NCBI GenBank assembly: GCA_019057385.1
Contig: JAHQJS010000007.1
Coordinates: 224,001 to 288,000, forward strand
Length of the DNA stretch: 64,000 nt
Origin: Candidatus Borrarchaeum weybense
Lineage (GTDB): Archaea > Asgardarchaeota > Sifarchaeia > Borrarchaeales > Borrarchaeaceae
Reading direction: 5' to 3'
Part shown: positions 1 through 64,000 of the stretch, in pieces
How positions within the stretch are numbered: position 1 is the stretch's first letter
Layout: the number at the start of each line of letters is the position of its first letter
Position numbers and translations under genes: made by a program
Notes under the pieces: model-generated
The model's input: only the letters and a program-made list of their open reading frames with translations
Databases searched by the model: none
What the model was told of the DNA's origin: nothing

Positions 1-1
1 G

Positions 2-1312
2 AGAGTCATAATTAAAGAAGAGAATATCGATTTAGAGACTCATAGTTTTTTACGAGAATGTGGCATCACGGCTGTAGTTTTACTCAAATTTGATCTTGCA
101 ATGGGACCATATATCGCTTTTAAAAGCGTGTATGAGCAAAATGTAAATAGTATAAGACCCCTAGAAGATCCTGAATATCTTGCACAATTTTATGTTGGCA
201 TTTCAGGAACTGAAATGGATACTCTCGAAAAAAATGAAGAACGAATCGTCATTGCTCGCCAAAAATACGTTATAGACGCCACACATGTTACTGATGTTCT
301 ACTTCTCTGCATAGACAATGAAATATCAACTTCTTCGGCTATTACCTTTGCTCAAGAACTAATAACTAATTCGAATGCTGAGCCTCATCACCTTGAAGAG
401 TTACTTGTACAACTTAAAGAAACGGCACCGGATTTGGAATTCCAATTGAAAATTCACCCTCAGAGGATACCTTTAGAACTACAAAGCTTGAATAGAGTTC
501 AAAAATTGAATAAATTAACAAAATTTAAAAAATTTGTAACCAAGCCTTTGGATTTATTTCAAAAAATAGAAACTAATGAAATTGAACTCATGTTCACTCA
601 ATTACGTAAATCTATGTTCTTCATTCGAATACCTTTTGAGGATCTAGATATCACTCGCTTTTTTGAAACTTTTCTCACCCAAATTTCAATAGATAAGAAT
701 ACTGTCTTTTCTATTGAAATGATCCAAATTAATGCGAGATTCTATTTAGTTATGACATTAGTTTTACCACCCAATCAAAGAAATTTTATAGAACGTTTAG
801 CTGGCAGTTTGAATATGAGAGGCTTTTCCATCTCACTTGTAAAAGAAAAAGATTTGAAAAAACATTGGATTGCACCCTTAGGGATCACGAACGGTACATC
901 AATTCGAATCTCGCGAAAACACAAAAACTATATTCAAGTGCTTAATTCACCACAGCGTTTGATCTCCTTGTATAAAAGCAAGACAATACTACCACTCACC
1001 TTAACAACACTTACACAAATTCAAGAATCATTGTGTACTACTATCCTCTGTAGAGGTTTAAAGAAGAATAAGGCTTGTGTTGAAATACTATTTGCAAAAG
1101 TACACTCGTCTAAAGCAGAGATCGATCAATTTGAGCTTCCTAAAGAACTTTCTAGGTATTTTTTTAAAGTAAAAGGTAGACGAGCATTAACAGACACGAT
1201 AAAGGCCCTATTATTAAGAGATTGTTCGAAAGGTATTAAACTCTCATTAAAAGAATTATATGAATTCTTTCTAGGAATAGATTTAGTAAATCTTGAAAAA
1301 CTTGTTAAATAA
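2..1312 (+). CDS. Edge-truncated hypothetical protein with longin/uDENN-like segment
   Basis: The frame of ORF 101..1312 is open back to base 2 (RVIIKEE...GITAVVLLKFDLAMGPYIAF), so the true start is probably outside the window. The hydrophobic strand + FDxxxGP motif resembles longin/uDENN N-termini. Confidence 0.55.
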   Translation, partial: RVIIKEENIDLETHSFLRECGITAVVLLKFDLAMGPYIAFKSVYEQNVNSIRPLEDPEYLAQFYVGISGTEMDTLEKNEERIVIARQKYVIDATHVTDVLLLCIDNEISTSSAITFAQELITNSNAEPHHLEELLVQLKETAPDLEFQLKIHPQRIPLELQSLNRVQKLNKLTKFKKFVTKPLDLFQKIETNEIELMFTQLRKSMFFIRIPFEDLDITRFFETFLTQISIDKNTVFSIEMIQINARFYLVMTLVLPPNQRNFIERLAGSLNMRGFSISLVKEKDLKKHWIAPLGITNGTSIRISRKHKNYIQVLNSPQRLISLYKSKTILPLTLTTLTQIQESLCTTILCRGLKKNKACVEILFAKVHSSKAEIDQFELPKELSRYFFKVKGRRALTDTIKALLLRDCSKGIKLSLKELYEFFLGIDLVNLEKLVK

Positions 1313-1344
1313 TACAAATTCCAAAAAATATTGCTACCAGGTTA

Positions 1345-1602
1345 TCAAGAAAGAATGATTCTTTCTACTTGTTTTTCTTTAGATATTTCGTTAAACAAAC
1401 TAGAGAAGTGTTCCTCGGCAGTTTTTAGTTCCTCAAATTCATAAAAATCATTAATTTTTGTTTCTTCAGAAATAAAAAGAAAGTATTTATCACCACAGCC
1501 TCGAATTAAACACAAGAATGTGTCTTCATCAAAGCAGAAGCTTTGAATTAATTCCCATCTGCACCCGCTAGAGACTTTTTTTACCAATGTTTCTACTACC
1601 AT
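1345..1602 (-). CDS. Small hypothetical protein
   Basis: 85-aa ORF; its ATG overlaps the stop of the upstream ATPase gene (TAATG coupling). Confidence 0.6.
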   Translation of the reverse strand: MVVETLVKKVSSGCRWELIQSFCFDEDTFLCLIRGCGDKYFLFISEETKINDFYEFEELKTAEEHFSSLFNEISKEKQVERIILS

Positions 1603-4445
1603 TAAACATTCCCTCCTTCATTCATGGCAGTTTTATGTGTTGATCTATCACTTTTCATGTATGATTTTATGCTAAGATCGTCCCAATACTCCATAGATTC
1701 CTCTGCCGTGCACTCCGAAAAGATGGTTTTTTCCGCTTTTGCTAGAATTCCTTCATTTTCTTTTGTGCAAGAAGTCACTTTCGCGTACAAATTTGGATAA
1801 TTCAATAGGTTATGTGCGCGGATTACTTCCTCATCGACATTGCTACTCTTAAAGTCGTTTGTACGTATACGTGTTGGATGCTTCAATGTAGGTGAAAAAA
1901 TCAGACATTCCTGTGATCTTATACGCTTCAGATAGTTAACTTGTCTCTCGTCTAAGTTCATGTATTTTTGAAGTAATTCTGCATCTTTTGTCAATTGAAA
2001 TGAAATGATAGTGTAACTATTGGCTAGACTGTTCTCAGCGAAAAGAGGACGTGTCCCTACGAAGACGAAACCAACTCCATATGCTCGTAATAATATGCTA
2101 AGATCTTCAGTTGGTGTTGCATCAATGCTCGTCTGTTTTCTATATAACTCAGGAACAAGAAACTGACATTCCTCTACCACAATTAAGTTGCGTAACTGCT
2201 GCTGAAGCCCTCGCTTAATGGAATTAGCCCCATATAAGCGCACTAAAATATTCATTAAAAACCTAATATCATCCTTTGGAACGCGTTGAGACTGAAGGAA
2301 ACCTAAATCAATAATAACCTTCTTTTTAATGAGTTCATCAAAAGATATGTTCGATCTACTTACATCAAAGATTTCTTTTAGTACACCTCGAATAAACTTG
2401 TTTAGACGATTTTGCAATGCAGTAACTGTCTTCTCCAAATATGAAAACTTGTTCTTGTATTGTATCGCATAGTTATCAAGCGCTTTCAGAAAGCCTTTAA
2501 ATCCGTTGAGGCGTGCTGTTGTATCTGCAATATATTCATCAAGAACGTCTTTAAGCACGCGCTCCATTTGTACTGAAAGATCAATATCCTGTTGCAACAT
2601 AGTAGAATAAACTTCACGTATGAGGGAAAATACTCTGTCTGCATGTTCCTCAGGAGAAAATCCGCAAGGATCGAAAATATTTATCTGCAATGGTGCATAT
2701 TCTGAACCTGGAGCAAATATAAGGATATCATTAAGTATCTCACGTGGAAATAGAGGAAGCAATTGTGTGTATTCAGATTTATAATCAAAAATAATCCAGT
2801 CAATCAGTGGGAATTCACTTGAGAGCAATAGAACAATATTTTTTGTAAGACACGTTTTTCCACTTCCGATCAACCCAATAACTGTTGTATTGCGTCTTAA
2901 ATCTTCAATTTTAACTTTTAAAGGCTGTAAAATCTTATCTCTAGAAACAACATGCCCAATTTCTATTCCTTCAACTAGGTCAGTCACTTCAAGAGGTATC
3001 TCAAACTCTGGAATAAAATTGCTGTCTATTCCACGTACTGGTCTCTCTGGTAGATGTGTAAACGGCGATAAGTGAAATATATTCATCTTGGTTTCATTTT
3101 CTATCGATAATTTCATTCCAGCACGTTTATATGCGCGTCTAAGTTTTCTACCTTCTAAAATAGACGTTTTAATACCATAATGAACTCCTGAATAAATAGT
3201 ATTGAGTGAATTTTCAATGTTTAATGTCACACGCCTACATATTTCTTCATCTTTTGCAGAGACTAAGACATAAGTCGATACTTTAGTAAATCCAGGTTGC
3301 ATTTCATTTAGATATTCTAAGGATTCCTGCTTTTTCTGGCTTTTAAAAAAGTTCACGGGCTCATTAATTAAAGCAATGTCGTTTGTATCCGTTATTAGTT
3401 GTTCTAATTCTTTTTCACGAATATTAAAACTCTTGAAATTCGTCACGAAATTTATTTCTGCTTGTAAACTAAGACAATGCCTGATAAATTGGTCGTGTTG
3501 TGTTATTACCCTGTGTGGTTTTTTCTCAGGTTGACCTTCAACAGCAATAATAGAAACATGACGAATATCATGAGATGATATTATTTGGGAGATTCCCTGA
3601 ACATAAAGCACCGATCTGTCTTGTCCGTGTCTTAAGAATTTAGGTAGTACTGTAAAAGCTGATAATTCTTTTTCAGACACGATTTCACTTTCAACCTCAA
3701 ATGAAAGCGATTCAAGACTCCCTTTCATGCGATTAAGAGCGGATTGGGCTGCTTCTATTGCTTTGTTTTCCCTTCGACCTGTTCCAAAAACATATCGTCT
3801 TATCTTGACGGTTCCTCCTTCTTTTATAGAAATCTCATGTGCACCTTGTTTACACTTCTTTAGGTATGCTGAGATATCTTCATTTTCATATTTTTGAAAA
3901 TTTGTGCTTTTTGAAACATCTTGGAATATAGAGGGACGTTGTGCATAGTTCATAACTTCCCTTGACAGACTTTTGATTTCTAACGCTTGAATCACGAAAT
4001 ATCTGTCTGGAAACATGAAGAAAGCAAAAATACTAAATAGCCACATAAATTTACGAAAAAAATTCGGCAATGGAAGCTTTCGCTGGAAAATGATTCTATT
4101 TGAACCAAGTGAATGTAATTCGTACTCTGAAAAGATACGAACACTAAGAACACTGATAAGAGCAAAAATGACGAAAGTAATAACGAATGGATAATCGAGA
4201 ATTTTGGATCCTAAACTTAATGAAGTAAAAGGAAATTGAGCAAGTACATTCTTGAAAACGAAATAGTCTAGAAAATAGATAGCAAAACTTGAACAAAAAG
4301 TGAAAAAAAGCATATGAATAATGATCGCTTCCATTTTCTCCTTAAACAAACCCTCTGAAAACCTTGAGTGTTTTAATACAACATATATAGAGAAAAAGAA
4401 GCAGGAAATTACTATAATGAACAAATGTACGATATTAATGAACAT
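1602..4445 (-). CDS. Membrane-anchored HerA/VirB4/FtsK-like ATPase (DUF87-type)
   Basis: N-terminal TM helices, Walker A GLIGSGKT, IIFDYKSEY, Walker B IVVEECQ, LRAYGVGF motif. Confidence 0.8.
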   Translation of the reverse strand: MFINIVHLFIIVISCFFFSIYVVLKHSRFSEGLFKEKMEAIIIHMLFFTFCSSFAIYFLDYFVFKNVLAQFPFTSLSLGSKILDYPFVITFVIFALISVLSVRIFSEYELHSLGSNRIIFQRKLPLPNFFRKFMWLFSIFAFFMFPDRYFVIQALEIKSLSREVMNYAQRPSIFQDVSKSTNFQKYENEDISAYLKKCKQGAHEISIKEGGTVKIRRYVFGTGRRENKAIEAAQSALNRMKGSLESLSFEVESEIVSEKELSAFTVLPKFLRHGQDRSVLYVQGISQIISSHDIRHVSIIAVEGQPEKKPHRVITQHDQFIRHCLSLQAEINFVTNFKSFNIREKELEQLITDTNDIALINEPVNFFKSQKKQESLEYLNEMQPGFTKVSTYVLVSAKDEEICRRVTLNIENSLNTIYSGVHYGIKTSILEGRKLRRAYKRAGMKLSIENETKMNIFHLSPFTHLPERPVRGIDSNFIPEFEIPLEVTDLVEGIEIGHVVSRDKILQPLKVKIEDLRRNTTVIGLIGSGKTCLTKNIVLLLSSEFPLIDWIIFDYKSEYTQLLPLFPREILNDILIFAPGSEYAPLQINIFDPCGFSPEEHADRVFSLIREVYSTMLQQDIDLSVQMERVLKDVLDEYIADTTARLNGFKGFLKALDNYAIQYKNKFSYLEKTVTALQNRLNKFIRGVLKEIFDVSRSNISFDELIKKKVIIDLGFLQSQRVPKDDIRFLMNILVRLYGANSIKRGLQQQLRNLIVVEECQFLVPELYRKQTSIDATPTEDLSILLRAYGVGFVFVGTRPLFAENSLANSYTIISFQLTKDAELLQKYMNLDERQVNYLKRIRSQECLIFSPTLKHPTRIRTNDFKSSNVDEEVIRAHNLLNYPNLYAKVTSCTKENEGILAKAEKTIFSECTAEESMEYWDDLSIKSYMKSDRSTHKTAMNEGGNV

Positions 4446-4844
4446 TTAACAAGCCTCAAGATCTTCAACTAAAGAAAAAAGAGTAAAAGATTTCAAAAAG
4501 TAAAGACATTTGCATACTTCATCAAAAAAACATTTAATCATGGCCAATGTCCGCCTGAATGTAATAATTAACTCTCATAAAATATTACTATGTTTTAGCG
4601 TTTCAAATACTGAATTTTAATGAATTATAAAAGATCAACGACTTTTTTATAAATAAGGATTATTTTAAAAAGAAAATGAGTTATCTAAAGCTCAAATTAA
4701 GTTTATGGAGTCCTCAGTGAAAGTATTAGCTACCAAAAAATTTGCAGAATTATCTAAATCATATTGAACGAGAATTTCGTTAAAAATCGAGGGGCTTAAT
4801 AATATACTCCAATTATCATCTTCAGTTAAAGTTGAGGACAAGAA

Positions 4845-5174
4845 ATGAGATATCTAAACGCAGTATTAGGATTAATCCTTCATGTCATAATTATAATTCT
4901 CGCTTATCTACCGTTATTTGTACGATGTCTCAATTTGGGGTTCCATGAAACCTATCCTGTACTTATCCTTTTTTGGCTTCTATCTCTCAATGAGTTATTG
5001 TTGGCTATAACTCCACCTTCAGTTTTAGTCTTGCCAGTATGCTCGTTTTCAATTAGTATGGTTATTGGCTTTTTTTTCACTCATATTTTTCCATGGGTTT
5101 ATCCTTTTCTTGTATTCGGATTCATTCTTTTTGTACTGGGACTTCTCCTTCAGTTTTTGATAACCTTAATTTGA
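4845..5174 (+). CDS. Small multi-pass membrane protein
   Basis: 109 aa, almost entirely hydrophobic (about 4 TM); GAGG upstream. Confidence 0.6.
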   Translation: MRYLNAVLGLILHVIIIILAYLPLFVRCLNLGFHETYPVLILFWLLSLNELLLAITPPSVLVLPVCSFSISMVIGFFFTHIFPWVYPFLVFGFILFVLGLLLQFLITLI

Positions 5175-5304
5175 TCTGAAAGAATTACAAAAGTCGTGAG
5201 GTTTTTATATCTACATGCATGTAGCTTGTAAAGATTTTACAAATAAGAAACCTCTATTATGGGAATTCTTAAGGAGACTAAATACATAGAGAAAGGTGTG
5301 TTAA

Positions 5305-5490
5305 ATGATAAAGAAGTTTTTTCAGAATAAACGAGGTTCTCCTTTGATTGAAGAGGTTATGTTAATCGGAATGGCCATTCTTATGTTTGCACTGGTAATC
5401 AGTTTGATATTTGATATCTTTAATTGGACTGGTGCATCAACCTCCGAACTCTATCAAGAACTGGCCAATCTTTGGAGTGAGTTTCGTTGA
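5305..5490 (+). CDS. Small archaeal type IV/Flp-like pilin (class III signal peptide)
   Basis: Basic leader NKRG|SPLIEE with Glu at +5, followed by a hydrophobic helix; AGGTG upstream. Confidence 0.7.
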   Translation: MIKKFFQNKRGSPLIEEVMLIGMAILMFALVISLIFDIFNWTGASTSELYQELANLWSEFR

Positions 5491-5547
5491 TGAAAATATT
5501 GTCTAAGGACAATATCTTCCAGTTCATGTTATTAAGGATCTAGGGAT

Positions 5548-8298
5548 TTAACTATTATTAACCAGATTTCTTAGAACTGTATGCAATATACCGCCGTTAC
5601 AGTAATATTCCACCTCAATAGGCGTGTCTAATCTTATAAGAACTTGAAATTTTATCTCATTTGCCTTCTTATCCTTAGCAATAACAGTTAACTCTCCTTT
5701 TGGCTCAATGTTCCTGATACCTAAAATATCGTAAACTTCATCGCCTTTTAGACCTAGTTTATTGGCGTTCTCTCCTTCCATGAACTGTAAAGGTAAGACC
5801 CCCATTCCTAATAAATTGCTTCGGTGAATTCGCTCAAAAGATTCGGCTATTACTGCTTCAACCCCTAAAAGTTGTGTGCCTTTAGCCGCCCAATCACGAG
5901 AACTTCCAGTACCATATTCTTTGCCTGCAATGATAATAAGCGGTAAATTTTTCTCTTGATAACGCATTGAAGCATCGTAAATCGGTATTTCCTCACCAGT
6001 TAACTGAAATAAAGTCCATCCGCCTTCCTTGTCATGAACCAATTTGTTTCTGAGACGTATATTACCAAATGTGCCTCGCATCATCACATCGTGATTGCCT
6101 CGTCTTGATCCAAAAGAATTGAAATCATCGATTTGAACTCCTTGGGATATTAGATACAAACCCGCTGGTTCATTAGAGGGAATTGCGCCTGCAGGGGAGA
6201 TATGATCTGTTGTAATGGTATCACCTAGAAGTGCAAGTAACCTAGCATCTTTAATATCATCTTTCTCAGGGGGCTCAAGCGGGAAATCAATAAAGAAGGG
6301 AGGCTCCTGAATATATGTTGAATTTGGATCCCATTCATAGAGTTTTCCTACTGGAACATCAAGTTCCTTCCAGAGTTGTGTACCTTCAAAGATTTCAGAA
6401 TATTGTGTGTCAAACATCTTGGCATCAACAGTTTTTTCCACAATTTCTTGGATTTCCTCAGATGTTGGCCAGATATCTTTGAGATATACTGGATTACTAT
6501 TAGGATCATAACCTAATGGCTCTCTTATTAGATCTATATTTATTGTACCTGCTATAGCATATGCAACTACTAGAGGCGGCGAGGCGAGATAATTTGCTTT
6601 AACAAGAGGATGTATCCTTCCTTCGAAATTTCTATTTCCACTGAGAACAGCAGCTACTACTAAATCATTTTCTTGAACAGTTTTTGCTATTTTTTCGGGA
6701 AGAGGCCCGCTGTTACCAATGCAGGTTGTGCATCCATAACCTGCTAAGTGGAAACCCAAAGCTTCTAAGTATGGTAAGAGTCCTGATTCTTTAAGATAGT
6801 CAGTCACCACTCGAGAACCGGGCGCAAGGCTTGTTTTAACGTGGGAGCTGACCTTAAGCCCATGTTTTACTGCCTTTCTCGCTAATAGTCCTGCTCCCAA
6901 CATTACTGAAGGATTTGAAGTATTTGTACATGATGTTATAGCCGCGATCACAATTGAACCATTAATAATATCAGACGATTTGAAATGATCTACTGGACTT
7001 GTTACGCTGTAATCTTTTACATTATCCTCCAGCAAGCGTTTATAGTTATGGTTTTCTAACTCTTTCCTAATTTCTATTTTCTTGCCGAAAGTTCTATCCA
7101 TAGCTTCCAGAAATGTGTTCTTCATCTCGCCAAGAGGTATGCGATCCTGTGGTCTTTTCGGTCCCGCTAGGCTTGGTTCTACAGTTCCTAGATCTAATTC
7201 TAATGTTTCGCTGAAAAGTGGCTCAGGTGCATTCTCGGTCAAAAAAAGGCCTTGTTCAATGGCATATAGTTTAACTAATTCAACTTGCTCCTTCTTCCTT
7301 CCAGTTAACAAAAGGTAATCTAATGTCTTTTCATCAATTGGAAAGAAGCCGATTGTAGCGCCATACTCTGGTGACATGTTGGCGATGGTAGCTCGGTCAG
7401 GCAGGCTAAGCTTACTGACTCCTGATCCATAAAATTCAACGAATTTGCCTACAACGCCATGTTCCCTTAGTATTTGAGTAACCCTAAGGACAAGATCTGT
7501 GGCTGTTACACCTTCTTTTAATTCACCATATAACTTAACACCGACTACTTCTGGAACTGGCATATAATAAGGTTGACCAAGCATAACAGCCTCAGCTTCT
7601 ATTCCACCTACACCCCAACCCAAAATCCCTAAGCCATTTATCATAGTTGTATGAGAATCAGTACCAACAAGATTATCTGGATAGGCAACTAACTCACCGT
7701 TTACATTTCTTAACTGAACAACTTTGCCAAGATATTCCAAGTTTACTTGGTGTACAATTCCTCTTCCAGGAGGAACAACTCGAAAGTTATCGAAATTTAA
7801 CTGAGCCCAGCGTAGGAGCGCATAACGCTCGCGGTTACGTTCAAACTCCTTTTTCTCGTTAAATTGTCTGGCATATGATGTGCCAAAATAATCAACCTGA
7901 ACAGAATGATCAATTACAAGATCTGCGGGTATAAGAGGGTTAATATTAGCAGGATTTCCACCAAGTCTTTTAATGGCTGATCTCAAGGCTACAAGATCAA
8001 CTACTGCTGGGACTCCAGTAAAATCTTGCAAAACTACCCTTGCCGGAATGAAAGGAAGCTCACGTTCAAGTGTTTTATCAGGACTCCACTTAGCTAGTGC
8101 TTCTACATCTTCTTTAGTGACAATTCGACCGTCGATCTGACGTAAGAGTGCCTCTAATAGTATTCTAATAGAATAAGGAAGACGAGAAACGTTTCCAATC
8201 CCTATCTCTTCAAGTTTGCTAAGACGGTAGATTGTAATTTTTTTTTCATTGAGCTCAAGAGTATCTTTAGCCCCAAAAGCGTCTATGTTTGAACTCAT
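5548..8298 (-). CDS. acnA: Aconitate hydratase AcnA
   Basis: QDFTGVPAVVDL, DSHTTM, AITSCTNTSNP, GYGCTTCIGNSG, GSSRDWAAKG. Start placed at ATG 8298 (AGGTGA upstream) rather than 8358. Confidence 0.97.
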   Translation of the reverse strand: MSSNIDAFGAKDTLELNEKKITIYRLSKLEEIGIGNVSRLPYSIRILLEALLRQIDGRIVTKEDVEALAKWSPDKTLERELPFIPARVVLQDFTGVPAVVDLVALRSAIKRLGGNPANINPLIPADLVIDHSVQVDYFGTSYARQFNEKKEFERNRERYALLRWAQLNFDNFRVVPPGRGIVHQVNLEYLGKVVQLRNVNGELVAYPDNLVGTDSHTTMINGLGILGWGVGGIEAEAVMLGQPYYMPVPEVVGVKLYGELKEGVTATDLVLRVTQILREHGVVGKFVEFYGSGVSKLSLPDRATIANMSPEYGATIGFFPIDEKTLDYLLLTGRKKEQVELVKLYAIEQGLFLTENAPEPLFSETLELDLGTVEPSLAGPKRPQDRIPLGEMKNTFLEAMDRTFGKKIEIRKELENHNYKRLLEDNVKDYSVTSPVDHFKSSDIINGSIVIAAITSCTNTSNPSVMLGAGLLARKAVKHGLKVSSHVKTSLAPGSRVVTDYLKESGLLPYLEALGFHLAGYGCTTCIGNSGPLPEKIAKTVQENDLVVAAVLSGNRNFEGRIHPLVKANYLASPPLVVAYAIAGTINIDLIREPLGYDPNSNPVYLKDIWPTSEEIQEIVEKTVDAKMFDTQYSEIFEGTQLWKELDVPVGKLYEWDPNSTYIQEPPFFIDFPLEPPEKDDIKDARLLALLGDTITTDHISPAGAIPSNEPAGLYLISQGVQIDDFNSFGSRRGNHDVMMRGTFGNIRLRNKLVHDKEGGWTLFQLTGEEIPIYDASMRYQEKNLPLIIIAGKEYGTGSSRDWAAKGTQLLGVEAVIAESFERIHRSNLLGMGVLPLQFMEGENANKLGLKGDEVYDILGIRNIEPKGELTVIAKDKKANEIKFQVLIRLDTPIEVEYYCNGGILHTVLRNLVNNS

Positions 8299-8350
8299 AG
8301 CTTTCACCTTGATATCCACATTTAAAGTAGCAAGAACTCTTAGGAGTTCA

Positions 8351-8926
8351 TTAGTCATGGATTTTCTTTAACAACCAGGCCATGTTTTGACCGAGTACCT
8401 TCATTGTACGTAAACCTTCTTCATCTTGTTCAACTTCTCCTTTGTTGCGACCGATTCCCATATTCCAGTAACTAGAACCAGGAACCAACCACTGCCCTAT
8501 TAGGAAGAAATGGTTTATAGAATCGAAGGCATGGATTGAACCAGCTCGCCGAACTGCAACGACTGCAGCACCGACTTTACGCTTAAACATATCATCATTT
8601 GCTCTTGCAACTAATCCAGCACGATCAATTAGTGATTTCATTTCTGAAGTTATGTCTGCAACGTAAGTAGGTGAACCCAAGATTACGCCGTCAGCATCAA
8701 GCATTTTTTCAATGCATTCATTAGCTATATCATTTTTTACGGAGCATTGCTTATCCTTATTTTCGAAGCATTTGTAGCAAGCGATACAACCATTGATTTT
8801 CTTACCGGCTAGTTGAATCATCTCAGTTTCAATACCTTCATTCTCAAGTTCTTGGAAAACATGCTTGATAAGTATAGCGGTGTTTCCATCCTTACGTGCG
8901 CTTCCATTGAATGCCACAACTTTCAT
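8351..8926 (-). CDS. Iron-sulfur flavoprotein / flavodoxin family
   Basis: [17 protein letters not shown]...C cluster motif, GSPTY. Confidence 0.9.
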
Positions 8927-8932
8927 TTTATT

Positions 8933-9508
8933 TTACTCCTTTTTTAATTTCTTGCCGATTCCCCACGCTTTACCTAAATATTCACCTACAGCCCAGAAAC
9001 TGTTATCAGGCATGGTTAAAACGAATGGGTTGATTTTTTTGATATCAGGTTTGCCATCCTTGGTGAGATATTTCTCCTCAGTATAGGCTGCAACTATCTC
9101 ACCAATATACAAATTATTTGTAGGAAGTTCGTGGATATCAAAAAGTCTACACTCAATATTCATTCGGCATTGTTTTATCATTGGGGCAGTTTTCAATTCT
9201 CCGTAAAATACATCAAAAAGGTCTGATTTATCGGTTTTTCTTCCTGAAACCAGTCCACAATAATCCGTTTCTTCAATCATCTCAATGCTTGGAATGTTTA
9301 CACTGAAGGTTTCGTTCTCTCGAATACCTTCTGATGTATAATGCCGATTATTTATTCCTGCAACAAGTAGTGGCGGTTTGTAATTGCATCTGTTGATCCA
9401 CCCCACAGCCATAAAATTGGGGCGTCCTCCGACGTTTACACCAACCAACGTCATTGGCATGGGATATACAAAAGCTGTAGTTCCGATATTGATTTTTTCC
9501 ATTATCAT
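8933..9508 (-). CDS. Flavin reductase (flavoredoxin-like)
   Basis: YPMPMTLVG, PNFMAVGW, FSVNIP, GLVSGRKTDK. Confidence 0.9.
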   Translation of the reverse strand: MIMEKINIGTTAFVYPMPMTLVGVNVGGRPNFMAVGWINRCNYKPPLLVAGINNRHYTSEGIRENETFSVNIPSIEMIEETDYCGLVSGRKTDKSDLFDVFYGELKTAPMIKQCRMNIECRLFDIHELPTNNLYIGEIVAAYTEEKYLTKDGKPDIKKINPFVLTMPDNSFWAVGEYLGKAWGIGKKLKKE

Positions 9509-9572
9509 TTTGCTCCATTACCTATTTATTGTGAATTTATCATTTTATCTTTAATTCTATATGAAGTTTTTC

Positions 9573-10427
9573 TTAGTGGCTATCCAATTGTGTGAGTTCT
9601 ACACTAATGTCCCATAATTTTTGAGCAATTACTTCGTCATATGACTCTGTTGACGACTTTGCTACTTTTTTTCTTATGAAATATTTTCCAGTTACATTTT
9701 CGACATCGGGAGACGTAGCTAAGAAAATCGAAGTTTCTGCGCCCCTGCGAAGTTTATTGAAAGATTTTGAGGATATCTGGTGTTCTACATGAGTAGTTGA
9801 TCCAATATTAGTATCAATAACGCCTGGGTGTAAGCAATTTACAGTAACATTTGTATGCTTTAGTCTTTTGGCTAGTTCATAAGTAAAAAGTATAAGGGCT
9901 AGTTTAGATTGGCTGTATGCTGTCCATGCGTCATATCTATTTTCATTTTGAAGATCGTCAAGATTAAGATGAGACCATGTATGAGTTGCGGATGAAACAT
10001 TAATAATCCGTGCCGGTGCACTGGCTTTGATTGTATCAAGTAGTAAATGTGTAAGTAAGAATGGTGCTAAGAAATTAACTGCAAAGGTTGTTTCAATTCC
10101 ATCTATCGTCACTGAACGATTCTGAAGCAAAACACCAGCATTATTAATCAGTACATGGAGGTTTTGATATTTACTTTTGAAATCGGCGACCAACTGTATC
10201 ATAGCCTTTTGTGATGACAGATCGGCAATCAACAGATCAACTGATTGATTCCCTGTTTTTTCACGAATTTCTTCCCTTGCATCCTTTCCCCATTTTTGAT
10301 TACGACAAACCATAATCACTGTTGCATCCATTTCTGCCAAACCTAGAGCTGTTGCTTTCCCAATTCCAGAATTAGCTCCTGTGATCATGCAAATTTTTCC
10401 GTTCATGTTGAAAACCACCCTCATCAC
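9573..10427 (-). CDS. SDR oxidoreductase (retinol dehydrogenase-like)
   Basis: TGANSGIG, NNAG, YSQSK, HPGVIDT. Confidence 0.92.
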   Translation of the reverse strand: MMRVVFNMNGKICMITGANSGIGKATALGLAEMDATVIMVCRNQKWGKDAREEIREKTGNQSVDLLIADLSSQKAMIQLVADFKSKYQNLHVLINNAGVLLQNRSVTIDGIETTFAVNFLAPFLLTHLLLDTIKASAPARIINVSSATHTWSHLNLDDLQNENRYDAWTAYSQSKLALILFTYELAKRLKHTNVTVNCLHPGVIDTNIGSTTHVEHQISSKSFNKLRRGAETSIFLATSPDVENVTGKYFIRKKVAKSSTESYDEVIAQKLWDISVELTQLDSH

Positions 10428-10528
10428 CCAAATACTATTCTTTGAATAAAGGCAAAAGAGATTATATCATAATATCTATCTAGGCATTAGTTCTAATGAA
10501 CAACTCTACCAATAAAATTGCGTTTGTA

Positions 10529-11569
10529 TTATCCTCTTAATGCCCGATATGTCATATAAATGAAGATTACTGGTCCAAAAAGAAAGATTGCAAGAAATGC
10601 AATTGTAGAGATGATCAAGAATGGTTGCGGAATAATACAAAATACTACTGATAATCCCACGAATAAACCACTATAGATAAGAAAATCTCTGAAATTGAAT
10701 AAGCGTTCTTTGAAGTACGAATCATTTAATGGTATTTCATTCTCAATTGGTTTGCTAAACTTGACAAGTAAAATAATAGCCAGGTAAATTAATATCATTA
10801 AAATGATCGGTAAGAAACCTGGAATTCGTTCTGGAACTAAAATGAAGAAAGTAACAACGTATAATATTGCCAGATATACTATAGTGACAATAAAACCCGT
10901 TTTCCCAAGTTGCAAAGAATGAATTGAAAACGATTGTCTTTGAGCTAGTTTTGTAAAAAGTACAATTAATACTACTGTTCCGAGTGATGCTCCAATTGTC
11001 AGTAGAACATTATAACCAGTATTTAACGACAAAAAGAGTGAACCAATAATAACTAACAATATAATGAATACGATATTTTTTCTCTTCGGATAAAGATATT
11101 TAGCATGATTTGGAAGAATTTCTGTAGTGATTTGTTCAGAGTTCTTGTTTTCTGTTACAAAAACTTGAAACACCATTATCGGCATAATAAACGCTAAAAA
11201 AGGATGCCAAAAGAACACCAAAGTCGAAAATTCAAGGATAGCAATTCCACCTATAGTACCAAGTATAGGATCCTGCCCGATATAACCCGCCCAGAGAACT
11301 TTAGTTATCCAAGATTCATATAAAGCAAATAACATACCCCACAGATACAATTGATGCATTGAGGTGCGTTTTGTTCGAAAGGCAAGATTGAGAAAAAATA
11401 TTGTATGAGCAAAATATAGTGGCCATGTCACAATCAGCGACCAGGGATCAATAAACCAAAGCCGAGTTGCAGACGCACCGGAAAAAATTTCTGCAAAGAA
11501 CATCGATAATGTACCAATTAGGAGAAAAGAAATCAATCTTGTCTTTGATGTTGACTCTGTTTGAATCAT
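10529..11569 (-). CDS. Multi-pass membrane protein
   Basis: 346 aa with about 10 hydrophobic segments; no family recognised. Confidence 0.75.
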   Translation of the reverse strand: MIQTESTSKTRLISFLLIGTLSMFFAEIFSGASATRLWFIDPWSLIVTWPLYFAHTIFFLNLAFRTKRTSMHQLYLWGMLFALYESWITKVLWAGYIGQDPILGTIGGIAILEFSTLVFFWHPFLAFIMPIMVFQVFVTENKNSEQITTEILPNHAKYLYPKRKNIVFIILLVIIGSLFLSLNTGYNVLLTIGASLGTVVLIVLFTKLAQRQSFSIHSLQLGKTGFIVTIVYLAILYVVTFFILVPERIPGFLPIILMILIYLAIILLVKFSKPIENEIPLNDSYFKERLFNFRDFLIYSGLFVGLSVVFCIIPQPFLIISTIAFLAIFLFGPVIFIYMTYRALRG

Positions 11570-11612
11570 ATTTTAAAACCGGGCAAACAACTACAAAAAG
11601 ATTCCCGATAAC

Positions 11613-12230
11613 TCATTCACCGGCAAGTTCTCGTTCCCAGCAAGGGATGCAGTAAAATTTGTCATTTAAAACCCTTGCTCTAGTTTCCATGACCATGAGC
11701 CCGCATTTTGAACATTTTACTGAATTAAGAATCCGAGCACGCTCTGGAATCTTGATATCAACATTTTTGACGACGAAAAGTTCATCATCGGAAATAGTCA
11801 GCAGTTTTTTCAGCATATCTTGTCTAGCTTTTCGTAATACGGCGTTTTCTTCTTCAGTCAAAGGTATGTTCTGATTCTGTTTTCGCAATATCTCACGTCT
11901 CTGTTCTGATTCCTCTTGAAAAACATCTGCTTTAAGTTCGATTCTTATTTGTTTCCCAGAATTCCGTTCTATGAACGTATAGGCATGAAGACCGTGATCT
12001 TGAAACACCAGATTTCCTTTACCAAAAGTCGTACCATTTATGTACTGGATTGCGTCGACTGCGCAAGTATCATTCTCCACGATTGCTACTAGTTCTTCAT
12101 CCCCACTACGATCAAGTTTAAGTTCCTTTCTGGCTAATATTGCGACTCTGTATCCTATAACAACTCCAGGACAAAAGTGTCCATGAAATTCAACTGCATT
12201 TTTCAATTCCAAGGGGATTTCTTCTTGCAT
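11613..12230 (-). CDS. FmdE/FwdE family protein with C-terminal zinc finger
   Basis: FHGHFCPG, CAVDAIQ, TFGKGNL, CSKC...CIPC. Confidence 0.9.
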   Translation of the reverse strand: MQEEIPLELKNAVEFHGHFCPGVVIGYRVAILARKELKLDRSGDEELVAIVENDTCAVDAIQYINGTTFGKGNLVFQDHGLHAYTFIERNSGKQIRIELKADVFQEESEQRREILRKQNQNIPLTEEENAVLRKARQDMLKKLLTISDDELFVVKNVDIKIPERARILNSVKCSKCGLMVMETRARVLNDKFYCIPCWERELAGE

Positions 12231-12239
12231 AATATTTCC

Positions 12240-13208
12240 TCAAAGGTTTTCTTTGGGTTTTGCTTTTTGTTGAATTGCTAGATTATATGTGAACTACCAC
12301 CCAACAAGTTAGGTGGCTTCTGTCCTCCTAGACTGTTCTGCTTAGCCAACACGGTTGGTTACATTAAGCCTAGTCATCGACAGTTCGGGCTGGTCCACGG
12401 CAGCCCCCGTCCCTCAAGGGACACTTGAGGTCCGACAGTACCCTCATCGGTACTGTGTCTTGTGTACGCTCCCAACGCCAAGCCAGACACCTCGGCATAC
12501 TGCACACTGAGATGGTAGCTAACTGCTATTTAAGTTTTAGGGAGAGCGGTGTGAAAGTGAAACTCTCTACCGCAATTCATCCCCCCAACACGTTGAGGGG
12601 TCTTCTTGCGAATTGGTTATAAATTTTTGATCTTTATTATTTTCAGTTAAGGCAATTACTTCGTCAAACATTTCATTTGCTGTTTCTTTGTTCCCAATTC
12701 TACGGTTTATCTCTGCCATTAAGTATTTAGTTGCAAAAACCCGGTCACTAGGAACTTGTCCTTTACCAACCGCCTTTTCGAAGTAGTCTAAAACAATCGC
12801 TCCAAATCTTTTTTCTTCTTCATTGCTTTCTGCCCACCAGTATGGATCTATCCAGTTATTTGCAAGGGCAAATTCATCTTTCTTAGTTAGTTCCAATTCA
12901 TTCATCGCTTCTAGGCATAACATTGCGCGTTCAAGTTTTTTTGATAACGAATTTCTTGAAAGAGAACCCATTTCATTAATCTTTTTTCTCAATTCTGCAT
13001 TTTCCACTTTAGCATCAAACATTTTTTTAGGCGCACAGAAACCACAATTAGGACAAAGATGGTAAAAAAATCTCACAGGATTAAAGCCCCAATAATTAGG
13101 TCGAAAATCTGTGCGCTTAGATCCATATCCACAGCTTCCTATCTCATTGCTAGTAAAGAGGTTGTCGCAAATTGGACACGTAAGGGAAATCGGGTAAAGA
13201 GTAGTCAT
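12240..13208 (-). CDS. DUF2225-like zinc-ribbon/TPR-like protein, 3' end interrupted by the mini-element
   Basis: CPIC, TDFRP and CPNCGF motifs. The current ORF stops at 12567 inside the element; the pre-insertion C-terminus FIYNLAIQQKAKPKENL* ends at 12240. Confidence 0.75.
12289..12618 (-). mobile_element. Non-autonomous IS200/IS605-family mini-element (330 bp, no ORF)
   Basis: Minus strand: target TTAT, left-end hairpin CCCCTCAAC-GT-GTTGGGGGG followed by ATGAATTGCG, right end GAAG-CCACCTAAC-TT-GTTGGGTGG-TAGTTCAC. No TSD; removal restores the host reading frame. Confidence 0.85.
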
Positions 13209-13477
13209 GGTTAAATACTTAGTTTAAACAAAATTAAATCTTTGCAGATCAATTAACAGGAAATTTTCTCTCGAAAGAAGGCTAGATTATTTAACGTCAA
13301 ACAAATCGGAGCTCCTTTTTATTAATCCATTGACTTATTTGCTATTATCAATAGATACACACTAATTCTTTTAACCAAAGTTTGCAAAGTATTGATAAAC
13401 TAAAGGAACTATGACTAACATCATAATCCAAAATAATTTAAAAAATTTCAACTCTTTATGAGCTGAGAGGTGGTCTC

Positions 13478-15250
13478 ATGGTCGTGAGAGATCCATTCTG
13501 TGGAATGCCTGTAGATCCCGAAAAATCAAAATTCAAGGTTGAGGTTTGGGGGAAAGTATATTACTTTTGCAACGAGCGTTGTATGCACGGTTTTCTAGAA
13601 GCTCCCAGGATCGCATATTTTTCTATGGAAATTGGTATAAAAAGCGAAATCCCTACTTATAGTGGGGGCTTAGGAGTATTAGCGGGAGATACAATACGCT
13701 CCAGCGCTGATTTAAAAATTCCCTTAGTTGCAGTTACACTAGTTAGTAGGAAGGGGTATCTAAAACAAAGAATTACTGAAAAAGGAGAACAAATAGGATC
13801 TCCCGATGAGTGGAATCCTTCAAAATTTATGAGCTTGCTGCCATCTGATGTAAGGGTACGAATAAAGGGGAGAGATATAGGAATTAGGGCTTGGCTTTAT
13901 GAGCATCAAAGCCTGACGGGCGGTGTAGTCCCAGTAGTGTTCCTTGACACGGATATTGAGAAAAACGCCCCTGAAGACAGAGCAATTACGGACTATCTTT
14001 ACGGAGGTGACGATAAATACCGATTAAAACAAGAAATCGTCCTGGGAATTGGTGGCATAAAGATACTTGAAGCACTAAATTTAAACATAAAGAAATATCA
14101 TATGAACGAGGGTCATTCAAGCCTTCTCACTTTGGAATTGTTAAGAAATAATGGGATGAACCCTGATAAGGTAAGAAATCAATGTGCTTTTACCACTCAT
14201 ACACCAGTTGAAGCAGCATTTGATAAATTCTCTTATGACACCGTTCAAGAATTATTGGAGAGCGAATATCCATTAGAAATTCTGAAGGAATTTGGAGGGC
14301 GGGATAGACTTAATATGACTCTTTTGGCTTTAAATCTAAGTCAGCATGTAAACGGAGTAACTACAGCCCACATGAATTATTCGCAAAAGCTTTTTCCAGG
14401 ATACCATATCAGTGCAATAACTAATGGTGTTTACTCATATTTGTGGACTTGCCAGTATTTTAGAAAACTGTATGATAAGTATATACCGGGTTGGGCGAAT
14501 GAGCCTGAACTTCTCGTGAGGGTTGATCCAATCCCAGATGATGAGTTATGGGATGCTCATTTATTAGCAAAGAATGATCTTTTCAACTTTTGTAAAGAAA
14601 GAACAGATATAGAACTGGATATCGACATATTGACGATAGGATTCGCCAGGAGAGCTACGGAGTACAAGAGAGCCACGTTACTTTTCTCGGATTTGATGCG
14701 ACTAAAAAAAATAAATAAGAGAGGAAAAATACAGTTGATTTTTGCCGGAAAGGCGCACCCTAAGGATTTGGGTGGTAAAATGTTGATTAAAAAAATCTAT
14801 GACTACATGACTCAACTGAAAGATGAGATCACTATCGTGTATCTAGAAAATTACAATATAGACATCGCTACTAAGCTTACCTCTGGAGTTGATGTTTGGT
14901 TAAATACGCCTCTACCTCCCTTTGAGGCGTCTGGGACAAGCGGAATGAAAGCTGCACATAATGGCGTAATGAACTTTAGTGTGTTAGATGGCTGGTGGAT
15001 TGAAGGCTGCATTGAAGGAGTTACTGGTTGGTCTATAGGTCCCCCGCCAGATGAAATTATTGGAGATAAAGAAAGAAGAACCAGAGAATTGGACGATCTT
15101 TATTCCAAACTAGAATATATAATCATTCCTACATTTTATAAAATGAGAGATGAATGGATGGATCTGATGACGAATTCTATTGGAAAGATCGCTTATTACT
15201 TTAACAGCCACCGGATGATGCGAAGATATGTCACAGAAGCGTACCTGTAG
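13478..15250 (+). CDS. glgP: Alpha-glucan (glycogen) phosphorylase with N-terminal YHS/TRASH domain
   Basis: DPFCGMPV...YYFCNERC, then YFSME, YSGGLGVLAGD, NEGH, EASGTSGMK. Confidence 0.93.
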   Translation: MVVRDPFCGMPVDPEKSKFKVEVWGKVYYFCNERCMHGFLEAPRIAYFSMEIGIKSEIPTYSGGLGVLAGDTIRSSADLKIPLVAVTLVSRKGYLKQRITEKGEQIGSPDEWNPSKFMSLLPSDVRVRIKGRDIGIRAWLYEHQSLTGGVVPVVFLDTDIEKNAPEDRAITDYLYGGDDKYRLKQEIVLGIGGIKILEALNLNIKKYHMNEGHSSLLTLELLRNNGMNPDKVRNQCAFTTHTPVEAAFDKFSYDTVQELLESEYPLEILKEFGGRDRLNMTLLALNLSQHVNGVTTAHMNYSQKLFPGYHISAITNGVYSYLWTCQYFRKLYDKYIPGWANEPELLVRVDPIPDDELWDAHLLAKNDLFNFCKERTDIELDIDILTIGFARRATEYKRATLLFSDLMRLKKINKRGKIQLIFAGKAHPKDLGGKMLIKKIYDYMTQLKDEITIVYLENYNIDIATKLTSGVDVWLNTPLPPFEASGTSGMKAAHNGVMNFSVLDGWWIEGCIEGVTGWSIGPPPDEIIGDKERRTRELDDLYSKLEYIIIPTFYKMRDEWMDLMTNSIGKIAYYFNSHRMMRRYVTEAYL

Positions 15251-15332
15251 ATATATCAACTTTTATTTATTTTAAGATTTTGAATGCCCGAAAAGTTGTT
15301 TCTTTGCAACATCAAGTACTTTATTAAGGATC

Positions 15333-16622
15333 TTATTGAAGATCATGATATATTCGAACGGTTTGTTCAGCTACTTTCTTCCACGTAAAGTACTGCAGAA
15401 CTCTTTGACGCCCATTTTCACCCCATATTTTCGCTCTCTCACTATCTTTCAATACTTCTTTGACACCCCATGCGATGTCTGCGGGGTACTCGCCGTTCAC
15501 ATGAATACCATTTTGACTAGGACCCGAAGGTACAATCTGTTCTCGGAAGCCGACGATACCATGGGCTCCAACCACAACAGGCTTCGCCATAGCCATAGCC
15601 TCTAAGCTAACTATGCCGAAAGGCTCATAAACTGATGGAAAAATACAGACATCAGCAGCAGCGTAATGTAGGATTCTTTCGTCTTCAGGTACAAATTCGA
15701 AACGACAAACTAACTTATCATTAATTCCGAGTCGATTTGCCGTCTCAGTGATATCTTTCTGTTCTTCTCCCTTACCTAAAATTACTAGTTTTGTCTGGGG
15801 ATATTCCTTTAATATCATTGGCATAGCCTGAATAAGATTTCTCACTCCTTTAACCCATGTTAGTCGGCCTAAGAAAAAAAGCATATTTTCATTTTCTTTG
15901 ATATCATATTTGCCTCGAATTTTTTCAATAGCCTCTGGAGTATATTTATTAGGGTTGTAACGTTCTGGATCAACACCGTTCCAGACTGAACTTATTTTTG
16001 TTTCAGGCCAGCCATGTCGAATAAGATCATCTCTCATTACATGGCTAACAGTAATTACGCGATCTGCGAACTGGGAAGTCGCTGACTCAAAATGAGAAAC
16101 TACTTCAGAGCCGTGTCCTCCGCTTCTTCCCCACTCAGTGCTGTGAACATGAAATACAACTGGTATGTGTGTTTCGTTTTTAATTATGATGCCAGCAATA
16201 CTGCTTAGCCAATCATGAACGCACACTAAATCGAATTTATAGTCTTCTTTCTTGATTAATTCGTTGATGAATTTGGTTGCACTAAGAATATTATAAATAA
16301 AGATGTCGTTAAAGAATTGGATGTTTGTCCCCCATTTTTTTAAGTCATCGGTGACAAAAATTGGTAAAACATTGCTTGCATCAGCAATTATAGGGCGATG
16401 GACTTCTACACCCTTCAAGATCTCTCTTGTCTTCAAATCGCCTGTATTGAGCGTAAAAACAGAGACATCGTGACCTAACTCAACGAATTCGTGAGTTATG
16501 TATTCTGCATATGTACCTAAACCGCCTACAATTCTCGGTGGATACTCATAAACAAAAAAACCAATTCTTAATGGATTCACCCTCTTACAATTTATATTAT
16601 ACTTAAATGCATATAACATCAA
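15333..16622 (-). CDS. GT4 glycosyltransferase (glycogen synthase-like)
   Basis: EYPPRIVGGLG, HDW, EPFGIVSLEAM. Real start may be GTG near 16580. Confidence 0.88.
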   Translation of the reverse strand: MMLYAFKYNINCKRVNPLRIGFFVYEYPPRIVGGLGTYAEYITHEFVELGHDVSVFTLNTGDLKTREILKGVEVHRPIIADASNVLPIFVTDDLKKWGTNIQFFNDIFIYNILSATKFINELIKKEDYKFDLVCVHDWLSSIAGIIIKNETHIPVVFHVHSTEWGRSGGHGSEVVSHFESATSQFADRVITVSHVMRDDLIRHGWPETKISSVWNGVDPERYNPNKYTPEAIEKIRGKYDIKENENMLFFLGRLTWVKGVRNLIQAMPMILKEYPQTKLVILGKGEEQKDITETANRLGINDKLVCRFEFVPEDERILHYAAADVCIFPSVYEPFGIVSLEAMAMAKPVVVGAHGIVGFREQIVPSGPSQNGIHVNGEYPADIAWGVKEVLKDSERAKIWGENGRQRVLQYFTWKKVAEQTVRIYHDLQ

Positions 16623-16645
16623 CTATTTCCATATTAATAACTGTC

Positions 16646-16669
16646 TGTGACTGTTAATCACCAGTCACA
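16646..16669. promoter_or_regulatory. Palindromic operator copy 1 (TGTGACTG TTAATCAC CAGTCACA)
   Basis: Lies between divergent GT4 and PGM genes; followed by TTCATTTAAAA. Confidence 0.8.
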
Positions 16670-16757
16670 TTCATTTAAAATAACATTTTTCGTTTTTAGA
16701 ACTATGTGTGCTAGCAAAATATGTCTAATGATCTTGAAGTTAAATCCTTTTTAATCG

Positions 16758-18197
16758 GTGAGAACTGTGACCACAATCCAATTTGGAACTGATGGTTGGC
16801 GTGCCATTATAGACCGAGATTTCACACTAACTAACGTAAAAATTGTCGCTCAAGCTATAGCAGATTATATGAAGAATCATAATTTAGATGGAAAAGGAAT
16901 TATAGTAGGATACGACACAAGAAAGGGATCGCAACATTTCGCAGAAGGTGTATGCAGGGTAATGCTTGGCAATGCTATCAGTACATTCGTCACTGAAAGA
17001 GATGCACCTACGCCTGTCACAGCTTTTGAGGTCCTCAACGAAAAAGCAGGCGGCGCAGTGATGATTACCGCTTCACATAATCCACCAGAATGGAATGGCA
17101 TTAAATATATTCCAGACTATGCAGGTCCTGCCTTACCTGATATCACTGAAGAAATTACCAAAAACATTGACCAAGTTCTTAAAGCCAAAACAGTAAAGGA
17201 GACTTCTATCGAGAGAGGAACAAAAAGACATCTTTTCAAATCAACTGATCCCAAGATACCGTATACCGAATTCGTTGAAAAACAGATAGATCTTGCAACT
17301 ATGAAGAAGGCAAAATTGAAAGTTGTTATTGACCCAATGCACGGAACCGCCAGAGGCTACCTAGATTACATCTTGCGCGATTTAGGATGCGAGATCACGA
17401 TAATTCATGATGACCTTGATCCTACTTTTGGAGGCGCACGCCCAGAACCTCTTCCAGAGTTTCTCGTCAGCCTAAAGAGTAAAGTTGTCAGTCTTAAAGC
17501 TGATTTAGGTTTAGCAACGGATGGTGATGCTGATCGATTGGCTGTCTTTGACAGTGATGGTACTTATTTAGCAGCAAATCAACTACTACCTCTTTTATAT
17601 GACTATCTCATCAAGATAGGCAAGAGAGGAGGAGTCGTTCGCAGTGTATCCACAACCCATTTCGTCGATCAAATCGCCAAAAAGCATGGTTTTCCTGTTT
17701 ATGAGGTGCCTGTTGGATTCAAGTATGTAGGACAATATTTACGTGAACAGGATGTTATTATTGGTGCGGAAGAAAGTGGTGGCTTTAGTTTTAAGGGACA
17801 CATATCTGAAAAAGATGGTATTTTTACATGCATTAAAGTAGCGGAAATGAGGGCTAAACTTAGAAAACCTCTCTCACAATTGCTTGACGAAATGCAATCT
17901 GAATATGGATCATTTTATAGTGGAAGAACTGAAATCCAATGTCAAGAAAAGCAAAAACAAGTTGTTATGGAAAGATTATCTTCAACTATTCCTGACAAGA
18001 TTATTGGGATAGCGGTGTCGATGGTGAATCGAATAGATGGGTTAAAGTTAATCTTGGAAGATGGAGGATGGTTGCTCATCCGACCTTCAGGAACTGAATC
18101 CATTCTTAGAATCTATGGAGAAACTAGCACTAAAGAGACTTTAAAAATGCTGCTGAAAGCTGGTAAGAGTCTCGTTTCTAAAGCGCTAAATGAATAA
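16758..18197 (+). CDS. Phosphoglucomutase/phosphomannomutase
   Basis: FGTDGWR, TASHNP, DGDADR, GAEESGG, RPSGTE. Confidence 0.95.
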   Translation: MRTVTTIQFGTDGWRAIIDRDFTLTNVKIVAQAIADYMKNHNLDGKGIIVGYDTRKGSQHFAEGVCRVMLGNAISTFVTERDAPTPVTAFEVLNEKAGGAVMITASHNPPEWNGIKYIPDYAGPALPDITEEITKNIDQVLKAKTVKETSIERGTKRHLFKSTDPKIPYTEFVEKQIDLATMKKAKLKVVIDPMHGTARGYLDYILRDLGCEITIIHDDLDPTFGGARPEPLPEFLVSLKSKVVSLKADLGLATDGDADRLAVFDSDGTYLAANQLLPLLYDYLIKIGKRGGVVRSVSTTHFVDQIAKKHGFPVYEVPVGFKYVGQYLREQDVIIGAEESGGFSFKGHISEKDGIFTCIKVAEMRAKLRKPLSQLLDEMQSEYGSFYSGRTEIQCQEKQKQVVMERLSSTIPDKIIGIAVSMVNRIDGLKLILEDGGWLLIRPSGTESILRIYGETSTKETLKMLLKAGKSLVSKALNE

Positions 18198-18518
18198 GCC
18201 TTGGCTCAAATTTGACAACTTGATGAAATCTCAGATTCATTAACTAATTTTCCTTAAGAATAGAGCTACACTCTGCAAAATAAGTAATTCTCTCGTTAAC
18301 AAATTTATAAAAAATCCTTTAAGGAAATTCTACGACAAGAAAGACTAACTAAAAAAAGTAGAGGGTGTATAAAAGAATTTGAAAGTTGATTTGTCTCTTA
18401 TACGCTCTTTCTGATCTCTATTTCAGCGAAGGTTTCTATTCCATTATGTTTTTTCTCAAAATCTTTTTTACCAAACTTTATTAAATCATTTTAGTAGAAA
18501 AGTAAAAGTTCAAAGCAA

Positions 18519-18992
18519 TTATCTACGCAATGTTGATCTTAGTTTATTAGTATCAAGAAACAAGTCTAACGCATACGCTGGGTCAGTAACTAGGATATCT
18601 GCAACATTAATTGTCTTGAACGCTGCACCTTCTCTCCCTATTACAGCAATGCTGATTTTCGCTTCTTCAAGCATTTTGTTATCATTAACGCCATTGCCAA
18701 TAGCTGCGGTATTTTCAACACCTAATTGCAAGATCAGTTCCTTCTTTTCTTCATCTTCTGGTTGTTCTAATTTCAAGTGATAGGTGTCAACTCCTAATTC
18801 TTCTCCTATTTCTTTCAAGTTTCCCCGAGAATCTGACGAAGCAATAATTACTCTGACCTTGTTCTTTAACATCTTTAATTTCGCTTTGACCTCATTACTA
18901 ATCTGCCCTGTCATGGCTAATGTGCCGTTAAGATCGCATATAATTTGTTGAATCATAATTTTTTCCATGCCTGGTATTTCAATTACAATCAT
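18519..18992 (-). CDS. HAD hydrolase (soluble P-type ATPase-like)
   Basis: CDLNGTLA, GNGVND. Confidence 0.85.
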   Translation of the reverse strand: MIVIEIPGMEKIMIQQIICDLNGTLAMTGQISNEVKAKLKMLKNKVRVIIASSDSRGNLKEIGEELGVDTYHLKLEQPEDEEKKELILQLGVENTAAIGNGVNDNKMLEEAKISIAVIGREGAAFKTINVADILVTDPAYALDLFLDTNKLRSTLRR

Positions 18993-19187
18993 TTGTTTTT
19001 CCCGCTTCAGTTATTCATCTTTAATATATCATTTTTTTACAAAATTCCATAATGTTTCAAACAAAATCAAGAAGTGTAAGACAATCCGCATTTTTTTTGT
19101 GAATTATATGATTCCAAAATTAGTAAAATATCTTTTAACACCTCTATTTAACTATAGTTGCTGTGTAATCGCGTTTTTATAATATTT

Positions 19188-19211
19188 TGTTACTGTTACA
19201 TAACAGACACA
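19188..19211 (+). promoter_or_regulatory. Palindromic operator copy 2 (TGTTACTG TTACATAA CAGACACA)
   Basis: Intergenic between the HAD gene and htpX; followed by TATAATTAA. Confidence 0.8.
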
Positions 19212-19614
19212 TATAATTAAGAATTTAATTCTGCATTGTCCATTTATACATTTCGAATTACGAAACTAACTGGAAGATGCTATGCAATAGACGCTTTTGA
19301 AAATATAAATGCACTAAATCTATTGAAGGCATATAAAGTGGATACTGATAGTGGGGATTATGAATTAAGAAGGACAATAGTGATCATAATAGTTTTATTA
19401 TTATTTATAGCGTTTGCCTTGGTTCATGGATAATATAAAACACAGAATAACTTAATATTGTCTATTTTATGCGCTAACGCAAATGAAGTGAATGACGTAC
19501 TTCAAAGTTGAGTTACATAATTTTAAATGGAGGATTTGTCAGTAAACGAAACACAAATAATTTTCTATTCTATTTCTGGACATATTTTTTGAGGGTAAAA
19601 TCATTTGAAGGAGC

Positions 19615-21090
19615 ATGGGTTTTATGACACTCACTCAACAAGAATCTGAAAGGCATTTTTTTATTGATACTGAAACTACACCTGGATACTTGCGCCATCT
19701 TCCAGAATTTCTTGAAAATTATTACGTTCTACAACACAAAGAGTTTCGCGCCGTTAAATATATGCGCAAATTTCAAATTGATAAACGATACTATCTTATT
19801 TTTAGGGTATTTGTACCAAAATCATCTGATTATGTTGACGTAACGGTAGAGACTAGTACAGAAGTAGGTCATCCAATTCATGTGATAATGAATCTTAGTC
19901 GGCCCACAATTTCCTATACGTTTTTACAAAGAATTTATGATGACCTTCTCATTAATGTCCAATTCTTCGAAGAATATGCCAGACAATTCACGCTTTATTT
20001 AGCATTTATTCCAGGGCAAAAAGTTACAGAAGAACGATATGGGCGGAACATCTTTCAGAAGTTATTTACCGATTCGATGGTTAATATATTCATATTTTTT
20101 ATCCCCATTGCTTTTATAGCATTTGCACTGCTTGGCCCATTAATCGCCCCAATCGTTATCGTAGCGGCAGAATTAGTTATAATTGCATTTGCTGGAAAAT
20201 TAATCGCAGTAACTTCAGATTGGAAAATTACGAAAGATCGCCCTGAAGTTACAATACTTGAATATACCTTGACGGAAGAGGAAGCGATTATTTTAAGAAA
20301 AAGACACAAAAAAGCACTTCCTAAAATTAGAAAGGAAATTTATGACAAAACGTTAGCAGTAGGCGAGCCAATAAGTTGTGAGGTCGCTCACGACGTTTTC
20401 CAGAAATACGAAATAGAGTGTACTCCCGCATATTTCTCTATCAAGACGATAAATCTATATAATCTTGTCAACTCTGCGGCAAAAAAGTTCAATTTATCAA
20501 TTCCAACGATAGTCGTAAGTAATGTATTAGCAGCTAATGCGGCAGCTACTGGTCTTAATTCAAGAATTGGGACTATGTTAGTAACTACGGGCGCTTTAGT
20601 CCAATTAGAAGAGGATGACCTTCTTCAGGTTGTTGGTCACGAATTAAGCCACCTTAAGGGGCACGATCCAGTCATTATATTTTTACTTGTGTCTCTAGAA
20701 TATTTGGGACGGATATATATAGTAACGTTCATTCCACAACTCGCAAATGTAATTCAGAGTTTGTCCTTGCTTTACTATATCGTGCTTATTGGAACGATCT
20801 TTTTTGTGGGCAAATTTTTTGAGGCAAAGTGCGATTTAGAAAGTGCAATATACTTGAAAGATCCAAAACTTTTGGCAAATGCTTTGAGAAAAATAGGATT
20901 TAGGCAGTTGGTTCATAAGGGGAGAGTCTCGTTTTCTCTATTGGGCTGGCTTCGATTAGATCCTCATCCACCGATTGGTTGGCGCATTAGACGATTGGAT
21001 GAGATTGAGGATCCTAGTCGGATAAAGCATCCCTTCCTAAAATCAGCCTTTGACTGTATAAAGGGATTTTTCTCATCATTTATCCCATAA
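19615..21090 (+). CDS. M48 (HtpX-like) membrane zinc metalloprotease with N-terminal extension
   Basis: ANAAATG, GHELSH, EAKCD, HPPIGWRI. Confidence 0.88.
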   Translation: MGFMTLTQQESERHFFIDTETTPGYLRHLPEFLENYYVLQHKEFRAVKYMRKFQIDKRYYLIFRVFVPKSSDYVDVTVETSTEVGHPIHVIMNLSRPTISYTFLQRIYDDLLINVQFFEEYARQFTLYLAFIPGQKVTEERYGRNIFQKLFTDSMVNIFIFFIPIAFIAFALLGPLIAPIVIVAAELVIIAFAGKLIAVTSDWKITKDRPEVTILEYTLTEEEAIILRKRHKKALPKIRKEIYDKTLAVGEPISCEVAHDVFQKYEIECTPAYFSIKTINLYNLVNSAAKKFNLSIPTIVVSNVLAANAAATGLNSRIGTMLVTTGALVQLEEDDLLQVVGHELSHLKGHDPVIIFLLVSLEYLGRIYIVTFIPQLANVIQSLSLLYYIVLIGTIFFVGKFFEAKCDLESAIYLKDPKLLANALRKIGFRQLVHKGRVSFSLLGWLRLDPHPPIGWRIRRLDEIEDPSRIKHPFLKSAFDCIKGFFSSFIP

Positions 21091-21158
21091 TTTTTGGCAA
21101 GTAAAAGCCTTATATTTACTTACTTTAACGCTATTCAGACTCTGGGTGGATAGACCGG

Positions 21159-21186
21159 TGTTAATAGTTGTTAATAGTTGTTAATA
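21159..21186. repeat. Short tandem repeat (TGTTAATAGT)x2.8
   Basis: Directly visible upstream of the histidine phosphatase gene. Confidence 0.7.
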
Positions 21187-21220
21187 TCTGTCTATAATGA
21201 AAGGAACGGTCGGATTATAG

Positions 21221-21763
21221 ATGAAAACTGAAAAAGCAAACAATTCAAAATTAACAAGACTTTTGCTCATCCGTCATGGAAAAACAGAGGAAAACTGGCA
21301 AGGAGAGTATCGCTTACCACCTGGTCCTCCTCTCTCGCTTGAAGGACGAACACAAATAATCGCTCTCAAAAACAAACTAATGAAGTTTCCGGCTGATAAA
21401 ATATATGTTTCTCCGTACAAGAGGACAGAAGAAACTGCGGAATTACTAACAAATAAATTCAGTAAAATAATCGTAGATGAACGATTAGATGAAAAAACAT
21501 ATGATAAGAGTTTTGAGAAAGTAAAAAAAAGAGTTTCTAAATGGCTTAAAGAACATATAAAATACGATAGAAGCACAATTTGGGCAGTATCACACGGTTT
21601 CCCGATTAATGCGATAATTCTGTTGGTTTCCCCGAGTGATTTCGAAGGAAAGAGCACAGAAGATGAACATTCACATGTTCCTAGAGGTGGCGTGTGGATC
21701 ATGGAATGGGAGGACAAGACACTCACCAGAAGCGAGTTGTTAATAGGAAAAGAATACGTCTGA
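21221..21763 (+). CDS. Histidine phosphatase family protein
   Basis: IRHGKT, SPYKRTEETA, VSHG. Confidence 0.88.
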   Translation: MKTEKANNSKLTRLLLIRHGKTEENWQGEYRLPPGPPLSLEGRTQIIALKNKLMKFPADKIYVSPYKRTEETAELLTNKFSKIIVDERLDEKTYDKSFEKVKKRVSKWLKEHIKYDRSTIWAVSHGFPINAIILLVSPSDFEGKSTEDEHSHVPRGGVWIMEWEDKTLTRSELLIGKEYV

Positions 21764-21946
21764 GCTAAAATTGATTCTATTTCTCTTAAAACATCACTGT
21801 TATTATGAGAAATGATGTGTCTAAAGAAAACTTTCTTTCATAGCCAGATAGTGTAGAAAAAAACCGCTACTTCGTCCTGTACATATAGTAATTGTGGATA
21901 TATCTCTTAAGTGAAGCAGAAAGTCCCTTATGTAAAAAAAGCGGAG

Positions 21947-23479
21947 TTATCCAAGAAGATTACTTGCAGCACGTAGAGTAAAGTCTATAAATGGGCCTGG
22001 GTATACTCCCAGAATAACAATAAAGATGGCAAAAAGGACAATAACAAGCTTCATTAGCCCACTATTCTTAAAATTCATATTGTCGAAGCCTTGAACATAT
22101 TTTTCCTCCATAGTTGATTTATCCATGACAATAAATTTAATGATCCATAGGTAACCGGCTGCTGCAAAAAAAGTAAATACTAGCATACTCCAACCAGCAA
22201 TTATGCCGATGGGACTGCCATTTTCGAACAGACCTAGGATAATTTGCAATTCTGACCAGAAACCACCGGTGAAAGGTATCGCAGCTAGTGAAAAAAGACC
22301 AATCACCAAGCATGATCCAATAACTGGGTCTCGTCTTCCAAGTCCTTTGTAGTGATCAAGGGAGTGCGAACCCGTTGAAAAAATGAGATATCCGGCAATC
22401 ATAAACAACAAACTTTTTGCAATAGCATGGTTGAGGGCATGTAATAGGACCCCGCTTAACCCCATAATATTTGCAGCACCAAGGCCTGTGATAAGGTAGC
22501 CCATATGTGTGATCGTGGAAAATGCTAAAATGCGTTTGAAATTTCGTGCGTGTGAATCTGATCTCTTGAATTGGATGAGAACAAAAAGATTTCCTTGTAA
22601 TGAGGTAATAATGCCAACAGACATCAATAGATTGCCCCAGCTACCGCCAATACTGATGTTTAACGGAATGATAAGTAGTGTAAATGTTCTTAATATACCA
22701 TACGTCCCTGCAATGACAACAACTCCTGATAGCATCGCGCTTGCAGGTGCAGGTGCGGCCGGATGAGCATCCGGAAGCCAAGTATTAAGGAAAAACATTG
22801 ACCCAGTGACACCAAATCCTACGATCATCAAAATGAGTGTCACTGAGGTCATAGGATTATTTTGCAGGGTTGCTGTTTCAAAATAAACAAAATCTAGCCT
22901 ACTGGTTGCTCCATACAGTAGAGCTAATCCAAAAAGAATTAACATGTTCCCCGTTGAGCTCATCACTAAGTACTTAAACCCTGCTTCTGACGATTCTTTG
23001 CTACGATAATAACTAACCATACTATAACTACCTAGAACCATTCCTTCATATGCGATAAACAAGGTGAAAAAATCAACTGCCAATACTACCAGATTAAGAC
23101 CGGTTATTACTGCAAACAACAAAGCATAGAAATATGCTAAGTCTTCATAGGCATCCATAAAATTTATGCAATAAATGTTAACCGCAAAATGGATCAATGT
23201 AAAGATTAGTATAAAAAAGAGAGAGGTCATATCTGCCTGTAAGACAAGGAAAGACGTCTCTTTAAAGAATTTTTCTCCTGTTGTTAAAATTGAAGTGCTA
23301 AACAGAATGGCTAATGAAATATTAATTGATGCTCCAATAAACGCAATGGCGTGTACTAACTTTTTTTTCAACCAGGAAGTCTTTAGTAGTCTTTCTATGA
23401 ACATAAGAAGAAAAGAGCTTAGAAGAGGGACAAAAACGAAGGAGAGCAATGATATATTAAACCCTATAATTTCAATCAT
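21947..23479 (-). CDS. Antiporter-like subunit NuoM/N / MrpD-type
   Basis: EAGFKY, WLPDAHPAAPAPASAMLSG, KRILAFS. Start placed at ATG 23479. Confidence 0.9.
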   Translation of the reverse strand: MIEIIGFNISLLSFVFVPLLSSFLLMFIERLLKTSWLKKKLVHAIAFIGASINISLAILFSTSILTTGEKFFKETSFLVLQADMTSLFFILIFTLIHFAVNIYCINFMDAYEDLAYFYALLFAVITGLNLVVLAVDFFTLFIAYEGMVLGSYSMVSYYRSKESSEAGFKYLVMSSTGNMLILFGLALLYGATSRLDFVYFETATLQNNPMTSVTLILMIVGFGVTGSMFFLNTWLPDAHPAAPAPASAMLSGVVVIAGTYGILRTFTLLIIPLNISIGGSWGNLLMSVGIITSLQGNLFVLIQFKRSDSHARNFKRILAFSTITHMGYLITGLGAANIMGLSGVLLHALNHAIAKSLLFMIAGYLIFSTGSHSLDHYKGLGRRDPVIGSCLVIGLFSLAAIPFTGGFWSELQIILGLFENGSPIGIIAGWSMLVFTFFAAAGYLWIIKFIVMDKSTMEEKYVQGFDNMNFKNSGLMKLVIVLFAIFIVILGVYPGPFIDFTLRAASNLLG

Positions 23480-23490
23480 AATATTATCAC

Positions 23491-25449
23491 CTAAAAGAGT
23501 AGAAGAACAATAAGAATTGCAAGAAGAACCACAACTATTCCCACTGTATTGTAGTTGAGATCGCCAGATTGTAATTTGCGTAATTTCCAATTGAATCTCA
23601 TGAATAAGTCCAGTAACTCGTTGTAAAGCACATCTAAGTAAAATCCTTCTTCAGCGATATTATAAAAAGCGCTAAGAACCCAATATTTCCGTACTGTTGG
23701 CATGATGGTTCTAGGGCCTTTATAGTAGATGAGATAACTAATGGTAAATCCAACAGCTACTAGCGAGATTGCCAGAATCATGTTGAAAAATGCCATTGGC
23801 TGGTGTACGAGATCGGGTATATATCTCAGTGGGTTATGATATGCCACATGCTCGAACATAGGTTCGAAATAGTTATTTAGGAGAATTGGTCCAAGAAACC
23901 CAGTTGCTATGACAAGGATTGCTAAAGAACTTGTAACTCCTCGCATTATTGGCCCTGGCTTGTAGATTTTCAATTTTTCTGGCTTTTCGCCATAAAAAAT
24001 CAAGAAAAAAAACCTAAACGCGTATATAGCTGTTAAAGGCGCGGTTATTATACCAGCGCCATAGACTATCCAACCAAGGGAAGCTAGTCTCGCACCACTA
24101 GAAGCGTAATTAATTGCGCTACCTAATATTGCCTCTTTGCTATATCCACCGTTAAAGAGGAAAGGAACACCCGCTAAGGCACATACTCCTATTAATGTTG
24201 ACCAGTGAAGAACTGGCAAGTCATTTTTTAATCCACCCATATGTTTGATGTTCCGTTCATCGTGCAGAGAATGAATGATTGCTCCAGCCGATAGAAAGAG
24301 GAGTGCTTTGAAGAGACCATGAGACAATAAATGAAACTGAGTGGCCATAAAACCTTCAATACTAATGGCTTGGTTCTCATAATACGCTAAATAACCAACT
24401 GCAAGTCCCATGAACATATAAGCAATTTGACTAACTGTTGAATATGCCAATACTCGTTTGATATCAATAGAGACCAAGGCGGAGGCGGCACTAATGATAG
24501 CGGTAATAGCGGCTATGAAGGCAATGGTAATGAAAAAAGGTTCCACCTCAGTTGGACCAAAGACGTTGTAAAATCGTGATAGGAGATATACTCCAGCTTT
24601 TACCATCGTAGCTGCATGTATAAGTGCACTAACCGTTGTAGGCCCCTGCATTGCATCAATATTAATTCGACGAGGGCTACTTAACCAAGTAATGAGAGGA
24701 AATTGAGCAGATTTACTAATAGCGCCGAGCAAAATGAATAGCGCAACAAGTGTTTGAAGATCTGGTGATACGTTGGTAGCAAATTCTACCGTAATTATTT
24801 TTATATTTATCGTGTTTAATTCTAGCCAGAGGATTCCAAGCGCAATTAGAAGAGCGATATCGCCAACAAATGTCATGAGAAATGCTTTTATTCCAGATTT
24901 GGCGCATAGTGTACCTTGTGGGTCAGGTTTATGGAACCAATGTGCAATCAGGAAATAAGAACAAACTCCCATTATTTTCCAGCCGAAAAAGAGGATTACA
25001 AGATCTCCTGCAAGAACAAAAAGAACCATTCCGCCTACGAAAAGTTGTAGGAAGAAATAATATCGACCTTGTGCATCATCATCCTTCATGTATTCTAAGG
25101 AAAATAGGGCAATTAAAAAACCCAAACCAGCTGCAATGAGTGCGACAAAGGCCCCCAAAGGATCGACCATGATGGAATTGTTGAAGAACCCATGGATGTT
25201 ATAATTAAATACCGTAGGGTTTAATAGAATTACCTGTTCTTCCCAATTCCCCGCAAAAACAAGGTAACTTGCAAGAAGTGCTGAAATACCAATCGTAGCA
25301 ACCGAAAAATAGTTTCTTATCTCTGTACTAAATTTTCCAATAATTGCAGAAATGACCGCTCCGAGAATGGGAATAGCAAATATTGAAAACCAAGGCTGAA
25401 GAAACAGAAGAAAGACGCTTTGCAATGTGTTTATATGCCAACTTGCCAT
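23491..25449 (-). CDS. Antiporter-like subunit NuoL / MrpA-type
   Basis: KSAQFPL, AMQGPTTVSALIHAATMVKAG, KRVLAYST, HGLFKALLF; long C-terminal tail. Confidence 0.92.
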   Translation of the reverse strand: MASWHINTLQSVFLLFLQPWFSIFAIPILGAVISAIIGKFSTEIRNYFSVATIGISALLASYLVFAGNWEEQVILLNPTVFNYNIHGFFNNSIMVDPLGAFVALIAAGLGFLIALFSLEYMKDDDAQGRYYFFLQLFVGGMVLFVLAGDLVILFFGWKIMGVCSYFLIAHWFHKPDPQGTLCAKSGIKAFLMTFVGDIALLIALGILWLELNTINIKIITVEFATNVSPDLQTLVALFILLGAISKSAQFPLITWLSSPRRINIDAMQGPTTVSALIHAATMVKAGVYLLSRFYNVFGPTEVEPFFITIAFIAAITAIISAASALVSIDIKRVLAYSTVSQIAYMFMGLAVGYLAYYENQAISIEGFMATQFHLLSHGLFKALLFLSAGAIIHSLHDERNIKHMGGLKNDLPVLHWSTLIGVCALAGVPFLFNGGYSKEAILGSAINYASSGARLASLGWIVYGAGIITAPLTAIYAFRFFFLIFYGEKPEKLKIYKPGPIMRGVTSSLAILVIATGFLGPILLNNYFEPMFEHVAYHNPLRYIPDLVHQPMAFFNMILAISLVAVGFTISYLIYYKGPRTIMPTVRKYWVLSAFYNIAEEGFYLDVLYNELLDLFMRFNWKLRKLQSGDLNYNTVGIVVVLLAILIVLLLF

Positions 25450-25460
25450 TTTTAGACACC

Positions 25461-25793
25461 TCAGCCTTTGAGTGTTGTAAGATCGTCAATTTCAGTGGTC
25501 TGAAAATGTTCGTACACTTTTCGTATAAAGGCTAATGCAAGTCCCACGACTGCAGCACCGACTGATAGTGTAATCAGGACAAATGTCTGTGTTTGTGGAT
25601 CCACATTTACACCTTGAGTGAATCCAAATGCAATGAACACAATATTGGGTGCACTGACGAGCATTTCTAATGCCATGATTACTCTGATCGTTGATCGTTT
25701 AGTAGTTAGGCCATAAAACCCCATTAATAGCATAATAAAAGATAATGCAAGTAAAACTTCAAAATCCGTGAAAGAATCGAAAGTAATGCTCAT
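25461..25793 (-). CDS. NuoK / MrpC-like subunit
   Basis: 110 aa, 3 TM, MALEML, AAVVGLAL. Confidence 0.85.
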   Translation of the reverse strand: MSITFDSFTDFEVLLALSFIMLLMGFYGLTTKRSTIRVIMALEMLVSAPNIVFIAFGFTQGVNVDPQTQTFVLITLSVGAAVVGLALAFIRKVYEHFQTTEIDDLTTLKG

Positions 25794-26068
25794 TATTGCT
25801 CATCTTCCTGCTGGTTCTTTTTTATTAGAGGGTTAAACACCATATTCATTCCTAAAAGTGCTACATAGAATACAAACGCCTGAATTATAGTCGCAGTTAC
25901 AACGGTTGTCCACAATAAACGTAAACTCACTTCATTAGCAGTTCCACGATTGACAGTTGATAGCGTCTCAGCCCACATTCCTGATCCTAGTGAGTTTAGG
26001 AGGAATAATATGAGGAAAAAAGAAACTAGGGTTATTCCAATTTTTCCGAACATTTTTTTGTAACTCAT
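25793..26068 (-). CDS. Small membrane subunit (NuoJ C-terminal-half-like)
   Basis: Two TM helices; sits between NuoJ-N and NuoK with translational coupling. Confidence 0.55.
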   Translation of the reverse strand: MSYKKMFGKIGITLVSFFLILFLLNSLGSGMWAETLSTVNRGTANEVSLRLLWTTVVTATIIQAFVFYVALLGMNMVFNPLIKKNQQEDEQ

Positions 26069-26352
26069 TACTTCACCTCTCCGATGACTTGATCTTTCTC
26101 AGCGGTCTTTCCAGTAGATTGTTCGGGTAAAGTTGAAGCGACAACCATGATCAAGACTGTTAAGACTCCAGCGTAAAGTAAGAGTTGAAAAAGAGCAGCG
26201 TAAAACGCGTCAACTAAATAGTAAATGGCCCCGATCCCGAAGGCTGATAGCGCTAGGGCTACAATTCCACGTGATATTTTTTCTGATTCAAGCGCTATAA
26301 TCGCCATAACCAAGGTAAATAAAGCCAGAAAAATGATTTCAGGTGTTGCCAT
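26068..26352 (-). CDS. NuoJ N-terminal-like subunit
   Basis: AFYAALFQLLLYAGVLTVL matches the NuoJ Q-x3-YAG motif. Confidence 0.8.
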   Translation of the reverse strand: MATPEIIFLALFTLVMAIIALESEKISRGIVALALSAFGIGAIYYLVDAFYAALFQLLLYAGVLTVLIMVVASTLPEQSTGKTAEKDQVIGEVK

Positions 26353-26373
26353 ACAATCATCTCCTTTGCGGGT

Positions 26374-26808
26374 TCATTTTTCTTTTCTGCCTCTATAAAC
26401 AATTTTAGTTTCTATGGCATCTTTAGGATTAAAATACGTCTGTCTCCATCGATCAGGATTTAAGAAGATGGCAGGTTGACCCTTAAGACCTACTGGACAA
26501 GATTCTTGGCATTGGGAGCAACGTAAACACTGTCCGAGATTAATTGAAAAACGAAAAGGCTTTCCTTTTTCCGGAGAGATGCCAAGATCAGATAATTCAT
26601 CAGGCTCAATTTGTACTATACTAATACAATGTGAAGGGCAGACTTTCTCGCAAGTTAAACAAACAGTACATAAGGCGGGGTTAACTTCTGGCGCACCCCT
26701 GAATCCCTTAGGGATCTCTATACGTTCACTCGGATATAGAACAGTGAGGGGTTTCTTAAATAAATCTTCGACTGTTTCAATTAATACGCGGTTATTTATT
26801 TGCGCCAT
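26374..26808 (-). CDS. NuoI-like 2[4Fe-4S] subunit
   Basis: FRGAP, CTVCLTCEKVCP, CLRCSQCQESCP. Start placed at ATG 26808. Confidence 0.9.
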   Translation of the reverse strand: MAQINNRVLIETVEDLFKKPLTVLYPSERIEIPKGFRGAPEVNPALCTVCLTCEKVCPSHCISIVQIEPDELSDLGISPEKGKPFRFSINLGQCLRCSQCQESCPVGLKGQPAIFLNPDRWRQTYFNPKDAIETKIVYRGRKEK

Positions 26809-26810
26809 AT

Positions 26811-27959
26811 TCAAATCACTCCTACTAGAAAAACTATCATAAAGAGTGCAAGTAGTGCGACAGGCAAATAATATCGCCAAAAGTAGCGAATTAGTTGGTC
26901 GATACGAAAACGGGCATGGATCGCACGAACCAATGTAATAAGAAACACGATCACTGTAGTCTTAATAAAAAAGGTTACTATATTAATTAGATATTGAAAA
27001 ATGTCCCATGAGCCAATAAATAGTATGCCATTAACCCATGTGTTTAAGGGGCTAAAGCCTGGTCCGCCAAAAAATACTGCTGCAATAATTCCTGCCAATG
27101 CAAACTCAGTCACGCGATTTGCTAGAAGACAGAATAGAAATTTTTTTCCGCTAAGTTCTACCATCCAACCACCAACAATCTCTACTTCAGCATGCTCAGG
27201 ATCGAATGGAACTTTTTCTAGGACAGCATTAGCGGCTAAAATGGCGATTGCAAAGAGGATCAAAAGAGGAATGAGATACAATAAATGCATCATAGTAAAT
27301 CCATTTCTTTGAGAGATTACATTTAGAGGAAGATCGATTAAATTGAACTTGCTTCTAACGATATCTGATATGCGAAGTGATCCTGCTAAAATAGCTGGCC
27401 CAATAAATGCGATTGTTAATGGAATTTCAAACGAAAATTGTGCAACCGCTGCTCTTGATCCACCAATTAAACCGTATGGGTTGTTACTCGTCCATCCAAG
27501 TAACAATATTGAACTACCAATTACTGCTAATAAGAATAGAAAGAAAATCAAATCAACTTCAAATGAGATTAATCCTTCTGCAATATACACGGGCATAAGG
27601 AACGCTATTATTAGGGCTATCAATAATTGAAAAGGGGGAATCATACTGAATTCGGGCTTATCTACACCATCGGGAGTAATGTCTTCTTTTGCGAGGAGTT
27701 TGAGAACATCAAAAACTGGTTGAATAAATCGCGGACCAATTCGCGTTTGCATATGCGCATAGACTTTACGCTCATACCAATCGTAAAACAAGGCTCCAGA
27801 GATCAAAAAAAGAATGCCTGGGAATATAAAATACTTCAAAATGATAATTATCACAGGAAATCCTTGAAATAACAAAAACAAGCCTGCTATAACTAGGGCA
27901 TATATTGCTATATAAATTGGATATTTTACTCTTGGGTTGAAAGATGTCATTTTGGTCAA
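26811..27959 (-). CDS. NuoH / HycD-like membrane subunit
   Basis: ERKVYAHMQTRIGP, DVLKLLAKE, PFD..EAEVEI-like, RFRIDQ. Confidence 0.92.
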   Translation of the reverse strand: MTKMTSFNPRVKYPIYIAIYALVIAGLFLLFQGFPVIIIILKYFIFPGILFLISGALFYDWYERKVYAHMQTRIGPRFIQPVFDVLKLLAKEDITPDGVDKPEFSMIPPFQLLIALIIAFLMPVYIAEGLISFEVDLIFFLFLLAVIGSSILLLGWTSNNPYGLIGGSRAAVAQFSFEIPLTIAFIGPAILAGSLRISDIVRSKFNLIDLPLNVISQRNGFTMMHLLYLIPLLILFAIAILAANAVLEKVPFDPEHAEVEIVGGWMVELSGKKFLFCLLANRVTEFALAGIIAAVFFGGPGFSPLNTWVNGILFIGSWDIFQYLINIVTFFIKTTVIVFLITLVRAIHARFRIDQLIRYFWRYYLPVALLALFMIVFLVGVI

Positions 27960-27966
27960 TCTCAGT

Positions 27967-29772
27967 CTAAAAATTTAGAACTTTAATACCCGAACGATAT
28001 GCACGGTTTGCTCGACTTATTAGTTGTTCGCCTAACAACTCAACTTTTTTTCCTTTCTTTAAATCTACAAACGTTACTCTATCCATGCAGCCTACGCAAG
28101 GATCGATTACTCGTATGACGGGAGGGAGATCTGCCACATTCACACCAGTTAATCGATGAACTAAACTCGGAATGTTGGCAAGTGTTGGAGTACGGACTTT
28201 ATGACGCTCAGGTTTATCGGTTCCAATGGATCGGACGTAATGCATGTTTTCTCCACGTGGACCCTCTACTCGACTAATTCCTTGATCTTCTGGAATTTTC
28301 CGTGGAAATCGAATTTGTAGTTCACCTTGCGGCAAAGTTTCAAGCGCTTCAATAATCAGATCTATAGAGATGGAGACTTCGTCTAACCGTACTTCCAAAC
28401 CACTGAAAACATCACCTTCAGTTAAGACAGGTACATCAAAAGAAAACTGATCATAGGCGGCATAAGGATCCGCTTTTCGAATATCTCTTTTGATACCACT
28501 CGCCCGTGCGGTAGGTCCAACTGTACAATAGCGTAAAGCATCTTCCTTTGACAATATTGCAATGCCTTTTTGACGTGCAAGAAAGCTTCGTTCATGCAGT
28601 AATTCCTCTCGATGATGCTTGCCCCTTTTACGGAGTTCCTTTAGCTTTGGGATAATTTTAACTATCTGCTCTGGAGTAATATCCCGTCGAACACCTCCAA
28701 GAGTATCCATACTATAATTGACTCGATTTCCAGAGATAAGTTCAAGAATATCCATAACAAGTTCTCTATCCTGCCACGTAAAATGAAACAATGTATCAAA
28801 GCCTGCTTCGTGGGCTAGGAGACCAATCCATAATAGATGCGAATGAATACGTTCAAGTTCAGCGATAATCACGCGAATATATTTTGCTCGATCTGGTACT
28901 TTATCAGACAGGTTGGCACATTTTTCTGCAGCTTGACAGTAGCAGAGTTGGTGACAATTACTGCATATACCACATATTCTTTCTGCCAGATAGAGATTTT
29001 GAAGCCACGTGCGACTTTCAAACGCTTTTTCAATTCCTCTATGGTTGAATCCTAAACGGACATCTACTTTTTTTACCGTTTCTCCCGTAACATGGAAAAT
29101 AAAACGAACTGGCTCTTCAAGCGCCGGATGTTGAGGACCGATGGCAATAGCAAAATCTGACCTTTCAGGAACATAATCGATATATGCACCCATTGGTCCT
29201 CTCCTCCTTGCACTAGCGTAATCAATATGGCGCCCCGCGGCTTCTGTTTCTCCTAAACTAGCAACTCCTCCAACTTCCTTCTTCTTCAATGATTCTGCTA
29301 GTCTCTCAAATATTTCTTCATAACTAATGTCTTTTCTGAGAGGAAATATATCCTCTGGCATGAAATCCGCTGTTAGTAAGCGCCGAAGGTTAGGATGGTT
29401 TGTAAATTGAATTCCTAGCATATCATAGACCTCTCTTTCATACAGAATAGCACCAGGAATTTCTGGAACGAGTGAGTCTATTCTTGGATCCTTCTTATCA
29501 ACTGTGACGTCAAGAATCAATTTCCCCCATTTGTTATTAGACAAGGTTATCGAAAATGGATAAAGTAGGTGATATCCATCATCTTGATCTTGTCCGATAA
29601 TAGTTGACAGATGAGTCACGTTGTATTTTTCCTTTAGTTGCGTGATGACCTCAAGCAACTTTTCTGCTTTTACTTCAGCATACAGATCTAATGGAAAATC
29701 AGGTTGTGCACGAACTAGAATGTTTAATGAAATTGCAATTTCCTTTAATGTTTGAGGTACGGTTCCTATCAT
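27967..29772 (-). CDS. Group 4 [NiFe]-hydrogenase large subunit, NuoC+NuoD fusion
   Basis: NuoC part (EREVYDMLGIQF..HP), GPQHP, L1 RICGIC, L2 DPCVGCMDR with a C-terminal extension. Confidence 0.92.
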   Translation of the reverse strand: MIGTVPQTLKEIAISLNILVRAQPDFPLDLYAEVKAEKLLEVITQLKEKYNVTHLSTIIGQDQDDGYHLLYPFSITLSNNKWGKLILDVTVDKKDPRIDSLVPEIPGAILYEREVYDMLGIQFTNHPNLRRLLTADFMPEDIFPLRKDISYEEIFERLAESLKKKEVGGVASLGETEAAGRHIDYASARRRGPMGAYIDYVPERSDFAIAIGPQHPALEEPVRFIFHVTGETVKKVDVRLGFNHRGIEKAFESRTWLQNLYLAERICGICSNCHQLCYCQAAEKCANLSDKVPDRAKYIRVIIAELERIHSHLLWIGLLAHEAGFDTLFHFTWQDRELVMDILELISGNRVNYSMDTLGGVRRDITPEQIVKIIPKLKELRKRGKHHREELLHERSFLARQKGIAILSKEDALRYCTVGPTARASGIKRDIRKADPYAAYDQFSFDVPVLTEGDVFSGLEVRLDEVSISIDLIIEALETLPQGELQIRFPRKIPEDQGISRVEGPRGENMHYVRSIGTDKPERHKVRTPTLANIPSLVHRLTGVNVADLPPVIRVIDPCVGCMDRVTFVDLKKGKKVELLGEQLISRANRAYRSGIKVLNF

Positions 29773-30242
29773 TTTTGATCCACCTCTTCAGTCGCTTTAT
29801 CAGAAGTTTCGATATCTAAGCGAGTTCTTTGAATTAATTTGATAATTCCATCAACAATTGCTTCAGGGCGAGGTGGGCAACCGGTAATATACGCAGAAAC
29901 AGGAATAACCTTGTCTACTCCGCCTAGTGTATTATAACTTTCTTGAAAGACGCCTCCAGTGGTTGCACATGTTCCCACTGCTACCACATACTTGGGCTCT
30001 GGCATTTGCTCATAAAGCCGTTTGAGTCGTGACACAGTTTGAAAAGTTGCTGTACCAGTAGCCACCAAAACATCACAGTGGCGGGGCGATCCTTGAAGTA
30101 TGATACCGAATCGCTCAACATCATAACGAGGTATAAAAGTCGCAAGAACTTCGATGTCACATCCGTTACAAGATCCAGAATTGACGTGCATCACCCATGG
30201 ACTGTTTGTTAATGCTTTTACGACCAATTTTTTCTTAAGCAT
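29769..30242 (-). CDS. Hydrogenase small subunit / NuoB-like
   Basis: SCNGCDIE, SPRHCD, GTCATTGG, GCPPRP. Confidence 0.93.
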   Translation of the reverse strand: MLKKKLVVKALTNSPWVMHVNSGSCNGCDIEVLATFIPRYDVERFGIILQGSPRHCDVLVATGTATFQTVSRLKRLYEQMPEPKYVVAVGTCATTGGVFQESYNTLGGVDKVIPVSAYITGCPPRPEAIVDGIIKLIQRTRLDIETSDKATEEVDQK

Positions 30243-30267
30243 TTTTTAACACCTCTTATTGATCAAA

Positions 30268-30597
30268 TTAAGTTCGTGCTGGCCTTTTCGCAAATATAAA
30301 AATCGCATATATAGTGATGGCAAAATATACTAGTGGGTATACCAAATCGATTTTTGAAACTAAAGTAAGAATCAATAACGTAGATAGCATAAGCGCTATC
30401 GCATGAACAGCCATAAAATAAGGCATCTCAAGTAACGTTAGTTCAAAGTAACGCCGTTTCCGAGGGCGCACAGTCTCCCCACTTTGATATAACTGCTGTT
30501 TTAATCTCGTTTTGGGGTAATCAGTTATTTGTAGCCAACGTGATAAAAGGTATAGAACAATAACCGCAATAAAAGCGGTTAATCCTCCTATCAACAT
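30268..30597 (-). CDS. NuoA-like membrane subunit
   Basis: TM helix, KQQLYQSGE loop (NuoA K..YECG-like), two further TMs; first intact gene of the operon. Start placed at ATG 30597. Confidence 0.65.
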   Translation of the reverse strand: MLIGGLTAFIAVIVLYLLSRWLQITDYPKTRLKQQLYQSGETVRPRKRRYFELTLLEMPYFMAVHAIALMLSTLLILTLVSKIDLVYPLVYFAITIYAIFIFAKRPART

Positions 30598-30619
30598 TTC
30601 GATTAGAACGTCCAAAGTT

Positions 30620-30810
30620 GCTACACCAAAACTGGCTTTACACAAATTGAATGAAAGACTTACACAAACGTGCAGTACTCGGTATACTCATCAATATTAG
30701 TTGGAACTGGGTTTTCATTTACTAATTCATAAGCACCAACGGGACAGTTTTGGAAACAATATGAGCGGCGGTGCATTTGTTGTATCAATTGTAATGGTAC
30801 GCCCAAGCTT
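30620..30810 (-). pseudogene. Frameshifted ferredoxin remnant
   Basis: Segments TITIDTT / KCTAAHI / CFQNCPVGAYELVNENPVPTNIDEYTEYCT lie in different frames; some Cys appear replaced by Tyr. Confidence 0.55.
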
Positions 30811-30901
30811 TCACATTTCCATTTAGGAAGGTTACCAACTATTATAATAAACTTCTAGTTTTTTAGTTAGTAAAGATAAAGGATGCTTATTCTTGAATAT
30901 A

Positions 30902-30925
30902 TGTGTGTGTTATATAACAGTCACA
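30902..30925 (-). promoter_or_regulatory. Palindromic operator copy 3 (minus: TGTGACTG TTATATAA CACACACA)
   Basis: Upstream of the ferredoxin/hydrogenase operon; followed on the minus strand by TATATT. Confidence 0.75.
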
Positions 30926-30956
30926 AAGTGAAAAGAATAAATCTACTCTTCATTAA

Positions 30957-31265
30957 TTAGATTAAATGCGTTTCTTTTACACCAAAATTATTCTTATGTG
31001 CCCACAATCTAACCCACTCTAAAGCAAACCACACGTCCTCAATCGACTTCTTGTGTTCTAATGTTCGGTGTTCTTCTTCAATGAACTCTAATTTTTCAAC
31101 ATCTTTAAGGGACTCGAATTTCAAATGTTTATCATATTTTGGTGAAAACATATCGTATAATATCTCTTGCACTGTCACATCGACAATAAATTTGACTATA
31201 ATAAAACCATCTGAGGTTTCAAGCCAAAATTCTGTATCACTCGTTTTTTCACCTTTCATCGCCAT
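30957..31265 (-). CDS. Hypothetical protein
   Basis: 102-aa ORF with AGGA upstream; no family recognised. Confidence 0.6.
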   Translation of the reverse strand: MAMKGEKTSDTEFWLETSDGFIIVKFIVDVTVQEILYDMFSPKYDKHLKFESLKDVEKLEFIEEEHRTLEHKKSIEDVWFALEWVRLWAHKNNFGVKETHLI

Positions 31266-31377
31266 GCCTTTTTCCTTTAAGAAAGTTAATAAAACTGAAG
31301 CAGGAATAGCAATCTTCTCCTATCAAGTAGATCATTCAATGATCCAAGTAAATATAAGGAACCCATTCTCTTAGCAG

Positions 31378-32424
31378 TTACTGATGAGATTTCGCCTTTT
31401 CATATGCAGAAGATAAACTTTTGTCTGTTATTACTCCTATAACTTGGTTAGGATTGTCTTGTTCGACCACTGGCATCATATCTATATTTTCCTTAGTCAT
31501 CTTCTTATAAATTTCTAAGATTGAATCGTTTGGAAAAACTGTGATTAGTCTTAAAGGCAATTGACTAATTTTTATGGAGTCTCTTTGCTCCGGAAGTATT
31601 TGTAAGATATCATTCCATGCAATAATTCCCATAAAATTTCCATCTTTTTCAACTAGAGCATCATGATATTTTGCGCGAAACATGACTTCTAGAGCTTCAT
31701 TAAGGCTATTCTCGGGCGTTACGGTTGCGATCTCTAAGCTCATTATATCTTTGGCGCTTACTTTAGACTCAGTGATGGATCTTATAGGCCTTTCTCTCTC
31801 TTCTGTGGCGCCTACATAAATAAACACACCAATAAGTATGAGCCACCAATCTACTAGAACCCCCACTCCAATCATAATAAGTGCCAGAAGTCTTCCAATC
31901 CATGAGGTGTACTTTGTAGCATCAGACAATCCCCTTTTTTCCGCCAGATATGCTCTGAGAACCCTACCTCCATCCATTGGAAATGCAGGGATTAAGTTGA
32001 AAGCACCTAGAAGAACGTTTAATAATGCTAGATCGTAAAAAAGCCTTCTAGTTGTTGTAAAAGGAGCTTTTATCGGGATAATCAAGTCTAATGCGAAAAG
32101 GCAAAGACCGATTACAAAACTAGCTAAAGGACCTGCTATGGACAGACGCCATTCAAGATTTGGTTTATCAGCAATAGATTCAATTTGAGATGCGCCACCT
32201 ATCGGGTAGAGAATGATCTTCTGAACTTCAATATTGTAATGCTTTGCAACCAGAGAATGGCTTAACTCATGTAAAGTCACGAAAACAAACAGAAAGATTA
32301 CTAGAATGAAATAATATCGTGAGAACACTAATACTACAAGCAATAATATTATGAAAGTTATATGAAGTTCGATCGGAATTCCGAATACTGAACCAATTTT
32401 AAAAGAATACTTCAAACACCACAC
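31378..32424 (-). CDS. M50 site-2 protease with CBS pair
   Basis: LHELSH, AGP, NLIPAFPMDGGR; C-terminal CBS domains. Confidence 0.92.
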   Translation of the reverse strand: MWCLKYSFKIGSVFGIPIELHITFIILLLVVLVFSRYYFILVIFLFVFVTLHELSHSLVAKHYNIEVQKIILYPIGGASQIESIADKPNLEWRLSIAGPLASFVIGLCLFALDLIIPIKAPFTTTRRLFYDLALLNVLLGAFNLIPAFPMDGGRVLRAYLAEKRGLSDATKYTSWIGRLLALIMIGVGVLVDWWLILIGVFIYVGATEERERPIRSITESKVSAKDIMSLEIATVTPENSLNEALEVMFRAKYHDALVEKDGNFMGIIAWNDILQILPEQRDSIKISQLPLRLITVFPNDSILEIYKKMTKENIDMMPVVEQDNPNQVIGVITDKSLSSAYEKAKSHQ

Positions 32425-32527
32425 CGCTGTAAATAATTGTTGTTATGATGCAACACCATTTCTTTATTTTTAGGACTTTTTACGCCTCTAATTTCAATTG
32501 ATACTGCTTTCAGTCTGGTTTTTTATT

Positions 32528-33448
32528 CTAGTCAGCCTTAAATGCGCTCCCGAATAATTGCATTTTACCCTTAACAATCTCTTTCATAGCTTCTTTCGCT
32601 GGACCTAGAATCTTTCTTGGATCAAATTCTTTTGGTAAAGTAACTAAAATCTCACGAACTGTGGATGTAAAAGCTAGTCTTAGATCCGTATCGATATTTA
32701 TTTTCTGTATTCCTAAGGATATAGCTTTTTTGATATCTTCATCGGGGATTCCTTTAGCCTCACTTATTGCTGCTCCGTATTTCACGGCTTTTTCAACTAG
32801 TCGTGATGGAACTCCAGATGCTCCATGCAAAACAAGTGGAATTTTGACCATTTTTCTAATTGTCTTGAGTCGTTCAAAATCTAATCTTGGCTTCGCTTTA
32901 AATTTATAAGCGCCATGTGAGGTTCCAATCGCAACAGCGAGGATGTCCACACCGGTTCGTTCAACAAACTCCTTAGCGGCACTTGGGTCGGTTAATATTG
33001 CATCCTTTTCTTCAACCGTTGTCTCTTCTATGCCAGCAAGTCTGCCAAGTTCAGCCTCAACTGATATACCTTTTGGTTGAGCTAATTCCACAACATGTTT
33101 TGTCAATGAAATATTCTCTTCAAAATTTAGATGAGAACCATCTATCATAACAGAAGTAAAACCAATATCAATACATTTTGACACCGTTTCTACATCTGGT
33201 CCATGATCTAGATGTAGAGACATTGGTATTGAAGTGGATTTTTCCGCAGTTTTAACTATGGCTGTTAGATATTCTAAACCAGCATATTTGATAGAGGAAG
33301 ACGTTATTGCAATAATGACTGGTGATTTTTCCTCCACAGCGGCTTCAGTGATAGCCAATAAAGATTCTAGATTGCTTATATTGAAATGGCCAACAGCATA
33401 TCCCTTAGCCATAGCCTCAGATAAAATTTCCTTATTTGTGAGAAGCAT
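32528..33448 (-). CDS. fba: Class II fructose-1,6-bisphosphate aldolase
   Basis: HLDHG, VMIDGS, EAELG, GTSHGAYK, LHGASG, NIDTD. Confidence 0.96.
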   Translation of the reverse strand: MLLTNKEILSEAMAKGYAVGHFNISNLESLLAITEAAVEEKSPVIIAITSSSIKYAGLEYLTAIVKTAEKSTSIPMSLHLDHGPDVETVSKCIDIGFTSVMIDGSHLNFEENISLTKHVVELAQPKGISVEAELGRLAGIEETTVEEKDAILTDPSAAKEFVERTGVDILAVAIGTSHGAYKFKAKPRLDFERLKTIRKMVKIPLVLHGASGVPSRLVEKAVKYGAAISEAKGIPDEDIKKAISLGIQKINIDTDLRLAFTSTVREILVTLPKEFDPRKILGPAKEAMKEIVKGKMQLFGSAFKAD

Positions 33449-33592
33449 ATCTTCTTTCCTTCTAACACATTCTAAAATCTATAGTAGGACAATGCAAATT
33501 AAATCTCTCAAATTAACTCATTTATGTGTAATGACTACAAAGAGACGGTTTTTTCATTATAAACTCCTTACAAGATTTGAATTTTATATTTT

Positions 33593-33616
33593 TGTGACTG
33601 TCGTGTAACAGTAACA
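33593..33616 (-). promoter_or_regulatory. Palindromic operator copy 4 (minus: TGTTACTG TTACACGA CAGTCACA)
   Basis: Upstream of fba; followed on the minus strand by AAAATATAAAA. Confidence 0.8.
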
Positions 33617-33749
33617 AATCAAAAAATTGTGAAAACCTAAATCAATAAAAATATCTTTGGCATTTGACAATTCAATCCACGAAATCAACGCATACAAAGC
33701 TATATATTCATCAAAGTACACATATGAAAGATCTACCTAAAGTCACTCT

Positions 33750-33773
33750 TGTTACTGTTACATAACAGTCACA
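33750..33773 (+). promoter_or_regulatory. Palindromic operator copy 5 (TGTTACTG TTACATAA CAGTCACA)
   Basis: Upstream of the H+-ATPase gene; followed by CACGTTTAATAAT. Confidence 0.85.
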
Positions 33774-33901
33774 CACGTTTAATAATCAAAGCTTCTGCAA
33801 AATACGGATAAGTTAATTATGATACGTAATTAACACAAAATTTCACCTAAATAACAAGAACTTGATCTTTTTACCAGAAAAGAAATAGAGGATTTAATAT
33901 T

Positions 33902-36358
33902 ATGAGCTCAGAGGATGTTATAATTAAAACAGAAGAGGCAAAAAAGAACTCAATAAAAGAATTGTTAAAAAAACTTTCCTCAAGTGAAACGGGTCTTTCT
34001 ACCTTGGAGGCAGAACAACGACTTTCACAATACGGTCCTAACGAAATTCCCGAAAAGAAAGTAAATCCGATTCTCAAATTTTTAAGTTATTTCTGGGGAC
34101 CGATTCCTTGGATGATCGAAGCTGCTATTGTCTTGTCGGCAATCATTCAGCACTGGGAGGATTTCTGGATCATTTTTGCTTTGTTGATGTTAAATGCTGT
34201 AGTTGGATTTTGGCAGGAGCACAAGGCAGATAATGCCATTGAATTATTAAAAAAGAAACTAGCACAGTCAGCGCGCGTGCTTCGTGACGGCAAATACATT
34301 AAAAAATCTGCCAAAGAACTAGTGCCGGGAGATGTGGTGCGTGTTCGCCTGGGAGATATTGTTCCAGCAGACGTTAAACTTATGGATGGCGACTATCTGC
34401 TAACAGATGAATCTGCATTAACTGGAGAATCTATGCCCGTCGAAAAACATACTTCTGATATTGCCTATTCTGGTTCTATTATCCGCCAAGGGGAAATGAC
34501 TGCATTAGTAGCCGTTACTGGTACGAACACATATTTTGGCGAGACTACAAAATTAGTGGAGGAAGCAAAGACCCAGAGTCATTTCCAGAAGGCTGTTATC
34601 AAAATCGGTGATTATCTGATTGCACTTGCTCTTGGACTAGTGATGATCATTTTTGTTGTTTCGCTTTTCCGTCAGCAAAGCATACTGCAAACTCTTCAGT
34701 TTGCATTAGTTCTAACCGTTGCTGGAATACCTGTGGCGCTACCAGCGGTTCTCTCAGTCACACTGGCAATAGGAGCAATATCCCTTGCGAAAAAGGAGGC
34801 TATTGTCAGTAAGCTTGTTGCCATTGAAGAAATAGCAGGCATGGATATCTTATGCTCAGATAAGACAGGTACTATCACTAAAAATGAGATATCCGTTGCC
34901 GAAGTGAAATTTCTCACAGGATTCACAGAGAATGACGTAATTCTTTTTGGAACTTTAGCGTCAAGAGAGGAAAATCAAGATCCTATTGATGACGCAATTA
35001 TTTCCAAAATCAAAACCATGGATGCGATTAATGAGTCTCTTACTGACTACAAGGTGACAGTTTTTAAACCATTTGATCCGGTTGCAAAGCGCACCGAAGC
35101 CGCCATAGAGACTGCTGACGGCAGTCATTTCAAAGTATCGAAAGGGGCACCCCAGGTTATCCTAGCACTCTCGTTATATGAAGAGGCAATATCTAACGAA
35201 GTTAATAAAACTGTCAACGCCTTTGCTGCCAAGGGATATCGCGCACTTGCTGTAGCCAAAACTATAGGCGATCAGGATAATTGGCAATTTGTCGGACTGT
35301 TCGCCCTTTACGATCCACCTCGTGAAGATTCTGCGGAAACCATCAAGATCGCACAAACTATGGGCGTCAACGTCAAAATGATTACTGGAGATCATACCGC
35401 TGTGGCCAAAGAGATCGCCCATCAGGTCAATCTGGGCACCAATATAATGCCGTCTTCATCTTTCTTGAACAAATCTGACAGGGAAGCCACGCGAATTATT
35501 GAAAACGCCGATGGTTTTGCTGAAGTTTTTCCCGAACACAAGTACCATATTGTAGAACTTCTCCAAAACAAAGATCATATTGTTGGCATGACGGGAGATG
35601 GTGTTAATGATGCTCCTGCCCTGAAAAAGGCTGATGCGGGAATTGCTGTTGCTGGCGCTACTGATGCTGCGAAATCAGCTGCAGATATTGTTCTCACTAA
35701 ACCTGGCCTTTCAGTGATCATCGATACTGTAAAAGAAAGCCGCAAGATATTTCAACGAATGAATAATTACTCTATCTACCGCATGACGGAAACGATTCGT
35801 GTGTTATTTTTCATTACTCTAGCCATACTTGTTTTTCGATTTTATCCTATTACTGCTATTATGATAGTCTTATTAGCACTACTAAATGATGCACCAATTA
35901 TGACTATCGCTTATGATAATGTTAAATACTCTGATAAACCAGAGACATGGAATATGCGGACTGTATTAGGCATCGCCACGGTGCTTGGAATTATTGGAGT
36001 TGCAGTTTCTTTTGGAATTCTTTACATTGGACTAGAGATCCTACACCTTAGTCATGAAGTACTCCAGTCTTTTATTTATCTGAAGCTTTCCGTAGCAGGT
36101 CATTTGACAGTGTTTGTGGCTCGAACAAAGGGTCACTTTTGGTCAGTAAAACCAGCAAAACAAGTGGTTCTAGCAGTTTTGCTTACACAATTTATCGCAA
36201 CATTAATCACCGTTTACGGAATTTTGCTTCCTGCAATGGGCTGGGCTTTAGCACTTTTTATATGGGGATATGCGCTTGTGTTTTTTGTTATAACAGACTT
36301 TATAAAAGTCCAAGTATACAAGTTACTGGATCATGGCGAAATAAAATTTACGCGCTAG
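33902..36358 (+). CDS. P3A-type plasma-membrane proton-efflux P-type ATPase
   Basis: FWGPIPWMIE, TGES, IPVALP, DKTGT, KGAP, DPPR, TGDGVNDAPALKKAD. Confidence 0.95.
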   Translation: MSSEDVIIKTEEAKKNSIKELLKKLSSSETGLSTLEAEQRLSQYGPNEIPEKKVNPILKFLSYFWGPIPWMIEAAIVLSAIIQHWEDFWIIFALLMLNAVVGFWQEHKADNAIELLKKKLAQSARVLRDGKYIKKSAKELVPGDVVRVRLGDIVPADVKLMDGDYLLTDESALTGESMPVEKHTSDIAYSGSIIRQGEMTALVAVTGTNTYFGETTKLVEEAKTQSHFQKAVIKIGDYLIALALGLVMIIFVVSLFRQQSILQTLQFALVLTVAGIPVALPAVLSVTLAIGAISLAKKEAIVSKLVAIEEIAGMDILCSDKTGTITKNEISVAEVKFLTGFTENDVILFGTLASREENQDPIDDAIISKIKTMDAINESLTDYKVTVFKPFDPVAKRTEAAIETADGSHFKVSKGAPQVILALSLYEEAISNEVNKTVNAFAAKGYRALAVAKTIGDQDNWQFVGLFALYDPPREDSAETIKIAQTMGVNVKMITGDHTAVAKEIAHQVNLGTNIMPSSSFLNKSDREATRIIENADGFAEVFPEHKYHIVELLQNKDHIVGMTGDGVNDAPALKKADAGIAVAGATDAAKSAADIVLTKPGLSVIIDTVKESRKIFQRMNNYSIYRMTETIRVLFFITLAILVFRFYPITAIMIVLLALLNDAPIMTIAYDNVKYSDKPETWNMRTVLGIATVLGIIGVAVSFGILYIGLEILHLSHEVLQSFIYLKLSVAGHLTVFVARTKGHFWSVKPAKQVVLAVLLTQFIATLITVYGILLPAMGWALALFIWGYALVFFVITDFIKVQVYKLLDHGEIKFTR

Positions 36359-36558
36359 AAAAAACTCAAAATTATTTCGGAAGTTTCTTTTTTCTCCACT
36401 TCCTTGAGGGGGATCAGTAAAATACCAAAGATTAGAGTTTGCAATACCAATTAATGTCATAAAGAGACAATTAAGTTCTTAATAATAATATCGTTATAAG
36501 AAATCCTTTAGTAGTCGATCGAAAGGCAGAACAATTCGCAAATATTCTTCTAGAGATT

Positions 36559-37440
36559 TTAGGGTTCACTAGTAATTTTTATACGTGTTGGTTCTATTTT
36601 GAATGACTTCCAGATTTCTTCAAAATCGTTTTTAAGATGATTAATAAGGCTTTGATTATCAGTCCATAAATCAGGATGGTCCCCTAGATGTCCTTTTCCT
36701 GGTTTGGTTGCTAGTATCATTTGCTTACCATCAATTAGCAGGTATTTACTTAGGAGTCTTTCTGGATTACATGTCTTAAATTCTATTCCTACGTTCTTGG
36801 CCGTTTCCAAAAATTTAGGAATGAACTCATGTGAATCAGTCATTTCTGTAATTATACGAACTTTTACTCCGCTCTCTACTGCTTTTTTCAGTAGATCATG
36901 AAAAGAAGATAAGAATTCGATGATCTTGCTTCTTGAGACGGCCATGTCAATCTCATTTTTCGCAGCATTCAACATTCCGGAAATTTTAGTATATAACACA
37001 GCCTTATCTGGTATTAACGCAAAATGGGCTGCGTCCTCATCAAATTCCTGTTTCTGACTACGTGGCTTAATTACTGTCAAAGCTTCCTGTAAATTATTTT
37101 TTAATTTACGGATTCTTTTTTTTGCTTTTTCTTGTTCTCGATTGATCACGTCTGAAAGAGCAAACTTAATTGGAAGTACTCTAATCGTCATCGGTGTTCC
37201 CATCAATCTTTCTACTAAGCCCATCTCTTCAAGTCTCGGTAAATTTCTATAAACATCCTCTCGACGAACATCTGACAACTTTGAAATAGTATCGACTGAA
37301 GCAGCGCCCAATTTAATTATTGCTTCATAAATCTTTGCTTGGTTATTGGTGAGTCCAAAAGCAGTTAACAGTTCAATAATTTCTTCTTTCTCTGAGAATT
37401 GCTCTCTTGTTATTCTACTTTTGGAATCCATTTTATTCAC
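36559..37440 (-). CDS. TrmB-family transcriptional regulator
   Basis: FGLTNNQAKIY, wHTH VRREDVYRNLPRLEEMGLV; C-terminal effector domain (GVKVRII, YLLIDGK). Confidence 0.88.
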   Translation of the reverse strand: MNKMDSKSRITREQFSEKEEIIELLTAFGLTNNQAKIYEAIIKLGAASVDTISKLSDVRREDVYRNLPRLEEMGLVERLMGTPMTIRVLPIKFALSDVINREQEKAKKRIRKLKNNLQEALTVIKPRSQKQEFDEDAAHFALIPDKAVLYTKISGMLNAAKNEIDMAVSRSKIIEFLSSFHDLLKKAVESGVKVRIITEMTDSHEFIPKFLETAKNVGIEFKTCNPERLLSKYLLIDGKQMILATKPGKGHLGDHPDLWTDNQSLINHLKNDFEEIWKSFKIEPTRIKITSEP

Positions 37441-37555
37441 TAATCCTGTGTTTTAGGTTATTAATCGTTTAAATATAATAAATTATCTTTCCTTTAATAA
37501 TTTCTTTTTAGGCAGACTGTGTTAGTTCAACATCCAGAAATCTTTGTTTTATTCC

Positions 37556-37579
37556 TGTTACTGTTAGTTAACAGTCACA
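37556..37579 (+). promoter_or_regulatory. Palindromic operator copy 6 (TGTTACTG TTAGTTAA CAGTCACA)
   Basis: Between divergent TrmB and DUF1116 genes; followed by TAGATATAAG. Confidence 0.85.
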
Positions 37580-37682
37580 TAGATATAAGATTTGATATTC
37601 ATCATTAATATCTTTGAAATGTGAGTGACTTGAAACCCTAGAAAAACAGAAGGTAGATACTATTAAGGAATGGAACACAATT

Positions 37683-38945
37683 TTGAGGCGTATTTCAAGT
37701 CAAAAAAATATTCGAGATGAGATTTACGCGGCTAACTCAAAAGCTCTAGAGATACTAGATAACGGTAAGGCCACGTTAGTGGACTTTGACATGGCAAAAA
37801 AGGTTATACCTAACATGAATGATGACATTATTCTTCATTCAGGTCCGCCGATCGATTACAAAGATATGATTGCACCGATGAAGGTAGCTATACAAGGCGG
37901 CCTTATCTTCGAAGGAAAGACAAAAACTTTGAAAGATGCAGATAAAATCGCATCAAGCGGGGAGATAATGTTTAAACCTTGCCATGAATATGCAAGCGTC
38001 GGGTCCATGGCAGGTATAATAACTCCTTCTATGTATGTCGCAGTCGTGGAGAATTCTGAATATGGAAATAAAGCATTTTGCAATCTTCACGAAGGCCTTG
38101 GAACAAATTTAAGATTTGGAGGATATAATGAAGAAGTGATTGGACAGTTTTACTGGATGTTTGATGTCCTTGGCCCCTCACTGAAGAAGGTGGTTAAGAA
38201 GATGCCGATAGATTTGATTTCCATAATCAGCCAAGGGTTACTGATGGGAGATGAGTTCCACCTAAGATCTAATGCATCAAATATGTTATTCTTGAAGAGC
38301 ATAATAGATTATCTGTGGGATACTGATGATGGCACGGCAATTGTTAAGTTTATTAATGATAACGAACAGTTCTTCCTGAACCTTGCAATGTCTGCAAATA
38401 AAGTGCTGGCAGATGCTGCAGATGGAATAGAATGCAGCACACTTGTGACGAGAATGACGGGAAATGGTACCGACTTTGGCATAGGAGTGAGCGGATTGGA
38501 GGGACAGTGGTTCATCGGTCCTGTAGAAGTGCCTAATGATATGTACTTTAATGGATATAATCAACTAGACGCTGTTGGAGATTTTGGTGATAATTCTATT
38601 ACGGAGACGCTCGGACTTGGTGGTTATGCATTAGAGGCTGCTCCTAACGTGATAAGGCGTATTGGAAAAAATATGAAAGAAGCCGTGCGTATGACCCTTG
38701 ATGGCTATAAGGTGTGTGATGGTGTCAACAGTCAATTCTTTATACCATACCTCAAATTCGAAGGCACCCCTTTGGGCATAAACATCATCAAAGTCAATAA
38801 AACCGGTCTTGTTCCGAAATCAACTATAGAAATCGTCCATAAAAAAGCTGGTATCGGGCAAATAGGCACCGGAATCTCTTGTGCTCCCATTAAAGCCTTT
38901 AGAGACGCATTAAAAGCCTTCGCAATGAAATACGGGATATACTAA
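37683..38945 (+). CDS. DUF1116 (YahG/YlbE-like) protein
   Basis: LHSGPP, VGSMAGI, MGDEFH, ITETLGLGG, HKKAGIGQIG. Confidence 0.85.
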   Translation: MRRISSQKNIRDEIYAANSKALEILDNGKATLVDFDMAKKVIPNMNDDIILHSGPPIDYKDMIAPMKVAIQGGLIFEGKTKTLKDADKIASSGEIMFKPCHEYASVGSMAGIITPSMYVAVVENSEYGNKAFCNLHEGLGTNLRFGGYNEEVIGQFYWMFDVLGPSLKKVVKKMPIDLISIISQGLLMGDEFHLRSNASNMLFLKSIIDYLWDTDDGTAIVKFINDNEQFFLNLAMSANKVLADAADGIECSTLVTRMTGNGTDFGIGVSGLEGQWFIGPVEVPNDMYFNGYNQLDAVGDFGDNSITETLGLGGYALEAAPNVIRRIGKNMKEAVRMTLDGYKVCDGVNSQFFIPYLKFEGTPLGINIIKVNKTGLVPKSTIEIVHKKAGIGQIGTGISCAPIKAFRDALKAFAMKYGIY

Positions 38946-39069
38946 AAGAATATGAGTGCTGAAATTTACCAAAGATCTCGTTTAAACATTCTTAGGCTTA
39001 TTTAGCTTCTGCTTCTAAATATTACCAATATCGTTTCCTTCCATTTTGTTTTTCATAATTAATCCTCTT

Positions 39070-39093
39070 TGTTACTGTTGTCTAACAGTCACA
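39070..39093 (+). promoter_or_regulatory. Palindromic operator copy 7 (TGTTACTG TTGTCTAA CAGTCACA)
   Basis: Upstream of the 39152 ORF; followed by CACGTTTAATAAT, identical to copy 5. Confidence 0.85.
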
Positions 39094-39151
39094 CACGTTT
39101 AATAATTAATTCTAGTTTTCTTTTGTTACGGAAAAAAGATGGATAAAAAAG

Positions 39152-39733
39152 ATGGATAAAATGACAAAAAATCGGAAAAAAATACGGCGAGAGATTACCG
39201 CAGTTGGCATCATATTCTTAAGCTTTGGACTAATCTTGGTAGCAGTGGGAATGCGCCCAACCTTTAAAATTGTTAAAAATACTGAAACACTACTTTACGT
39301 TACAGATTACCCACTTTCAGAGAATTACGTCTATTTTGATACAACATTGAAACCAGGAGATATGGCCTCGGGAACAATTAAAACTTCGAATCCTGTAAAC
39401 TTCTATATCTTCGACAGTGATCAGTATAACAATTGGCAAACGATTTATTCTTACTCTCCAAATGCGCCTTCGATTTTCACAAGAACCCATTCCAACAATA
39501 TCGCATTTAGCGTCCAAATTTCGTATGAGGATACTTATTATTTAGTTGTTCACAACTACTATAGTTATTCAGGCTGCGTGATAAGATCTATGTATGTAGA
39601 GAGGACATATTTTACAAGGATAGAGCATTTTGATTATTCACTATCAATAGCTGGTTTGCTCACGGTGTTGACTGGTCTTATTATTGCTGCAATTGGATTA
39701 TCGACGCGCGTAAAAGTTGAAAACAAAGTTTAA
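39152..39733 (+). CDS. Membrane protein with extracellular beta-sandwich (GOLD/PPC-like)
   Basis: N- and C-terminal TM helices; PVNFYIFD...TYYLVVHN beta pattern. Confidence 0.65.
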   Translation: MDKMTKNRKKIRREITAVGIIFLSFGLILVAVGMRPTFKIVKNTETLLYVTDYPLSENYVYFDTTLKPGDMASGTIKTSNPVNFYIFDSDQYNNWQTIYSYSPNAPSIFTRTHSNNIAFSVQISYEDTYYLVVHNYYSYSGCVIRSMYVERTYFTRIEHFDYSLSIAGLLTVLTGLIIAAIGLSTRVKVENKV

Positions 39734-39771
39734 CATTTTTACACTGGTTATAGTGCCCTCAACAGTTTTAT

Positions 39772-39995
39772 CTGATATTGAAGAGAAACCTCCCTCCGAG
39801 AGGGTGGAGCTGAATTGCCATCCGTTTCTCGTGAGGGAAATGTTGTGTTTTCTCCGTAAGACGCCTCCATTCGGTATGAACAAACGGATTTCCGTGTGTT
39901 TCACTTACACACAGGATTATTTAACTAACTTAACGGACTATTGGCAAGTGCAGTATCCAAGGTGGTCGGCTTGGCGTGAAGGCGTACTCAAGGTA
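39772..39995 (+). mobile_element. Partial IS200/IS605-derived mini-element related to the 12.3-kb element
   Basis: Left-end-like hairpin CTCCCTCCGAGAGGGTGGAG + TGAATTGC, TTATTTAA box, then GTGCAGTATCCAAGGTGGTCGGCTTGGCGTGAAGGCGTACTCAAG, homologous to 12460-12505(-). No right end seen. Confidence 0.6.
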
Positions 39996-40049
39996 TTTTG
40001 TTAGATTCAAACATTACTGTCTCCCTAAAGTTAGGACACCACCTTGTAG

Positions 40050-40255
40050 GCGAGCTACCTCGTGCTAAAGCCTCAAGGCTTCCTGTTTCTACGACAGACT
40101 CGATCTCCCTGACGGGGTTACGGAGGTAGTAACTCCACAGGCTTACCATCCCTACGCCCCGTAGGTACTCATAGGCTCTATGAGCAACAGACCATATACA
40201 CCCAACGCAATTCATCACCAGGCTGAAGCGGTGATGCTTTCTTGCTTAGCTACCC
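40050..40255 (-). mobile_element. Non-autonomous IS200/IS605 mini-element, family B copy 1
   Basis: Near-identical to 46539-46742; target TTAC, left-end hairpin, reRNA-like GCCTGTGGAG...AAACAGGAAGCC, ends TAGCTCGC. Confidence 0.85.
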
Positions 40256-40315
40256 GTAATCGAACGTTCGTAAATTTGTAAATATTATTAAAATATAAAT
40301 CAGAGCCTTTTTTTC

Positions 40316-40339
40316 TGTGACTGTATTTTAACAGTCACA
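40316..40339 (+). promoter_or_regulatory. Palindromic operator copy 8 (TGTGACTG TATTTTAA CAGTCACA)
   Basis: Upstream of the CydA-like operon; followed by AACCTTTTATAG. Confidence 0.85.
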
Positions 40340-40375
40340 AACCTTTTATAGATAGCTTCCTCATACGTAAGCTTC

Positions 40376-42061
40376 ATGTCTACTATTAAATCACTTTTGG
40401 AAATGAAAAAAATCCTGATACTAGTGCTAGCCTTAGCAGTATACATCGTTATTCTAGTCTTTGTTATAGTGCCGTTGCAAGGTGGATTAATTCCTTCTTC
40501 TGTGATAAGAAGTGAAGACTTTCAAAACGCAGATCCTCAATATAGAGAAACACTACCTATACAAACAGTTGACTTAAGCTCTTCAGGACGTTCTATTTTC
40601 ATTGCAGTAGTCATGCTTTCCCATGTTCTTTACGCTAACTTACACCTTGGAGGTTCATGGGTAGCCATCGTTACAGCATCTCTTTATCTCAAAACAAAGG
40701 ATAAACGTTACGAGAACCTCGCAAAATCCCTCACCCTATTCAATGTAATCTTATTTAGCGCTGGTGCTACCTTTGCGATAGCAGGAGTGCTTTTCTTTAT
40801 ATCTTTATATCCAGTATTTGCCGCGCAGTTATTTCATATCTATTGGTGGCCCTTTTTTGTTGAAGCAATAACCTTCGCTTTGGAGATCTTCTTTCTATAT
40901 TCATTTTGGTTTACTTGGGGTAAAATCAACGTCAAATGGCATCAATTTTTAGGCTATGGTTATGCGATTGATGTTTTTATTCAGACATTTCTTATCAATA
41001 TGGTCGCTAGTGGAATGCTGACCCCAGGTGGCGCTTCGATCGTCTATAGCCAAACTGGACTTATGACTATTCCAATAAGCGAGGCGTGGGCATGGTGGCT
41101 CAATCCAACCACTTTACGACTCCAACTTCATCGATTAGCTGCCGCAGTTTCCTATTTTGGCTTTCTAGTGGCAATGTTGGGTACACTCCACTATGGCGAT
41201 CGGAAAGATGAAATCTCGAAAAAACACTGGGACTGGGTTACATCCTATGGGTTAGCGTGGGGCTTGCTCGGATTAGTTTTTCAACCAGCACTGGGACTAA
41301 TCTACATGATGGCCATCAGCGATGCACAGGACTCCGCCTTTCAGATGATCATGCATGGCCCGCGTGCCTGGGAAATGTTACTAATGGTTGCATTGTTTTC
41401 TGCCCTTGTCATTTCATCGCTTATTTACTTTTATGATCGCCGGGAGCGAATACTTACGAAAGTTGAAACACGCACATGGCATACATTATTCAAAATCTGC
41501 TTAATTGCTGCAGTAATATGTGCAATAATTCTTGTTCAACCTGCTTGGCTGGGAGCCACCTTCATTGACGATCCTAACGCTTGGGAGAACCCCTTAGGAA
41601 GCATGGACTTCAAATATCCTACACTATTTACTTTGATCATACTTGGAGTAATTGTTCTGACTATAGATACAGCCATATTGTCCGATCTACATGAAGCTGA
41701 GTGGGGACATCCGTCTAAAACTGCACGAACGGCAGCAATGCTTTCAGGAATATTTGCCTCATGGATTGTAGTAGTAATGGGGTATGTGCGTGAATCCGCT
41801 CGCTCACCGTGGACAATATATAACATAATCCCAGTGCCTCATTCATATCCAGACTATCCAACACCCATTCCTTTGCCGCAAATTTTCGTCGTTTGGGCCG
41901 TTGTTATATTTCTCGCGCTGACAGTCTTTTGGTACACCTCTAAGGTCACAGCGTATCACCCTGAGGAAGCTGAAAAGATAATTCCAAGACTTACAAAGAA
42001 AGAACGGAAGAAAATCGAAGAAAAATTTCCACCACCCCTGGAGGCAGTCGAGGAGACATAA
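40376..42061 (+). CDS. Cytochrome bd subunit I (CydA)-like protein, non-canonical
   Basis: SHV (heme His), E..FALEIFFLY..W, MLTP, LHRLAAA; GYVRESARSPW replaces GRQPW. No CydB next to it. Confidence 0.8.
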   Translation: MSTIKSLLEMKKILILVLALAVYIVILVFVIVPLQGGLIPSSVIRSEDFQNADPQYRETLPIQTVDLSSSGRSIFIAVVMLSHVLYANLHLGGSWVAIVTASLYLKTKDKRYENLAKSLTLFNVILFSAGATFAIAGVLFFISLYPVFAAQLFHIYWWPFFVEAITFALEIFFLYSFWFTWGKINVKWHQFLGYGYAIDVFIQTFLINMVASGMLTPGGASIVYSQTGLMTIPISEAWAWWLNPTTLRLQLHRLAAAVSYFGFLVAMLGTLHYGDRKDEISKKHWDWVTSYGLAWGLLGLVFQPALGLIYMMAISDAQDSAFQMIMHGPRAWEMLLMVALFSALVISSLIYFYDRRERILTKVETRTWHTLFKICLIAAVICAIILVQPAWLGATFIDDPNAWENPLGSMDFKYPTLFTLIILGVIVLTIDTAILSDLHEAEWGHPSKTARTAAMLSGIFASWIVVVMGYVRESARSPWTIYNIIPVPHSYPDYPTPIPLPQIFVVWAVVIFLALTVFWYTSKVTAYHPEEAEKIIPRLTKKERKKIEEKFPPPLEAVEET

Positions 42062-42747
42062 TGATATCTGATGTAAAAGTGACTGAGGAACAGATCTTTG
42101 TATATCTAGGGACTCAGACATTAAAATTCCCCAGATTGCATTTGCCAGAGGTTTTTTTGCACTGGCAGGCTGAAGCAAGGCTAAAGATGTTTGATATATT
42201 AGAAAATAAGGGCGCGGATGTCATAAAGACGCATCCCGCCCATCTTCCTGTTTTTGCTACACTGGGAACCAGTTCATTTCCAATCAACCTGACTGCTAAA
42301 GGGATAGGTCTCTTGCCGAAGCTAAAATATCTTGAAGAATTTACAACTCTTTTCAAGGACACCCAAGCCAATGCCGATGGGCAGTCATGGCACGATACGC
42401 TTTCACTAAGAGTGGAGGCTGTTAGAACCTTTTATAGTAATCTAGAGAATTTTGACCGCGGGATATTGGGCGGACTGGAGATTTTTGAAGGTCGTACGAC
42501 CCAAAATTTAAAAAACTATCCGCTGGCGTCGATTTTATATATCGGAGAAGCTCCCAAGTTCCCAAGTTACCAGTTCAATGGAGTGGTCGTTTTTGTAGAT
42601 TCTGAAAATCCATATTTTCGCTTTTTAAGAGCTGCTCGTGAATTATTCGCTTTTGATTCGTTTCATATTCCCCAAATTCGTTATCCTTATGGATTTCTCT
42701 TTCATGTGGTAGAAATTCTAGACAAAACTCCGTTTCCGAGGCGATAA
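42061..42747 (+). CDS. Hypothetical protein, possibly PNPOx-like split barrel
   Basis: Coupled to the CydA-like gene; TTQNLKNYPLASILY...SYQFNG pattern. Confidence 0.55.
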   Translation: MISDVKVTEEQIFVYLGTQTLKFPRLHLPEVFLHWQAEARLKMFDILENKGADVIKTHPAHLPVFATLGTSSFPINLTAKGIGLLPKLKYLEEFTTLFKDTQANADGQSWHDTLSLRVEAVRTFYSNLENFDRGILGGLEIFEGRTTQNLKNYPLASILYIGEAPKFPSYQFNGVVVFVDSENPYFRFLRAARELFAFDSFHIPQIRYPYGFLFHVVEILDKTPFPRR

Positions 42748-42748
42748 A

Positions 42749-44176
42749 ATGTATAAGCGTATCCTTGTGGCCCTAGATGGCTCAATATGTTCAAATATTG
42801 CTTTAAAAACAGCGCTAGCACTTGCTGAACGAGGAAATCAAACACATCTCATCGGCTGTCATGTCTACGCCGCTCGCATGCATCGAACTCGCTTTGAGGA
42901 AATGGAGCCTGGGTTGCCAGAGTCTTATCAGGAAGAAGAACGTTTAAATTACCTACGCCATGCTCACGATGATATTATTGGAACAGGGATGAAACTCATC
43001 TCCGATGCATACTTAGCCCCTCTGATCCAGAAAGCCGAAGAAAAAGGATTGACTTACGAAGGCGTAACTCCTGAAGGACGCAACTATGTGGAACTTCTTC
43101 GCGTAATACAAGAGCATAATGCCGATCTTGTTGTGATGGGAGCCTGGGGACATGGACATGTTCCAGAGGGACTCATAGGAAGCTTAACCGAGCGCATCTT
43201 ATTTCTAGCCCCCAATAGTGATATATTAGTAATGAAAAAATCTTTGAATTTCGAAAAGTACCCTATTGTGGTAGGAATTGATGGGAGTGAAAACAGTTAT
43301 GCAGCCATGAAAAAAGCAGTTTCTATCGCTCGTGCATTTGGTTCTAATGTGGAAGCTGTGGCGGTCTATGATCCTTTCTTTCATACAGGGGTCTTTCAGA
43401 CGATCACTGAAGCCTTACCAGATGAAGCAAGGCAACGCTTCAATTTTGCTGCTCAGGAAAGGCTTCATGATGAAATCATAGATCAAGGGCTAGAGAATCT
43501 TTATCGAGAGGGGTTGGAACGAAGTGTCTTAATGGCACAATCAATGGGAATAGAAGTCCACCCAAATGTATTAGCAGGAAAGGTATATTCTCAACTTTAT
43601 CATTACGCTACACTAAGGGGAGCAGGGTTGATAGTGATGGGACGGTGGGGATTGCATCGAGAAAAAGATTCGATTATCGGATCCAATACTTTGAATATTA
43701 CCAGATTGAGCACTACAAATGTGTTGGTGGTGACTCCTCCAACGGAACCATTAGAGGTGCCTAAACTTTCCCAAGAAGCGCAGAATGTCGCATTACCTTG
43801 GACGCCAGAAGCGGAACTTATGATGGAACGCGTTCCAATTTTTGCGCGCGAAATGGCACGTCGAGTAATTGAGGATCAAGCTCGGGAAAGAGATCTTTCA
43901 GAGGTCACTCCTGATATAGTTCAAGAAATTGCTCAACGCTTAGGAATGAAAAAGGGACGACACGACAAAGAAGTGGCTGATGCTCCAGAAGCTCAAATGG
44001 TGAGTTTCCGCAAGATCAAAAGACTTGCTCCCGACTTTCATCGCCATATTCTTCGTAGCAAATTAATAGGACAAACGGTGCGGACAGGTGAGCGTATCTT
44101 GGTCTATGAAGTTCTAGAGACGGATCCGCCGGGTCTGGTTAGGGTTACGGAAAAAACCCGTCTGGAGTTTCGATGA
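42749..44176 (+). CDS. Tandem universal stress protein with PCP_red-like and CDC48-domain-2-like C-terminal domains
   Basis: Two USP domains (ILVALDGS; IVVGIDGS; G..G...GS), WTPEAELMMERVPIFAREMARRVIE, and a C-terminal beta domain. Confidence 0.85.
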   Translation: MYKRILVALDGSICSNIALKTALALAERGNQTHLIGCHVYAARMHRTRFEEMEPGLPESYQEEERLNYLRHAHDDIIGTGMKLISDAYLAPLIQKAEEKGLTYEGVTPEGRNYVELLRVIQEHNADLVVMGAWGHGHVPEGLIGSLTERILFLAPNSDILVMKKSLNFEKYPIVVGIDGSENSYAAMKKAVSIARAFGSNVEAVAVYDPFFHTGVFQTITEALPDEARQRFNFAAQERLHDEIIDQGLENLYREGLERSVLMAQSMGIEVHPNVLAGKVYSQLYHYATLRGAGLIVMGRWGLHREKDSIIGSNTLNITRLSTTNVLVVTPPTEPLEVPKLSQEAQNVALPWTPEAELMMERVPIFAREMARRVIEDQARERDLSEVTPDIVQEIAQRLGMKKGRHDKEVADAPEAQMVSFRKIKRLAPDFHRHILRSKLIGQTVRTGERILVYEVLETDPPGLVRVTEKTRLEFR

Positions 44177-45129
44177 TGGTAGAAACGCAAGCGACCGTGA
44201 TCATAGAAGAAGTATGGAAATATTACGGAAAAATTAAGGCTCTTGAAAATGTTAACTTGAGAATTCAGAAGGGTGAGATCTTCTTTCTGCTGGGACCGAA
44301 TGGTTCTGGGAAGTCTACTTTGCTCAGAATATTGAGCACTATCTTCTCTCCTGATAAGGGTCGATTTTCTCTCTTTGGTCTTGATGGGATAAGAGACCGG
44401 ACAGTCATCCGCAAACAGATAGGAATTCTTTCAGAGCATAGTAGTCACTGGGATAGACTTACTGGTTATGAAAATGCTTGGTTTTTTGCTAGTTATTACA
44501 ATATCCCTCAAAAAATGATAAAAAATCGTTTAAACGATCTTTTTCGTAGGTTTGGGCTATGGGAAAAACGAAATGATGCAGTTGTCACCTATTCTTATGG
44601 AATGCGACGCAAACTATCTATTATAGAGGCTTTTGTTCATCAACCAAAGCTTTTATTGCTTGATGAGCCCTCCATGGGCCTCGATTACGTTTCCAGATTG
44701 AAGTTGTTTGATCTTATGGAACAGGAAGCACTTAAAGGAACAACAATAATTGTAGCCACAAATGATGTAAATGAAGCATCCCAAATGGCTAAAAGGGTTG
44801 CTCTTCTCCGACAAGGAACAGTAGTGATTACAGACGAACCAATGGAATTAGTTAAATCGCTGAAAGCTCTAACTCGGATAACACTTTGGGTAGCTTCCCC
44901 CATTCCTTTAACTTCACTTCAGGCTATTAATGGAGTAGAAGGGGTAGCAGCAAATAAGGAAGCAGAAAATAGCTTTCAAATAGTTTTCCTCGTACGCGAT
45001 GGACGTAAAATCCTGCCACATATTGTAAATGAAGTAGTGAAAGAGAATGGAGCAATTTTAGGTATGGATGTGAATGAGCCGAACCTAGGTGATGTCTTTC
45101 TTAAACTAACCAGAGAGGAGATCCACTAA
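44173..45129 (+). CDS. ABC transporter ATP-binding protein (DrrA-like)
   Basis: GPNGSGKS, YSYGMRR, LLLDEP. Confidence 0.93.
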   Translation: MMVETQATVIIEEVWKYYGKIKALENVNLRIQKGEIFFLLGPNGSGKSTLLRILSTIFSPDKGRFSLFGLDGIRDRTVIRKQIGILSEHSSHWDRLTGYENAWFFASYYNIPQKMIKNRLNDLFRRFGLWEKRNDAVVTYSYGMRRKLSIIEAFVHQPKLLLLDEPSMGLDYVSRLKLFDLMEQEALKGTTIIVATNDVNEASQMAKRVALLRQGTVVITDEPMELVKSLKALTRITLWVASPIPLTSLQAINGVEGVAANKEAENSFQIVFLVRDGRKILPHIVNEVVKENGAILGMDVNEPNLGDVFLKLTREEIH

Positions 45130-45824
45130 TGCTCCCAAGTCGTTATTGGCAAAAGGAATTCTTAGAAGAGATAAAAAGTAAAAGAACTCTAACGATGAAA
45201 TTTCTACTGCCACTGCTTCTCCTGAGTCCTCTTGCCATATTTTCGATTCCTTACAATATTAAAGCGGGAGGTTTTACTGCGGCAGTGCTTTTCATAGGAG
45301 TGTTCGGTTCGGCGGTAAAATTAGTACGCCTAAGAGAGAACAGAATGTTAGAACGACTAGCAGTGCTTCCTATACCTTCTGCATATATAGTTTGTGAATA
45401 TATTTTAATCAATTCATTTTTCGACGGTCTTCAACTTCTTGCCCCATTATTAATAATCTATGGACTTGAGCATTCCCAGCCGATTGCCTTATTATGGATT
45501 TTCGCCTGCTATATCGCTGCTCTTTTAACCGCTAATGCTTTAGGTGTATTAGTTACTCTAATATCGGGTACTTCAGGAGAAGTACACCTTTTTGCATTTC
45601 TGACTGTTTTGGTGGTGGGAGGACTTTCAGGTCTATTTATGATACTTTTACCCAGCCCGTTGAGGGAGATTGGATTTATAATGCCTTTCCGGCATTTATT
45701 CGATGCCTTGCTCTATGGATGGGGATTTTCTCTACCTCAAGTTCCATTTCTTGGGCCGCTTATGGGAATAGCGTGGCTAGTTGGAACTTTAACTCTTTCT
45801 TCACGTCTATTCCGCTTTAAATAG
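45129..45824 (+). CDS. ABC-2 type permease
   Basis: About 6 TM, RENRMLERLAVLP; coupled to the ATPase gene. Confidence 0.85.
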   Translation: MLPSRYWQKEFLEEIKSKRTLTMKFLLPLLLLSPLAIFSIPYNIKAGGFTAAVLFIGVFGSAVKLVRLRENRMLERLAVLPIPSAYIVCEYILINSFFDGLQLLAPLLIIYGLEHSQPIALLWIFACYIAALLTANALGVLVTLISGTSGEVHLFAFLTVLVVGGLSGLFMILLPSPLREIGFIMPFRHLFDALLYGWGFSLPQVPFLGPLMGIAWLVGTLTLSSRLFRFK

Positions 45825-45978
45825 ACTAAAAACGGGATTTACTTGTCAACTAAGTTATAAATCACACAGGATCAACAGTGAAATGGACAGCATAGTATTG
45901 ATGATGATATAAAAATGATGATTTTTATTTTTCAGTCAATATATAAGCGCGTCAATTACTTTTGAGATAGATCTACGT

Positions 45979-46002
45979 TGTTACTGTTAGATAACACACA
46001 CA
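45979..46002 (+). promoter_or_regulatory. Palindromic operator copy 9 (TGTTACTG TTAGATAA CACACACA)
   Basis: Upstream of the zinc-finger gene; followed by CATTCATATAAA. Confidence 0.75.
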
Positions 46003-46063
46003 CATTCATATAAATTGTAAGAATTCTAAATATTAACAAAAAATACAAAGAGAAGGTGAAAAA

Positions 46064-46432
46064 ATGTCTAAATGGAATGAATATGTTGATTACGGCCAGT
46101 GTCCTACATGTGGCATGAAATACAAGCATAAGAAAGAACTTCTAGAAAAGTTTAAAGAACATCATGGTATGCCAGGGTTCATTGAAGTGGTGGAGAAACA
46201 CATGGATGACTATGGTACATGTCCTACATGTCAACTCGAATATAAATCGAAAGAAGAACTGAAAAAACACATAGAAGAGCATCATGGTTTACCAGGTTAC
46301 ATAGACGTAATGGTTAGCAAGCTAGATGAATCTGGCAAATGCCCGACATGCGGACTTGAATACAAGAGCAAAGCGGAACTTGAGAAAACCATAAAACAAC
46401 ATCGTGGTATGCCAGGACCAGGTGCTGTTTAA
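46064..46432 (+). CDS. Triple-repeat C2H2-like zinc finger protein
   Basis: Three 40-aa repeats CPTCxxxYKxKxEL...H(H/R)GxPG; AGGTGA upstream. Confidence 0.8.
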   Translation: MSKWNEYVDYGQCPTCGMKYKHKKELLEKFKEHHGMPGFIEVVEKHMDDYGTCPTCQLEYKSKEELKKHIEEHHGLPGYIDVMVSKLDESGKCPTCGLEYKSKAELEKTIKQHRGMPGPGAV

Positions 46433-46538
46433 AACATTAAGAACCACAGTTGTAACGAAACATAAGTAAAATTAGAAGTGTTCTTGCCACAATATACACT
46501 CCTGGCATCTATCTTTTTCTAGATTACAGTATACTTTG

Positions 46539-46742
46539 GTGATCTACCTCATGCGAAAGCCTCAAGGCTTCCTGCTTCTCCGACAGACTCGATCCCCTTG
46601 CAGATTACGGAGGTCTTATCTCCACAGGCTTACCATCCCTACGCCCCGTAGATACTCATAGGCTCTATGAGCAACACAATATATAACCCCAACGCAATTC
46701 ATCACCACGCTGAAGCGGTGGTACTTTCTTGCTTAGCTACCC
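46539..46742 (-). mobile_element. Non-autonomous IS200/IS605 mini-element, family B copy 2
   Basis: Target TTAC, AAAG + left-end hairpin, TTATATA box, reRNA-like scaffold, GAAG + right-end hairpin ending TCAC. Confidence 0.85.
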
Positions 46743-47229
46743 GTAATAGTTAAACTCTAAAAAACAAATAATTAGCCTTGTTTAAGCCTACCGATAGCAA
46801 TTGCCTAAGACTATTTTTTCTTGGGTTTCCCACGTAAAAAAAAATCGTTCTTGATGGTTTACCATTCCAACGTTATTAAACCTGCATTTCAAGCATTGTT
46901 TTCATCCTCTTCCTTACTGATAACTTCGGCGAGTTCGGGGACACGTATTAATTTAATTTATAGCGAGTTCTAATCTTGCCTGATGGACTTCTCTTATTAA
47001 AAGAATTTCCTTATATTTTTATCGATGTTTACATGGACTAAAATGAGTGATTTTCTTAAAAAGTCAACTAGTGTGTTTAAACATAGGTTTTATGAGCATT
47101 TAATCCTCTACAGGATCATCACAATAAACTTCACGCCTTTTCGATATCAACTTATATTTTATATGGAGGTGAAATAGCAAGCTTTATATATTGTTAACTC
47201 TACATTACTATTGATAACTCTACATATTT

Positions 47230-47463
47230 ATGGAGGTAAATAATATGGAAATTAAAGACTGGGAAAATGACATCAAAGAATTAACAGTCCTTGGTAAAGA
47301 ACTTTTTGGGAAGACACAAGTTCTTATCACAAAAATTGCAAAAGTAATGCAGGAAGATGCAATGAAACGACTAAATGAATTCAAAGATAATTTTGACAAA
47401 ACGATGGGAATCATGCTTAAGCATGGGTACAGAGTTCCTGCTGAAGAAGTTCCTATTACCTAA
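47230..47463 (+). CDS. Small hypothetical protein
   Basis: GGAGGT precedes an internal ATG near 47245. Confidence 0.55.
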   Translation: MEVNNMEIKDWENDIKELTVLGKELFGKTQVLITKIAKVMQEDAMKRLNEFKDNFDKTMGIMLKHGYRVPAEEVPIT

Positions 47464-47482
47464 AATAGTTTGTCTGTTGTGG

Positions 47483-48190
47483 TCATTCTTTATTTCTTGA
47501 GGAATTATGTTCTCGTCTTTCCAAAAATTTTTTTATCTTTTTTCTTTCATTATTTATTATTTCTTGCATAGGAATTATATTAGGAGTACGTATTACTTCT
47601 TCAATTTTTTCTTCTAAACCTAAAATTCTCTCTTCAACTACCTCTAATGTTTCCTCTTTGTAGTTTACCAGTATCTGTTTCAGGTTTTCATCTGTTATTG
47701 TATCTGCCAAATCTTCTTTCGAGATATCCCATCTTTTACATAGTTCTTCTATTGCGTAAGATGCTGTACGCCTTACTTCAAACACTTCATCTTGTAAAGC
47801 TACGATAAGTTGATTTAAACCTGCTTTATCAGCGATTTTTCCGAGTGCTTCCGCAGCTCTTCTTCTTATGCTTATCTTTTTGTGTCTTAATGCATTTTTT
47901 ATTACTGGAATGGCTCTTGAGTCACTAATTTCACCAAGCGCTTCGATCACTGTCTTATGAATCCAATTTCTTTCGTTTTCACTTAGTAATTCAATCAGAG
48001 GATAAACCGCTCGTCTATCCTTCAGAATGCCTAAAATTTTAATAACATTTTCTTTAACTCTCCAATTTTCGTGTCGAAGCGCCTTAAGTAAATGATAAAA
48101 TTTTCCATGCTCCTCCAGTATTAGATTCGCAATAAGCCCATTGTACGTTGATTCTTCGAGTAATTCAAAAATTGCTATTCTGGGTCTCCC
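47483..48190 (-). pseudogene. HEAT (PBS-lyase-like) repeat protein, 5' truncated or frameshifted
   Basis: HEAT repeats (LKALRHENWRVKENVIKILG; IRRRAAEALG) continue in frame upstream of the GTG at 47950 to about 48190 with no ATG/GTG/TTG start. Confidence 0.6.
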
Positions 48191-48273
48191 CTAATATTCT
48201 AAAACTTTTAGCTATTCCTCTTGATCCCTATAATTTAACGAGTAAAAGTAAATAAAAAGGTTTTTTGAATTGA

Positions 48274-49365
48274 TCAAAAAGTCGTGTTGAGTTGATCAAA
48301 AAATGTACTGTCTATTTTCCTAACAGCTGCAATTAGAAGTCGGGTCGCACTTTGCAAATCGTTAAGATTTGTGACTTCTGAAGGAGAATGGCCATACCTT
48401 CTAGGGATCAGTAAAGATCCTGTCGAGATGCCTGCTCGTGCTAAATGAATTGTCGAAGCATTAGTCCATGTAAAAGCTGAAACATCAATTTGATATGGTA
48501 TTTGGTTTTCGTTCGCTGCATTCACTAAGAGATCACGCATTACTTTGGGAGTCATAATGCCGGTAAACCCAGTTTTCAAACGATCCATAAATCTAATAGC
48601 AGCTCCTTTTCCAAGTTCAGTGGGTGCTCCTTTTTTTCGCGTAAGAGTGGCATCTGTTGCGTGTGTTGTGTCGAGCATCAAAGCAGCCTGAGGGTTAATT
48701 GCATAGGCTGCAGTTTTTGCCCCTCTTGCCCCTATTTCCTCTTGAGATGATCCAACTGCATAAATGGAGAAATCAAATTGATCTTTTGATAATTCTTTCA
48801 TTGCTTCAATCAAAGCAAAACAGCCGACTCGGTCATCAACTGCTTTTGCACATATATATCCATTCCCAAGATCGCAAAAACATCTATTAAAGGTAATTGG
48901 TGCCCCTACGTCTATTCCTTTTTCTTGTACTTCTTCTCGCGATGATACTCCTACATCTATCCACATTTCCGATGCGGGAATCGTTTTTTGAGCTTCTTCT
49001 TTAGACACTAGATGTGCTGATTTTATGCCTATGACACCACGAACCTTTGTTGTCTCTCCATGGACTTTCACCCATTGGCTAAGAAGTATTCGGTCATCTA
49101 TCCAGCCATGTTTATCAAAGTAAATAAATCCTTCATCGTCGATATAGCGAACCATAAGAGCGATCTCGTCCGTATGGGCATCAATCATTAAGCGGGCGTG
49201 ATCATCTCTCCCCTCCTTCTTAAAGATCACGTTCCCTAACACGTCCACTTCAATTGAGTCGACATAATCCTTTAACTCTTCGATCATGATAACTCTGACT
49301 TCTTCCTCAAAGCCGGGAGGCGCATCAGCGTCCACTAAACGTTTTAAGAGGTCAAGATTTTTCAT
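48274..49365 (-). CDS. M42 aminopeptidase (TET-like)
   Basis: PGFEEEV, DAHTDE, DDRVG, QEEIGARGA, RYGHSPSE. Confidence 0.92.
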   Translation of the reverse strand: MKNLDLLKRLVDADAPPGFEEEVRVIMIEELKDYVDSIEVDVLGNVIFKKEGRDDHARLMIDAHTDEIALMVRYIDDEGFIYFDKHGWIDDRILLSQWVKVHGETTKVRGVIGIKSAHLVSKEEAQKTIPASEMWIDVGVSSREEVQEKGIDVGAPITFNRCFCDLGNGYICAKAVDDRVGCFALIEAMKELSKDQFDFSIYAVGSSQEEIGARGAKTAAYAINPQAALMLDTTHATDATLTRKKGAPTELGKGAAIRFMDRLKTGFTGIMTPKVMRDLLVNAANENQIPYQIDVSAFTWTNASTIHLARAGISTGSLLIPRRYGHSPSEVTNLNDLQSATRLLIAAVRKIDSTFFDQLNTTF

Positions 49366-49453
49366 TTTTATTCACTTGTATTGCTTTTCAATGTCATTTA
49401 ATGAAACTATATGAGTGAGTGGCTTACATATAAGTCAAACTGAGGGAATAATT

Positions 49454-49663
49454 ATGACTAATAAACTGTTTAAAATCATTGAACTTGTTGGCTATTCGAC
49501 AACTGGTTGGGAAGATGCGGTTCAAAACGCAGTAACGGAAGCAAAAAAAACTATTCGGAACATCGTTCGTGTTTCATGCGAGGAATTCGATGTCAAGATG
49601 GAAAATGACAATATAGTTGCTTATCGAGCTAGAATAAAGCTTATATTTGAAATTGAACGATAA
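49454..49663 (+). CDS. Dodecin
   Basis: KIIELVGYSTTGWEDAVQNAV..A.KTIRN. Confidence 0.88.
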   Translation: MTNKLFKIIELVGYSTTGWEDAVQNAVTEAKKTIRNIVRVSCEEFDVKMENDNIVAYRARIKLIFEIER

Positions 49664-49911
49664 CGGCGAAACTAAGCATAGTTGCAGTATTTTATTTTTT
49701 TTTGTACAGTAGATCACCAAACATTTTTTTTAAATCTTCTTGAAAATAACATTTTGATTTATCTCGTGTTTTATGAATGCTTTATCAACCATAATTTCTA
49801 ATTTTACGAAAAAATCTTCAATAAGATTGATAAAATACTTATTTGGCTCGGTGTAAATCTAATAAAGCCTTGATCTAAATAGTCTTTCAGTATTTATGTT
49901 TTAATTAAAGG

Positions 49912-50160
49912 GTGTATAAAATGTCTGAATTAAAAAAAGATTCCGACAAAAAATTAGAAGAACTAAATAAGGGTCAAGAAGTACTGATCGAGAATCAAAA
50001 AGCCTTATTTGAGGCCATTAAACGAGTTGCAAATGTTATCAATCACATCCAGGATGATTTTGCAGAATTAGCAAGATTAACAGAAAAGTTGATTTCAATA
50101 AAAGAAAAACGAGACTCAATTCGCATTTATGTTGAAGAAATCCCTGAAATGTATGCCTAA
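49912..50160 (+). CDS. Small coiled-coil protein
   Basis: Heptad-rich 82-aa ORF. Confidence 0.5.
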   Translation: MYKMSELKKDSDKKLEELNKGQEVLIENQKALFEAIKRVANVINHIQDDFAELARLTEKLISIKEKRDSIRIYVEEIPEMYA

Positions 50161-50864
50161 CATACCACCTTTATTTTACCTTTCATTTTCATTATATAAA
50201 TTGCTAGAAGGTATGATTAAGTAGGAATCTCGAATTTCATAGAGTTAATACGTTGGATAGAATTTTGTCGTATAAAATCTAATTGATTTTTGGATCAATT
50301 AATACTTTCGTTAGTCTCTGCAAACTATGTCTGTCATTTAAATGACTTATTTTCTTTTTAAAGATGATATAGTTTTCTATAATATGTTGTCCTTAAATAA
50401 TATTCTAAATTATTGCTCTTAAGCACGTAAATACAATTATTAGGAGGGCAACTAAATGGATCCGGGCGGAAATTGGCCATGGTAAGATCTAGTAGAAGTA
50501 TTTCTTCAAATCTTTTTTCCACAATTTCTTATTTAATTTCATTTCTCTCTCAATTTTTTATTATTCACGACATACGTTTTTTAATGTTGCAGAAGTAGTT
50601 GCTGTTGATTTCATAAAATAAAACTACGAAACCATTGATTTTATTTTAATGAAATGCATAAAACGGACTTCAAGCTATTTTTTCATCAACACCTCCAATA
50701 ATATGAGATAAATCTGAAGCAGTAATTGTTTTAAATATCACAACTTAGTAAGATATCGATTGATCTTCTGAATTATTTAGATTTGATTCATAATTAGGTC
50801 AGATTAGAATAACAAAAGATCATAGTTCTCAGTTTCAAAATAATTTCTCTTTAGGTGGTTTAAG

Positions 50865-52016
50865 ATGAAACCTCCAGCAACTCGAATGAAAGACATAAAT
50901 CCTTCTTTAATTCGAAGATTATTTGATTTAGCACAAGGAATAGAAGGTATTATCAGTTTAGGCATTGGAGAACCAGATTTTGATACACCTGAACATATCA
51001 AAAATGCAGCAAAACAAGCGTTAGATGATAATTTTACACATTATACGCCAGTTCCAGGAACATTAGAACTTCGTGTAGCTATTGCTGATTATCTTAATGA
51101 AGCGTATGGCCTTGATTATAAACCTGAATCTGAGATTGTTCTTACATGTGGAGCGACAGAAGCTCTTCATGATATCATGCTTGCGTACGTGAAAGGTGAT
51201 GAGGTACTTGTTCCCGATCCTGGTTTTTTAGGGTATCCTGAATATGTTAGAATGGCAGAAGGAAAACCCGTCTGGTATCCGTGTCCAGAAAAGAATGGAT
51301 TTCAACCTGATTTAGATACTCTAAACGAACTCGTCACTAAAAAAACAGTGATGATTATCATAAATAGTCCTTGTAACCCAACTGGAGCTGTGTTTGAAAG
51401 AAAAACGCTTGAAGGCATTGCAGAAATCGCAATAGACAATGATCTTCTCATTGTTACTGATGAAGTCTACGAAAAATTTATTTATGAGGGAAAACACATC
51501 CCTATAGCGTCATTAGGTGTAGCAGACCGCACAATACTGGTCAATGGTTTCAGCAAAACATTCTCAATGACGGGATGGAGGCTTGGGTATATTTGCGGCG
51601 ATGCAGAAGTCATAAACGCTGTTAATATAGCGCATATGTTCACAACAGTAACAACGCCGAGTTTTGCTCAAAAAGCAGCATTAACTGCCTTAAAAGGACC
51701 AAAAGAAAGCATAAAGGAAATGAAAGATGAATATAGATGGCGTAGAGATTTTTTTGTAAAGGAATTAAATACAATTGAAAACATCTCCTGTATAATACCA
51801 AACGGAGCCTTTTACGCATTCCCTAACATTTCAGCATTTGGAAAAACATCCGTAGAGTTCTCAGAATATCTAATTGAAAAAGCAAAAGTCGTTACAGTAC
51901 CAGGAAATGCTTTTGGTAGCAATATAGGTGAAGGTCACGTCCGTATGTCGTATGCATGCACAAGAGAAAATTTAAAAGAGGCGCTGAGTCGCATAAAAGA
52001 CGTTTTAAGTATTTAA
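50865..52016 (+). CDS. Class I/II PLP aminotransferase (aspartate aminotransferase-like)
   Basis: IGEPDF, NSPCNPTG, DEVY, GFSKTFSMTGWRLG. Confidence 0.95.
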   Translation: MKPPATRMKDINPSLIRRLFDLAQGIEGIISLGIGEPDFDTPEHIKNAAKQALDDNFTHYTPVPGTLELRVAIADYLNEAYGLDYKPESEIVLTCGATEALHDIMLAYVKGDEVLVPDPGFLGYPEYVRMAEGKPVWYPCPEKNGFQPDLDTLNELVTKKTVMIIINSPCNPTGAVFERKTLEGIAEIAIDNDLLIVTDEVYEKFIYEGKHIPIASLGVADRTILVNGFSKTFSMTGWRLGYICGDAEVINAVNIAHMFTTVTTPSFAQKAALTALKGPKESIKEMKDEYRWRRDFFVKELNTIENISCIIPNGAFYAFPNISAFGKTSVEFSEYLIEKAKVVTVPGNAFGSNIGEGHVRMSYACTRENLKEALSRIKDVLSI

Positions 52017-52237
52017 AGCAATAGTAGAGTTTTAAAAGTAGAGTTGTCAATATATGCTGCTCTTAATTCCCTGACTCCAAAAACTGAGTTTCGCTGCCCT
52101 TATACAATCTCGTTTAAATTCTTTTTTTGTTTTGGTCGTTGTATACTTTTCGGTCTCTATAGATTTCTTTCTATAATGATTTTACTTTCATTTATCTCTC
52201 TCTAAACGTTTTAAACATGGACGCGATAGTAAAGTAG

Positions 52238-52543
52238 GTGATAAAAATAGTTTCCAAAAAAATAATCTCGACAATTTCCAAGGATCAAACGGAAAAAGAA
52301 TTTTATCGGCATAGTCGGGATAAAAGTGAGTTACAAATCTCAACAGAAGAGTATTTATATGACCTACTTATACACCATGGTCCTATGACACGTGGGGAAA
52401 TCGTAAAACTCACAAAATTACCTCGTACAACAATATATGATCACTTGATCAAACTTATTCTAAAGGATCGAGTGATACGTTTTAGTAAACTTGGTAAAAA
52501 GCCAGGAAGACCTAAAGTTTATTTTAAGGCCTTAAGGTTTTAA
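52238..52543 (+). CDS. Winged-helix DNA-binding protein
   Basis: GPMTRGEIVKLTKLPRTTIYDHL...GRPKVYF. Confidence 0.8.
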   Translation: MIKIVSKKIISTISKDQTEKEFYRHSRDKSELQISTEEYLYDLLIHHGPMTRGEIVKLTKLPRTTIYDHLIKLILKDRVIRFSKLGKKPGRPKVYFKALRF

Positions 52544-52771
52544 GGCTTAACGCATACTTTTCTTTATTTTTGAGTTATAGAGTCTTTCGTAGTCTATAGC
52601 ATTAAATCTGGACTCTAATCAAGCCTTCTTTTCCAATAAATCCAGAAAATTAATTACTGTTTTCTTAATTTCGGTGAAATAGGTTGCTCAAGGTATTGTC
52701 GATTGCTGTCAAAAAGTGAAAAAGTAAAAAAGGCTGAAAGTTTCTAAGTATGCTCTATAGGTGAAATCTAA

Positions 52772-53929
52772 ATGACTATATCTTCAGATGAACTTTCTAT
52801 TAATGAACAAGAAATCATTAAGTTAGCCCAAGAGTTAGTAAAAATCCCAAGCGAAAATCAACCTGGTAATGAAAAAGCAATCGGAGAATACATAGCTACT
52901 TGGCTAAAAAATAAGGGTCTTCCTGCTCAATTACAAGAAGTTGAAAAAGATCGTTTTAATGTCATAAGTTCGATTAAAGGAGAAGGACCTGCACTACTTT
53001 TATGCGGACATATGGACACGGTTCCAGTCCCAAATCCCGCAGAATGGACATATGATCCTTTTGCAGGGGAAATAAAAGACGGATATCTCTTTGGTCGCGG
53101 TTCATTAGATATGAAAGGAAGTTTAGCTTGCATGCTCACGGCATTTGTTGCTCTTAAGGAAGTCGAAGAAGAACTTTCCTCAGATGTTGTCTTTTTAGCG
53201 ACCGTAGACGAAGAAATTGCAACAAAAGGCGCAAAAAAGGCAATGGAGGCTTCTGATATCAGAAGAGTAAAGCATGGCATTATCGCTGAGCCTACTGACC
53301 TTAACCCTGTAATAGTTCAAAAGGGTCACTGTTGGCTAAAGATAAAAACACGTGGTGTTGCTGCTCATGGTGCAATTCCTGAACGTGGCGTGAATGCAAT
53401 AATGAACATGTATCCTGTTCTTTCACGAATTCAGGAGTTGGATTTCGGCAAGGGTGACCACCCACTCGTTAGTGGAACAACAGTCAATATTGGATTAATA
53501 AACGGAGGCGTCAAAATAAACATGGTGCCAGATTCGTGTGAAACATCTCTTGACTTCAGATTTCCCCCAGGAGTTGCTTCCGAATCTATCCTTGGTAAAA
53601 TAACCACACTTCTAGAAGAACTAAAAGCTGAAGACAAAGAATTAGATGCAAAGATTGAAGTAATTAAGTGTAGTGACCCTGTTGAAGTTGAAAGAGACGC
53701 ACCGATAGTAACGCTATTACTTAAGGCTATGGATAAGGTACTTGGAAGTCATAGTGAACCACTTGGCGTGCCTTATTATACTGATGCATCCGCCTTAAGA
53801 GGCATTCCTATAGTGCTTTTAGGTCCAGGAGAGCCAGGATATGCTCATCAAAAAGATGAAAGAATTAAAATAAGCAGTATGCTGCCTGCTGCAAAGATTT
53901 ATGCGATGCTTCCTTTATTGCAAACCTAA
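52772..53929 (+). CDS. M20 metallopeptidase (ArgE/DapE-like)
   Basis: GHMDTV, GRGSLDMKG, DEE, EPT, AHQKDE. Confidence 0.92.
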   Translation: MTISSDELSINEQEIIKLAQELVKIPSENQPGNEKAIGEYIATWLKNKGLPAQLQEVEKDRFNVISSIKGEGPALLLCGHMDTVPVPNPAEWTYDPFAGEIKDGYLFGRGSLDMKGSLACMLTAFVALKEVEEELSSDVVFLATVDEEIATKGAKKAMEASDIRRVKHGIIAEPTDLNPVIVQKGHCWLKIKTRGVAAHGAIPERGVNAIMNMYPVLSRIQELDFGKGDHPLVSGTTVNIGLINGGVKINMVPDSCETSLDFRFPPGVASESILGKITTLLEELKAEDKELDAKIEVIKCSDPVEVERDAPIVTLLLKAMDKVLGSHSEPLGVPYYTDASALRGIPIVLLGPGEPGYAHQKDERIKISSMLPAAKIYAMLPLLQT

Positions 53930-53935
53930 TTTCAC

Positions 53936-56900
53936 TCACTTTTTTATGTTCACAAAATCTTCTTCTAAAACCTTATCCATCGTATCAACTAAGACATCCG
54001 CATTTTCTTTTGAAAACACAAGAGGAGGTTTAATCTTAATTGTGGAAGGCCATTTTTTAGGGCCATCTACACTTAACAAGATACCATGTTCTTTCATGCG
54101 TTCAACAACATAAGTAGCTTGTTTAGGTGCTGGTTCTAGGGTTTCTCGATTCAATACTAGTTCCACACCAATAAATAATCCCACCCCTCTAACATCTCCA
54201 ATGATACGGTGTTTATCCATGAGTTTTTTCAATCTATCCTTTAAATAATTGCCAACTATTAAGGCGTTTTCTTGCAATTGTTCATTTTTAATAACATCTA
54301 ATACTGCAAGTCCAACAGCACAGGAGACAGGGTTGCCCCCGAAAGTGTTGAACCATTCCATTCCCGTATTGAATGAGTTTACAATTTCAGGTGTGGTGAC
54401 AACAGCAGATAAAGGATGACCATTCCCCATAGGTTTACCCATTGTAACTATATCAGGAACCACGTTTTGAGTTTGAAATCCCCAAAAATGTGTTCCAACT
54501 CGACCAAAACCAACTTGAACTTCGTCTGCTATACAAACTCCACCTGCTTCCCTAATATGTCGGAATGCTTCTTGAAGATAATTGTTAGGAAACACCATTT
54601 GACCAGCACAGCTCATTATAGATTCACAAAGAAACGCAGCAACTCCTTTCCCTTCATTTTGGATTTTTTGGATCGTTTTCTTCACATCTTCTGCATACTT
54701 CTTCCCTGCATCAGCATCCTGCACTTTATATTCTCCACGATATACATCAGGTATGGTTACCTTATGAACATAAGGTGGGGGACCTTCGCCTCCAGGACCA
54801 TCGAATTTGTACGGGCTGATATCAATTAATGAACCTGTGTTTCCATGATATGCATGATCGATAACAATTAAATCGCGTTGTTTAGTATGAGTTCGTGCTA
54901 ATCGCAGGGCGAGCTCATTTGCTTCACTTCCACTATTAACGAAAAAACAAACACTTAATGGTTCTGGTAAGGTCTCACAGATACGTTGAGCATATTTAAT
55001 AAGATTATCATGTAAATAACGAGTATTGGTATTTAGGACAGCTGCTTGCTGTTTTAACGCTTTTACTACAGTTGGATGGCAATGACCGACATGGCAAACA
55101 TTATTTACGCAATCTAGATATGGTCGACCAGACTGATTGTAAAGGTATTGTTTATAGCCTCTAACAATTTTGAGAGGCTTTTTATACGAAATGCTAAGTG
55201 AAGGGGCTATCATTTGCTCCCTAAAATTGAGAATCTCATCTTTAGTCAAAGTTTCTTCTGGAAAAGACTCCTCTGGAATCTTTAGAATCAGATTTGGATC
55301 AGGGCAAATACTTAGCCAAATATCTCTTTGACTTTCGGATATCACGCCAGGAAAGTCTCCTTTTCTCCCTAACATATCTGTTATCACTTGAAAATGTAAA
55401 TGTGGTGGCCATCCTCCATTATGCTCAATAGATCCAACGTGTGCGAGTAGTTCCCCTTTCTTGATAATCATTCCTTTTTCAATATCATTCAACGATTCTG
55501 GGCTCAAATGTCCATATAGAGTAAAAAATTTTAAATTTCCTTCATTTATTTCATGCTCTAAGATAATAGTAGGACCGTAATCAAGAGACCCTTCATTATT
55601 TTGAAAACTATGTATTCTACCCTCCAACGGCGCATATATTGACGAATTAGGTTTCAGAAAGAGATCAACACCAAGGTGGATTGTCCGATAATCAACCCCT
55701 TCATCGCTTTCTGATCTAAATAATTCTTCTGTATAAATATCCCGTGCTTCATTATATTGACCAATGCCAACTTCTGCATTAGAACTCTTCATTTTATTGA
55801 AAAGTAATTCCTTAAGTGCACCTTTGTCCGTAAAATCGAATAAATCACTTAATTCAAGGCTCCCTACACTGAGATCAAATACAATGTGAGGAATGCTAGT
55901 AAAGTTGCTTCCAAGTATTGATCCAAATTCTTTACGATGTAATTTAATCCAGTCAACAATCTCTTTACTTTGAGGACAAGGATTCATTTTACAAGCATAG
56001 CGGAAAACGTAATTAGAAAATCTAGGATGAACGTCTTTAAGTAACTTTAAAGTCTCCCACGCTGGTTTTTCAGAGACTTTGAGGTATTTATTTTCTGGTT
56101 CAATTTTCTGCTGGTATGCTGCGATACTAACACTCATACAGAGTCTTGTACATATCAAATTAAAGAGCAACTCTAATTCAAGTTCATTTAATGGATAGAC
56201 TGAATGATAACCATTAATAACATGTGCTGCTTCTTTGATTGGATTTTTTTTCCCCAAAATAGCATAGGTTGTTGCTACAGCGAGTTCAAATATAGTATGG
56301 CTATAAACCATATCTCCAAAATCTATAATTCCAAATTGGTATTGATTGGGTGATTTTCCTCGATTAACAATCACATTGTAATCATTAAAGTCATTATGTA
56401 TTACACTAGTTCTTAAATTTGATAAATTGGGAAGCACATTTATTTTGTATTCATTAAGGAAATGCTCTACTATCAGGCGCTTTTCTAGATCAGAGATGTG
56501 TTCTTTGTATTTATTTATAATGTTATAAGCAAGTTTTAAATCCCAATAAAGCTTGCGATTGGCTGCTGTATGATTGAATGATTCAAGAAGCTTCGAAGTT
56601 TCACCCACAAAACGACCAAAATCATAAAGTAACTCTTTATTATGAGGATTAACTTTTGCAAAAACCTTTCCAGGAATAAAAGTCACTAATCTTACGAAAT
56701 GAGATGTCTCATCATCCTTTTGATAAACTGCAATTAACTCACTTGATTTCGTAAGTGATACTCGCGGATAATTTCCAGAATCATCAGGACTAGTTAAATG
56801 CAGCATAGCTTTGTTTTGTAAATCAAGTATCTCCTCTTTCTCGAATTTATTAGCAATTTTGAAGACGTATTTTTTATCCTCTTCAGTTACTACAAGAAAA

Positions 56901-57016
56901 TTCTGATCACGTTCACTCGGAAGTTCCTGAATTAATCCTGTTATACCGTATAATTCATTTATCAATTTCAGAACTTCTGAATCGGATAAACTGGGACGTT
57001 TTGGTTTACTTAACAA
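53936..57016 (-). CDS. Fusion: APH-like kinase + M23 peptidase-like domain + class III aminotransferase/phospho-lyase
   Basis: IHNDFNDYN and IDFGD (kinase); HLGVD and HLH (M23); DEVQVGFGR and MGKPMGNG (PLP). Confidence 0.9.
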
Positions 57017-57193
57017 AATAAAACCTCCAACAAGATCGATATAGTGGTCTAAGTTATGTAATAAGTATTATGTAGTGGAGAGGTTAAGTTTGGATTTTGT
57101 CTGGTCTAACTATAGAACAATGCTAAATAGCGAAAAGACTGAAACACTCTGGAATAATTTTTTAGATAAGTTAGAACCAAAAAAAAAGAGGGA

Positions 57194-57856
57194 TTACGGA
57201 TCTTTCCTTTTCTGATAAAGCTTGATATTGTAGGAAACCAGTGTTGCGACAGAAGCAAAAGCGATTAGGATTGTGCCAAGACAGAATCTTCTTCCTGTCC
57301 TTTCAGTTAGATCTGCATTGGTATATATTAAGTGAAAATAAAGTGTATCGGATTCACCAAAAGTATGCTTAAAAAGGATTCCTGTATCGTAGTCCCACCA
57401 GTATTTGTAGACTGTACCATATTCAGTAATTTCAAGATATGCTGCTTTGTAATTGACCCCCTCATACTTGTGAGTCTTTATTGTGACGTCGTCATTCGAT
57501 TGTATTAAAGACACTGGGTAAATAAAAGGCCAAAGTTCAGAAGAATCCATATAGGTTACTTCATCAATGATAGTTTCGGTAGTACCATCATTTTTTTCAC
57601 CAACCCTTGTATGATCAACCTTCAAGTCATCCGCCCGAATCTCAAGAATCTTAAATTCATCGGAAACGCTTGGATAGAGTACCATTGGGGATGGTGGTGA
57701 AGTATCCCAACGAATTTCGTCATTTACTTTAAGATTTCCCCAGTCAGTATCAGCAACAGAATTTGACGCTGTGCTACTTACAAGAACAATTAGGAAAACT
57801 CCGATTATACTTATGAGATATTTTTTCTGCAATATTCTCATAGAAGTCCCCCTCAC
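57194..57856 (-). CDS. Secreted, C-terminally anchored hypothetical protein
   Basis: Signal peptide, WWDYDTGIL motif, C-terminal TM with basic tail. Confidence 0.7.
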   Translation of the reverse strand: MRGTSMRILQKKYLISIIGVFLIVLVSSTASNSVADTDWGNLKVNDEIRWDTSPPSPMVLYPSVSDEFKILEIRADDLKVDHTRVGEKNDGTTETIIDEVTYMDSSELWPFIYPVSLIQSNDDVTIKTHKYEGVNYKAAYLEITEYGTVYKYWWDYDTGILFKHTFGESDTLYFHLIYTNADLTERTGRRFCLGTILIAFASVATLVSYNIKLYQKRKDP

Positions 57857-58076
57857 TGTTTAAAAAAACTCTAATTGGAAATTATATTGATATTATGCCT
57901 TTTTTAATATAAAAATGTACATAGCATCAGTATCAAAATGCTTCAATTAGACATAAAGATTCTAATTCAATGACCTCTAACGGAAGTATCAATAAGGCAG
58001 GATGGTTCACTATTCTTAAATAGAACAATAGGAATAACTTTGGATAAGTTTGCCTGAAACACCGAGCGTGATTTGG

Positions 58077-58862
58077 ATGCTAATCATTCTTTCAGGATTG
58101 CCAAGTTCTGGGAAATCAACATTAGTAAATGAAATAGCAAAAATTCTAGAACTCGACCTTTCGATAAAGACCATAATGATTGAATCAGACGGGATTAGAA
58201 ATATGATCCCCTCATATCGAGAACAACGTTTTAACCCAGATCATGAACCTGTTGTAAGAGCAGCAATGTTTGAACTAATTAAGCATTTTCTAGAGCAAGA
58301 TTATATTGTGATTAACGATGACATGAATTACTATAAATCTATGAGACATGATCTAAGGGAAATTGCTTTAGAAATGAACGTTCCTTTTGCAATATTATAT
58401 GTTTCTACTCCAAGAGAAGTAGCATTATCTTGGAATGAAAAACGCGGTCTTCCAATACCTCAAGAAGTTATTGAAGATGCCTTCAACAAATTCGATATTC
58501 CTGGTAAAGATTATGAGTGGGATAGACCATTATTAGCAGTTGATTTAAGTGTTGTCAATCCTAAGACTGCAGCTAAAGAAGCAGTTAATCTTGTTAGAGA
58601 TCTTTTATTAAAACCAAGTATAAGAGAAGCAAAAACTGTTGTAGAGCCATCGGATGAAGAAAAGCAGAAAGAAGCTATCGACCAACTTACCAGAAAAATA
58701 ATATCAGAAACAATAGTTTATAAAAAGAATGAGGAACTTGCAAAAAACTTGAGCGAAGTTCGAAGAGAGTTCGTAAAGAATGCAATAAAAAACAAACTGA
58801 CCTTAGATGAAGTGAATGTAAAATTTAAAGAATTAGTCGATAAGGCTGTACAAAATATTTGA
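58077..58862 (+). CDS. pstK: O-phosphoseryl-tRNA(Sec) kinase (PSTK/KTI12 family)
   Basis: SGLPSSGKS, SDGIR, DDMNYYKSMR, FDIPGKDYEWD; adjacent to selB. Confidence 0.85.
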   Translation: MLIILSGLPSSGKSTLVNEIAKILELDLSIKTIMIESDGIRNMIPSYREQRFNPDHEPVVRAAMFELIKHFLEQDYIVINDDMNYYKSMRHDLREIALEMNVPFAILYVSTPREVALSWNEKRGLPIPQEVIEDAFNKFDIPGKDYEWDRPLLAVDLSVVNPKTAAKEAVNLVRDLLLKPSIREAKTVVEPSDEEKQKEAIDQLTRKIISETIVYKKNEELAKNLSEVRREFVKNAIKNKLTLDEVNVKFKELVDKAVQNI

Positions 58863-58900
58863 ATGAATAAGCAATCAGATCGGTAAATAGGGCGATTTTC

Positions 58901-60295
58901 TTGAGACTTATACCAGTTCATGTCGGACTTTTTGGACATATTGATCATGGTAAGACTGCCATAGCTCGTATTCTCTCAGAAAAGATTTCCACTGCTGGCT
59001 TGGACAAACATCCACAGGCTCAAGAAAGAGGTATCTCAATAGATTTGGGATTTACAGCTTTTAATCTAGATCCGTATCGAGTGACATTAGTAGATGCACC
59101 AGGACATGCTGATCTAATTCGAAGTGTAGTTGCAGGTGCGAACATTATAGATGCTGCAATGCTTGTAATTGCAGCTGATGAAGGACCAAAACCGCAAACA
59201 GGGGAACATATCCTAATTTTGGACAGTTTTAGTATCTCAAAAGCACTTATTATTATAAACAAAATTGATCTTGTTGAGAAATCACGTGTTAACGCCGTTG
59301 AAAGATCAATTAAGGCTCTTCTAAAAGGAACAATACTAGAGAATTCACCTATAGTTGGTGTTTCTGCTAAAACAGGAGAAGGTACTAAAAGCATTAAAGA
59401 AGCGTTACTCGAACTTCTTAAAAAACCTGTTCGAGAAGTTAAGGGACCATTCAAAATGCCGATTGACCATGCATTTCATATTAAAGGTGCCGGTACAGTT
59501 ATGACCGGAACGGTTCATCGCGGAACAATAAATATTGGTGAAGTAGCTGAAATAATGCCCTTGGAAATTCAAGGAAAAATAAAATCAATTCAGACATTTG
59601 GCGAAAACCTGCAAAGTGCAGTTGCTGGAGATCGAGTTGGGATAGCAATTCCAGGTGTCCAGGCCAGAGTAATTTACCGAGGTTGCTATTTATGTTCACC
59701 GGGTTCTCTGTCATCGACAGATACAATTTTAGCGCGATTAAAAGTTAACAAATTCTTCAAATTCAACCTTTCTCCTCGTATGAATGTCCATTTAACGATT
59801 GGAACACCAACGGTTGCCGGGGTGATTTATCCTTTCCAAAAAGATGACGATTACAATGTAGTATTAGATCAAGTGAGTGCAAATCACGAGTTTTTTGCAT
59901 ACGTCATTCTTAATTCATTAATTGTCTCAGAATCAGGTGATCCTATTCTTATATCTCGACTAGATCTTCCTCCTACTAACTTACGAATTGCAGCTAGTGG
60001 AAAAGTCATTAATGCGAATCCAAGTGATTTTTCATTATATCAGCTTTCAATTAAGGAAGGAAATATTCGTATTCAGTCTCACAAAGAAGAAGTTATTATT
60101 GATAATTTAGCGCGTTCGCAGTTTGGGGCAAAGAATCTCATCGGTAAACAAGTCGAAACCATAACAGGACGATCAGGAAGGATCATATCATCCTTTGGAG
60201 GAAAAGGTGCTGTAATAGCAAAATTTAGTGAAAGACCGAATGAAAGTGCAATTGTGTATCTTAAAAAATATAAAAGGTATAAATTAGGGACATAA
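58901..60295 (+). CDS. selB: Selenocysteine-specific elongation factor (archaeal/eEFSec type)
   Basis: GHIDHGKT, STAGLDKHPQAQERGISIDLGF, DAPGH, NKID, SRLD, and a short domain IV (GRIISSFGGKG) with no bacterial winged-helix repeats. Confidence 0.92.
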   Translation: MRLIPVHVGLFGHIDHGKTAIARILSEKISTAGLDKHPQAQERGISIDLGFTAFNLDPYRVTLVDAPGHADLIRSVVAGANIIDAAMLVIAADEGPKPQTGEHILILDSFSISKALIIINKIDLVEKSRVNAVERSIKALLKGTILENSPIVGVSAKTGEGTKSIKEALLELLKKPVREVKGPFKMPIDHAFHIKGAGTVMTGTVHRGTINIGEVAEIMPLEIQGKIKSIQTFGENLQSAVAGDRVGIAIPGVQARVIYRGCYLCSPGSLSSTDTILARLKVNKFFKFNLSPRMNVHLTIGTPTVAGVIYPFQKDDDYNVVLDQVSANHEFFAYVILNSLIVSESGDPILISRLDLPPTNLRIAASGKVINANPSDFSLYQLSIKEGNIRIQSHKEEVIIDNLARSQFGAKNLIGKQVETITGRSGRIISSFGGKGAVIAKFSERPNESAIVYLKKYKRYKLGT

Positions 60296-60590
60296 TTTGA
60301 TACTTAAAAAAACAGTGGTGGTCGTCTTATACAAGAAAAAACGCTAATGAATGTTTACCATGGAAAAGGTATACCTGGATCCATTAAGTCATCCTCCTAC
60401 ATATTTTAGCATTTTTATTAAACTTGGAGGGTGGTTTCAAGCAAAACTTATTAAGACCACGCAATTTAGAGACAGATATTTGCTTAAAAAAGAAAATCTT
60501 GTTTCTTTAAAACCAACTAATTATAATAGAGACATCAGTGAAAGTATTAACTAACGAAAAACAACGATATGAACAAAGGAGCAATTTATC

Positions 60591-61853
60591 ATGTATATTA
60601 CAATTAAACTTCCTTATGGAGAATCCTTCTTAAAAACTAAAATACCAACTAAGAACTTAGTCTCTATCCTAAGCATGAAATCAATAAAAGGTCTTGTAAA
60701 CGAGAGAGAGGCTATAATAAATTGCCTGAGATCACCAATAGGGGGTTCCTCACTTCACGATTGTGTTAGCAAAAATGATAAAGTAGTGGTCTTAGTTACA
60801 GATAATACGCGACCGTGCCCAGATAACAGGTTACTTCCTCTAATATTGGCTGAATTAGAAGAAAAAGTATCACGTGAAAATATAACGATAATTGTTGCCG
60901 TTGGATTACATCCACCTTTAGATGAACAACAGTTAATTAAAAAACTAGGTAATGATATTATCAAAAGATATAATGTTGTCAATCATGATGTCAATCAATG
61001 TGTCCATATTGGCATGACATCCCGAGATACTCCAGTTGACATCAACAAAACAGTCGTAGAAGCTGATTTTCGAATTAGTACTGGATTTATCGAACCTCAT
61101 TGGTTTGCTGGTTTTTCCGGTGGTCGTAAAAGCATAGCACCCGGTGTGTTTAGTGTCAGATCAGCTTATAAAAACCATAGTTATAAAATGTTAGACCATC
61201 CAAATTCGGTAGCGGGAATTATAAACGGTAATATTGTTCATGAAGATTTAGTGGAGCAGGCGAGGATGGCTAATCTTAATTTCATAGTTAATGTGATTTT
61301 AAACAAGAATAAAGAAATTACGCATATATTCACTGGAGATCCTATCGAGGCTCATGAGAAAGGATGTGAGATCTCTAAAGATATTGTTGAGGTAAAAGTA
61401 GATCACAAGGTAGATATTACTATTACTTCTAATAACGGAGCCCCATTAGACTTGGATTTGTACCAAACTACCAAAGGTATAAATACTGCTTCTAAAATAA
61501 CCCGTGATGGAGGTATTGTGATTATCGCATCCTCTTGCAGCACAGGAAAAGGTCCAGAGGATTTTATCGATTTGCATGCTTCAGTTAATTCTCCTAAGGA
61601 AGTTCTACAGAAAATAAGACGGGAGGAACCTATTGGACTTCAATGGCAAAACCAAATTTTGGCTCGTGATCAATTAAAGCATGATATTTACCTTGTGTCA
61701 AATCTAGAAGACAATATTGTTAAATCTATGATGATGACACCAATCCGTACGATAGAAGAGGGTTTGGAAAAAGCAATCAAGGTTCTAGGAACTGATGCTG
61801 AAATCGCGGTGATCCCAGAAGGACCATTAGTTGTTCCAGCTCTGGAGAATTAA
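60591..61853 (+). CDS. larA: Nickel-pincer lactate racemase family (LarA)
   Basis: DNTRP, AVGLH, EPHWFAGFSGGRK, DLYQTTKG. Confidence 0.88.
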   Translation: MYITIKLPYGESFLKTKIPTKNLVSILSMKSIKGLVNEREAIINCLRSPIGGSSLHDCVSKNDKVVVLVTDNTRPCPDNRLLPLILAELEEKVSRENITIIVAVGLHPPLDEQQLIKKLGNDIIKRYNVVNHDVNQCVHIGMTSRDTPVDINKTVVEADFRISTGFIEPHWFAGFSGGRKSIAPGVFSVRSAYKNHSYKMLDHPNSVAGIINGNIVHEDLVEQARMANLNFIVNVILNKNKEITHIFTGDPIEAHEKGCEISKDIVEVKVDHKVDITITSNNGAPLDLDLYQTTKGINTASKITRDGGIVIIASSCSTGKGPEDFIDLHASVNSPKEVLQKIRREEPIGLQWQNQILARDQLKHDIYLVSNLEDNIVKSMMMTPIRTIEEGLEKAIKVLGTDAEIAVIPEGPLVVPALEN

Positions 61854-61973
61854 GATAAGAAGGTTTTCTCATTAGCATATATAAATTCTTATTGATGCAA
61901 TGTTAACTCTTTGCTTTCATTATAGCAGTTTCATAATCTTTTTGAATCAATTTGATAATTTAATTTTGGAGGT

Positions 61974-63638
61974 ATGACACTGGACGACATAATTTCCACA
62001 GATGTTCTTGTAGTAGGCGCGGGAGGAGCAGGTATTCGTGCAGCACTGGAAGCTTCAAAGTATGCAGAAATAGACGTGACTCTGATTGCAAAAACGTTAC
62101 CTGGGAAAAGTGGCTGTACCGTCATGGCTGAAGGTGGTTACAATGCAGCACTATGCAATGTTGATTCGGCGGATAGTATCGAATCCCATTTTCAGGATAC
62201 GGTTTCGGGAGGATCTTACGTAAATAATGAACGACTCGTACGTATTTTGGTAGAAAATGCCCCTGCTCGTATTTTGGAGTTGGAAAATAACGGTGCATTG
62301 TTTTACAGAACTTCTGAGGGTAAAATCGATCAAAGAGCATTTGGTCGTCAAAGTTATAAAAGGACCTGTTACTCTGGTGATCGCACAGGCGGGGAAATTA
62401 TGGTTACCTTAGTGGATCTATTGCGATCAAGTAATGTTCGCTTTATTAGAGGTGCAGCTGTCGATCTCCTATTAGATGGAAATAAAGTAACTGGTGTAGC
62501 GGCTTTCAATCCAGAAGGCGCAAAGTTTTTCTTAATCCGATCTAAAACTGTCATACTGGCGACGGGCGGTGGCTGTCGGATATATAAAGTAACTACAAAC
62601 TCCTTTCAAGGTACTGGAGACGGATATGCTATCGGATACCGTGCTGGTGCTGAATTGATCGGTATGGAGTTTATTCAATTTCATCCGACAGGTATGGTTT
62701 TCCCAGACTCCGCCAAAGGTATTCTAGTGACGGAAGCAGTGCGTGCAGAAGGAGGTATTCTTTTGAACAACTTGGGTGAGCGGTTTATGGAGAAATATGC
62801 CCCCGACAGGATGGAATTAGCAGGAAGAGATGTTGTTGCTCGTGCTATCTATAGAGAAATTCGTGCTGGGCGGCATACACCTCATAATGGAGTTTATCTT
62901 TCTCTTCAAAACTTATCTCCTGATTTCATAGAAGAACGTCTTCCTCAGACTTTAGAACAGTTTAGAGACTTATCAGGGGTTGATATTACTAAGGAACAAA
63001 TGGAAGTTTCGCCGACAGCACATCATGTAATGGGTGGACTTCACATATCTGAAAAGACGGAAACAACTATAAAAGGACTCTTTGCAGCCGGAGAAGTAAC
63101 TGGAGGAATTCATGGAGCAAATAGATTGGGTGGAAACTCTCTTGCAGACCTTCAAGTTTTCGGATACATAGCTGGACATAATGCTGCCCAATATTCACTT
63201 GAATCATCACTGGGCAAAATACCTGATGAACAAATTACTCAAATTCATAAGGTGGTAATCTCCCCCCTGCAATCCAAGCAAGATGGAATGCGCCCTTCTC
63301 AAATCAGACATAACTTAGAGGAATTAATGTGGACAAAAGTTGGTATCCTTAGGAATAAGAAAAACTTAACACAGGCCTTAGAGAATATTCAAAGATTAAA
63401 ATCGATACCCATGAAAATAGTTAACCAAAACACCACATACGCTTATGAACAGCTTGAAGCTTTACAAGTTAGGAACATGCTAATAGTTGCAGAAATAGTA
63501 GTTAAGGCAGCCCTTTTCAGAGAAGAGAGTCGAGGTGCACATTTCCGAGAAGATTTTCCTGAAACACTCCCATCATGGAGGAAAAATATAATAATCTCGA
63601 AGGAAAACATTCATACAGTTCCTGTTGTGGTTTTGTAG
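61974..63638 (+). CDS. Fumarate reductase/succinate dehydrogenase flavoprotein (TfrA-like)
   Basis: GAGGAG, QFHPT, EAVRAEG, HHVMGG, HGANRLGGNSL, ESRGAH. SGCTVMAEGG lacks the covalent-FAD His, as in TfrA. Confidence 0.9.
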   Translation: MTLDDIISTDVLVVGAGGAGIRAALEASKYAEIDVTLIAKTLPGKSGCTVMAEGGYNAALCNVDSADSIESHFQDTVSGGSYVNNERLVRILVENAPARILELENNGALFYRTSEGKIDQRAFGRQSYKRTCYSGDRTGGEIMVTLVDLLRSSNVRFIRGAAVDLLLDGNKVTGVAAFNPEGAKFFLIRSKTVILATGGGCRIYKVTTNSFQGTGDGYAIGYRAGAELIGMEFIQFHPTGMVFPDSAKGILVTEAVRAEGGILLNNLGERFMEKYAPDRMELAGRDVVARAIYREIRAGRHTPHNGVYLSLQNLSPDFIEERLPQTLEQFRDLSGVDITKEQMEVSPTAHHVMGGLHISEKTETTIKGLFAAGEVTGGIHGANRLGGNSLADLQVFGYIAGHNAAQYSLESSLGKIPDEQITQIHKVVISPLQSKQDGMRPSQIRHNLEELMWTKVGILRNKKNLTQALENIQRLKSIPMKIVNQNTTYAYEQLEALQVRNMLIVAEIVVKAALFREESRGAHFREDFPETLPSWRKNIIISKENIHTVPVVVL

Positions 63639-64000
63639 ATGAAAGAAACAGTTAAATTAAAAATTTGGCGATTTGACCCCCAGAAGGAAACTCATGGTCA
63701 TTGGCAAGATTTTGAAGTTCCATATAACGAAGGGATGAGGGTGCTCGATGCACTGTGGCACATCTATGAAGAGATCGACCCTACCCTTGCGTTTCGGTTT
63801 GGATGTCGCGCTGGGCAGTGCGGCTCATGTGCTATGATAATTAATGGCAAACCAGAACTTTCCTGCAAAACTGAATTATTACCCGACAAGGAATATGCTT
63901 TGGAACCGCTCCCTACCTTTGCAATTACCAAAGATTTGGCTGTTGATTTCACAGAACCTTTCGAGAAAATGAAAGAAATACGTTCAGATTTTGCAAAAGC
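63639..64000 (+). CDS. Fumarate reductase/SDH iron-sulfur subunit, truncated by window end
   Basis: MKETVKLKIWRFDP...GCRAGQCGSCAMIING...SC [2Fe-2S] motif; absent from the ORF track because it has no stop in the window. Confidence 0.9.
   Translation, partial: MKETVKLKIWRFDPQKETHGHWQDFEVPYNEGMRVLDALWHIYEEIDPTLAFRFGCRAGQCGSCAMIINGKPELSCKTELLPDKEYALEPLPTFAITKDLAVDFTEPFEKMKEIRSDFAK

Follow-up and report, generated by a model that had tools for sequence, protein, structure and literature searches.

Why does one 24-bp palindrome recur nine times within 29 kb of an Asgard archaeal genome, and which protein, if any, reads it? The stretch analysed here (the window, 64,000 nucleotides) comes from Candidatus Borrarchaeum weybense. 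An earlier note had listed nine palindromic sites in it and taken them for operators of a candidate energy and carbon regulon, probably run by a TrmB-family protein encoded among them. We found all nine sites to be present, with 0–2 mismatches each, and all nine (9/9) are intergenic.

A palindrome confined to one gene island

Scanning the window with TGTKACTGN8CAGTMACA at up to three mismatches gave 11 matches against 0.54 expected, a count reached by 0 of 100 shuffles; the two surplus matches (27482 and 28921) are weak and lie within hydrogenase genes. A position matrix made from the nine window sites was then run over the entire 4,178,934-base assembly. The nine sites score 31.3–37.0 bits on this matrix of their own, and the genome's runner-up (C3:37347, within a 185-aa ORF) reaches only 18.6 bits; the motif is therefore confined to window positions 16646–46002 (29.4 kb of 4.18 Mb), in agreement with the earlier remark that no sites were seen outside 16.6–46 kb. 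The module, TGTKACTGTT-N4-AACAGTCACA followed by N4 and TATA, heads ten transcription units within 29 kb and none elsewhere in the genome; a single gene island thus holds the whole regulon. A literature search for the motif found no description of it, and it is distinct, as had been supposed, from the published TrmB, TGM, SurR and OxsR motifs: TACT-N3-AGTA, TGM, TACT-N7-8-GAGTA and the CG-rich OxsR repeat differ from it in half-site and spacing, with a loose ACT...AGT likeness at N10 spacing (PMC4158304, PMC9426492).

Pfam and NCBIfam searches bore out the downstream genes previously named, apart from a 193-aa protein, earlier called a membrane protein, that matched no family. Operator 1 (16646–16681, palindrome 16646–16669, plus strand, 32.9 bits) has CACA-type ends at both sides and directs its TATA-like TTTAAAAT toward a phosphoglucomutase/phosphomannomutase-family gene (16758–18197, plus; Pfam/NCBIfam); a glycogen-synthase-like GT4 glycosyltransferase gene (15333–16622, minus) diverges from it, with its start codon 24–27 nt from the operator's other edge. 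Operator 2 (19188–19223, plus; TATA-like ATTAAGAA) is upstream of a 65-aa ORF (19236–19433) and of M48 (HtpX-like) peptidase and histidine phosphatase genes (19615–21763, plus; Pfam/NCBIfam). Operator 3 (30890–30925, palindrome 30902–30925, minus), with its TATA-like box on the minus strand, heads a membrane [NiFe]-hydrogenase-like operon in complex-I order (NuoA?-B-CD-H-I-J-J'-K-L-N/M; 21947–30645, minus). Operator 4 (33581–33616, palindrome 33593–33616, minus; TATAAAAT) heads an operon for class II fructose-bisphosphate aldolase, an M50 peptidase with CBS domains and an uncharacterised 102-aa protein (30957–33448, minus). Operator 5 (33750–33785, plus; TTTAATAA) heads the gene for a type IIIA plasma-membrane proton-efflux P-type ATPase (33902–36358, plus; TIGR01647, 1077 bits).

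From operator 6 (37556–37591, plus), TATAAGAT points toward an AllG/DUF1116 gene (37683–38945, plus), and the TrmB-family gene (36559–37440, minus; probable start ATG 37431) diverges on the TATA-distal side. Operator 7 (39070–39105, plus; again TTTAATAA) heads the 193-aa gene (39152–39733, plus); copies 5 and 7 have extra bases in common after the palindrome (CACGTTTAATAAT). Operator 8 (40316–40351, plus; TTTTATAG) precedes a five-gene operon (40376–45824, plus) encoding a CydA-like protein, a 228-aa protein, a Usp-Usp-PCP_red fusion, an ABC ATPase and an ABC-2 permease; the CydA-like ATG lies 36 nt past the palindrome, so the transcript is probably leaderless. A search with the window's CydA-like gene as query gave no counterpart in four congeners. 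Operator 9 (45979–46014, plus; CATATAAA) heads the gene for a 122-aa C2H2 zinc-finger protein (46064–46432, plus).

Two congeners keep sites at orthologous promoters, and across G000, G002 and G004 the palindrome with its TATA box forms a conserved island amid diverged, indel-rich spacers. Operators 4 and 6 are kept in both G002 and G004, and operator 1 in G004, inside an otherwise indel-rich spacer; orthologues of operators 3 and 7 lie at C258:1873 and C109:674 in G002 and that of operator 9 at C89:30408 in G004, where operator 5 is degenerate with a spacer 1 nt shorter.

A fixed register with the TATA box

In 9/9 window sites the palindrome is separated by 4 nt from an 8-nt TATA-like box on its gene side. 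Motif-only scans of public genomes and metagenomes returned the same composite element, TGTTACTGT-N6-ACAGTCACA-YANN-YTTAAAA, and among 168 unique oriented sites from other organisms T30 is present in 144 and A32 in 146; the second spacer position, outside the palindrome, is A in 123. The TATA box is in register at 8/8 sites of Asgard genome loci and 74–82% of sites in metagenome and non-Asgard archaeal genome loci, compared with 24% of bacterial matches and 4.1% of random positions. Orientation is strict: in 77 cases the TATA box lies beyond the GTCACA end, as against 3 in which it is present only on the opposite side, and the promoter-proximal half-site has a direction-specific outer base. 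The sites thus sit where an archaeal upstream site abutting BRE/TATA is expected, in all nine window copies and most of the 168 elsewhere; an attempt to derive a BRE consensus for this genome yielded none.

Our preferred reading, to which we give a probability of about 0.6, is that each of the nine palindromes serves as a docking site for the TrmB protein (36559–37440), bound as a dimer, within a composite operator-promoter module. Each palindrome is joined at the fixed 4-nt register to the upstream edge of TATA. The palindrome covers roughly -58 to -35 and its CACA end would extend to the expected position of the TFB recognition element; from this placement we infer a role for the bound regulator in helping or gating the recruitment of TBP/TFB. 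The location of the site directly upstream of TATA suggests activation over classical operator repression, and genes on the TATA side are more likely to be activated than repressed; those starting on the TATA-distal side (trmB itself in Bathyarchaeia, GT4 here) would be repressed. In the TrmB family, sites upstream of BRE/TATA activate and downstream sites repress, as described for TrmBL1/Tgr and Halobacterium TrmB, for which autoregulation has also been proposed (PMC4158304), and for OxsR of Haloferax volcanii (PMC9426492). Sites just upstream of BRE/TATA, with TBP/TFB recruitment proposed, are likewise described for Ptr2 (M. jannaschii) and TFB-RF1 (P. furiosus), as cited in PMC4158304; these belong to other regulator families with other motifs, whereas here the register is invariant across phyla.

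The geometry is equally compatible with TFB occlusion, since the proximal half-site overlaps the expected BRE. We therefore considered that the local TrmB might act as a repressor at all nine promoters, released by a stress or metabolic signal, a possibility that we regard as rather doubtful. The palindrome ends only 4 nt from TATA with its last bases at the expected BRE, so that bound TrmB would block TFB, and stress regulons are often de-repressed. The Pyrococcus/Thermococcus TrmB does repress the TM operon from a BRE/TATA site (PMC4158304), but upstream sites go with activation for TrmBL1/Tgr, Halobacterium TrmB and OxsR. A register invariant across two phyla is also easier to square with a protein-protein contact to the basal machinery than with mere occlusion, and the conserved A outside the palindrome (123/168) looks as if a second factor reads the junction.

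The candidate reader and its relatives

The window TrmB (293 aa, a single Cys at position 224) has TrmBL2-type architecture, with a wHTH, a putative long coiled-coil helix and a PLD-like domain. Its TrmB-type wHTH (PF01978, 56.2 bits against a cut-off of 25.6, residues 25–91) has high pLDDT in the AF2 model, where one helix over residues 91–123 follows it, a candidate for the long amphipathic helix by which the family dimerises. The C-terminal effector domain that includes a sugar-binding subdomain (Regulator_TrmB, PF11495) scored 19.8 bits, below its cut-off of 22.2 and over profile positions 13–130 of 233 only. Full-length fold matches were to TrmBL2 and TrmB, and the protein aligns end to end with TrmBL2 (264 aa; Foldseek E 4e-15, about 21% identity). 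Orthology with TrmB, TrmBL1 or halo-TrmB was ruled out (NCBIfam 24–32 bits against cut-offs of 500–650), as was orthology with TrmBL2 (NF041141, 30 bits against 530), with which only fold and architecture agree.

An HMM of site-adjacent TrmBs gave the window protein 260 bits and all other ORFs of this genome at most 75, the runner-up being a MEDS-only ORF; a stand-alone MEDS-like ORF lies at G000 C7:637528-638175. The window gene is the only member of this site-linked subfamily in the genome, having both its helix and an adjoining site. The subfamily forms a clade with support 98/96 and has an invariant recognition helix, [VI]RRE[DE]VYR, that differs in paralogues; the window helix is VRREDVYR, and across 23 sequences its R59, R60, E61, Y64 and R65 do not vary. 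Members from Bathyarchaeia and from other Asgard archaea are longer (460–484 aa) and carry PF14417 (C-terminal MEDS, an inactive KaiC-like sensor), a domain with no match in the window TrmB.

The element also occurs beyond this organism: it is widespread in Bathyarchaeia, where it is dispersed across whole chromosomes, and present in a few other Asgard MAGs. Searching with the motif alone repeatedly returned TrmB homologues beside the site, the co-occurrence that the earlier note had proposed looking for. At 18 loci such homologues (about 31–53% identity) start within about 60 nt of the TATA-distal edge, at 8 further loci they lie in a convergent module about 300 nt from the site, and on the TATA side no such homologue ever comes first. 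Of five complete Bathyarchaeia genomes, four place a site 24–41 nt upstream of the matched N-terminal end of a TrmB-MEDS-type gene. Since TrmB homologues recur beside the motif and the subfamily helix is invariant, the window TrmB is a well-supported, unproven candidate binder. Co-occurrence among relatives does not count as independent evidence, and adjacency could reflect trmB being co-regulated by another factor. The expected site in the gene's own divergent promoter is there (operator 6), about 124 nt from the TrmB ATG as against 20–30 nt in Bathyarchaeia, so autoregulation is less obvious here.

The nearest published systems are alike only in part. TrmBL1/Tgr is associated with the Thermococcales glycolytic motif TATCAC-N5-GTGATA and Halobacterium TrmB with TACT-N7-8-GAGTA (PMC4158304). 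As in both, a wHTH dimer, an inverted-repeat site and a multi-operon regulon including glycolytic and sugar-phosphate genes are predicted here; unlike both, the site is ACTGT-N6-ACAGT within a 24-bp palindrome, the protein has no sugar-binding subdomain and is not an orthologue, the TATA register is fixed at 4 nt, and the regulon lies within one 29-kb island. The best full-length structural and sequence match is Thermococcales TrmBL2 (PDB 5bpd, 5box, 5bqt), which shares the wHTH, the long helix, the PLD-like domain and the lack of a C-terminal sugar-binding barrel. TrmBL2, the nearest relative of solved structure, is described as an abundant, largely non-specific chromatin protein that acts as a repressor on coding as well as intergenic DNA, and this counts against the preferred reading; in contrast to TrmBL2, the window gene is linked to a conserved 24-bp site of high specificity, and identity is only about 21%.

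Another reader altogether, whether the C2H2 zinc-finger protein (46064–46432), a regulator from another locus or a specialised paralogue of TFB or TBP needing an extended upstream element, would make TrmB merely a member of the regulon; we consider this improbable. The zinc-finger gene bears a site in G000 and G004, but a search of the 240 motif loci found no homologue of its product. In Bathyarchaeia the gene that most often comes first after the motif encodes one of several other small regulators (HTH_45, a MarR-like 81–87 aa protein and an Lrp/AsnC-type domain protein), but HTH_45 has no match in this genome and the MarR-like homologues lie elsewhere in it, outside the window, and are linked to no site of 10 bits or more. 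Only the TrmB subfamily is both common to all motif-bearing lineages and physically linked to the sites, and the 2-fold symmetry of the 24-bp site is what a wHTH dimer would call for. It is very improbable that the sites are no protein operator but mobile-element or promoter-cassette ends, or RNA hairpins serving as terminators or processing signals: although they are closely grouped within a single island, copies 5 and 7 have their extra bases in common and the sequence could fold as a 10-bp hairpin, orthologous promoters are occupied in three species despite diverged, indel-bearing flanks, no common flanking sequence of the MITE or mobile-promoter kind extends past the TATA box, the element also stands in divergent intergenic regions where no gene ends and, being upstream of TATA, is outside the downstream transcript, and Bathyarchaeia chromosomes carry it throughout.

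Signal and wider setting

Binding by the TrmB at 36559–37440 thus remains our preferred reading, and of the earlier interpretation the cis-regulatory operator, the local regulon and this protein as best candidate binder stand; the sugar-sensing carbon/energy reading is not supported. It is weakened by the TrmBL2 architecture of the protein, which has no sugar-binding subdomain, and also by the same element heading oxygen and oxidative-stress genes in Bathyarchaeia (SOD, ferritin, rubrerythrin, multicopper oxidase, HSP20 and heliorhodopsin; also AhpD-like). Judging by the gene sets under the control of these relatives, the signal is more likely to be redox, oxygen or general stress than sugar. 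The TrmB-family OxsR is a thiol-based oxidative-stress regulator, a single-domain protein using Cys24 and a CG-rich motif (PMC9426492). The Bathyarchaeia relatives resemble it in heading SOD, ferritin, rubrerythrin and AhpD-like genes; unlike OxsR, the window protein has one Cys (224), another motif and an extra PLD-like domain, and its relatives carry MEDS.

More tentatively, the palindrome-TATA module and TrmB(-MEDS) may constitute an undescribed cross-phylum archaeal system for responding to oxygen, oxidative stress or possibly light, of which Borrarchaeum re-used a Bathyarchaeia-type copy. If so, the module would drive the SOD, ferritin, rubrerythrin, multicopper oxidase, HSP20 and heliorhodopsin genes of Bathyarchaeia, and other Asgard lineages would retain a minimal pair of TrmB-MEDS and a small wHTH gene. 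Borrarchaeum would have gained its copy, then lost the sensor domain and re-wired the module to an island with genes for the hydrogenase, the proton pump, glycogen and the CydA-like protein, the regulon growing by successive operon insertions that each brought the same promoter module.

The SurR motif of Thermococcales is GTT-N3-AAC. In the sites studied here the spacing is N4 rather than N3, those of Bathyarchaeia do not conserve the inner TT/AA and no SurR-type regulator is linked to them; like that of SurR, the regulon includes a membrane-bound hydrogenase operon, and the Borrarchaeum sites show a GTT...AAC core. Separately, in metagenome locus L144 an M48 peptidase 42% identical to that of the window is encoded by the second gene of a motif-headed operon.

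Operator sites and the genes behind them

The earlier note had placed nine 24-bp palindromes at window positions 16646-46002, all of them intergenic and with no others noticed in the window, and both of our searches bear this out. When the window was searched with the consensus from that note (at most three mismatches, 100 shuffles as control), we found 11 matches against 0.54 expected, a count reached by 0/100 shuffles, and the nine reported sites had 0-2 mismatches. A position matrix made from the nine and run over the whole 4,178,934-base assembly, in which the window is C7:224001-288000, gave them 31.3-37.0 bits, versus 18.6 bits for the best other place (C3:37347), which lies within a 185-aa ORF; given this gap and the coding position of the runner-up, the motif is therefore restricted to 29.4 kb of 4.18 Mb. 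All nine copies are intergenic. We dismissed C3:37347 as a site because it is within the ORF, which also explains why it is kept in congeneric genomes, and likewise the weak matches at 27482 and 28921, which fall within hydrogenase genes. Another place, C5:174833, was dismissed because the sequence behind its TATA box is a different hairpin. This palindrome, TGTTAGTGTTTCCTGACACTAACT (C5:174833-174856 of the window genome, G000), is kept in four congeners, with orthologous places in the Borrarchaeum genomes G002, G003 and G004. It follows a TTTAAAAAG box at a distance of about 12 nt, has a 341-aa ORF upstream, and may be the 5' hairpin of a small RNA.

Oriented towards the gene, the nine sites read TGTKACTGTT-N4-AACAGTCACA with small deviations, followed by a 4-nt spacer and an 8-nt TATA-like box (TTTAAAAT, ATTAAGAA, TTCAAGAA, TATAAAAT, TTTAATAA twice, TATAAGAT, TTTTATAG and CATATAAA); motif variants such as TGTTGCTGT also exist. 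The promoter-proximal end of the palindrome is CACA in every window site, and the distal end is TGTT in six and TGTG in three. Distances from palindrome to start codon range from 36 to 403 nt, and the 36 nt of the CydA-like gene would fit a leaderless transcript. A BRE/TATA consensus sought upstream of 1546 long ORFs of this AT-rich genome gave neither a positional TATA peak nor a BRE signal.

The genes behind the sites comprise a PGM/PMM gene with a divergent GT4 glycogen-synthase-like gene; a unit of M48 peptidase and histidine phosphatase; an 11-gene, complex-I-ordered [NiFe]-hydrogenase-like operon; a unit of class II FBA, M50-CBS peptidase and a 102-aa protein; a type IIIA proton-efflux P-ATPase (TIGR01647, 1077 bits); an AllG/DUF1116 gene, from which trmB (36559-37440, minus strand) diverges across operator 6; a 193-aa protein with 0 family matches; an operon of CydA-like protein, 228-aa protein, Usp fusion and ABC-2 exporter (40376-45824); and a C2H2 zinc-finger protein. 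The M48 unit may in truth begin with a 65-aa ORF (19236-19433, plus strand) whose tail is hydrophobic: it starts 25 nt past operator 2, within the 403-nt gap upstream of the M48 gene. A possible gene remnant, a 157-aa ORF (18519-18992, minus strand) located between PGM and operator 2, covers just the C-terminal portion of a HAD/P-type-ATPase hydrolase domain and is missing in the compact island of G004. Convergent with GT4 is a glycogen-phosphorylase-like protein with an N-terminal YHS (metal-binding) domain (13478-15250, plus strand), whose 98.8% identity with G004 makes it the most conserved protein of the neighbourhood.

Distribution of the element in Borrarchaeum and beyond

The motif is present in two of the four congeneric genomes; a search allowing at most one mismatch did not find it in 26 genomes that represent 22 other genera of the phylum. 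G002 retains sites ahead of the hydrogenase, FBA, AllG and 193-aa genes. The G004 island is compact, running GlgP, GT4, site, PGM, HisPhos, 102-aa gene, site, ATPase, TrmB, site, AllG, C2H2, site, with only four strong sites across 10.6 kb; no close hydrogenase orthologue was found in this genome. A search of all four congeners, the G004 island included, with the window CydA-like protein as query did not recover the gene; the CydA-like operon seems to have been added recently, either bringing its own operator-TATA module or acquiring one. When orthologous spacers are aligned, palindrome and TATA box form a conserved island amid substitutions and large indels, as purifying selection on a cis-element would predict. 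A degenerate orthologue of operator 5 lies upstream of the G004 P-ATPase (contig C89, ~23,040-23,070): it has several substitutions and a central spacer 1 base shorter, and the TATA box and downstream leader are retained.

Scans with the motif only, of public metagenome contigs and of one genome per prokaryotic species, returned at least 120 loci each. Among the matches listed, going by record titles, Bathyarchaeia account for ~85/120 genome loci and scattered bacteria for ~21/120, and the eight Asgard genome loci are Borrarchaeum, four Promethearchaeota MAGs, two Thorarchaeota and one Hermodarchaeota. The archaeal matches have the palindrome, then Y-A-N-N, then YTTAAAA in fixed register: among the matches listed, 168 unique oriented sites have T at position 30 in 144 cases and A at position 32 in 146. 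An in-register TATA-like box accompanies 74% of metagenome-locus sites, 82% of sites in non-Asgard archaeal genome loci, 8/8 Asgard genome-locus sites and 24% of bacterial matches, all among the matches listed, and 4.1% of random positions. The arrangement is directional, the GTCACA end being towards the TATA box in 77 of the matches listed versus 3 with a TATA box only on the opposite side, and reversing the motif gave the mirror-image result. Complete Bathyarchaeia chromosomes carry 2-13 dispersed sites each (0 for a reversed control pattern) and the Borrarchaeum sites are confined; thus a dispersed regulon there is a single-island regulon here.

TrmB as the candidate binding protein

The earlier note had named the window TrmB as the probable regulator and proposed checking whether the motif co-occurs with its orthologues. 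Homologues at ~31-53% identity recur in the motif-only loci among the matches listed. In 18 of the listed loci the homologue starts at most ~60 nt from the TATA-distal edge of the site, and in 8 further listed loci, including Thorarchaeota, Hermodarchaeota and Promethearchaeota MAGs, a 460-484-aa TrmB gene is convergent with a site-headed MarR-like gene of 81-87 aa. Conversely, in 4/5 complete Bathyarchaeia genomes a site lies ahead of a gene of the TrmB-MEDS type (a homologue with a C-terminal MEDS domain), at 24-41 nt from the matched N-terminal end. A TrmB homologue was in no case the first TATA-side gene among the matches listed.

The convergent pair of a TrmB-MEDS gene and a palindrome-TATA-headed MarR-like wHTH gene is conserved and was seen, in full or in part, at L168, L183, L217, L247, L157 and L235, which are Thor-, Hermod- and Promethearchaeota MAGs, and also at L079, L104, L187 and L253; the small gene carries one copy of the palindrome-TATA module. 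Short loci show only the small-gene half, as the full pair needs enough flank. In the other Asgard lineages, this two-gene arrangement seems to be the system at its simplest.

A subfamily HMM built from 20 site-adjacent TrmBs scores the window TrmB at 260 bits and all other ORFs of the genome at 75 or less, the best of these being a MEDS-only ORF. The recognition-helix segment [VI]RRE[DE]VYR is invariant within this site-linked subfamily (R59, R60, E61, Y64 and R65 in 23 sequences) and is replaced by VPxxK[IV]Y in TrmB paralogues, and in the tree its members group as one clade (support 98/96). The nearest named relative of the window TrmB is annotated "Promethearchaeota archaeon", and the TrmB proteins P0003-P0005 are 81-97% identical to it. 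The Borrarchaeum trio forms a long branch, sister to the Bathyarchaeia "adjacent" clade (92/84) and apart from other Asgard members, which hints that trmB may have been transferred from Bathyarchaeia.

Other candidate readers of the site fare less well. HTH_45 proteins, linked to the motif elsewhere, have 0 matches in the window genome; its MarR-like genes lie elsewhere, and there is no site of at least 10 bits outside the window. The C2H2 zinc-finger protein has 0 homologues in the 240 motif loci among the matches listed. TrmB is thus the only putative DNA-binding protein that all lineages bearing the element share and whose gene is physically linked to it there. The LexA site is CTGT-N8-ACAG; LexA, Rex, CRP/FNR and SurR were dismissed as the identity of the element, since the spacings of their motifs differ and 0 linked regulators are present. 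The earlier note also set the palindrome apart from the TGM, SurR and CRP motifs, and none of the published TrmB-family motifs matches it (PMC4158304, PMC9426492). Neither the element nor TrmB-MEDS regulators turned up in literature searches that covered the motif, TrmB together with MEDS, and promoter palindromes of Bathyarchaeia.

We rate the finding as a candidate TrmB-family regulon, which would work in the same mode as the TrmBL1/Tgr-TGM and Halobacterium TrmB regulons, although the window TrmB is outside both orthologous groups. It has three unusual traits: a 24-bp site near-identical across two phyla, a fixed fusion of site to TATA box, and restriction to one island in the window genome. 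In Pfam the window TrmB has a TrmB wHTH and a PLD-like domain, with the sugar-binding Regulator_TrmB model under threshold, and the protein is far under all cut-offs of the NCBIfam models for TrmB, TrmBL1, TrmBL2 and haloarchaeal TrmB. Alignment with the sequences of TrmBL2 structures covers the protein from end to end, and the fold matches of its AlphaFold model (pLDDT 79) have E values of 4e-15 for TrmBL2 and 4e-10 for TrmB. Bathyarchaeia and other Asgard relatives have the extra C-terminal MEDS (inactive KaiC-like) domain; the window TrmB is without it and has a single cysteine. A stand-alone MEDS-like ORF of 215 aa (C7:637528-638175 of G000, 76.7 bits against the MEDS part of Bathyarchaeia TrmB-MEDS proteins) lies on the same contig ~350 kb downstream of the window, with no motif site near it, and could encode a separate sensor partner of the MEDS-less TrmB.

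Mode of action and regulon function

In the TrmB-family factors characterised so far, activation is associated with a site upstream of BRE/TATA, and repression with one located at the start or beyond it (PMC4158304; OxsR, PMC9426492). A TATA box centred near -26 would put the palindrome at about -58 to -35, with its CACA end at the expected BRE position. The invariant register, the conserved spacer base and the direction-dependent outer half-site base together suggest that regulator and TFB/TBP may touch. We favour activation of the TATA-side genes, by roughly 2:1, over the alternative that the bound factor would occlude the BRE there. The start codons of trmB in Bathyarchaeia and of GT4 in the window are 20-30 nt from the distal edge, where a bound factor would cover the start region; these two genes would probably be repressed.

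As to function, we tallied the first TATA-side gene at 150 non-redundant loci outside the genus, among the matches listed. HTH_45 regulators were the product at 12, fasciclin proteins at 8, ferritin/rubrerythrin, multicopper oxidases and Lrp/AsnC-type ligand domains at 6 each, HSP20 at 5, pyridine-nucleotide disulphide oxidoreductases and Fe/Mn SOD at 4 each, and heliorhodopsin and AhpD-like CMD proteins at 3 each; the tally holds further families beyond these ten. Going by gene content, this set resembles a programme for oxygen or oxidative stress, with perhaps a link to light as well. Heliorhodopsin (PF18761, E 4e-94) was seen directly behind the module at L077:6630-7460 and at two further loci, on Bathyarchaeia-like contigs; SOD and ferritin genes are headed by the same module. 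There is little gene overlap between the window and motif loci elsewhere, and the window M48 peptidase shares 42% identity with the protein encoded second in an operon headed by the motif (L144). The window genes fit two readings in part, neither being favoured: the glycogen, FBA and hydrogenase genes suit the energy/carbon regulon of the earlier note, and a role in stress would suit the proton pump, the two proteases (M48 and M50) and the operon of CydA-like, Usp and ABC proteins. The TrmB protein has no pointers to a sugar ligand.

To our knowledge, almost nothing is known of gene regulation in Asgard archaea and Bathyarchaeia, abundant uncultured lineages of sediments. The finding provides a concrete, directly testable candidate pair of regulator and DNA site with a sharply bounded gene set. 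With it, regulons could be reconstructed for hundreds of MAGs by sequence analysis only, and it would offer a handle on the oxidant response of strict sediment anaerobes. The fixed 4-nt operator-TATA register makes a clean system for how archaeal factors communicate with TBP and TFB, and the island-private layout in Borrarchaeum is an example of regulon assembly from promoter modules. For window positions 33400-43399, the matches listed were all DNA contigs of sediment, mangrove and marsh metagenomes.

Follow-up and report, generated by a model that had tools for sequence, protein, structure and literature searches.

The window, a stretch of 64,000 nucleotides from an Asgard-type archaeal genome, carries two copies of a repeat at positions 40050-40255 and 46539-46742, both on the minus strand. 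The first-pass annotation placed them there and called them near-identical; they are a repeat pair, although that wording is somewhat generous for 88% identity over 212 nt. The repeats are most likely gene-less miniature IS200/IS605 transposons, each with two transposon ends, a TATA box and a scaffold for a TnpB guide RNA. No conserved ORF is found inside the element, and a 76-amino-acid ORF that overlaps copy 1 has no counterpart in copy 2. The same order of features is seen in both copies:

Copy 1
40259-40256, minus strand: TTAC target and expected TnpB TAM, read from the sequence directly 5' of the left end
40205..40255, minus strand: left end, whole
40255-40241, minus strand: left-end linker, 15 nt
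40240-40237, minus strand: left DNA guide tetranucleotide AAAG
40236-40213, minus strand: imperfect left hairpin, CATCACC-GCTTCAGCC-TGGTGATG (CATCACC...GGTGATG)
40199-40192, minus strand: TATA-like box GTATATGG, 31 nt upstream of the scaffold
40168-40050, minus strand: omega-RNA-like scaffold of 119 nt, matched by a covariance model and homologous to tnpB 3' ends
40082-40079, minus strand: right-end guide GAAG, inside the scaffold
40078-40058, minus strand: right hairpin CCTTG...CGAGG, inside the scaffold
40057-40050, minus strand: terminal TAGCTCGC, inside the scaffold
40030..40049, minus strand: predicted guide CTACAAGGTGGTGTCCTAAC in the 3' flank, positioned by the omega-RNA rule for TnpB; found nowhere else in the genome

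Copy 2
46746-46743, minus strand: TTAC target
46692..46742, minus strand: left end (linker, AAAG and hairpin)
46727-46724, minus strand: AAAG
46723-46700, minus strand: left hairpin
46686-46679, minus strand: TATA box TTATATAT, 31 nt upstream of the scaffold
46655-46539, minus strand: omega-RNA-like scaffold of 117 nt, matched by the covariance model and ending in TCAC
46571-46568, minus strand: GAAG, inside the scaffold
46567-46547, minus strand: right hairpin, inside the scaffold
within 46539..46655, minus strand: terminal TAGATCAC, at the scaffold end
46519..46538, minus strand: predicted guide CAAAGTATACTGTAATCTAG, positioned by the same rule; unique in the genome

As had been noted earlier, the 3' flanks of the two copies differ. 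Both of the termini described previously, TCAC and TCGC, are present, but TCAC is the family end and TCGC only a variant in copy 1. The TATA-like GTATATGG of the same copy is a weakened form of the family's TTATATAG; with these two changes, copy 1 may be decaying. In the family as a whole, AAAG is followed by CACCAC-AGCTTCAGC-GTGGTG at the left end, and GAAG by CCTCR-N-GCTTTAGC-N-YGAGG at the right end. The right hairpin, drawn previously as a short AAGCC/GGCTT stem, is actually a 21-nt CCTCG-N11-CGAGG stem-loop whose loop GCTTTAGC mirrors that of the left hairpin.

The first-pass annotation advised a search for further copies, and approximately 36 ORF-less copies were found in the 4.18-Mb genome (16 short copies of ~204 bp, 18 long copies of ~315 bp and the remainder partial). 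All 36 have a common layout in which TTAC directly precedes the element and TCAC ends it, and TTAC is exact at 29 of the 36 left boundaries, which are extrapolated. This shared layout and the recurrence of TTAC place the observation made in the window far beyond chance.

Full-length tnpB elements of the same genome are homologous to the mini-elements in both ends and in the scaffold. Short copies have their left end and TATA box in common with a tnpB element at C6:305.9k, and long copies share theirs with one at C5:22.8k. The 3' 117 nt of the mini-elements are homologous to the omega-RNA region that overlaps the 3' ends of one clade of tnpB genes. A search for a cognate TnpB elsewhere in the genome, set beforehand as a refutation test, found seven intact genes of this clade, with 3' ends homologous to the scaffold, and five truncated ones. 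An alignment of one copy shows that the RuvC D/E/D residues and the zinc finger are kept. The motifs GIDFG, QDENLK and IDRDFN and the CxxC pairs are present, and Pfam matches are to OrfB_IS605 (PF01385) and the TNB domain (PF07282). The earlier proposal was that the elements dropped both tnpA and tnpB; because the parent elements are tnpB-only, nothing shows that a tnpA was ever lost.

The exact trimmed scaffold of the mini-elements is found on no tnpB gene in this genome, and compatibility with the resident TnpB proteins is therefore an assumption. One candidate for such a gene, at C4:380415-380530 (64.6 bits, 116 nt), was rejected; it has a different scaffold, ends in TTCAA and belongs to an unrelated TnpB.

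The mini-element scaffolds were aligned with 13 tnpB-linked 3' regions. The cells of the shared structure are paired in 96.2% of cases, versus 31-42% when the partners are slid. Compensatory changes occur at seven pairs, including a complete swap of CCTACG/CGTAGG for GGTAGG/CCTACC, and an independent consensus of the tnpB-linked copies also has seven covarying pairs. The left stem covaries as well (CACCAC/GTGGTG versus CCCCA/TGGGG in a sister clade), and the right-hairpin pair at alignment columns 130/142 varies between A-U and G-C. An initial model of stem P3, GGAG/CTCC, was replaced by a longer helix of the GACUGAAU/GUUCGGUC type that appears in tnpB-linked folds. A covariance model trained solely on tnpB-linked copies, with no mini-element among them, matches the scaffolds of copy 2 (73.3 bits, E 1.8e-17) and copy 1 (71.7 bits, E 4.7e-17) over its full length and ends exactly at their boundaries; it scores 64-87 bits on all mini-element scaffolds from the motif scan. 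Lack of covariation had been named as grounds for doubt; a structure that covariation supports is shared, and the model recovers both window copies from end to end. Most of the covariation signal depends on including the tnpB-linked copies, in which protein coding imposes a constraint of its own.

Alternatively, the copies might be inert hitch-hikers, PATEs or MITEs that survive by the cis ends that TnpA requires; the scaffold would then be passive, belonging to a lengthened right end instead of forming a functional RNA. Single-sequence folds of mini-element scaffolds are no better than shuffled sequences (z -0.35, +0.40 and -0.40), whereas tnpB-linked scaffolds reach z -3.3 and -3.6; covariation among the 36 mini-elements alone is almost nil (one pair, at 89% mean identity); and no tnpB-linked element at the genome or metagenome loci was found to carry the trimmed scaffold in exact form. 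TnpA also needs right-end sequences in cis, which explains part of their conservation. However, ~45-56 nt of the IS608 right end are enough for TnpA binding in vitro (RE45/RE56 substrates, PMC3201880), and the mini-elements keep 117 nt. The scaffold is the most conserved region of the element (pairwise identity 0.885 among short copies and 0.962 among long ones), ahead of the hairpin ends (0.84-0.90) and the spacer between TATA box and scaffold (0.58), and it is retained whole in two independent size classes. Where tnpB-linked scaffolds have a long apical stem, mini-elements have a compact CCC-GCAA-GGG stem-loop. The stem has been cut down to a tetraloop hairpin rather than randomly lost, which indicates that the RNA architecture persists after release from coding constraint. 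Moreover, in 14 of the 16 short copies, those with a recognizable TATA box, the deletion junction leaves this box 29-32 nt (mode 31) upstream of the scaffold, a distance consistent with promoter spacing in archaea. We therefore consider a purely passive scaffold unlikely.

No Rfam family reaches its gathering score in the window, and below that score the region 39800-47000 yields only chance-level snoRNA-type matches (E 1-8). This scaffold lineage is simply absent from Rfam.

The family is mobile. At two loci other than those of the window copies, congeneric genomes have exact empty sites without target duplication. For the copy at C6:541574 of genome G000, genome G031 has ACTTAC joined directly to TATAATTTCAGTTC, and G000 has ACTTAC, the element and then TGTAATTTCAGTTC; the second locus is empty in G050. 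Insertion 3' of TTAC, with empty alleles in which TTAC directly joins the right flank, and the lack of terminal inverted repeats place the family in IS200/IS605. These two loci were used because the window locus is rearranged in contig C89 of G050, where 38960-44927 is missing and 44928-46523 is inverted, so that no clean empty site can be read for the window copies. When the flanks of all 36 copies were joined, no spanning match, and so no paralogous empty site, was found within the genome. A composite transposon, in which the left end of copy 2 and the right end of copy 1 would move the 6.3-kb operon between them, was also considered; no empty site or second copy supports it.

The genome encodes one intact Y1 TnpA (Pfam Y1_Tnp, 131 bits). 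The element that carries it shares the GCAGGAAG-hairpin-TAGTTCAC design (GAAG-hairpin-TAGTTCAC) at its right end; its left end could be neither matched to TTAC nor defined by simple patterns.

All 49 predicted guides are unique in the genome, and a genome-wide search for a second TTAC-preceded match of at least 14/16 nt found none for any of them. Guides without another TTAC-flanked site fit homing. The first-pass annotation held that each insertion supplies a new guide. The local flank does serve as the predicted guide, but because none of the 49 has a second TTAC-flanked match, each copy is better read as targeting its own vacant site, in homing or retention. The same result makes it very improbable that the cassettes are a guide library that serves the host, aiming TnpB at viruses, plasmids or host promoters in the manner of a primitive spacer array or of TldR-type regulators. 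Such a library would agree with the many cassettes per effector (36 ORF-less copies versus 7 intact cognate tnpB genes, ~5:1) and with a statement that stand-alone omega-RNAs "provide for targeting additional sites" (PMC10691335). However, every guide is merely the local flank, the cognate TnpB keeps its nuclease residues, unlike TldR, and the mix of occupied and empty alleles among congeners is consistent with insertion polymorphism of the ordinary kind.

We also weighed a role as regulatory or decoy RNA, either as antisense or small RNAs acting on neighbors or as sponges that draw TnpB off autonomous elements, which would amount to competition between elements instead of self-retention. The predicted transcript of copy 2 runs antisense toward the 3' end of a zinc-finger ORF at 46064-46432, and mini-elements outnumber tnpB-bearing elements. 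However, the copies lie in unrelated flanking contexts, conservation is limited to the element and no link joins copies to particular gene classes, and we regard this role as highly unlikely.

The copies are probably protein-free, non-autonomous PATE/MITE deletion derivatives of tnpB-only IS200/IS605 elements, and their transcript is probably a trans-acting TnpB guide RNA for the element's own empty site. According to this model, deletion would have kept a left end (TTAC target, AAAG DNA guide and hairpin), the element's own archaeal TATA box, the ~117-nt omega-RNA scaffold that overlaps the tnpB 3' end in full-length relatives, and a right end (GAAG, hairpin and TCAC). Transcription is predicted to start ~24 nt past the TATA box, at the first scaffold base, and to cross the right end into the flank, which would give a scaffold followed by a guide of ~16-20 nt. 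TnpB from the seven intact related elements would bind this RNA in trans. The single Y1 TnpA would excise the mini-element, and the rejoined donor site, in which TTAC adjoins a match to the guide, would be cut. Repair from the still-occupied copy would then retain the element and allow it to spread without encoding a protein. Transcription, TnpB loading, cleavage and mobilization by that TnpA are thus predicted steps.

A bolder reading extends beyond this genome. Copies with the trimmed stem number 36 here, 47 in public genomes (Borrarchaeum, Sifarchaeum, Hermodarchaeota, Promethearchaeota, Ethanoperedens, a Methanomicrobia MAG and Hadesarchaea) and 83 on metagenome contigs. None has an adjoining co-oriented tnpB, and no tnpB-linked parent of the trimmed scaffold occurs at the 47 genome or 83 metagenome loci; this absence is partly built into the search, because the search looked for the trimmed stem, which in gene-bearing elements is coding sequence. 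Tentatively, the trimmed 117-nt scaffold might be a guide-RNA-only lineage and independent replicator, with its promoter fused such that the first scaffold base is where the predicted primary transcript starts. Such a lineage would act as a hyperparasite on the TnpA of others for moving and on their TnpB for retention, and would cross archaeal phyla gene-free.

If the preferred reading of the copies as guide-RNA-encoding deletion derivatives holds, a selfish element can be reduced to a pair of DNA ends with a promoter and a guide RNA between them, and still make use of a nuclease and a transposase that other loci encode. Such loci would be annotated as transposon-derived non-coding RNA genes, not as "intergenic repeats". 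An omega-RNA naturally trimmed to ~117 nt with its own promoter could aid engineering by marking stems that are dispensable for this TnpB clade, and the family offers insertion-polymorphism markers among Borrarchaeum-like genomes for Asgard genomics. Current understanding of OMEGA systems is unchanged. The concept of a protein-free omega-RNA element dates from 2021-2023 (Meers 2023; Altae-Tran 2021/2023), and the window copies are well-preserved new examples of it. PMC13565253 and PMC12558985 contain no protein-free omega-RNA elements.

The first-pass annotation proposed that both ends follow the guide/cleavage pairing rule of IS608, the IS200/IS605 prototype from Helicobacter pylori. In that rule, TTAC pairs with AAAG and TCAA with GAAT. 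For the right end, the pairing of GAAG with TCAC would fit its position-wise form, as reported by Barabas 2008. The left pair is identical to that of IS608 (PMC3201880). As in IS608, the element inserts 3' of TTAC and duplicates no target, 19 nt separate TTAC from the foot of the left hairpin downstream of it, AAAG is immediately 5' of that foot and the right guide tetranucleotide is 5' of the right hairpin (PMC3201880). Unlike in IS608, the right cleavage site is TCAC, not TCAA, and ends 8 nt past the hairpin foot instead of 10 nt; the mini-elements lack tnpA and tnpB, and their host is an archaeon.

With ISDra2 TnpB and its reRNA from Deinococcus radiodurans, the family shares a homologous cognate protein (PDB 8H1J and 8EXA, E 4e-18). 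In both, the scaffold overlaps the 3' end of the nuclease gene and finishes at the right end, and the guide comes from the flank; the scaffold sequence here is unrelated and has no Rfam match. The TAM of ISDra2 is TTGAT, whereas that expected here is TTAC.

The OMEGA systems of Altae-Tran et al. 2021, as summarized in PMC10691335, include stand-alone omega-RNAs that, like the mini-elements, are mobilized guide loci lacking effector and transposase, with effector-bearing loci in the same genome. Their reported trans activity is experimental, in contrast to mini-elements known from sequence alone, and they differ from the copies here, which have the guide 3' of the scaffold (TnpB type) and full IS605 end geometry.

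Another parallel is with the PATE-like protein-free IS200/IS605 elements of Geobacillus stearothermophilus, which encode omega-RNAs (Meers et al. 2023, bioRxiv 10.1101/2023.03.14.532601). Both lack an ORF and have IS200/IS605 left and right ends, and as in Geobacillus the mini-elements are predicted to supply an omega-RNA for trans use by the TnpB of other elements and may be mobilized in trans by a single TnpA. The family described here differs in its Asgard-type archaeal host, its two size classes, an archaeal TATA box at transcription-start distance from the scaffold, and a trimmed apical stem carried by no tnpB-linked copy in this genome.

Two stretches in the window had been proposed in a first-pass annotation to be minimal IS200/IS605 elements that lost tnpA and tnpB, yet retained a promoter and a guide RNA (reRNA) for a TnpB encoded elsewhere. 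Both stretches are present as described:

40050-40255, minus strand: copy 1, an ORF-less mini-element with a TCGC terminus and a weakened TATA box
46539-46742, minus strand: copy 2, an ORF-less mini-element

On the minus strand, both have TTAC followed by a linker of 15 nt and AAAG; next come an imperfect hairpin, a TATA-like box and a GC-richer block of ~117 nt (the scaffold, which resembles a TnpB omega-RNA), and then GAAG, a second hairpin and TAGNTC(A/G)C. The copies are 88% identical to each other, and their flanks are mutually unrelated and each unique genome-wide. The window corresponds to C7:224001-288000 of the genome. BLAST and a motif scan of the genome (4.18 Mb, 37% GC, 8 contigs) revealed 36 ORF-less copies with this common layout. 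Sixteen copies are ~204 bp (short) and 18 are ~315 bp (long); the remaining matches are two with an unpaired left end, one 590-bp partial copy, and full-length elements. TTAC lies exactly at the extrapolated base in 29 of the 36 copies and is off by one in the others, and the right boundary of mini-elements is TCAC.

The ends have the following hairpins:

Left hairpin: CACCAC-AGCTTCAGC-GTGGTG, with a loop identical to that of the right hairpin
Right hairpin: CCTCR..GCTTTAGC..YGAGG, with GAAG on its 5' side and then 8 nt ending in TCAC

TTAC is located 19 nt 5' of the foot of the left hairpin, and AAAG is immediately 5' of this foot, exactly as published for the left end of IS608 (PMC3201880). 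A sister clade has CCCCA/TGGGG as its left stem; thus, the end stems covary. Mini-elements are almost certainly deletion derivatives of IS200/IS605 elements in which the TnpB scaffold was retained. The bases directly after TTAC are hypervariable, far more so than the remainder of the element, in all short copies (for example, window 40255-40248 and 46742-46735), with a left-end pairwise identity of 0.51 in the first ~8 nt versus 0.84 over the next 41 nt.

The TnpB zinc-ribbon domain has 41 matches in the genome, and only one gene, at C7:194221-194586, encodes a Y1 TnpA. A cognate TnpB, which the annotation had placed elsewhere in the genome, is found as one clade of seven intact and five truncated members in two subclades, whose ends and 3' regions are homologous to mini-elements. 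Clade members include the TnpBs encoded at C6:869532-870815, C5:22984 and C6:305988. Short mini-elements have their left end and TATA box in common with an element at C6:305.9k of this genome, and long mini-elements with one at C5:22.8k. The TnpB that was examined (427 aa) matches ISDra2 TnpB structures (8H1J/8EXA, E 4e-18), carries the motifs GIDFG, QDENLK and IDRDFN and two CxxC pairs, and contains the OrfB_IS605 and Cas12f1-like TNB domains of Pfam. In full-length elements the tnpB reading frame reaches almost to the right end, and therefore the scaffold region is also coding.

The right-end design of mini-elements is common to the TnpA-bearing element, whose left end is not defined by simple sequence patterns. 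It is the only tnpA-tnpB IS605 element of the genome (G000:C7:194000-195900, ~28 kb before the window start). A 10-nt sequence, ATAGACTTGG, directly follows its TCAC end and recurs within its own left end, and TTAC is absent at the expected distance before the left end.

Mini-element scaffolds were aligned with tnpB-linked copies, which are the homologous regions overlapping tnpB 3' ends of full-length elements. The scaffold is 117 nt in copy 2 and 148 nt in its tnpB-linked form.

Elements of the scaffold RNA in the combined alignment
Conserved core: GCCTGTGGAG...GAAGCAGGAA
Helix P1: CCTACG/CGTAGG, swapped completely to GGTAGG/CCTACC in the second subclade
Closing helix: CCUG/CAGG
Long helix: GACUGAAU/GUUCGGUC type
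Further helices common to mini-element and tnpB-linked copies: apical stem; right-end hairpin

By pair counting, 96.2% of cells in this alignment are paired, versus 31-42% with slid partners. Seven pairs exhibit compensatory changes, and the observed covariation score is matched by none of 500 shuffles. When the 13 tnpB-linked copies are taken alone, their independent RNAalifold consensus also has seven covarying pairs, and folding of tnpB-linked RNAs is better than that of shuffled sequences (z -3.3 and -3.6). Mini-element scaffolds alone exhibit hardly any covariation and do not fold better than shuffles. A covariance model trained solely on the 13 tnpB-linked copies matches both window copies over the full length of the model (73.3 bits for copy 2, 71.7 bits for copy 1), and all mini-element scaffolds from the motif scan score 64-87 bits.

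The long apical stem of tnpB-linked copies, GGAATAC..GTATTCC inside CTNT..ANAG, is replaced in mini-elements by a compact CCC-GCAA-GGG stem-loop. Thus, the RNA architecture is retained where the coding constraint is absent. The single candidate tnpB with the trimmed scaffold, at C4:380415, was rejected because it carries a different RNA; the trimmed scaffold is absent from every tnpB of the genome. A weak model match at 46694-46837 on the minus strand (24.9 bits, E 8e-5) covers the left hairpin of copy 2 and 95 nt upstream, and is most likely this hairpin misread as a right hairpin.

Conservation differs among regions of the mini-elements and, together with the promoter position, suggests selection acting on expression of the RNA.

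Pairwise identity by region
Scaffold: short 0.885, long 0.962
Hairpin ends: short 0.84-0.85, long 0.885-0.90
TATA box: short 0.82, long 0.85
TATA-to-scaffold spacer: short 0.58, long not applicable

In 14 of 16 short copies, the start of the TATA box (consensus TTATATAG) is 29-32 nt, mostly 31 nt, from the first scaffold base. This is the usual TATA-to-start spacing in archaea, and therefore the first scaffold base is the predicted start site. The spacing also indicates that the short form arose by a deletion that joined scaffold and tnpB promoter directly. Long copies instead keep a 47-59-nt internal piece of tnpB, whose source is ~213 nt upstream of the scaffold in full-length elements, and which folds into a stem-loop preceding the scaffold. 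We infer that mini-elements are transcribed, and they are probably used in trans as TnpB guide RNAs.

Every one of the 18 long mini-elements retains the internal piece (GGAGGGAT..GCACACTTG-loop-CAAGGTGC..ACTCC) as its 5' domain (nt ~122-180), and one full-length element (G000:C6:869076-870875, nt 262-302 and 1376-1434) has a duplicate of it in its 5' UTR. These occurrences suggest either a native part of the omega-RNA or a regulatory mimic.

Comparison with other genomes reveals two empty sites. At C6:541574 the sequence is ACTTAC, 204 bp of element and TGTAATTTCAGTTC, versus ACTTAC followed directly by TATAATTTCAGTTC in G031, a genome of the same genus; the element at this locus is also absent in genomes G020, G050 and G041. 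At C7:753274, ..CTTAC, 204 bp and TCAGATAATTGG correspond to ..TCTAC and TTAGATAATTGG in G050. Neither site has a target duplication. These empty sites in same-genus genomes establish mobility and exact element boundaries. Beside its empty site, G031 (C176:5400-5560) carries a 44-nt insert, TTAATCGGCGGGAAGTCCCCTTCC..GGGGTAGTTCAC, that resembles a solo right end of a tnpA-type element.

Relative to window 38960-46861, G050 (C89:18000-37900) lacks 38960-44927, including copy 1 and most of an operon, as well as copy 2, and has 44928-46523 inverted, truncating an ABC ATPase gene. Either this locus is a hot spot of rearrangement, or the difference is an artefact of MAG assembly.

The 16 nt following each of 49 scaffolds, corresponding to predicted guides, are all different. 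A genome scan with these 49 guides produced no second match of at least 14/16 nt preceded by TTAC. The empty allele in G031 has TTAC and a single mismatch to the G000 guide. A homing or retention role has been published (Meers 2023). The mini-element guides fit such a role rather than a library against other targets.

Other features reside near the two copies. A palindromic motif, TGTnACTGTTA-n-TAACAGTCACA, occurs at eight intergenic sites in window 16645-46018 (for example, 40315-40355, 33749-33789 and 39069-39109), one of them between copy 1 and the start of a cytochrome-bd-like operon at 40376, and looks like the operator of a local regulon. A second, unrelated ORF-less IS200/IS605 mini-element is present at ~12240-12590 (minus strand). 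Its ends are ..CGCAAGAAG-ACCCCTC..GGGGGG (left) and ..GAAGCCACC..GGTGGTAGTTCAC (right), and it has a weak covariance-model match at 12289-12362. The DNA beside the right end of copy 1 (39898-40049), which includes its predicted guide region, has patchy similarity to this element. Just upstream of the predicted guide of copy 2, a 122-aa ORF (46064-46432, plus strand) matches the C2H2 zinc-finger family (Pfam E 1.5e-9), a domain typical of eukaryotes.

Each of the four other genomes of the genus carries the mini-element, as do two genomes from a different family within the phylum. An exact-pattern scan, in which the pattern itself favours gene-less copies, detected the trimmed stem in MAGs of Candidatus Borrarchaeum yapensis, Borrarchaeota, Sifarchaeum, Hermodarchaeota and Promethearchaeota, and inside related ORF-less elements of Ethanoperedens, a Methanomicrobia MAG and Hadesarchaea. 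This distribution points to an Asgard archaeal host, probably Borrarchaeum-like. An adjoining co-oriented tnpB accompanies none of 47 genome copies and none of 83 metagenome copies, an absence partly built into the pattern search.

As a whole, these data support the original interpretation of the two stretches. Protein-free IS200/IS605 elements encoding omega-RNAs have been published (Meers 2023), and stand-alone, mobilised omega-RNAs active in trans have been summarized previously (PMC10691335); no new principle is added here. What the Borrarchaeum elements add is anatomical detail: the promoter fusion, two size classes, the trimmed stem and precise empty sites.
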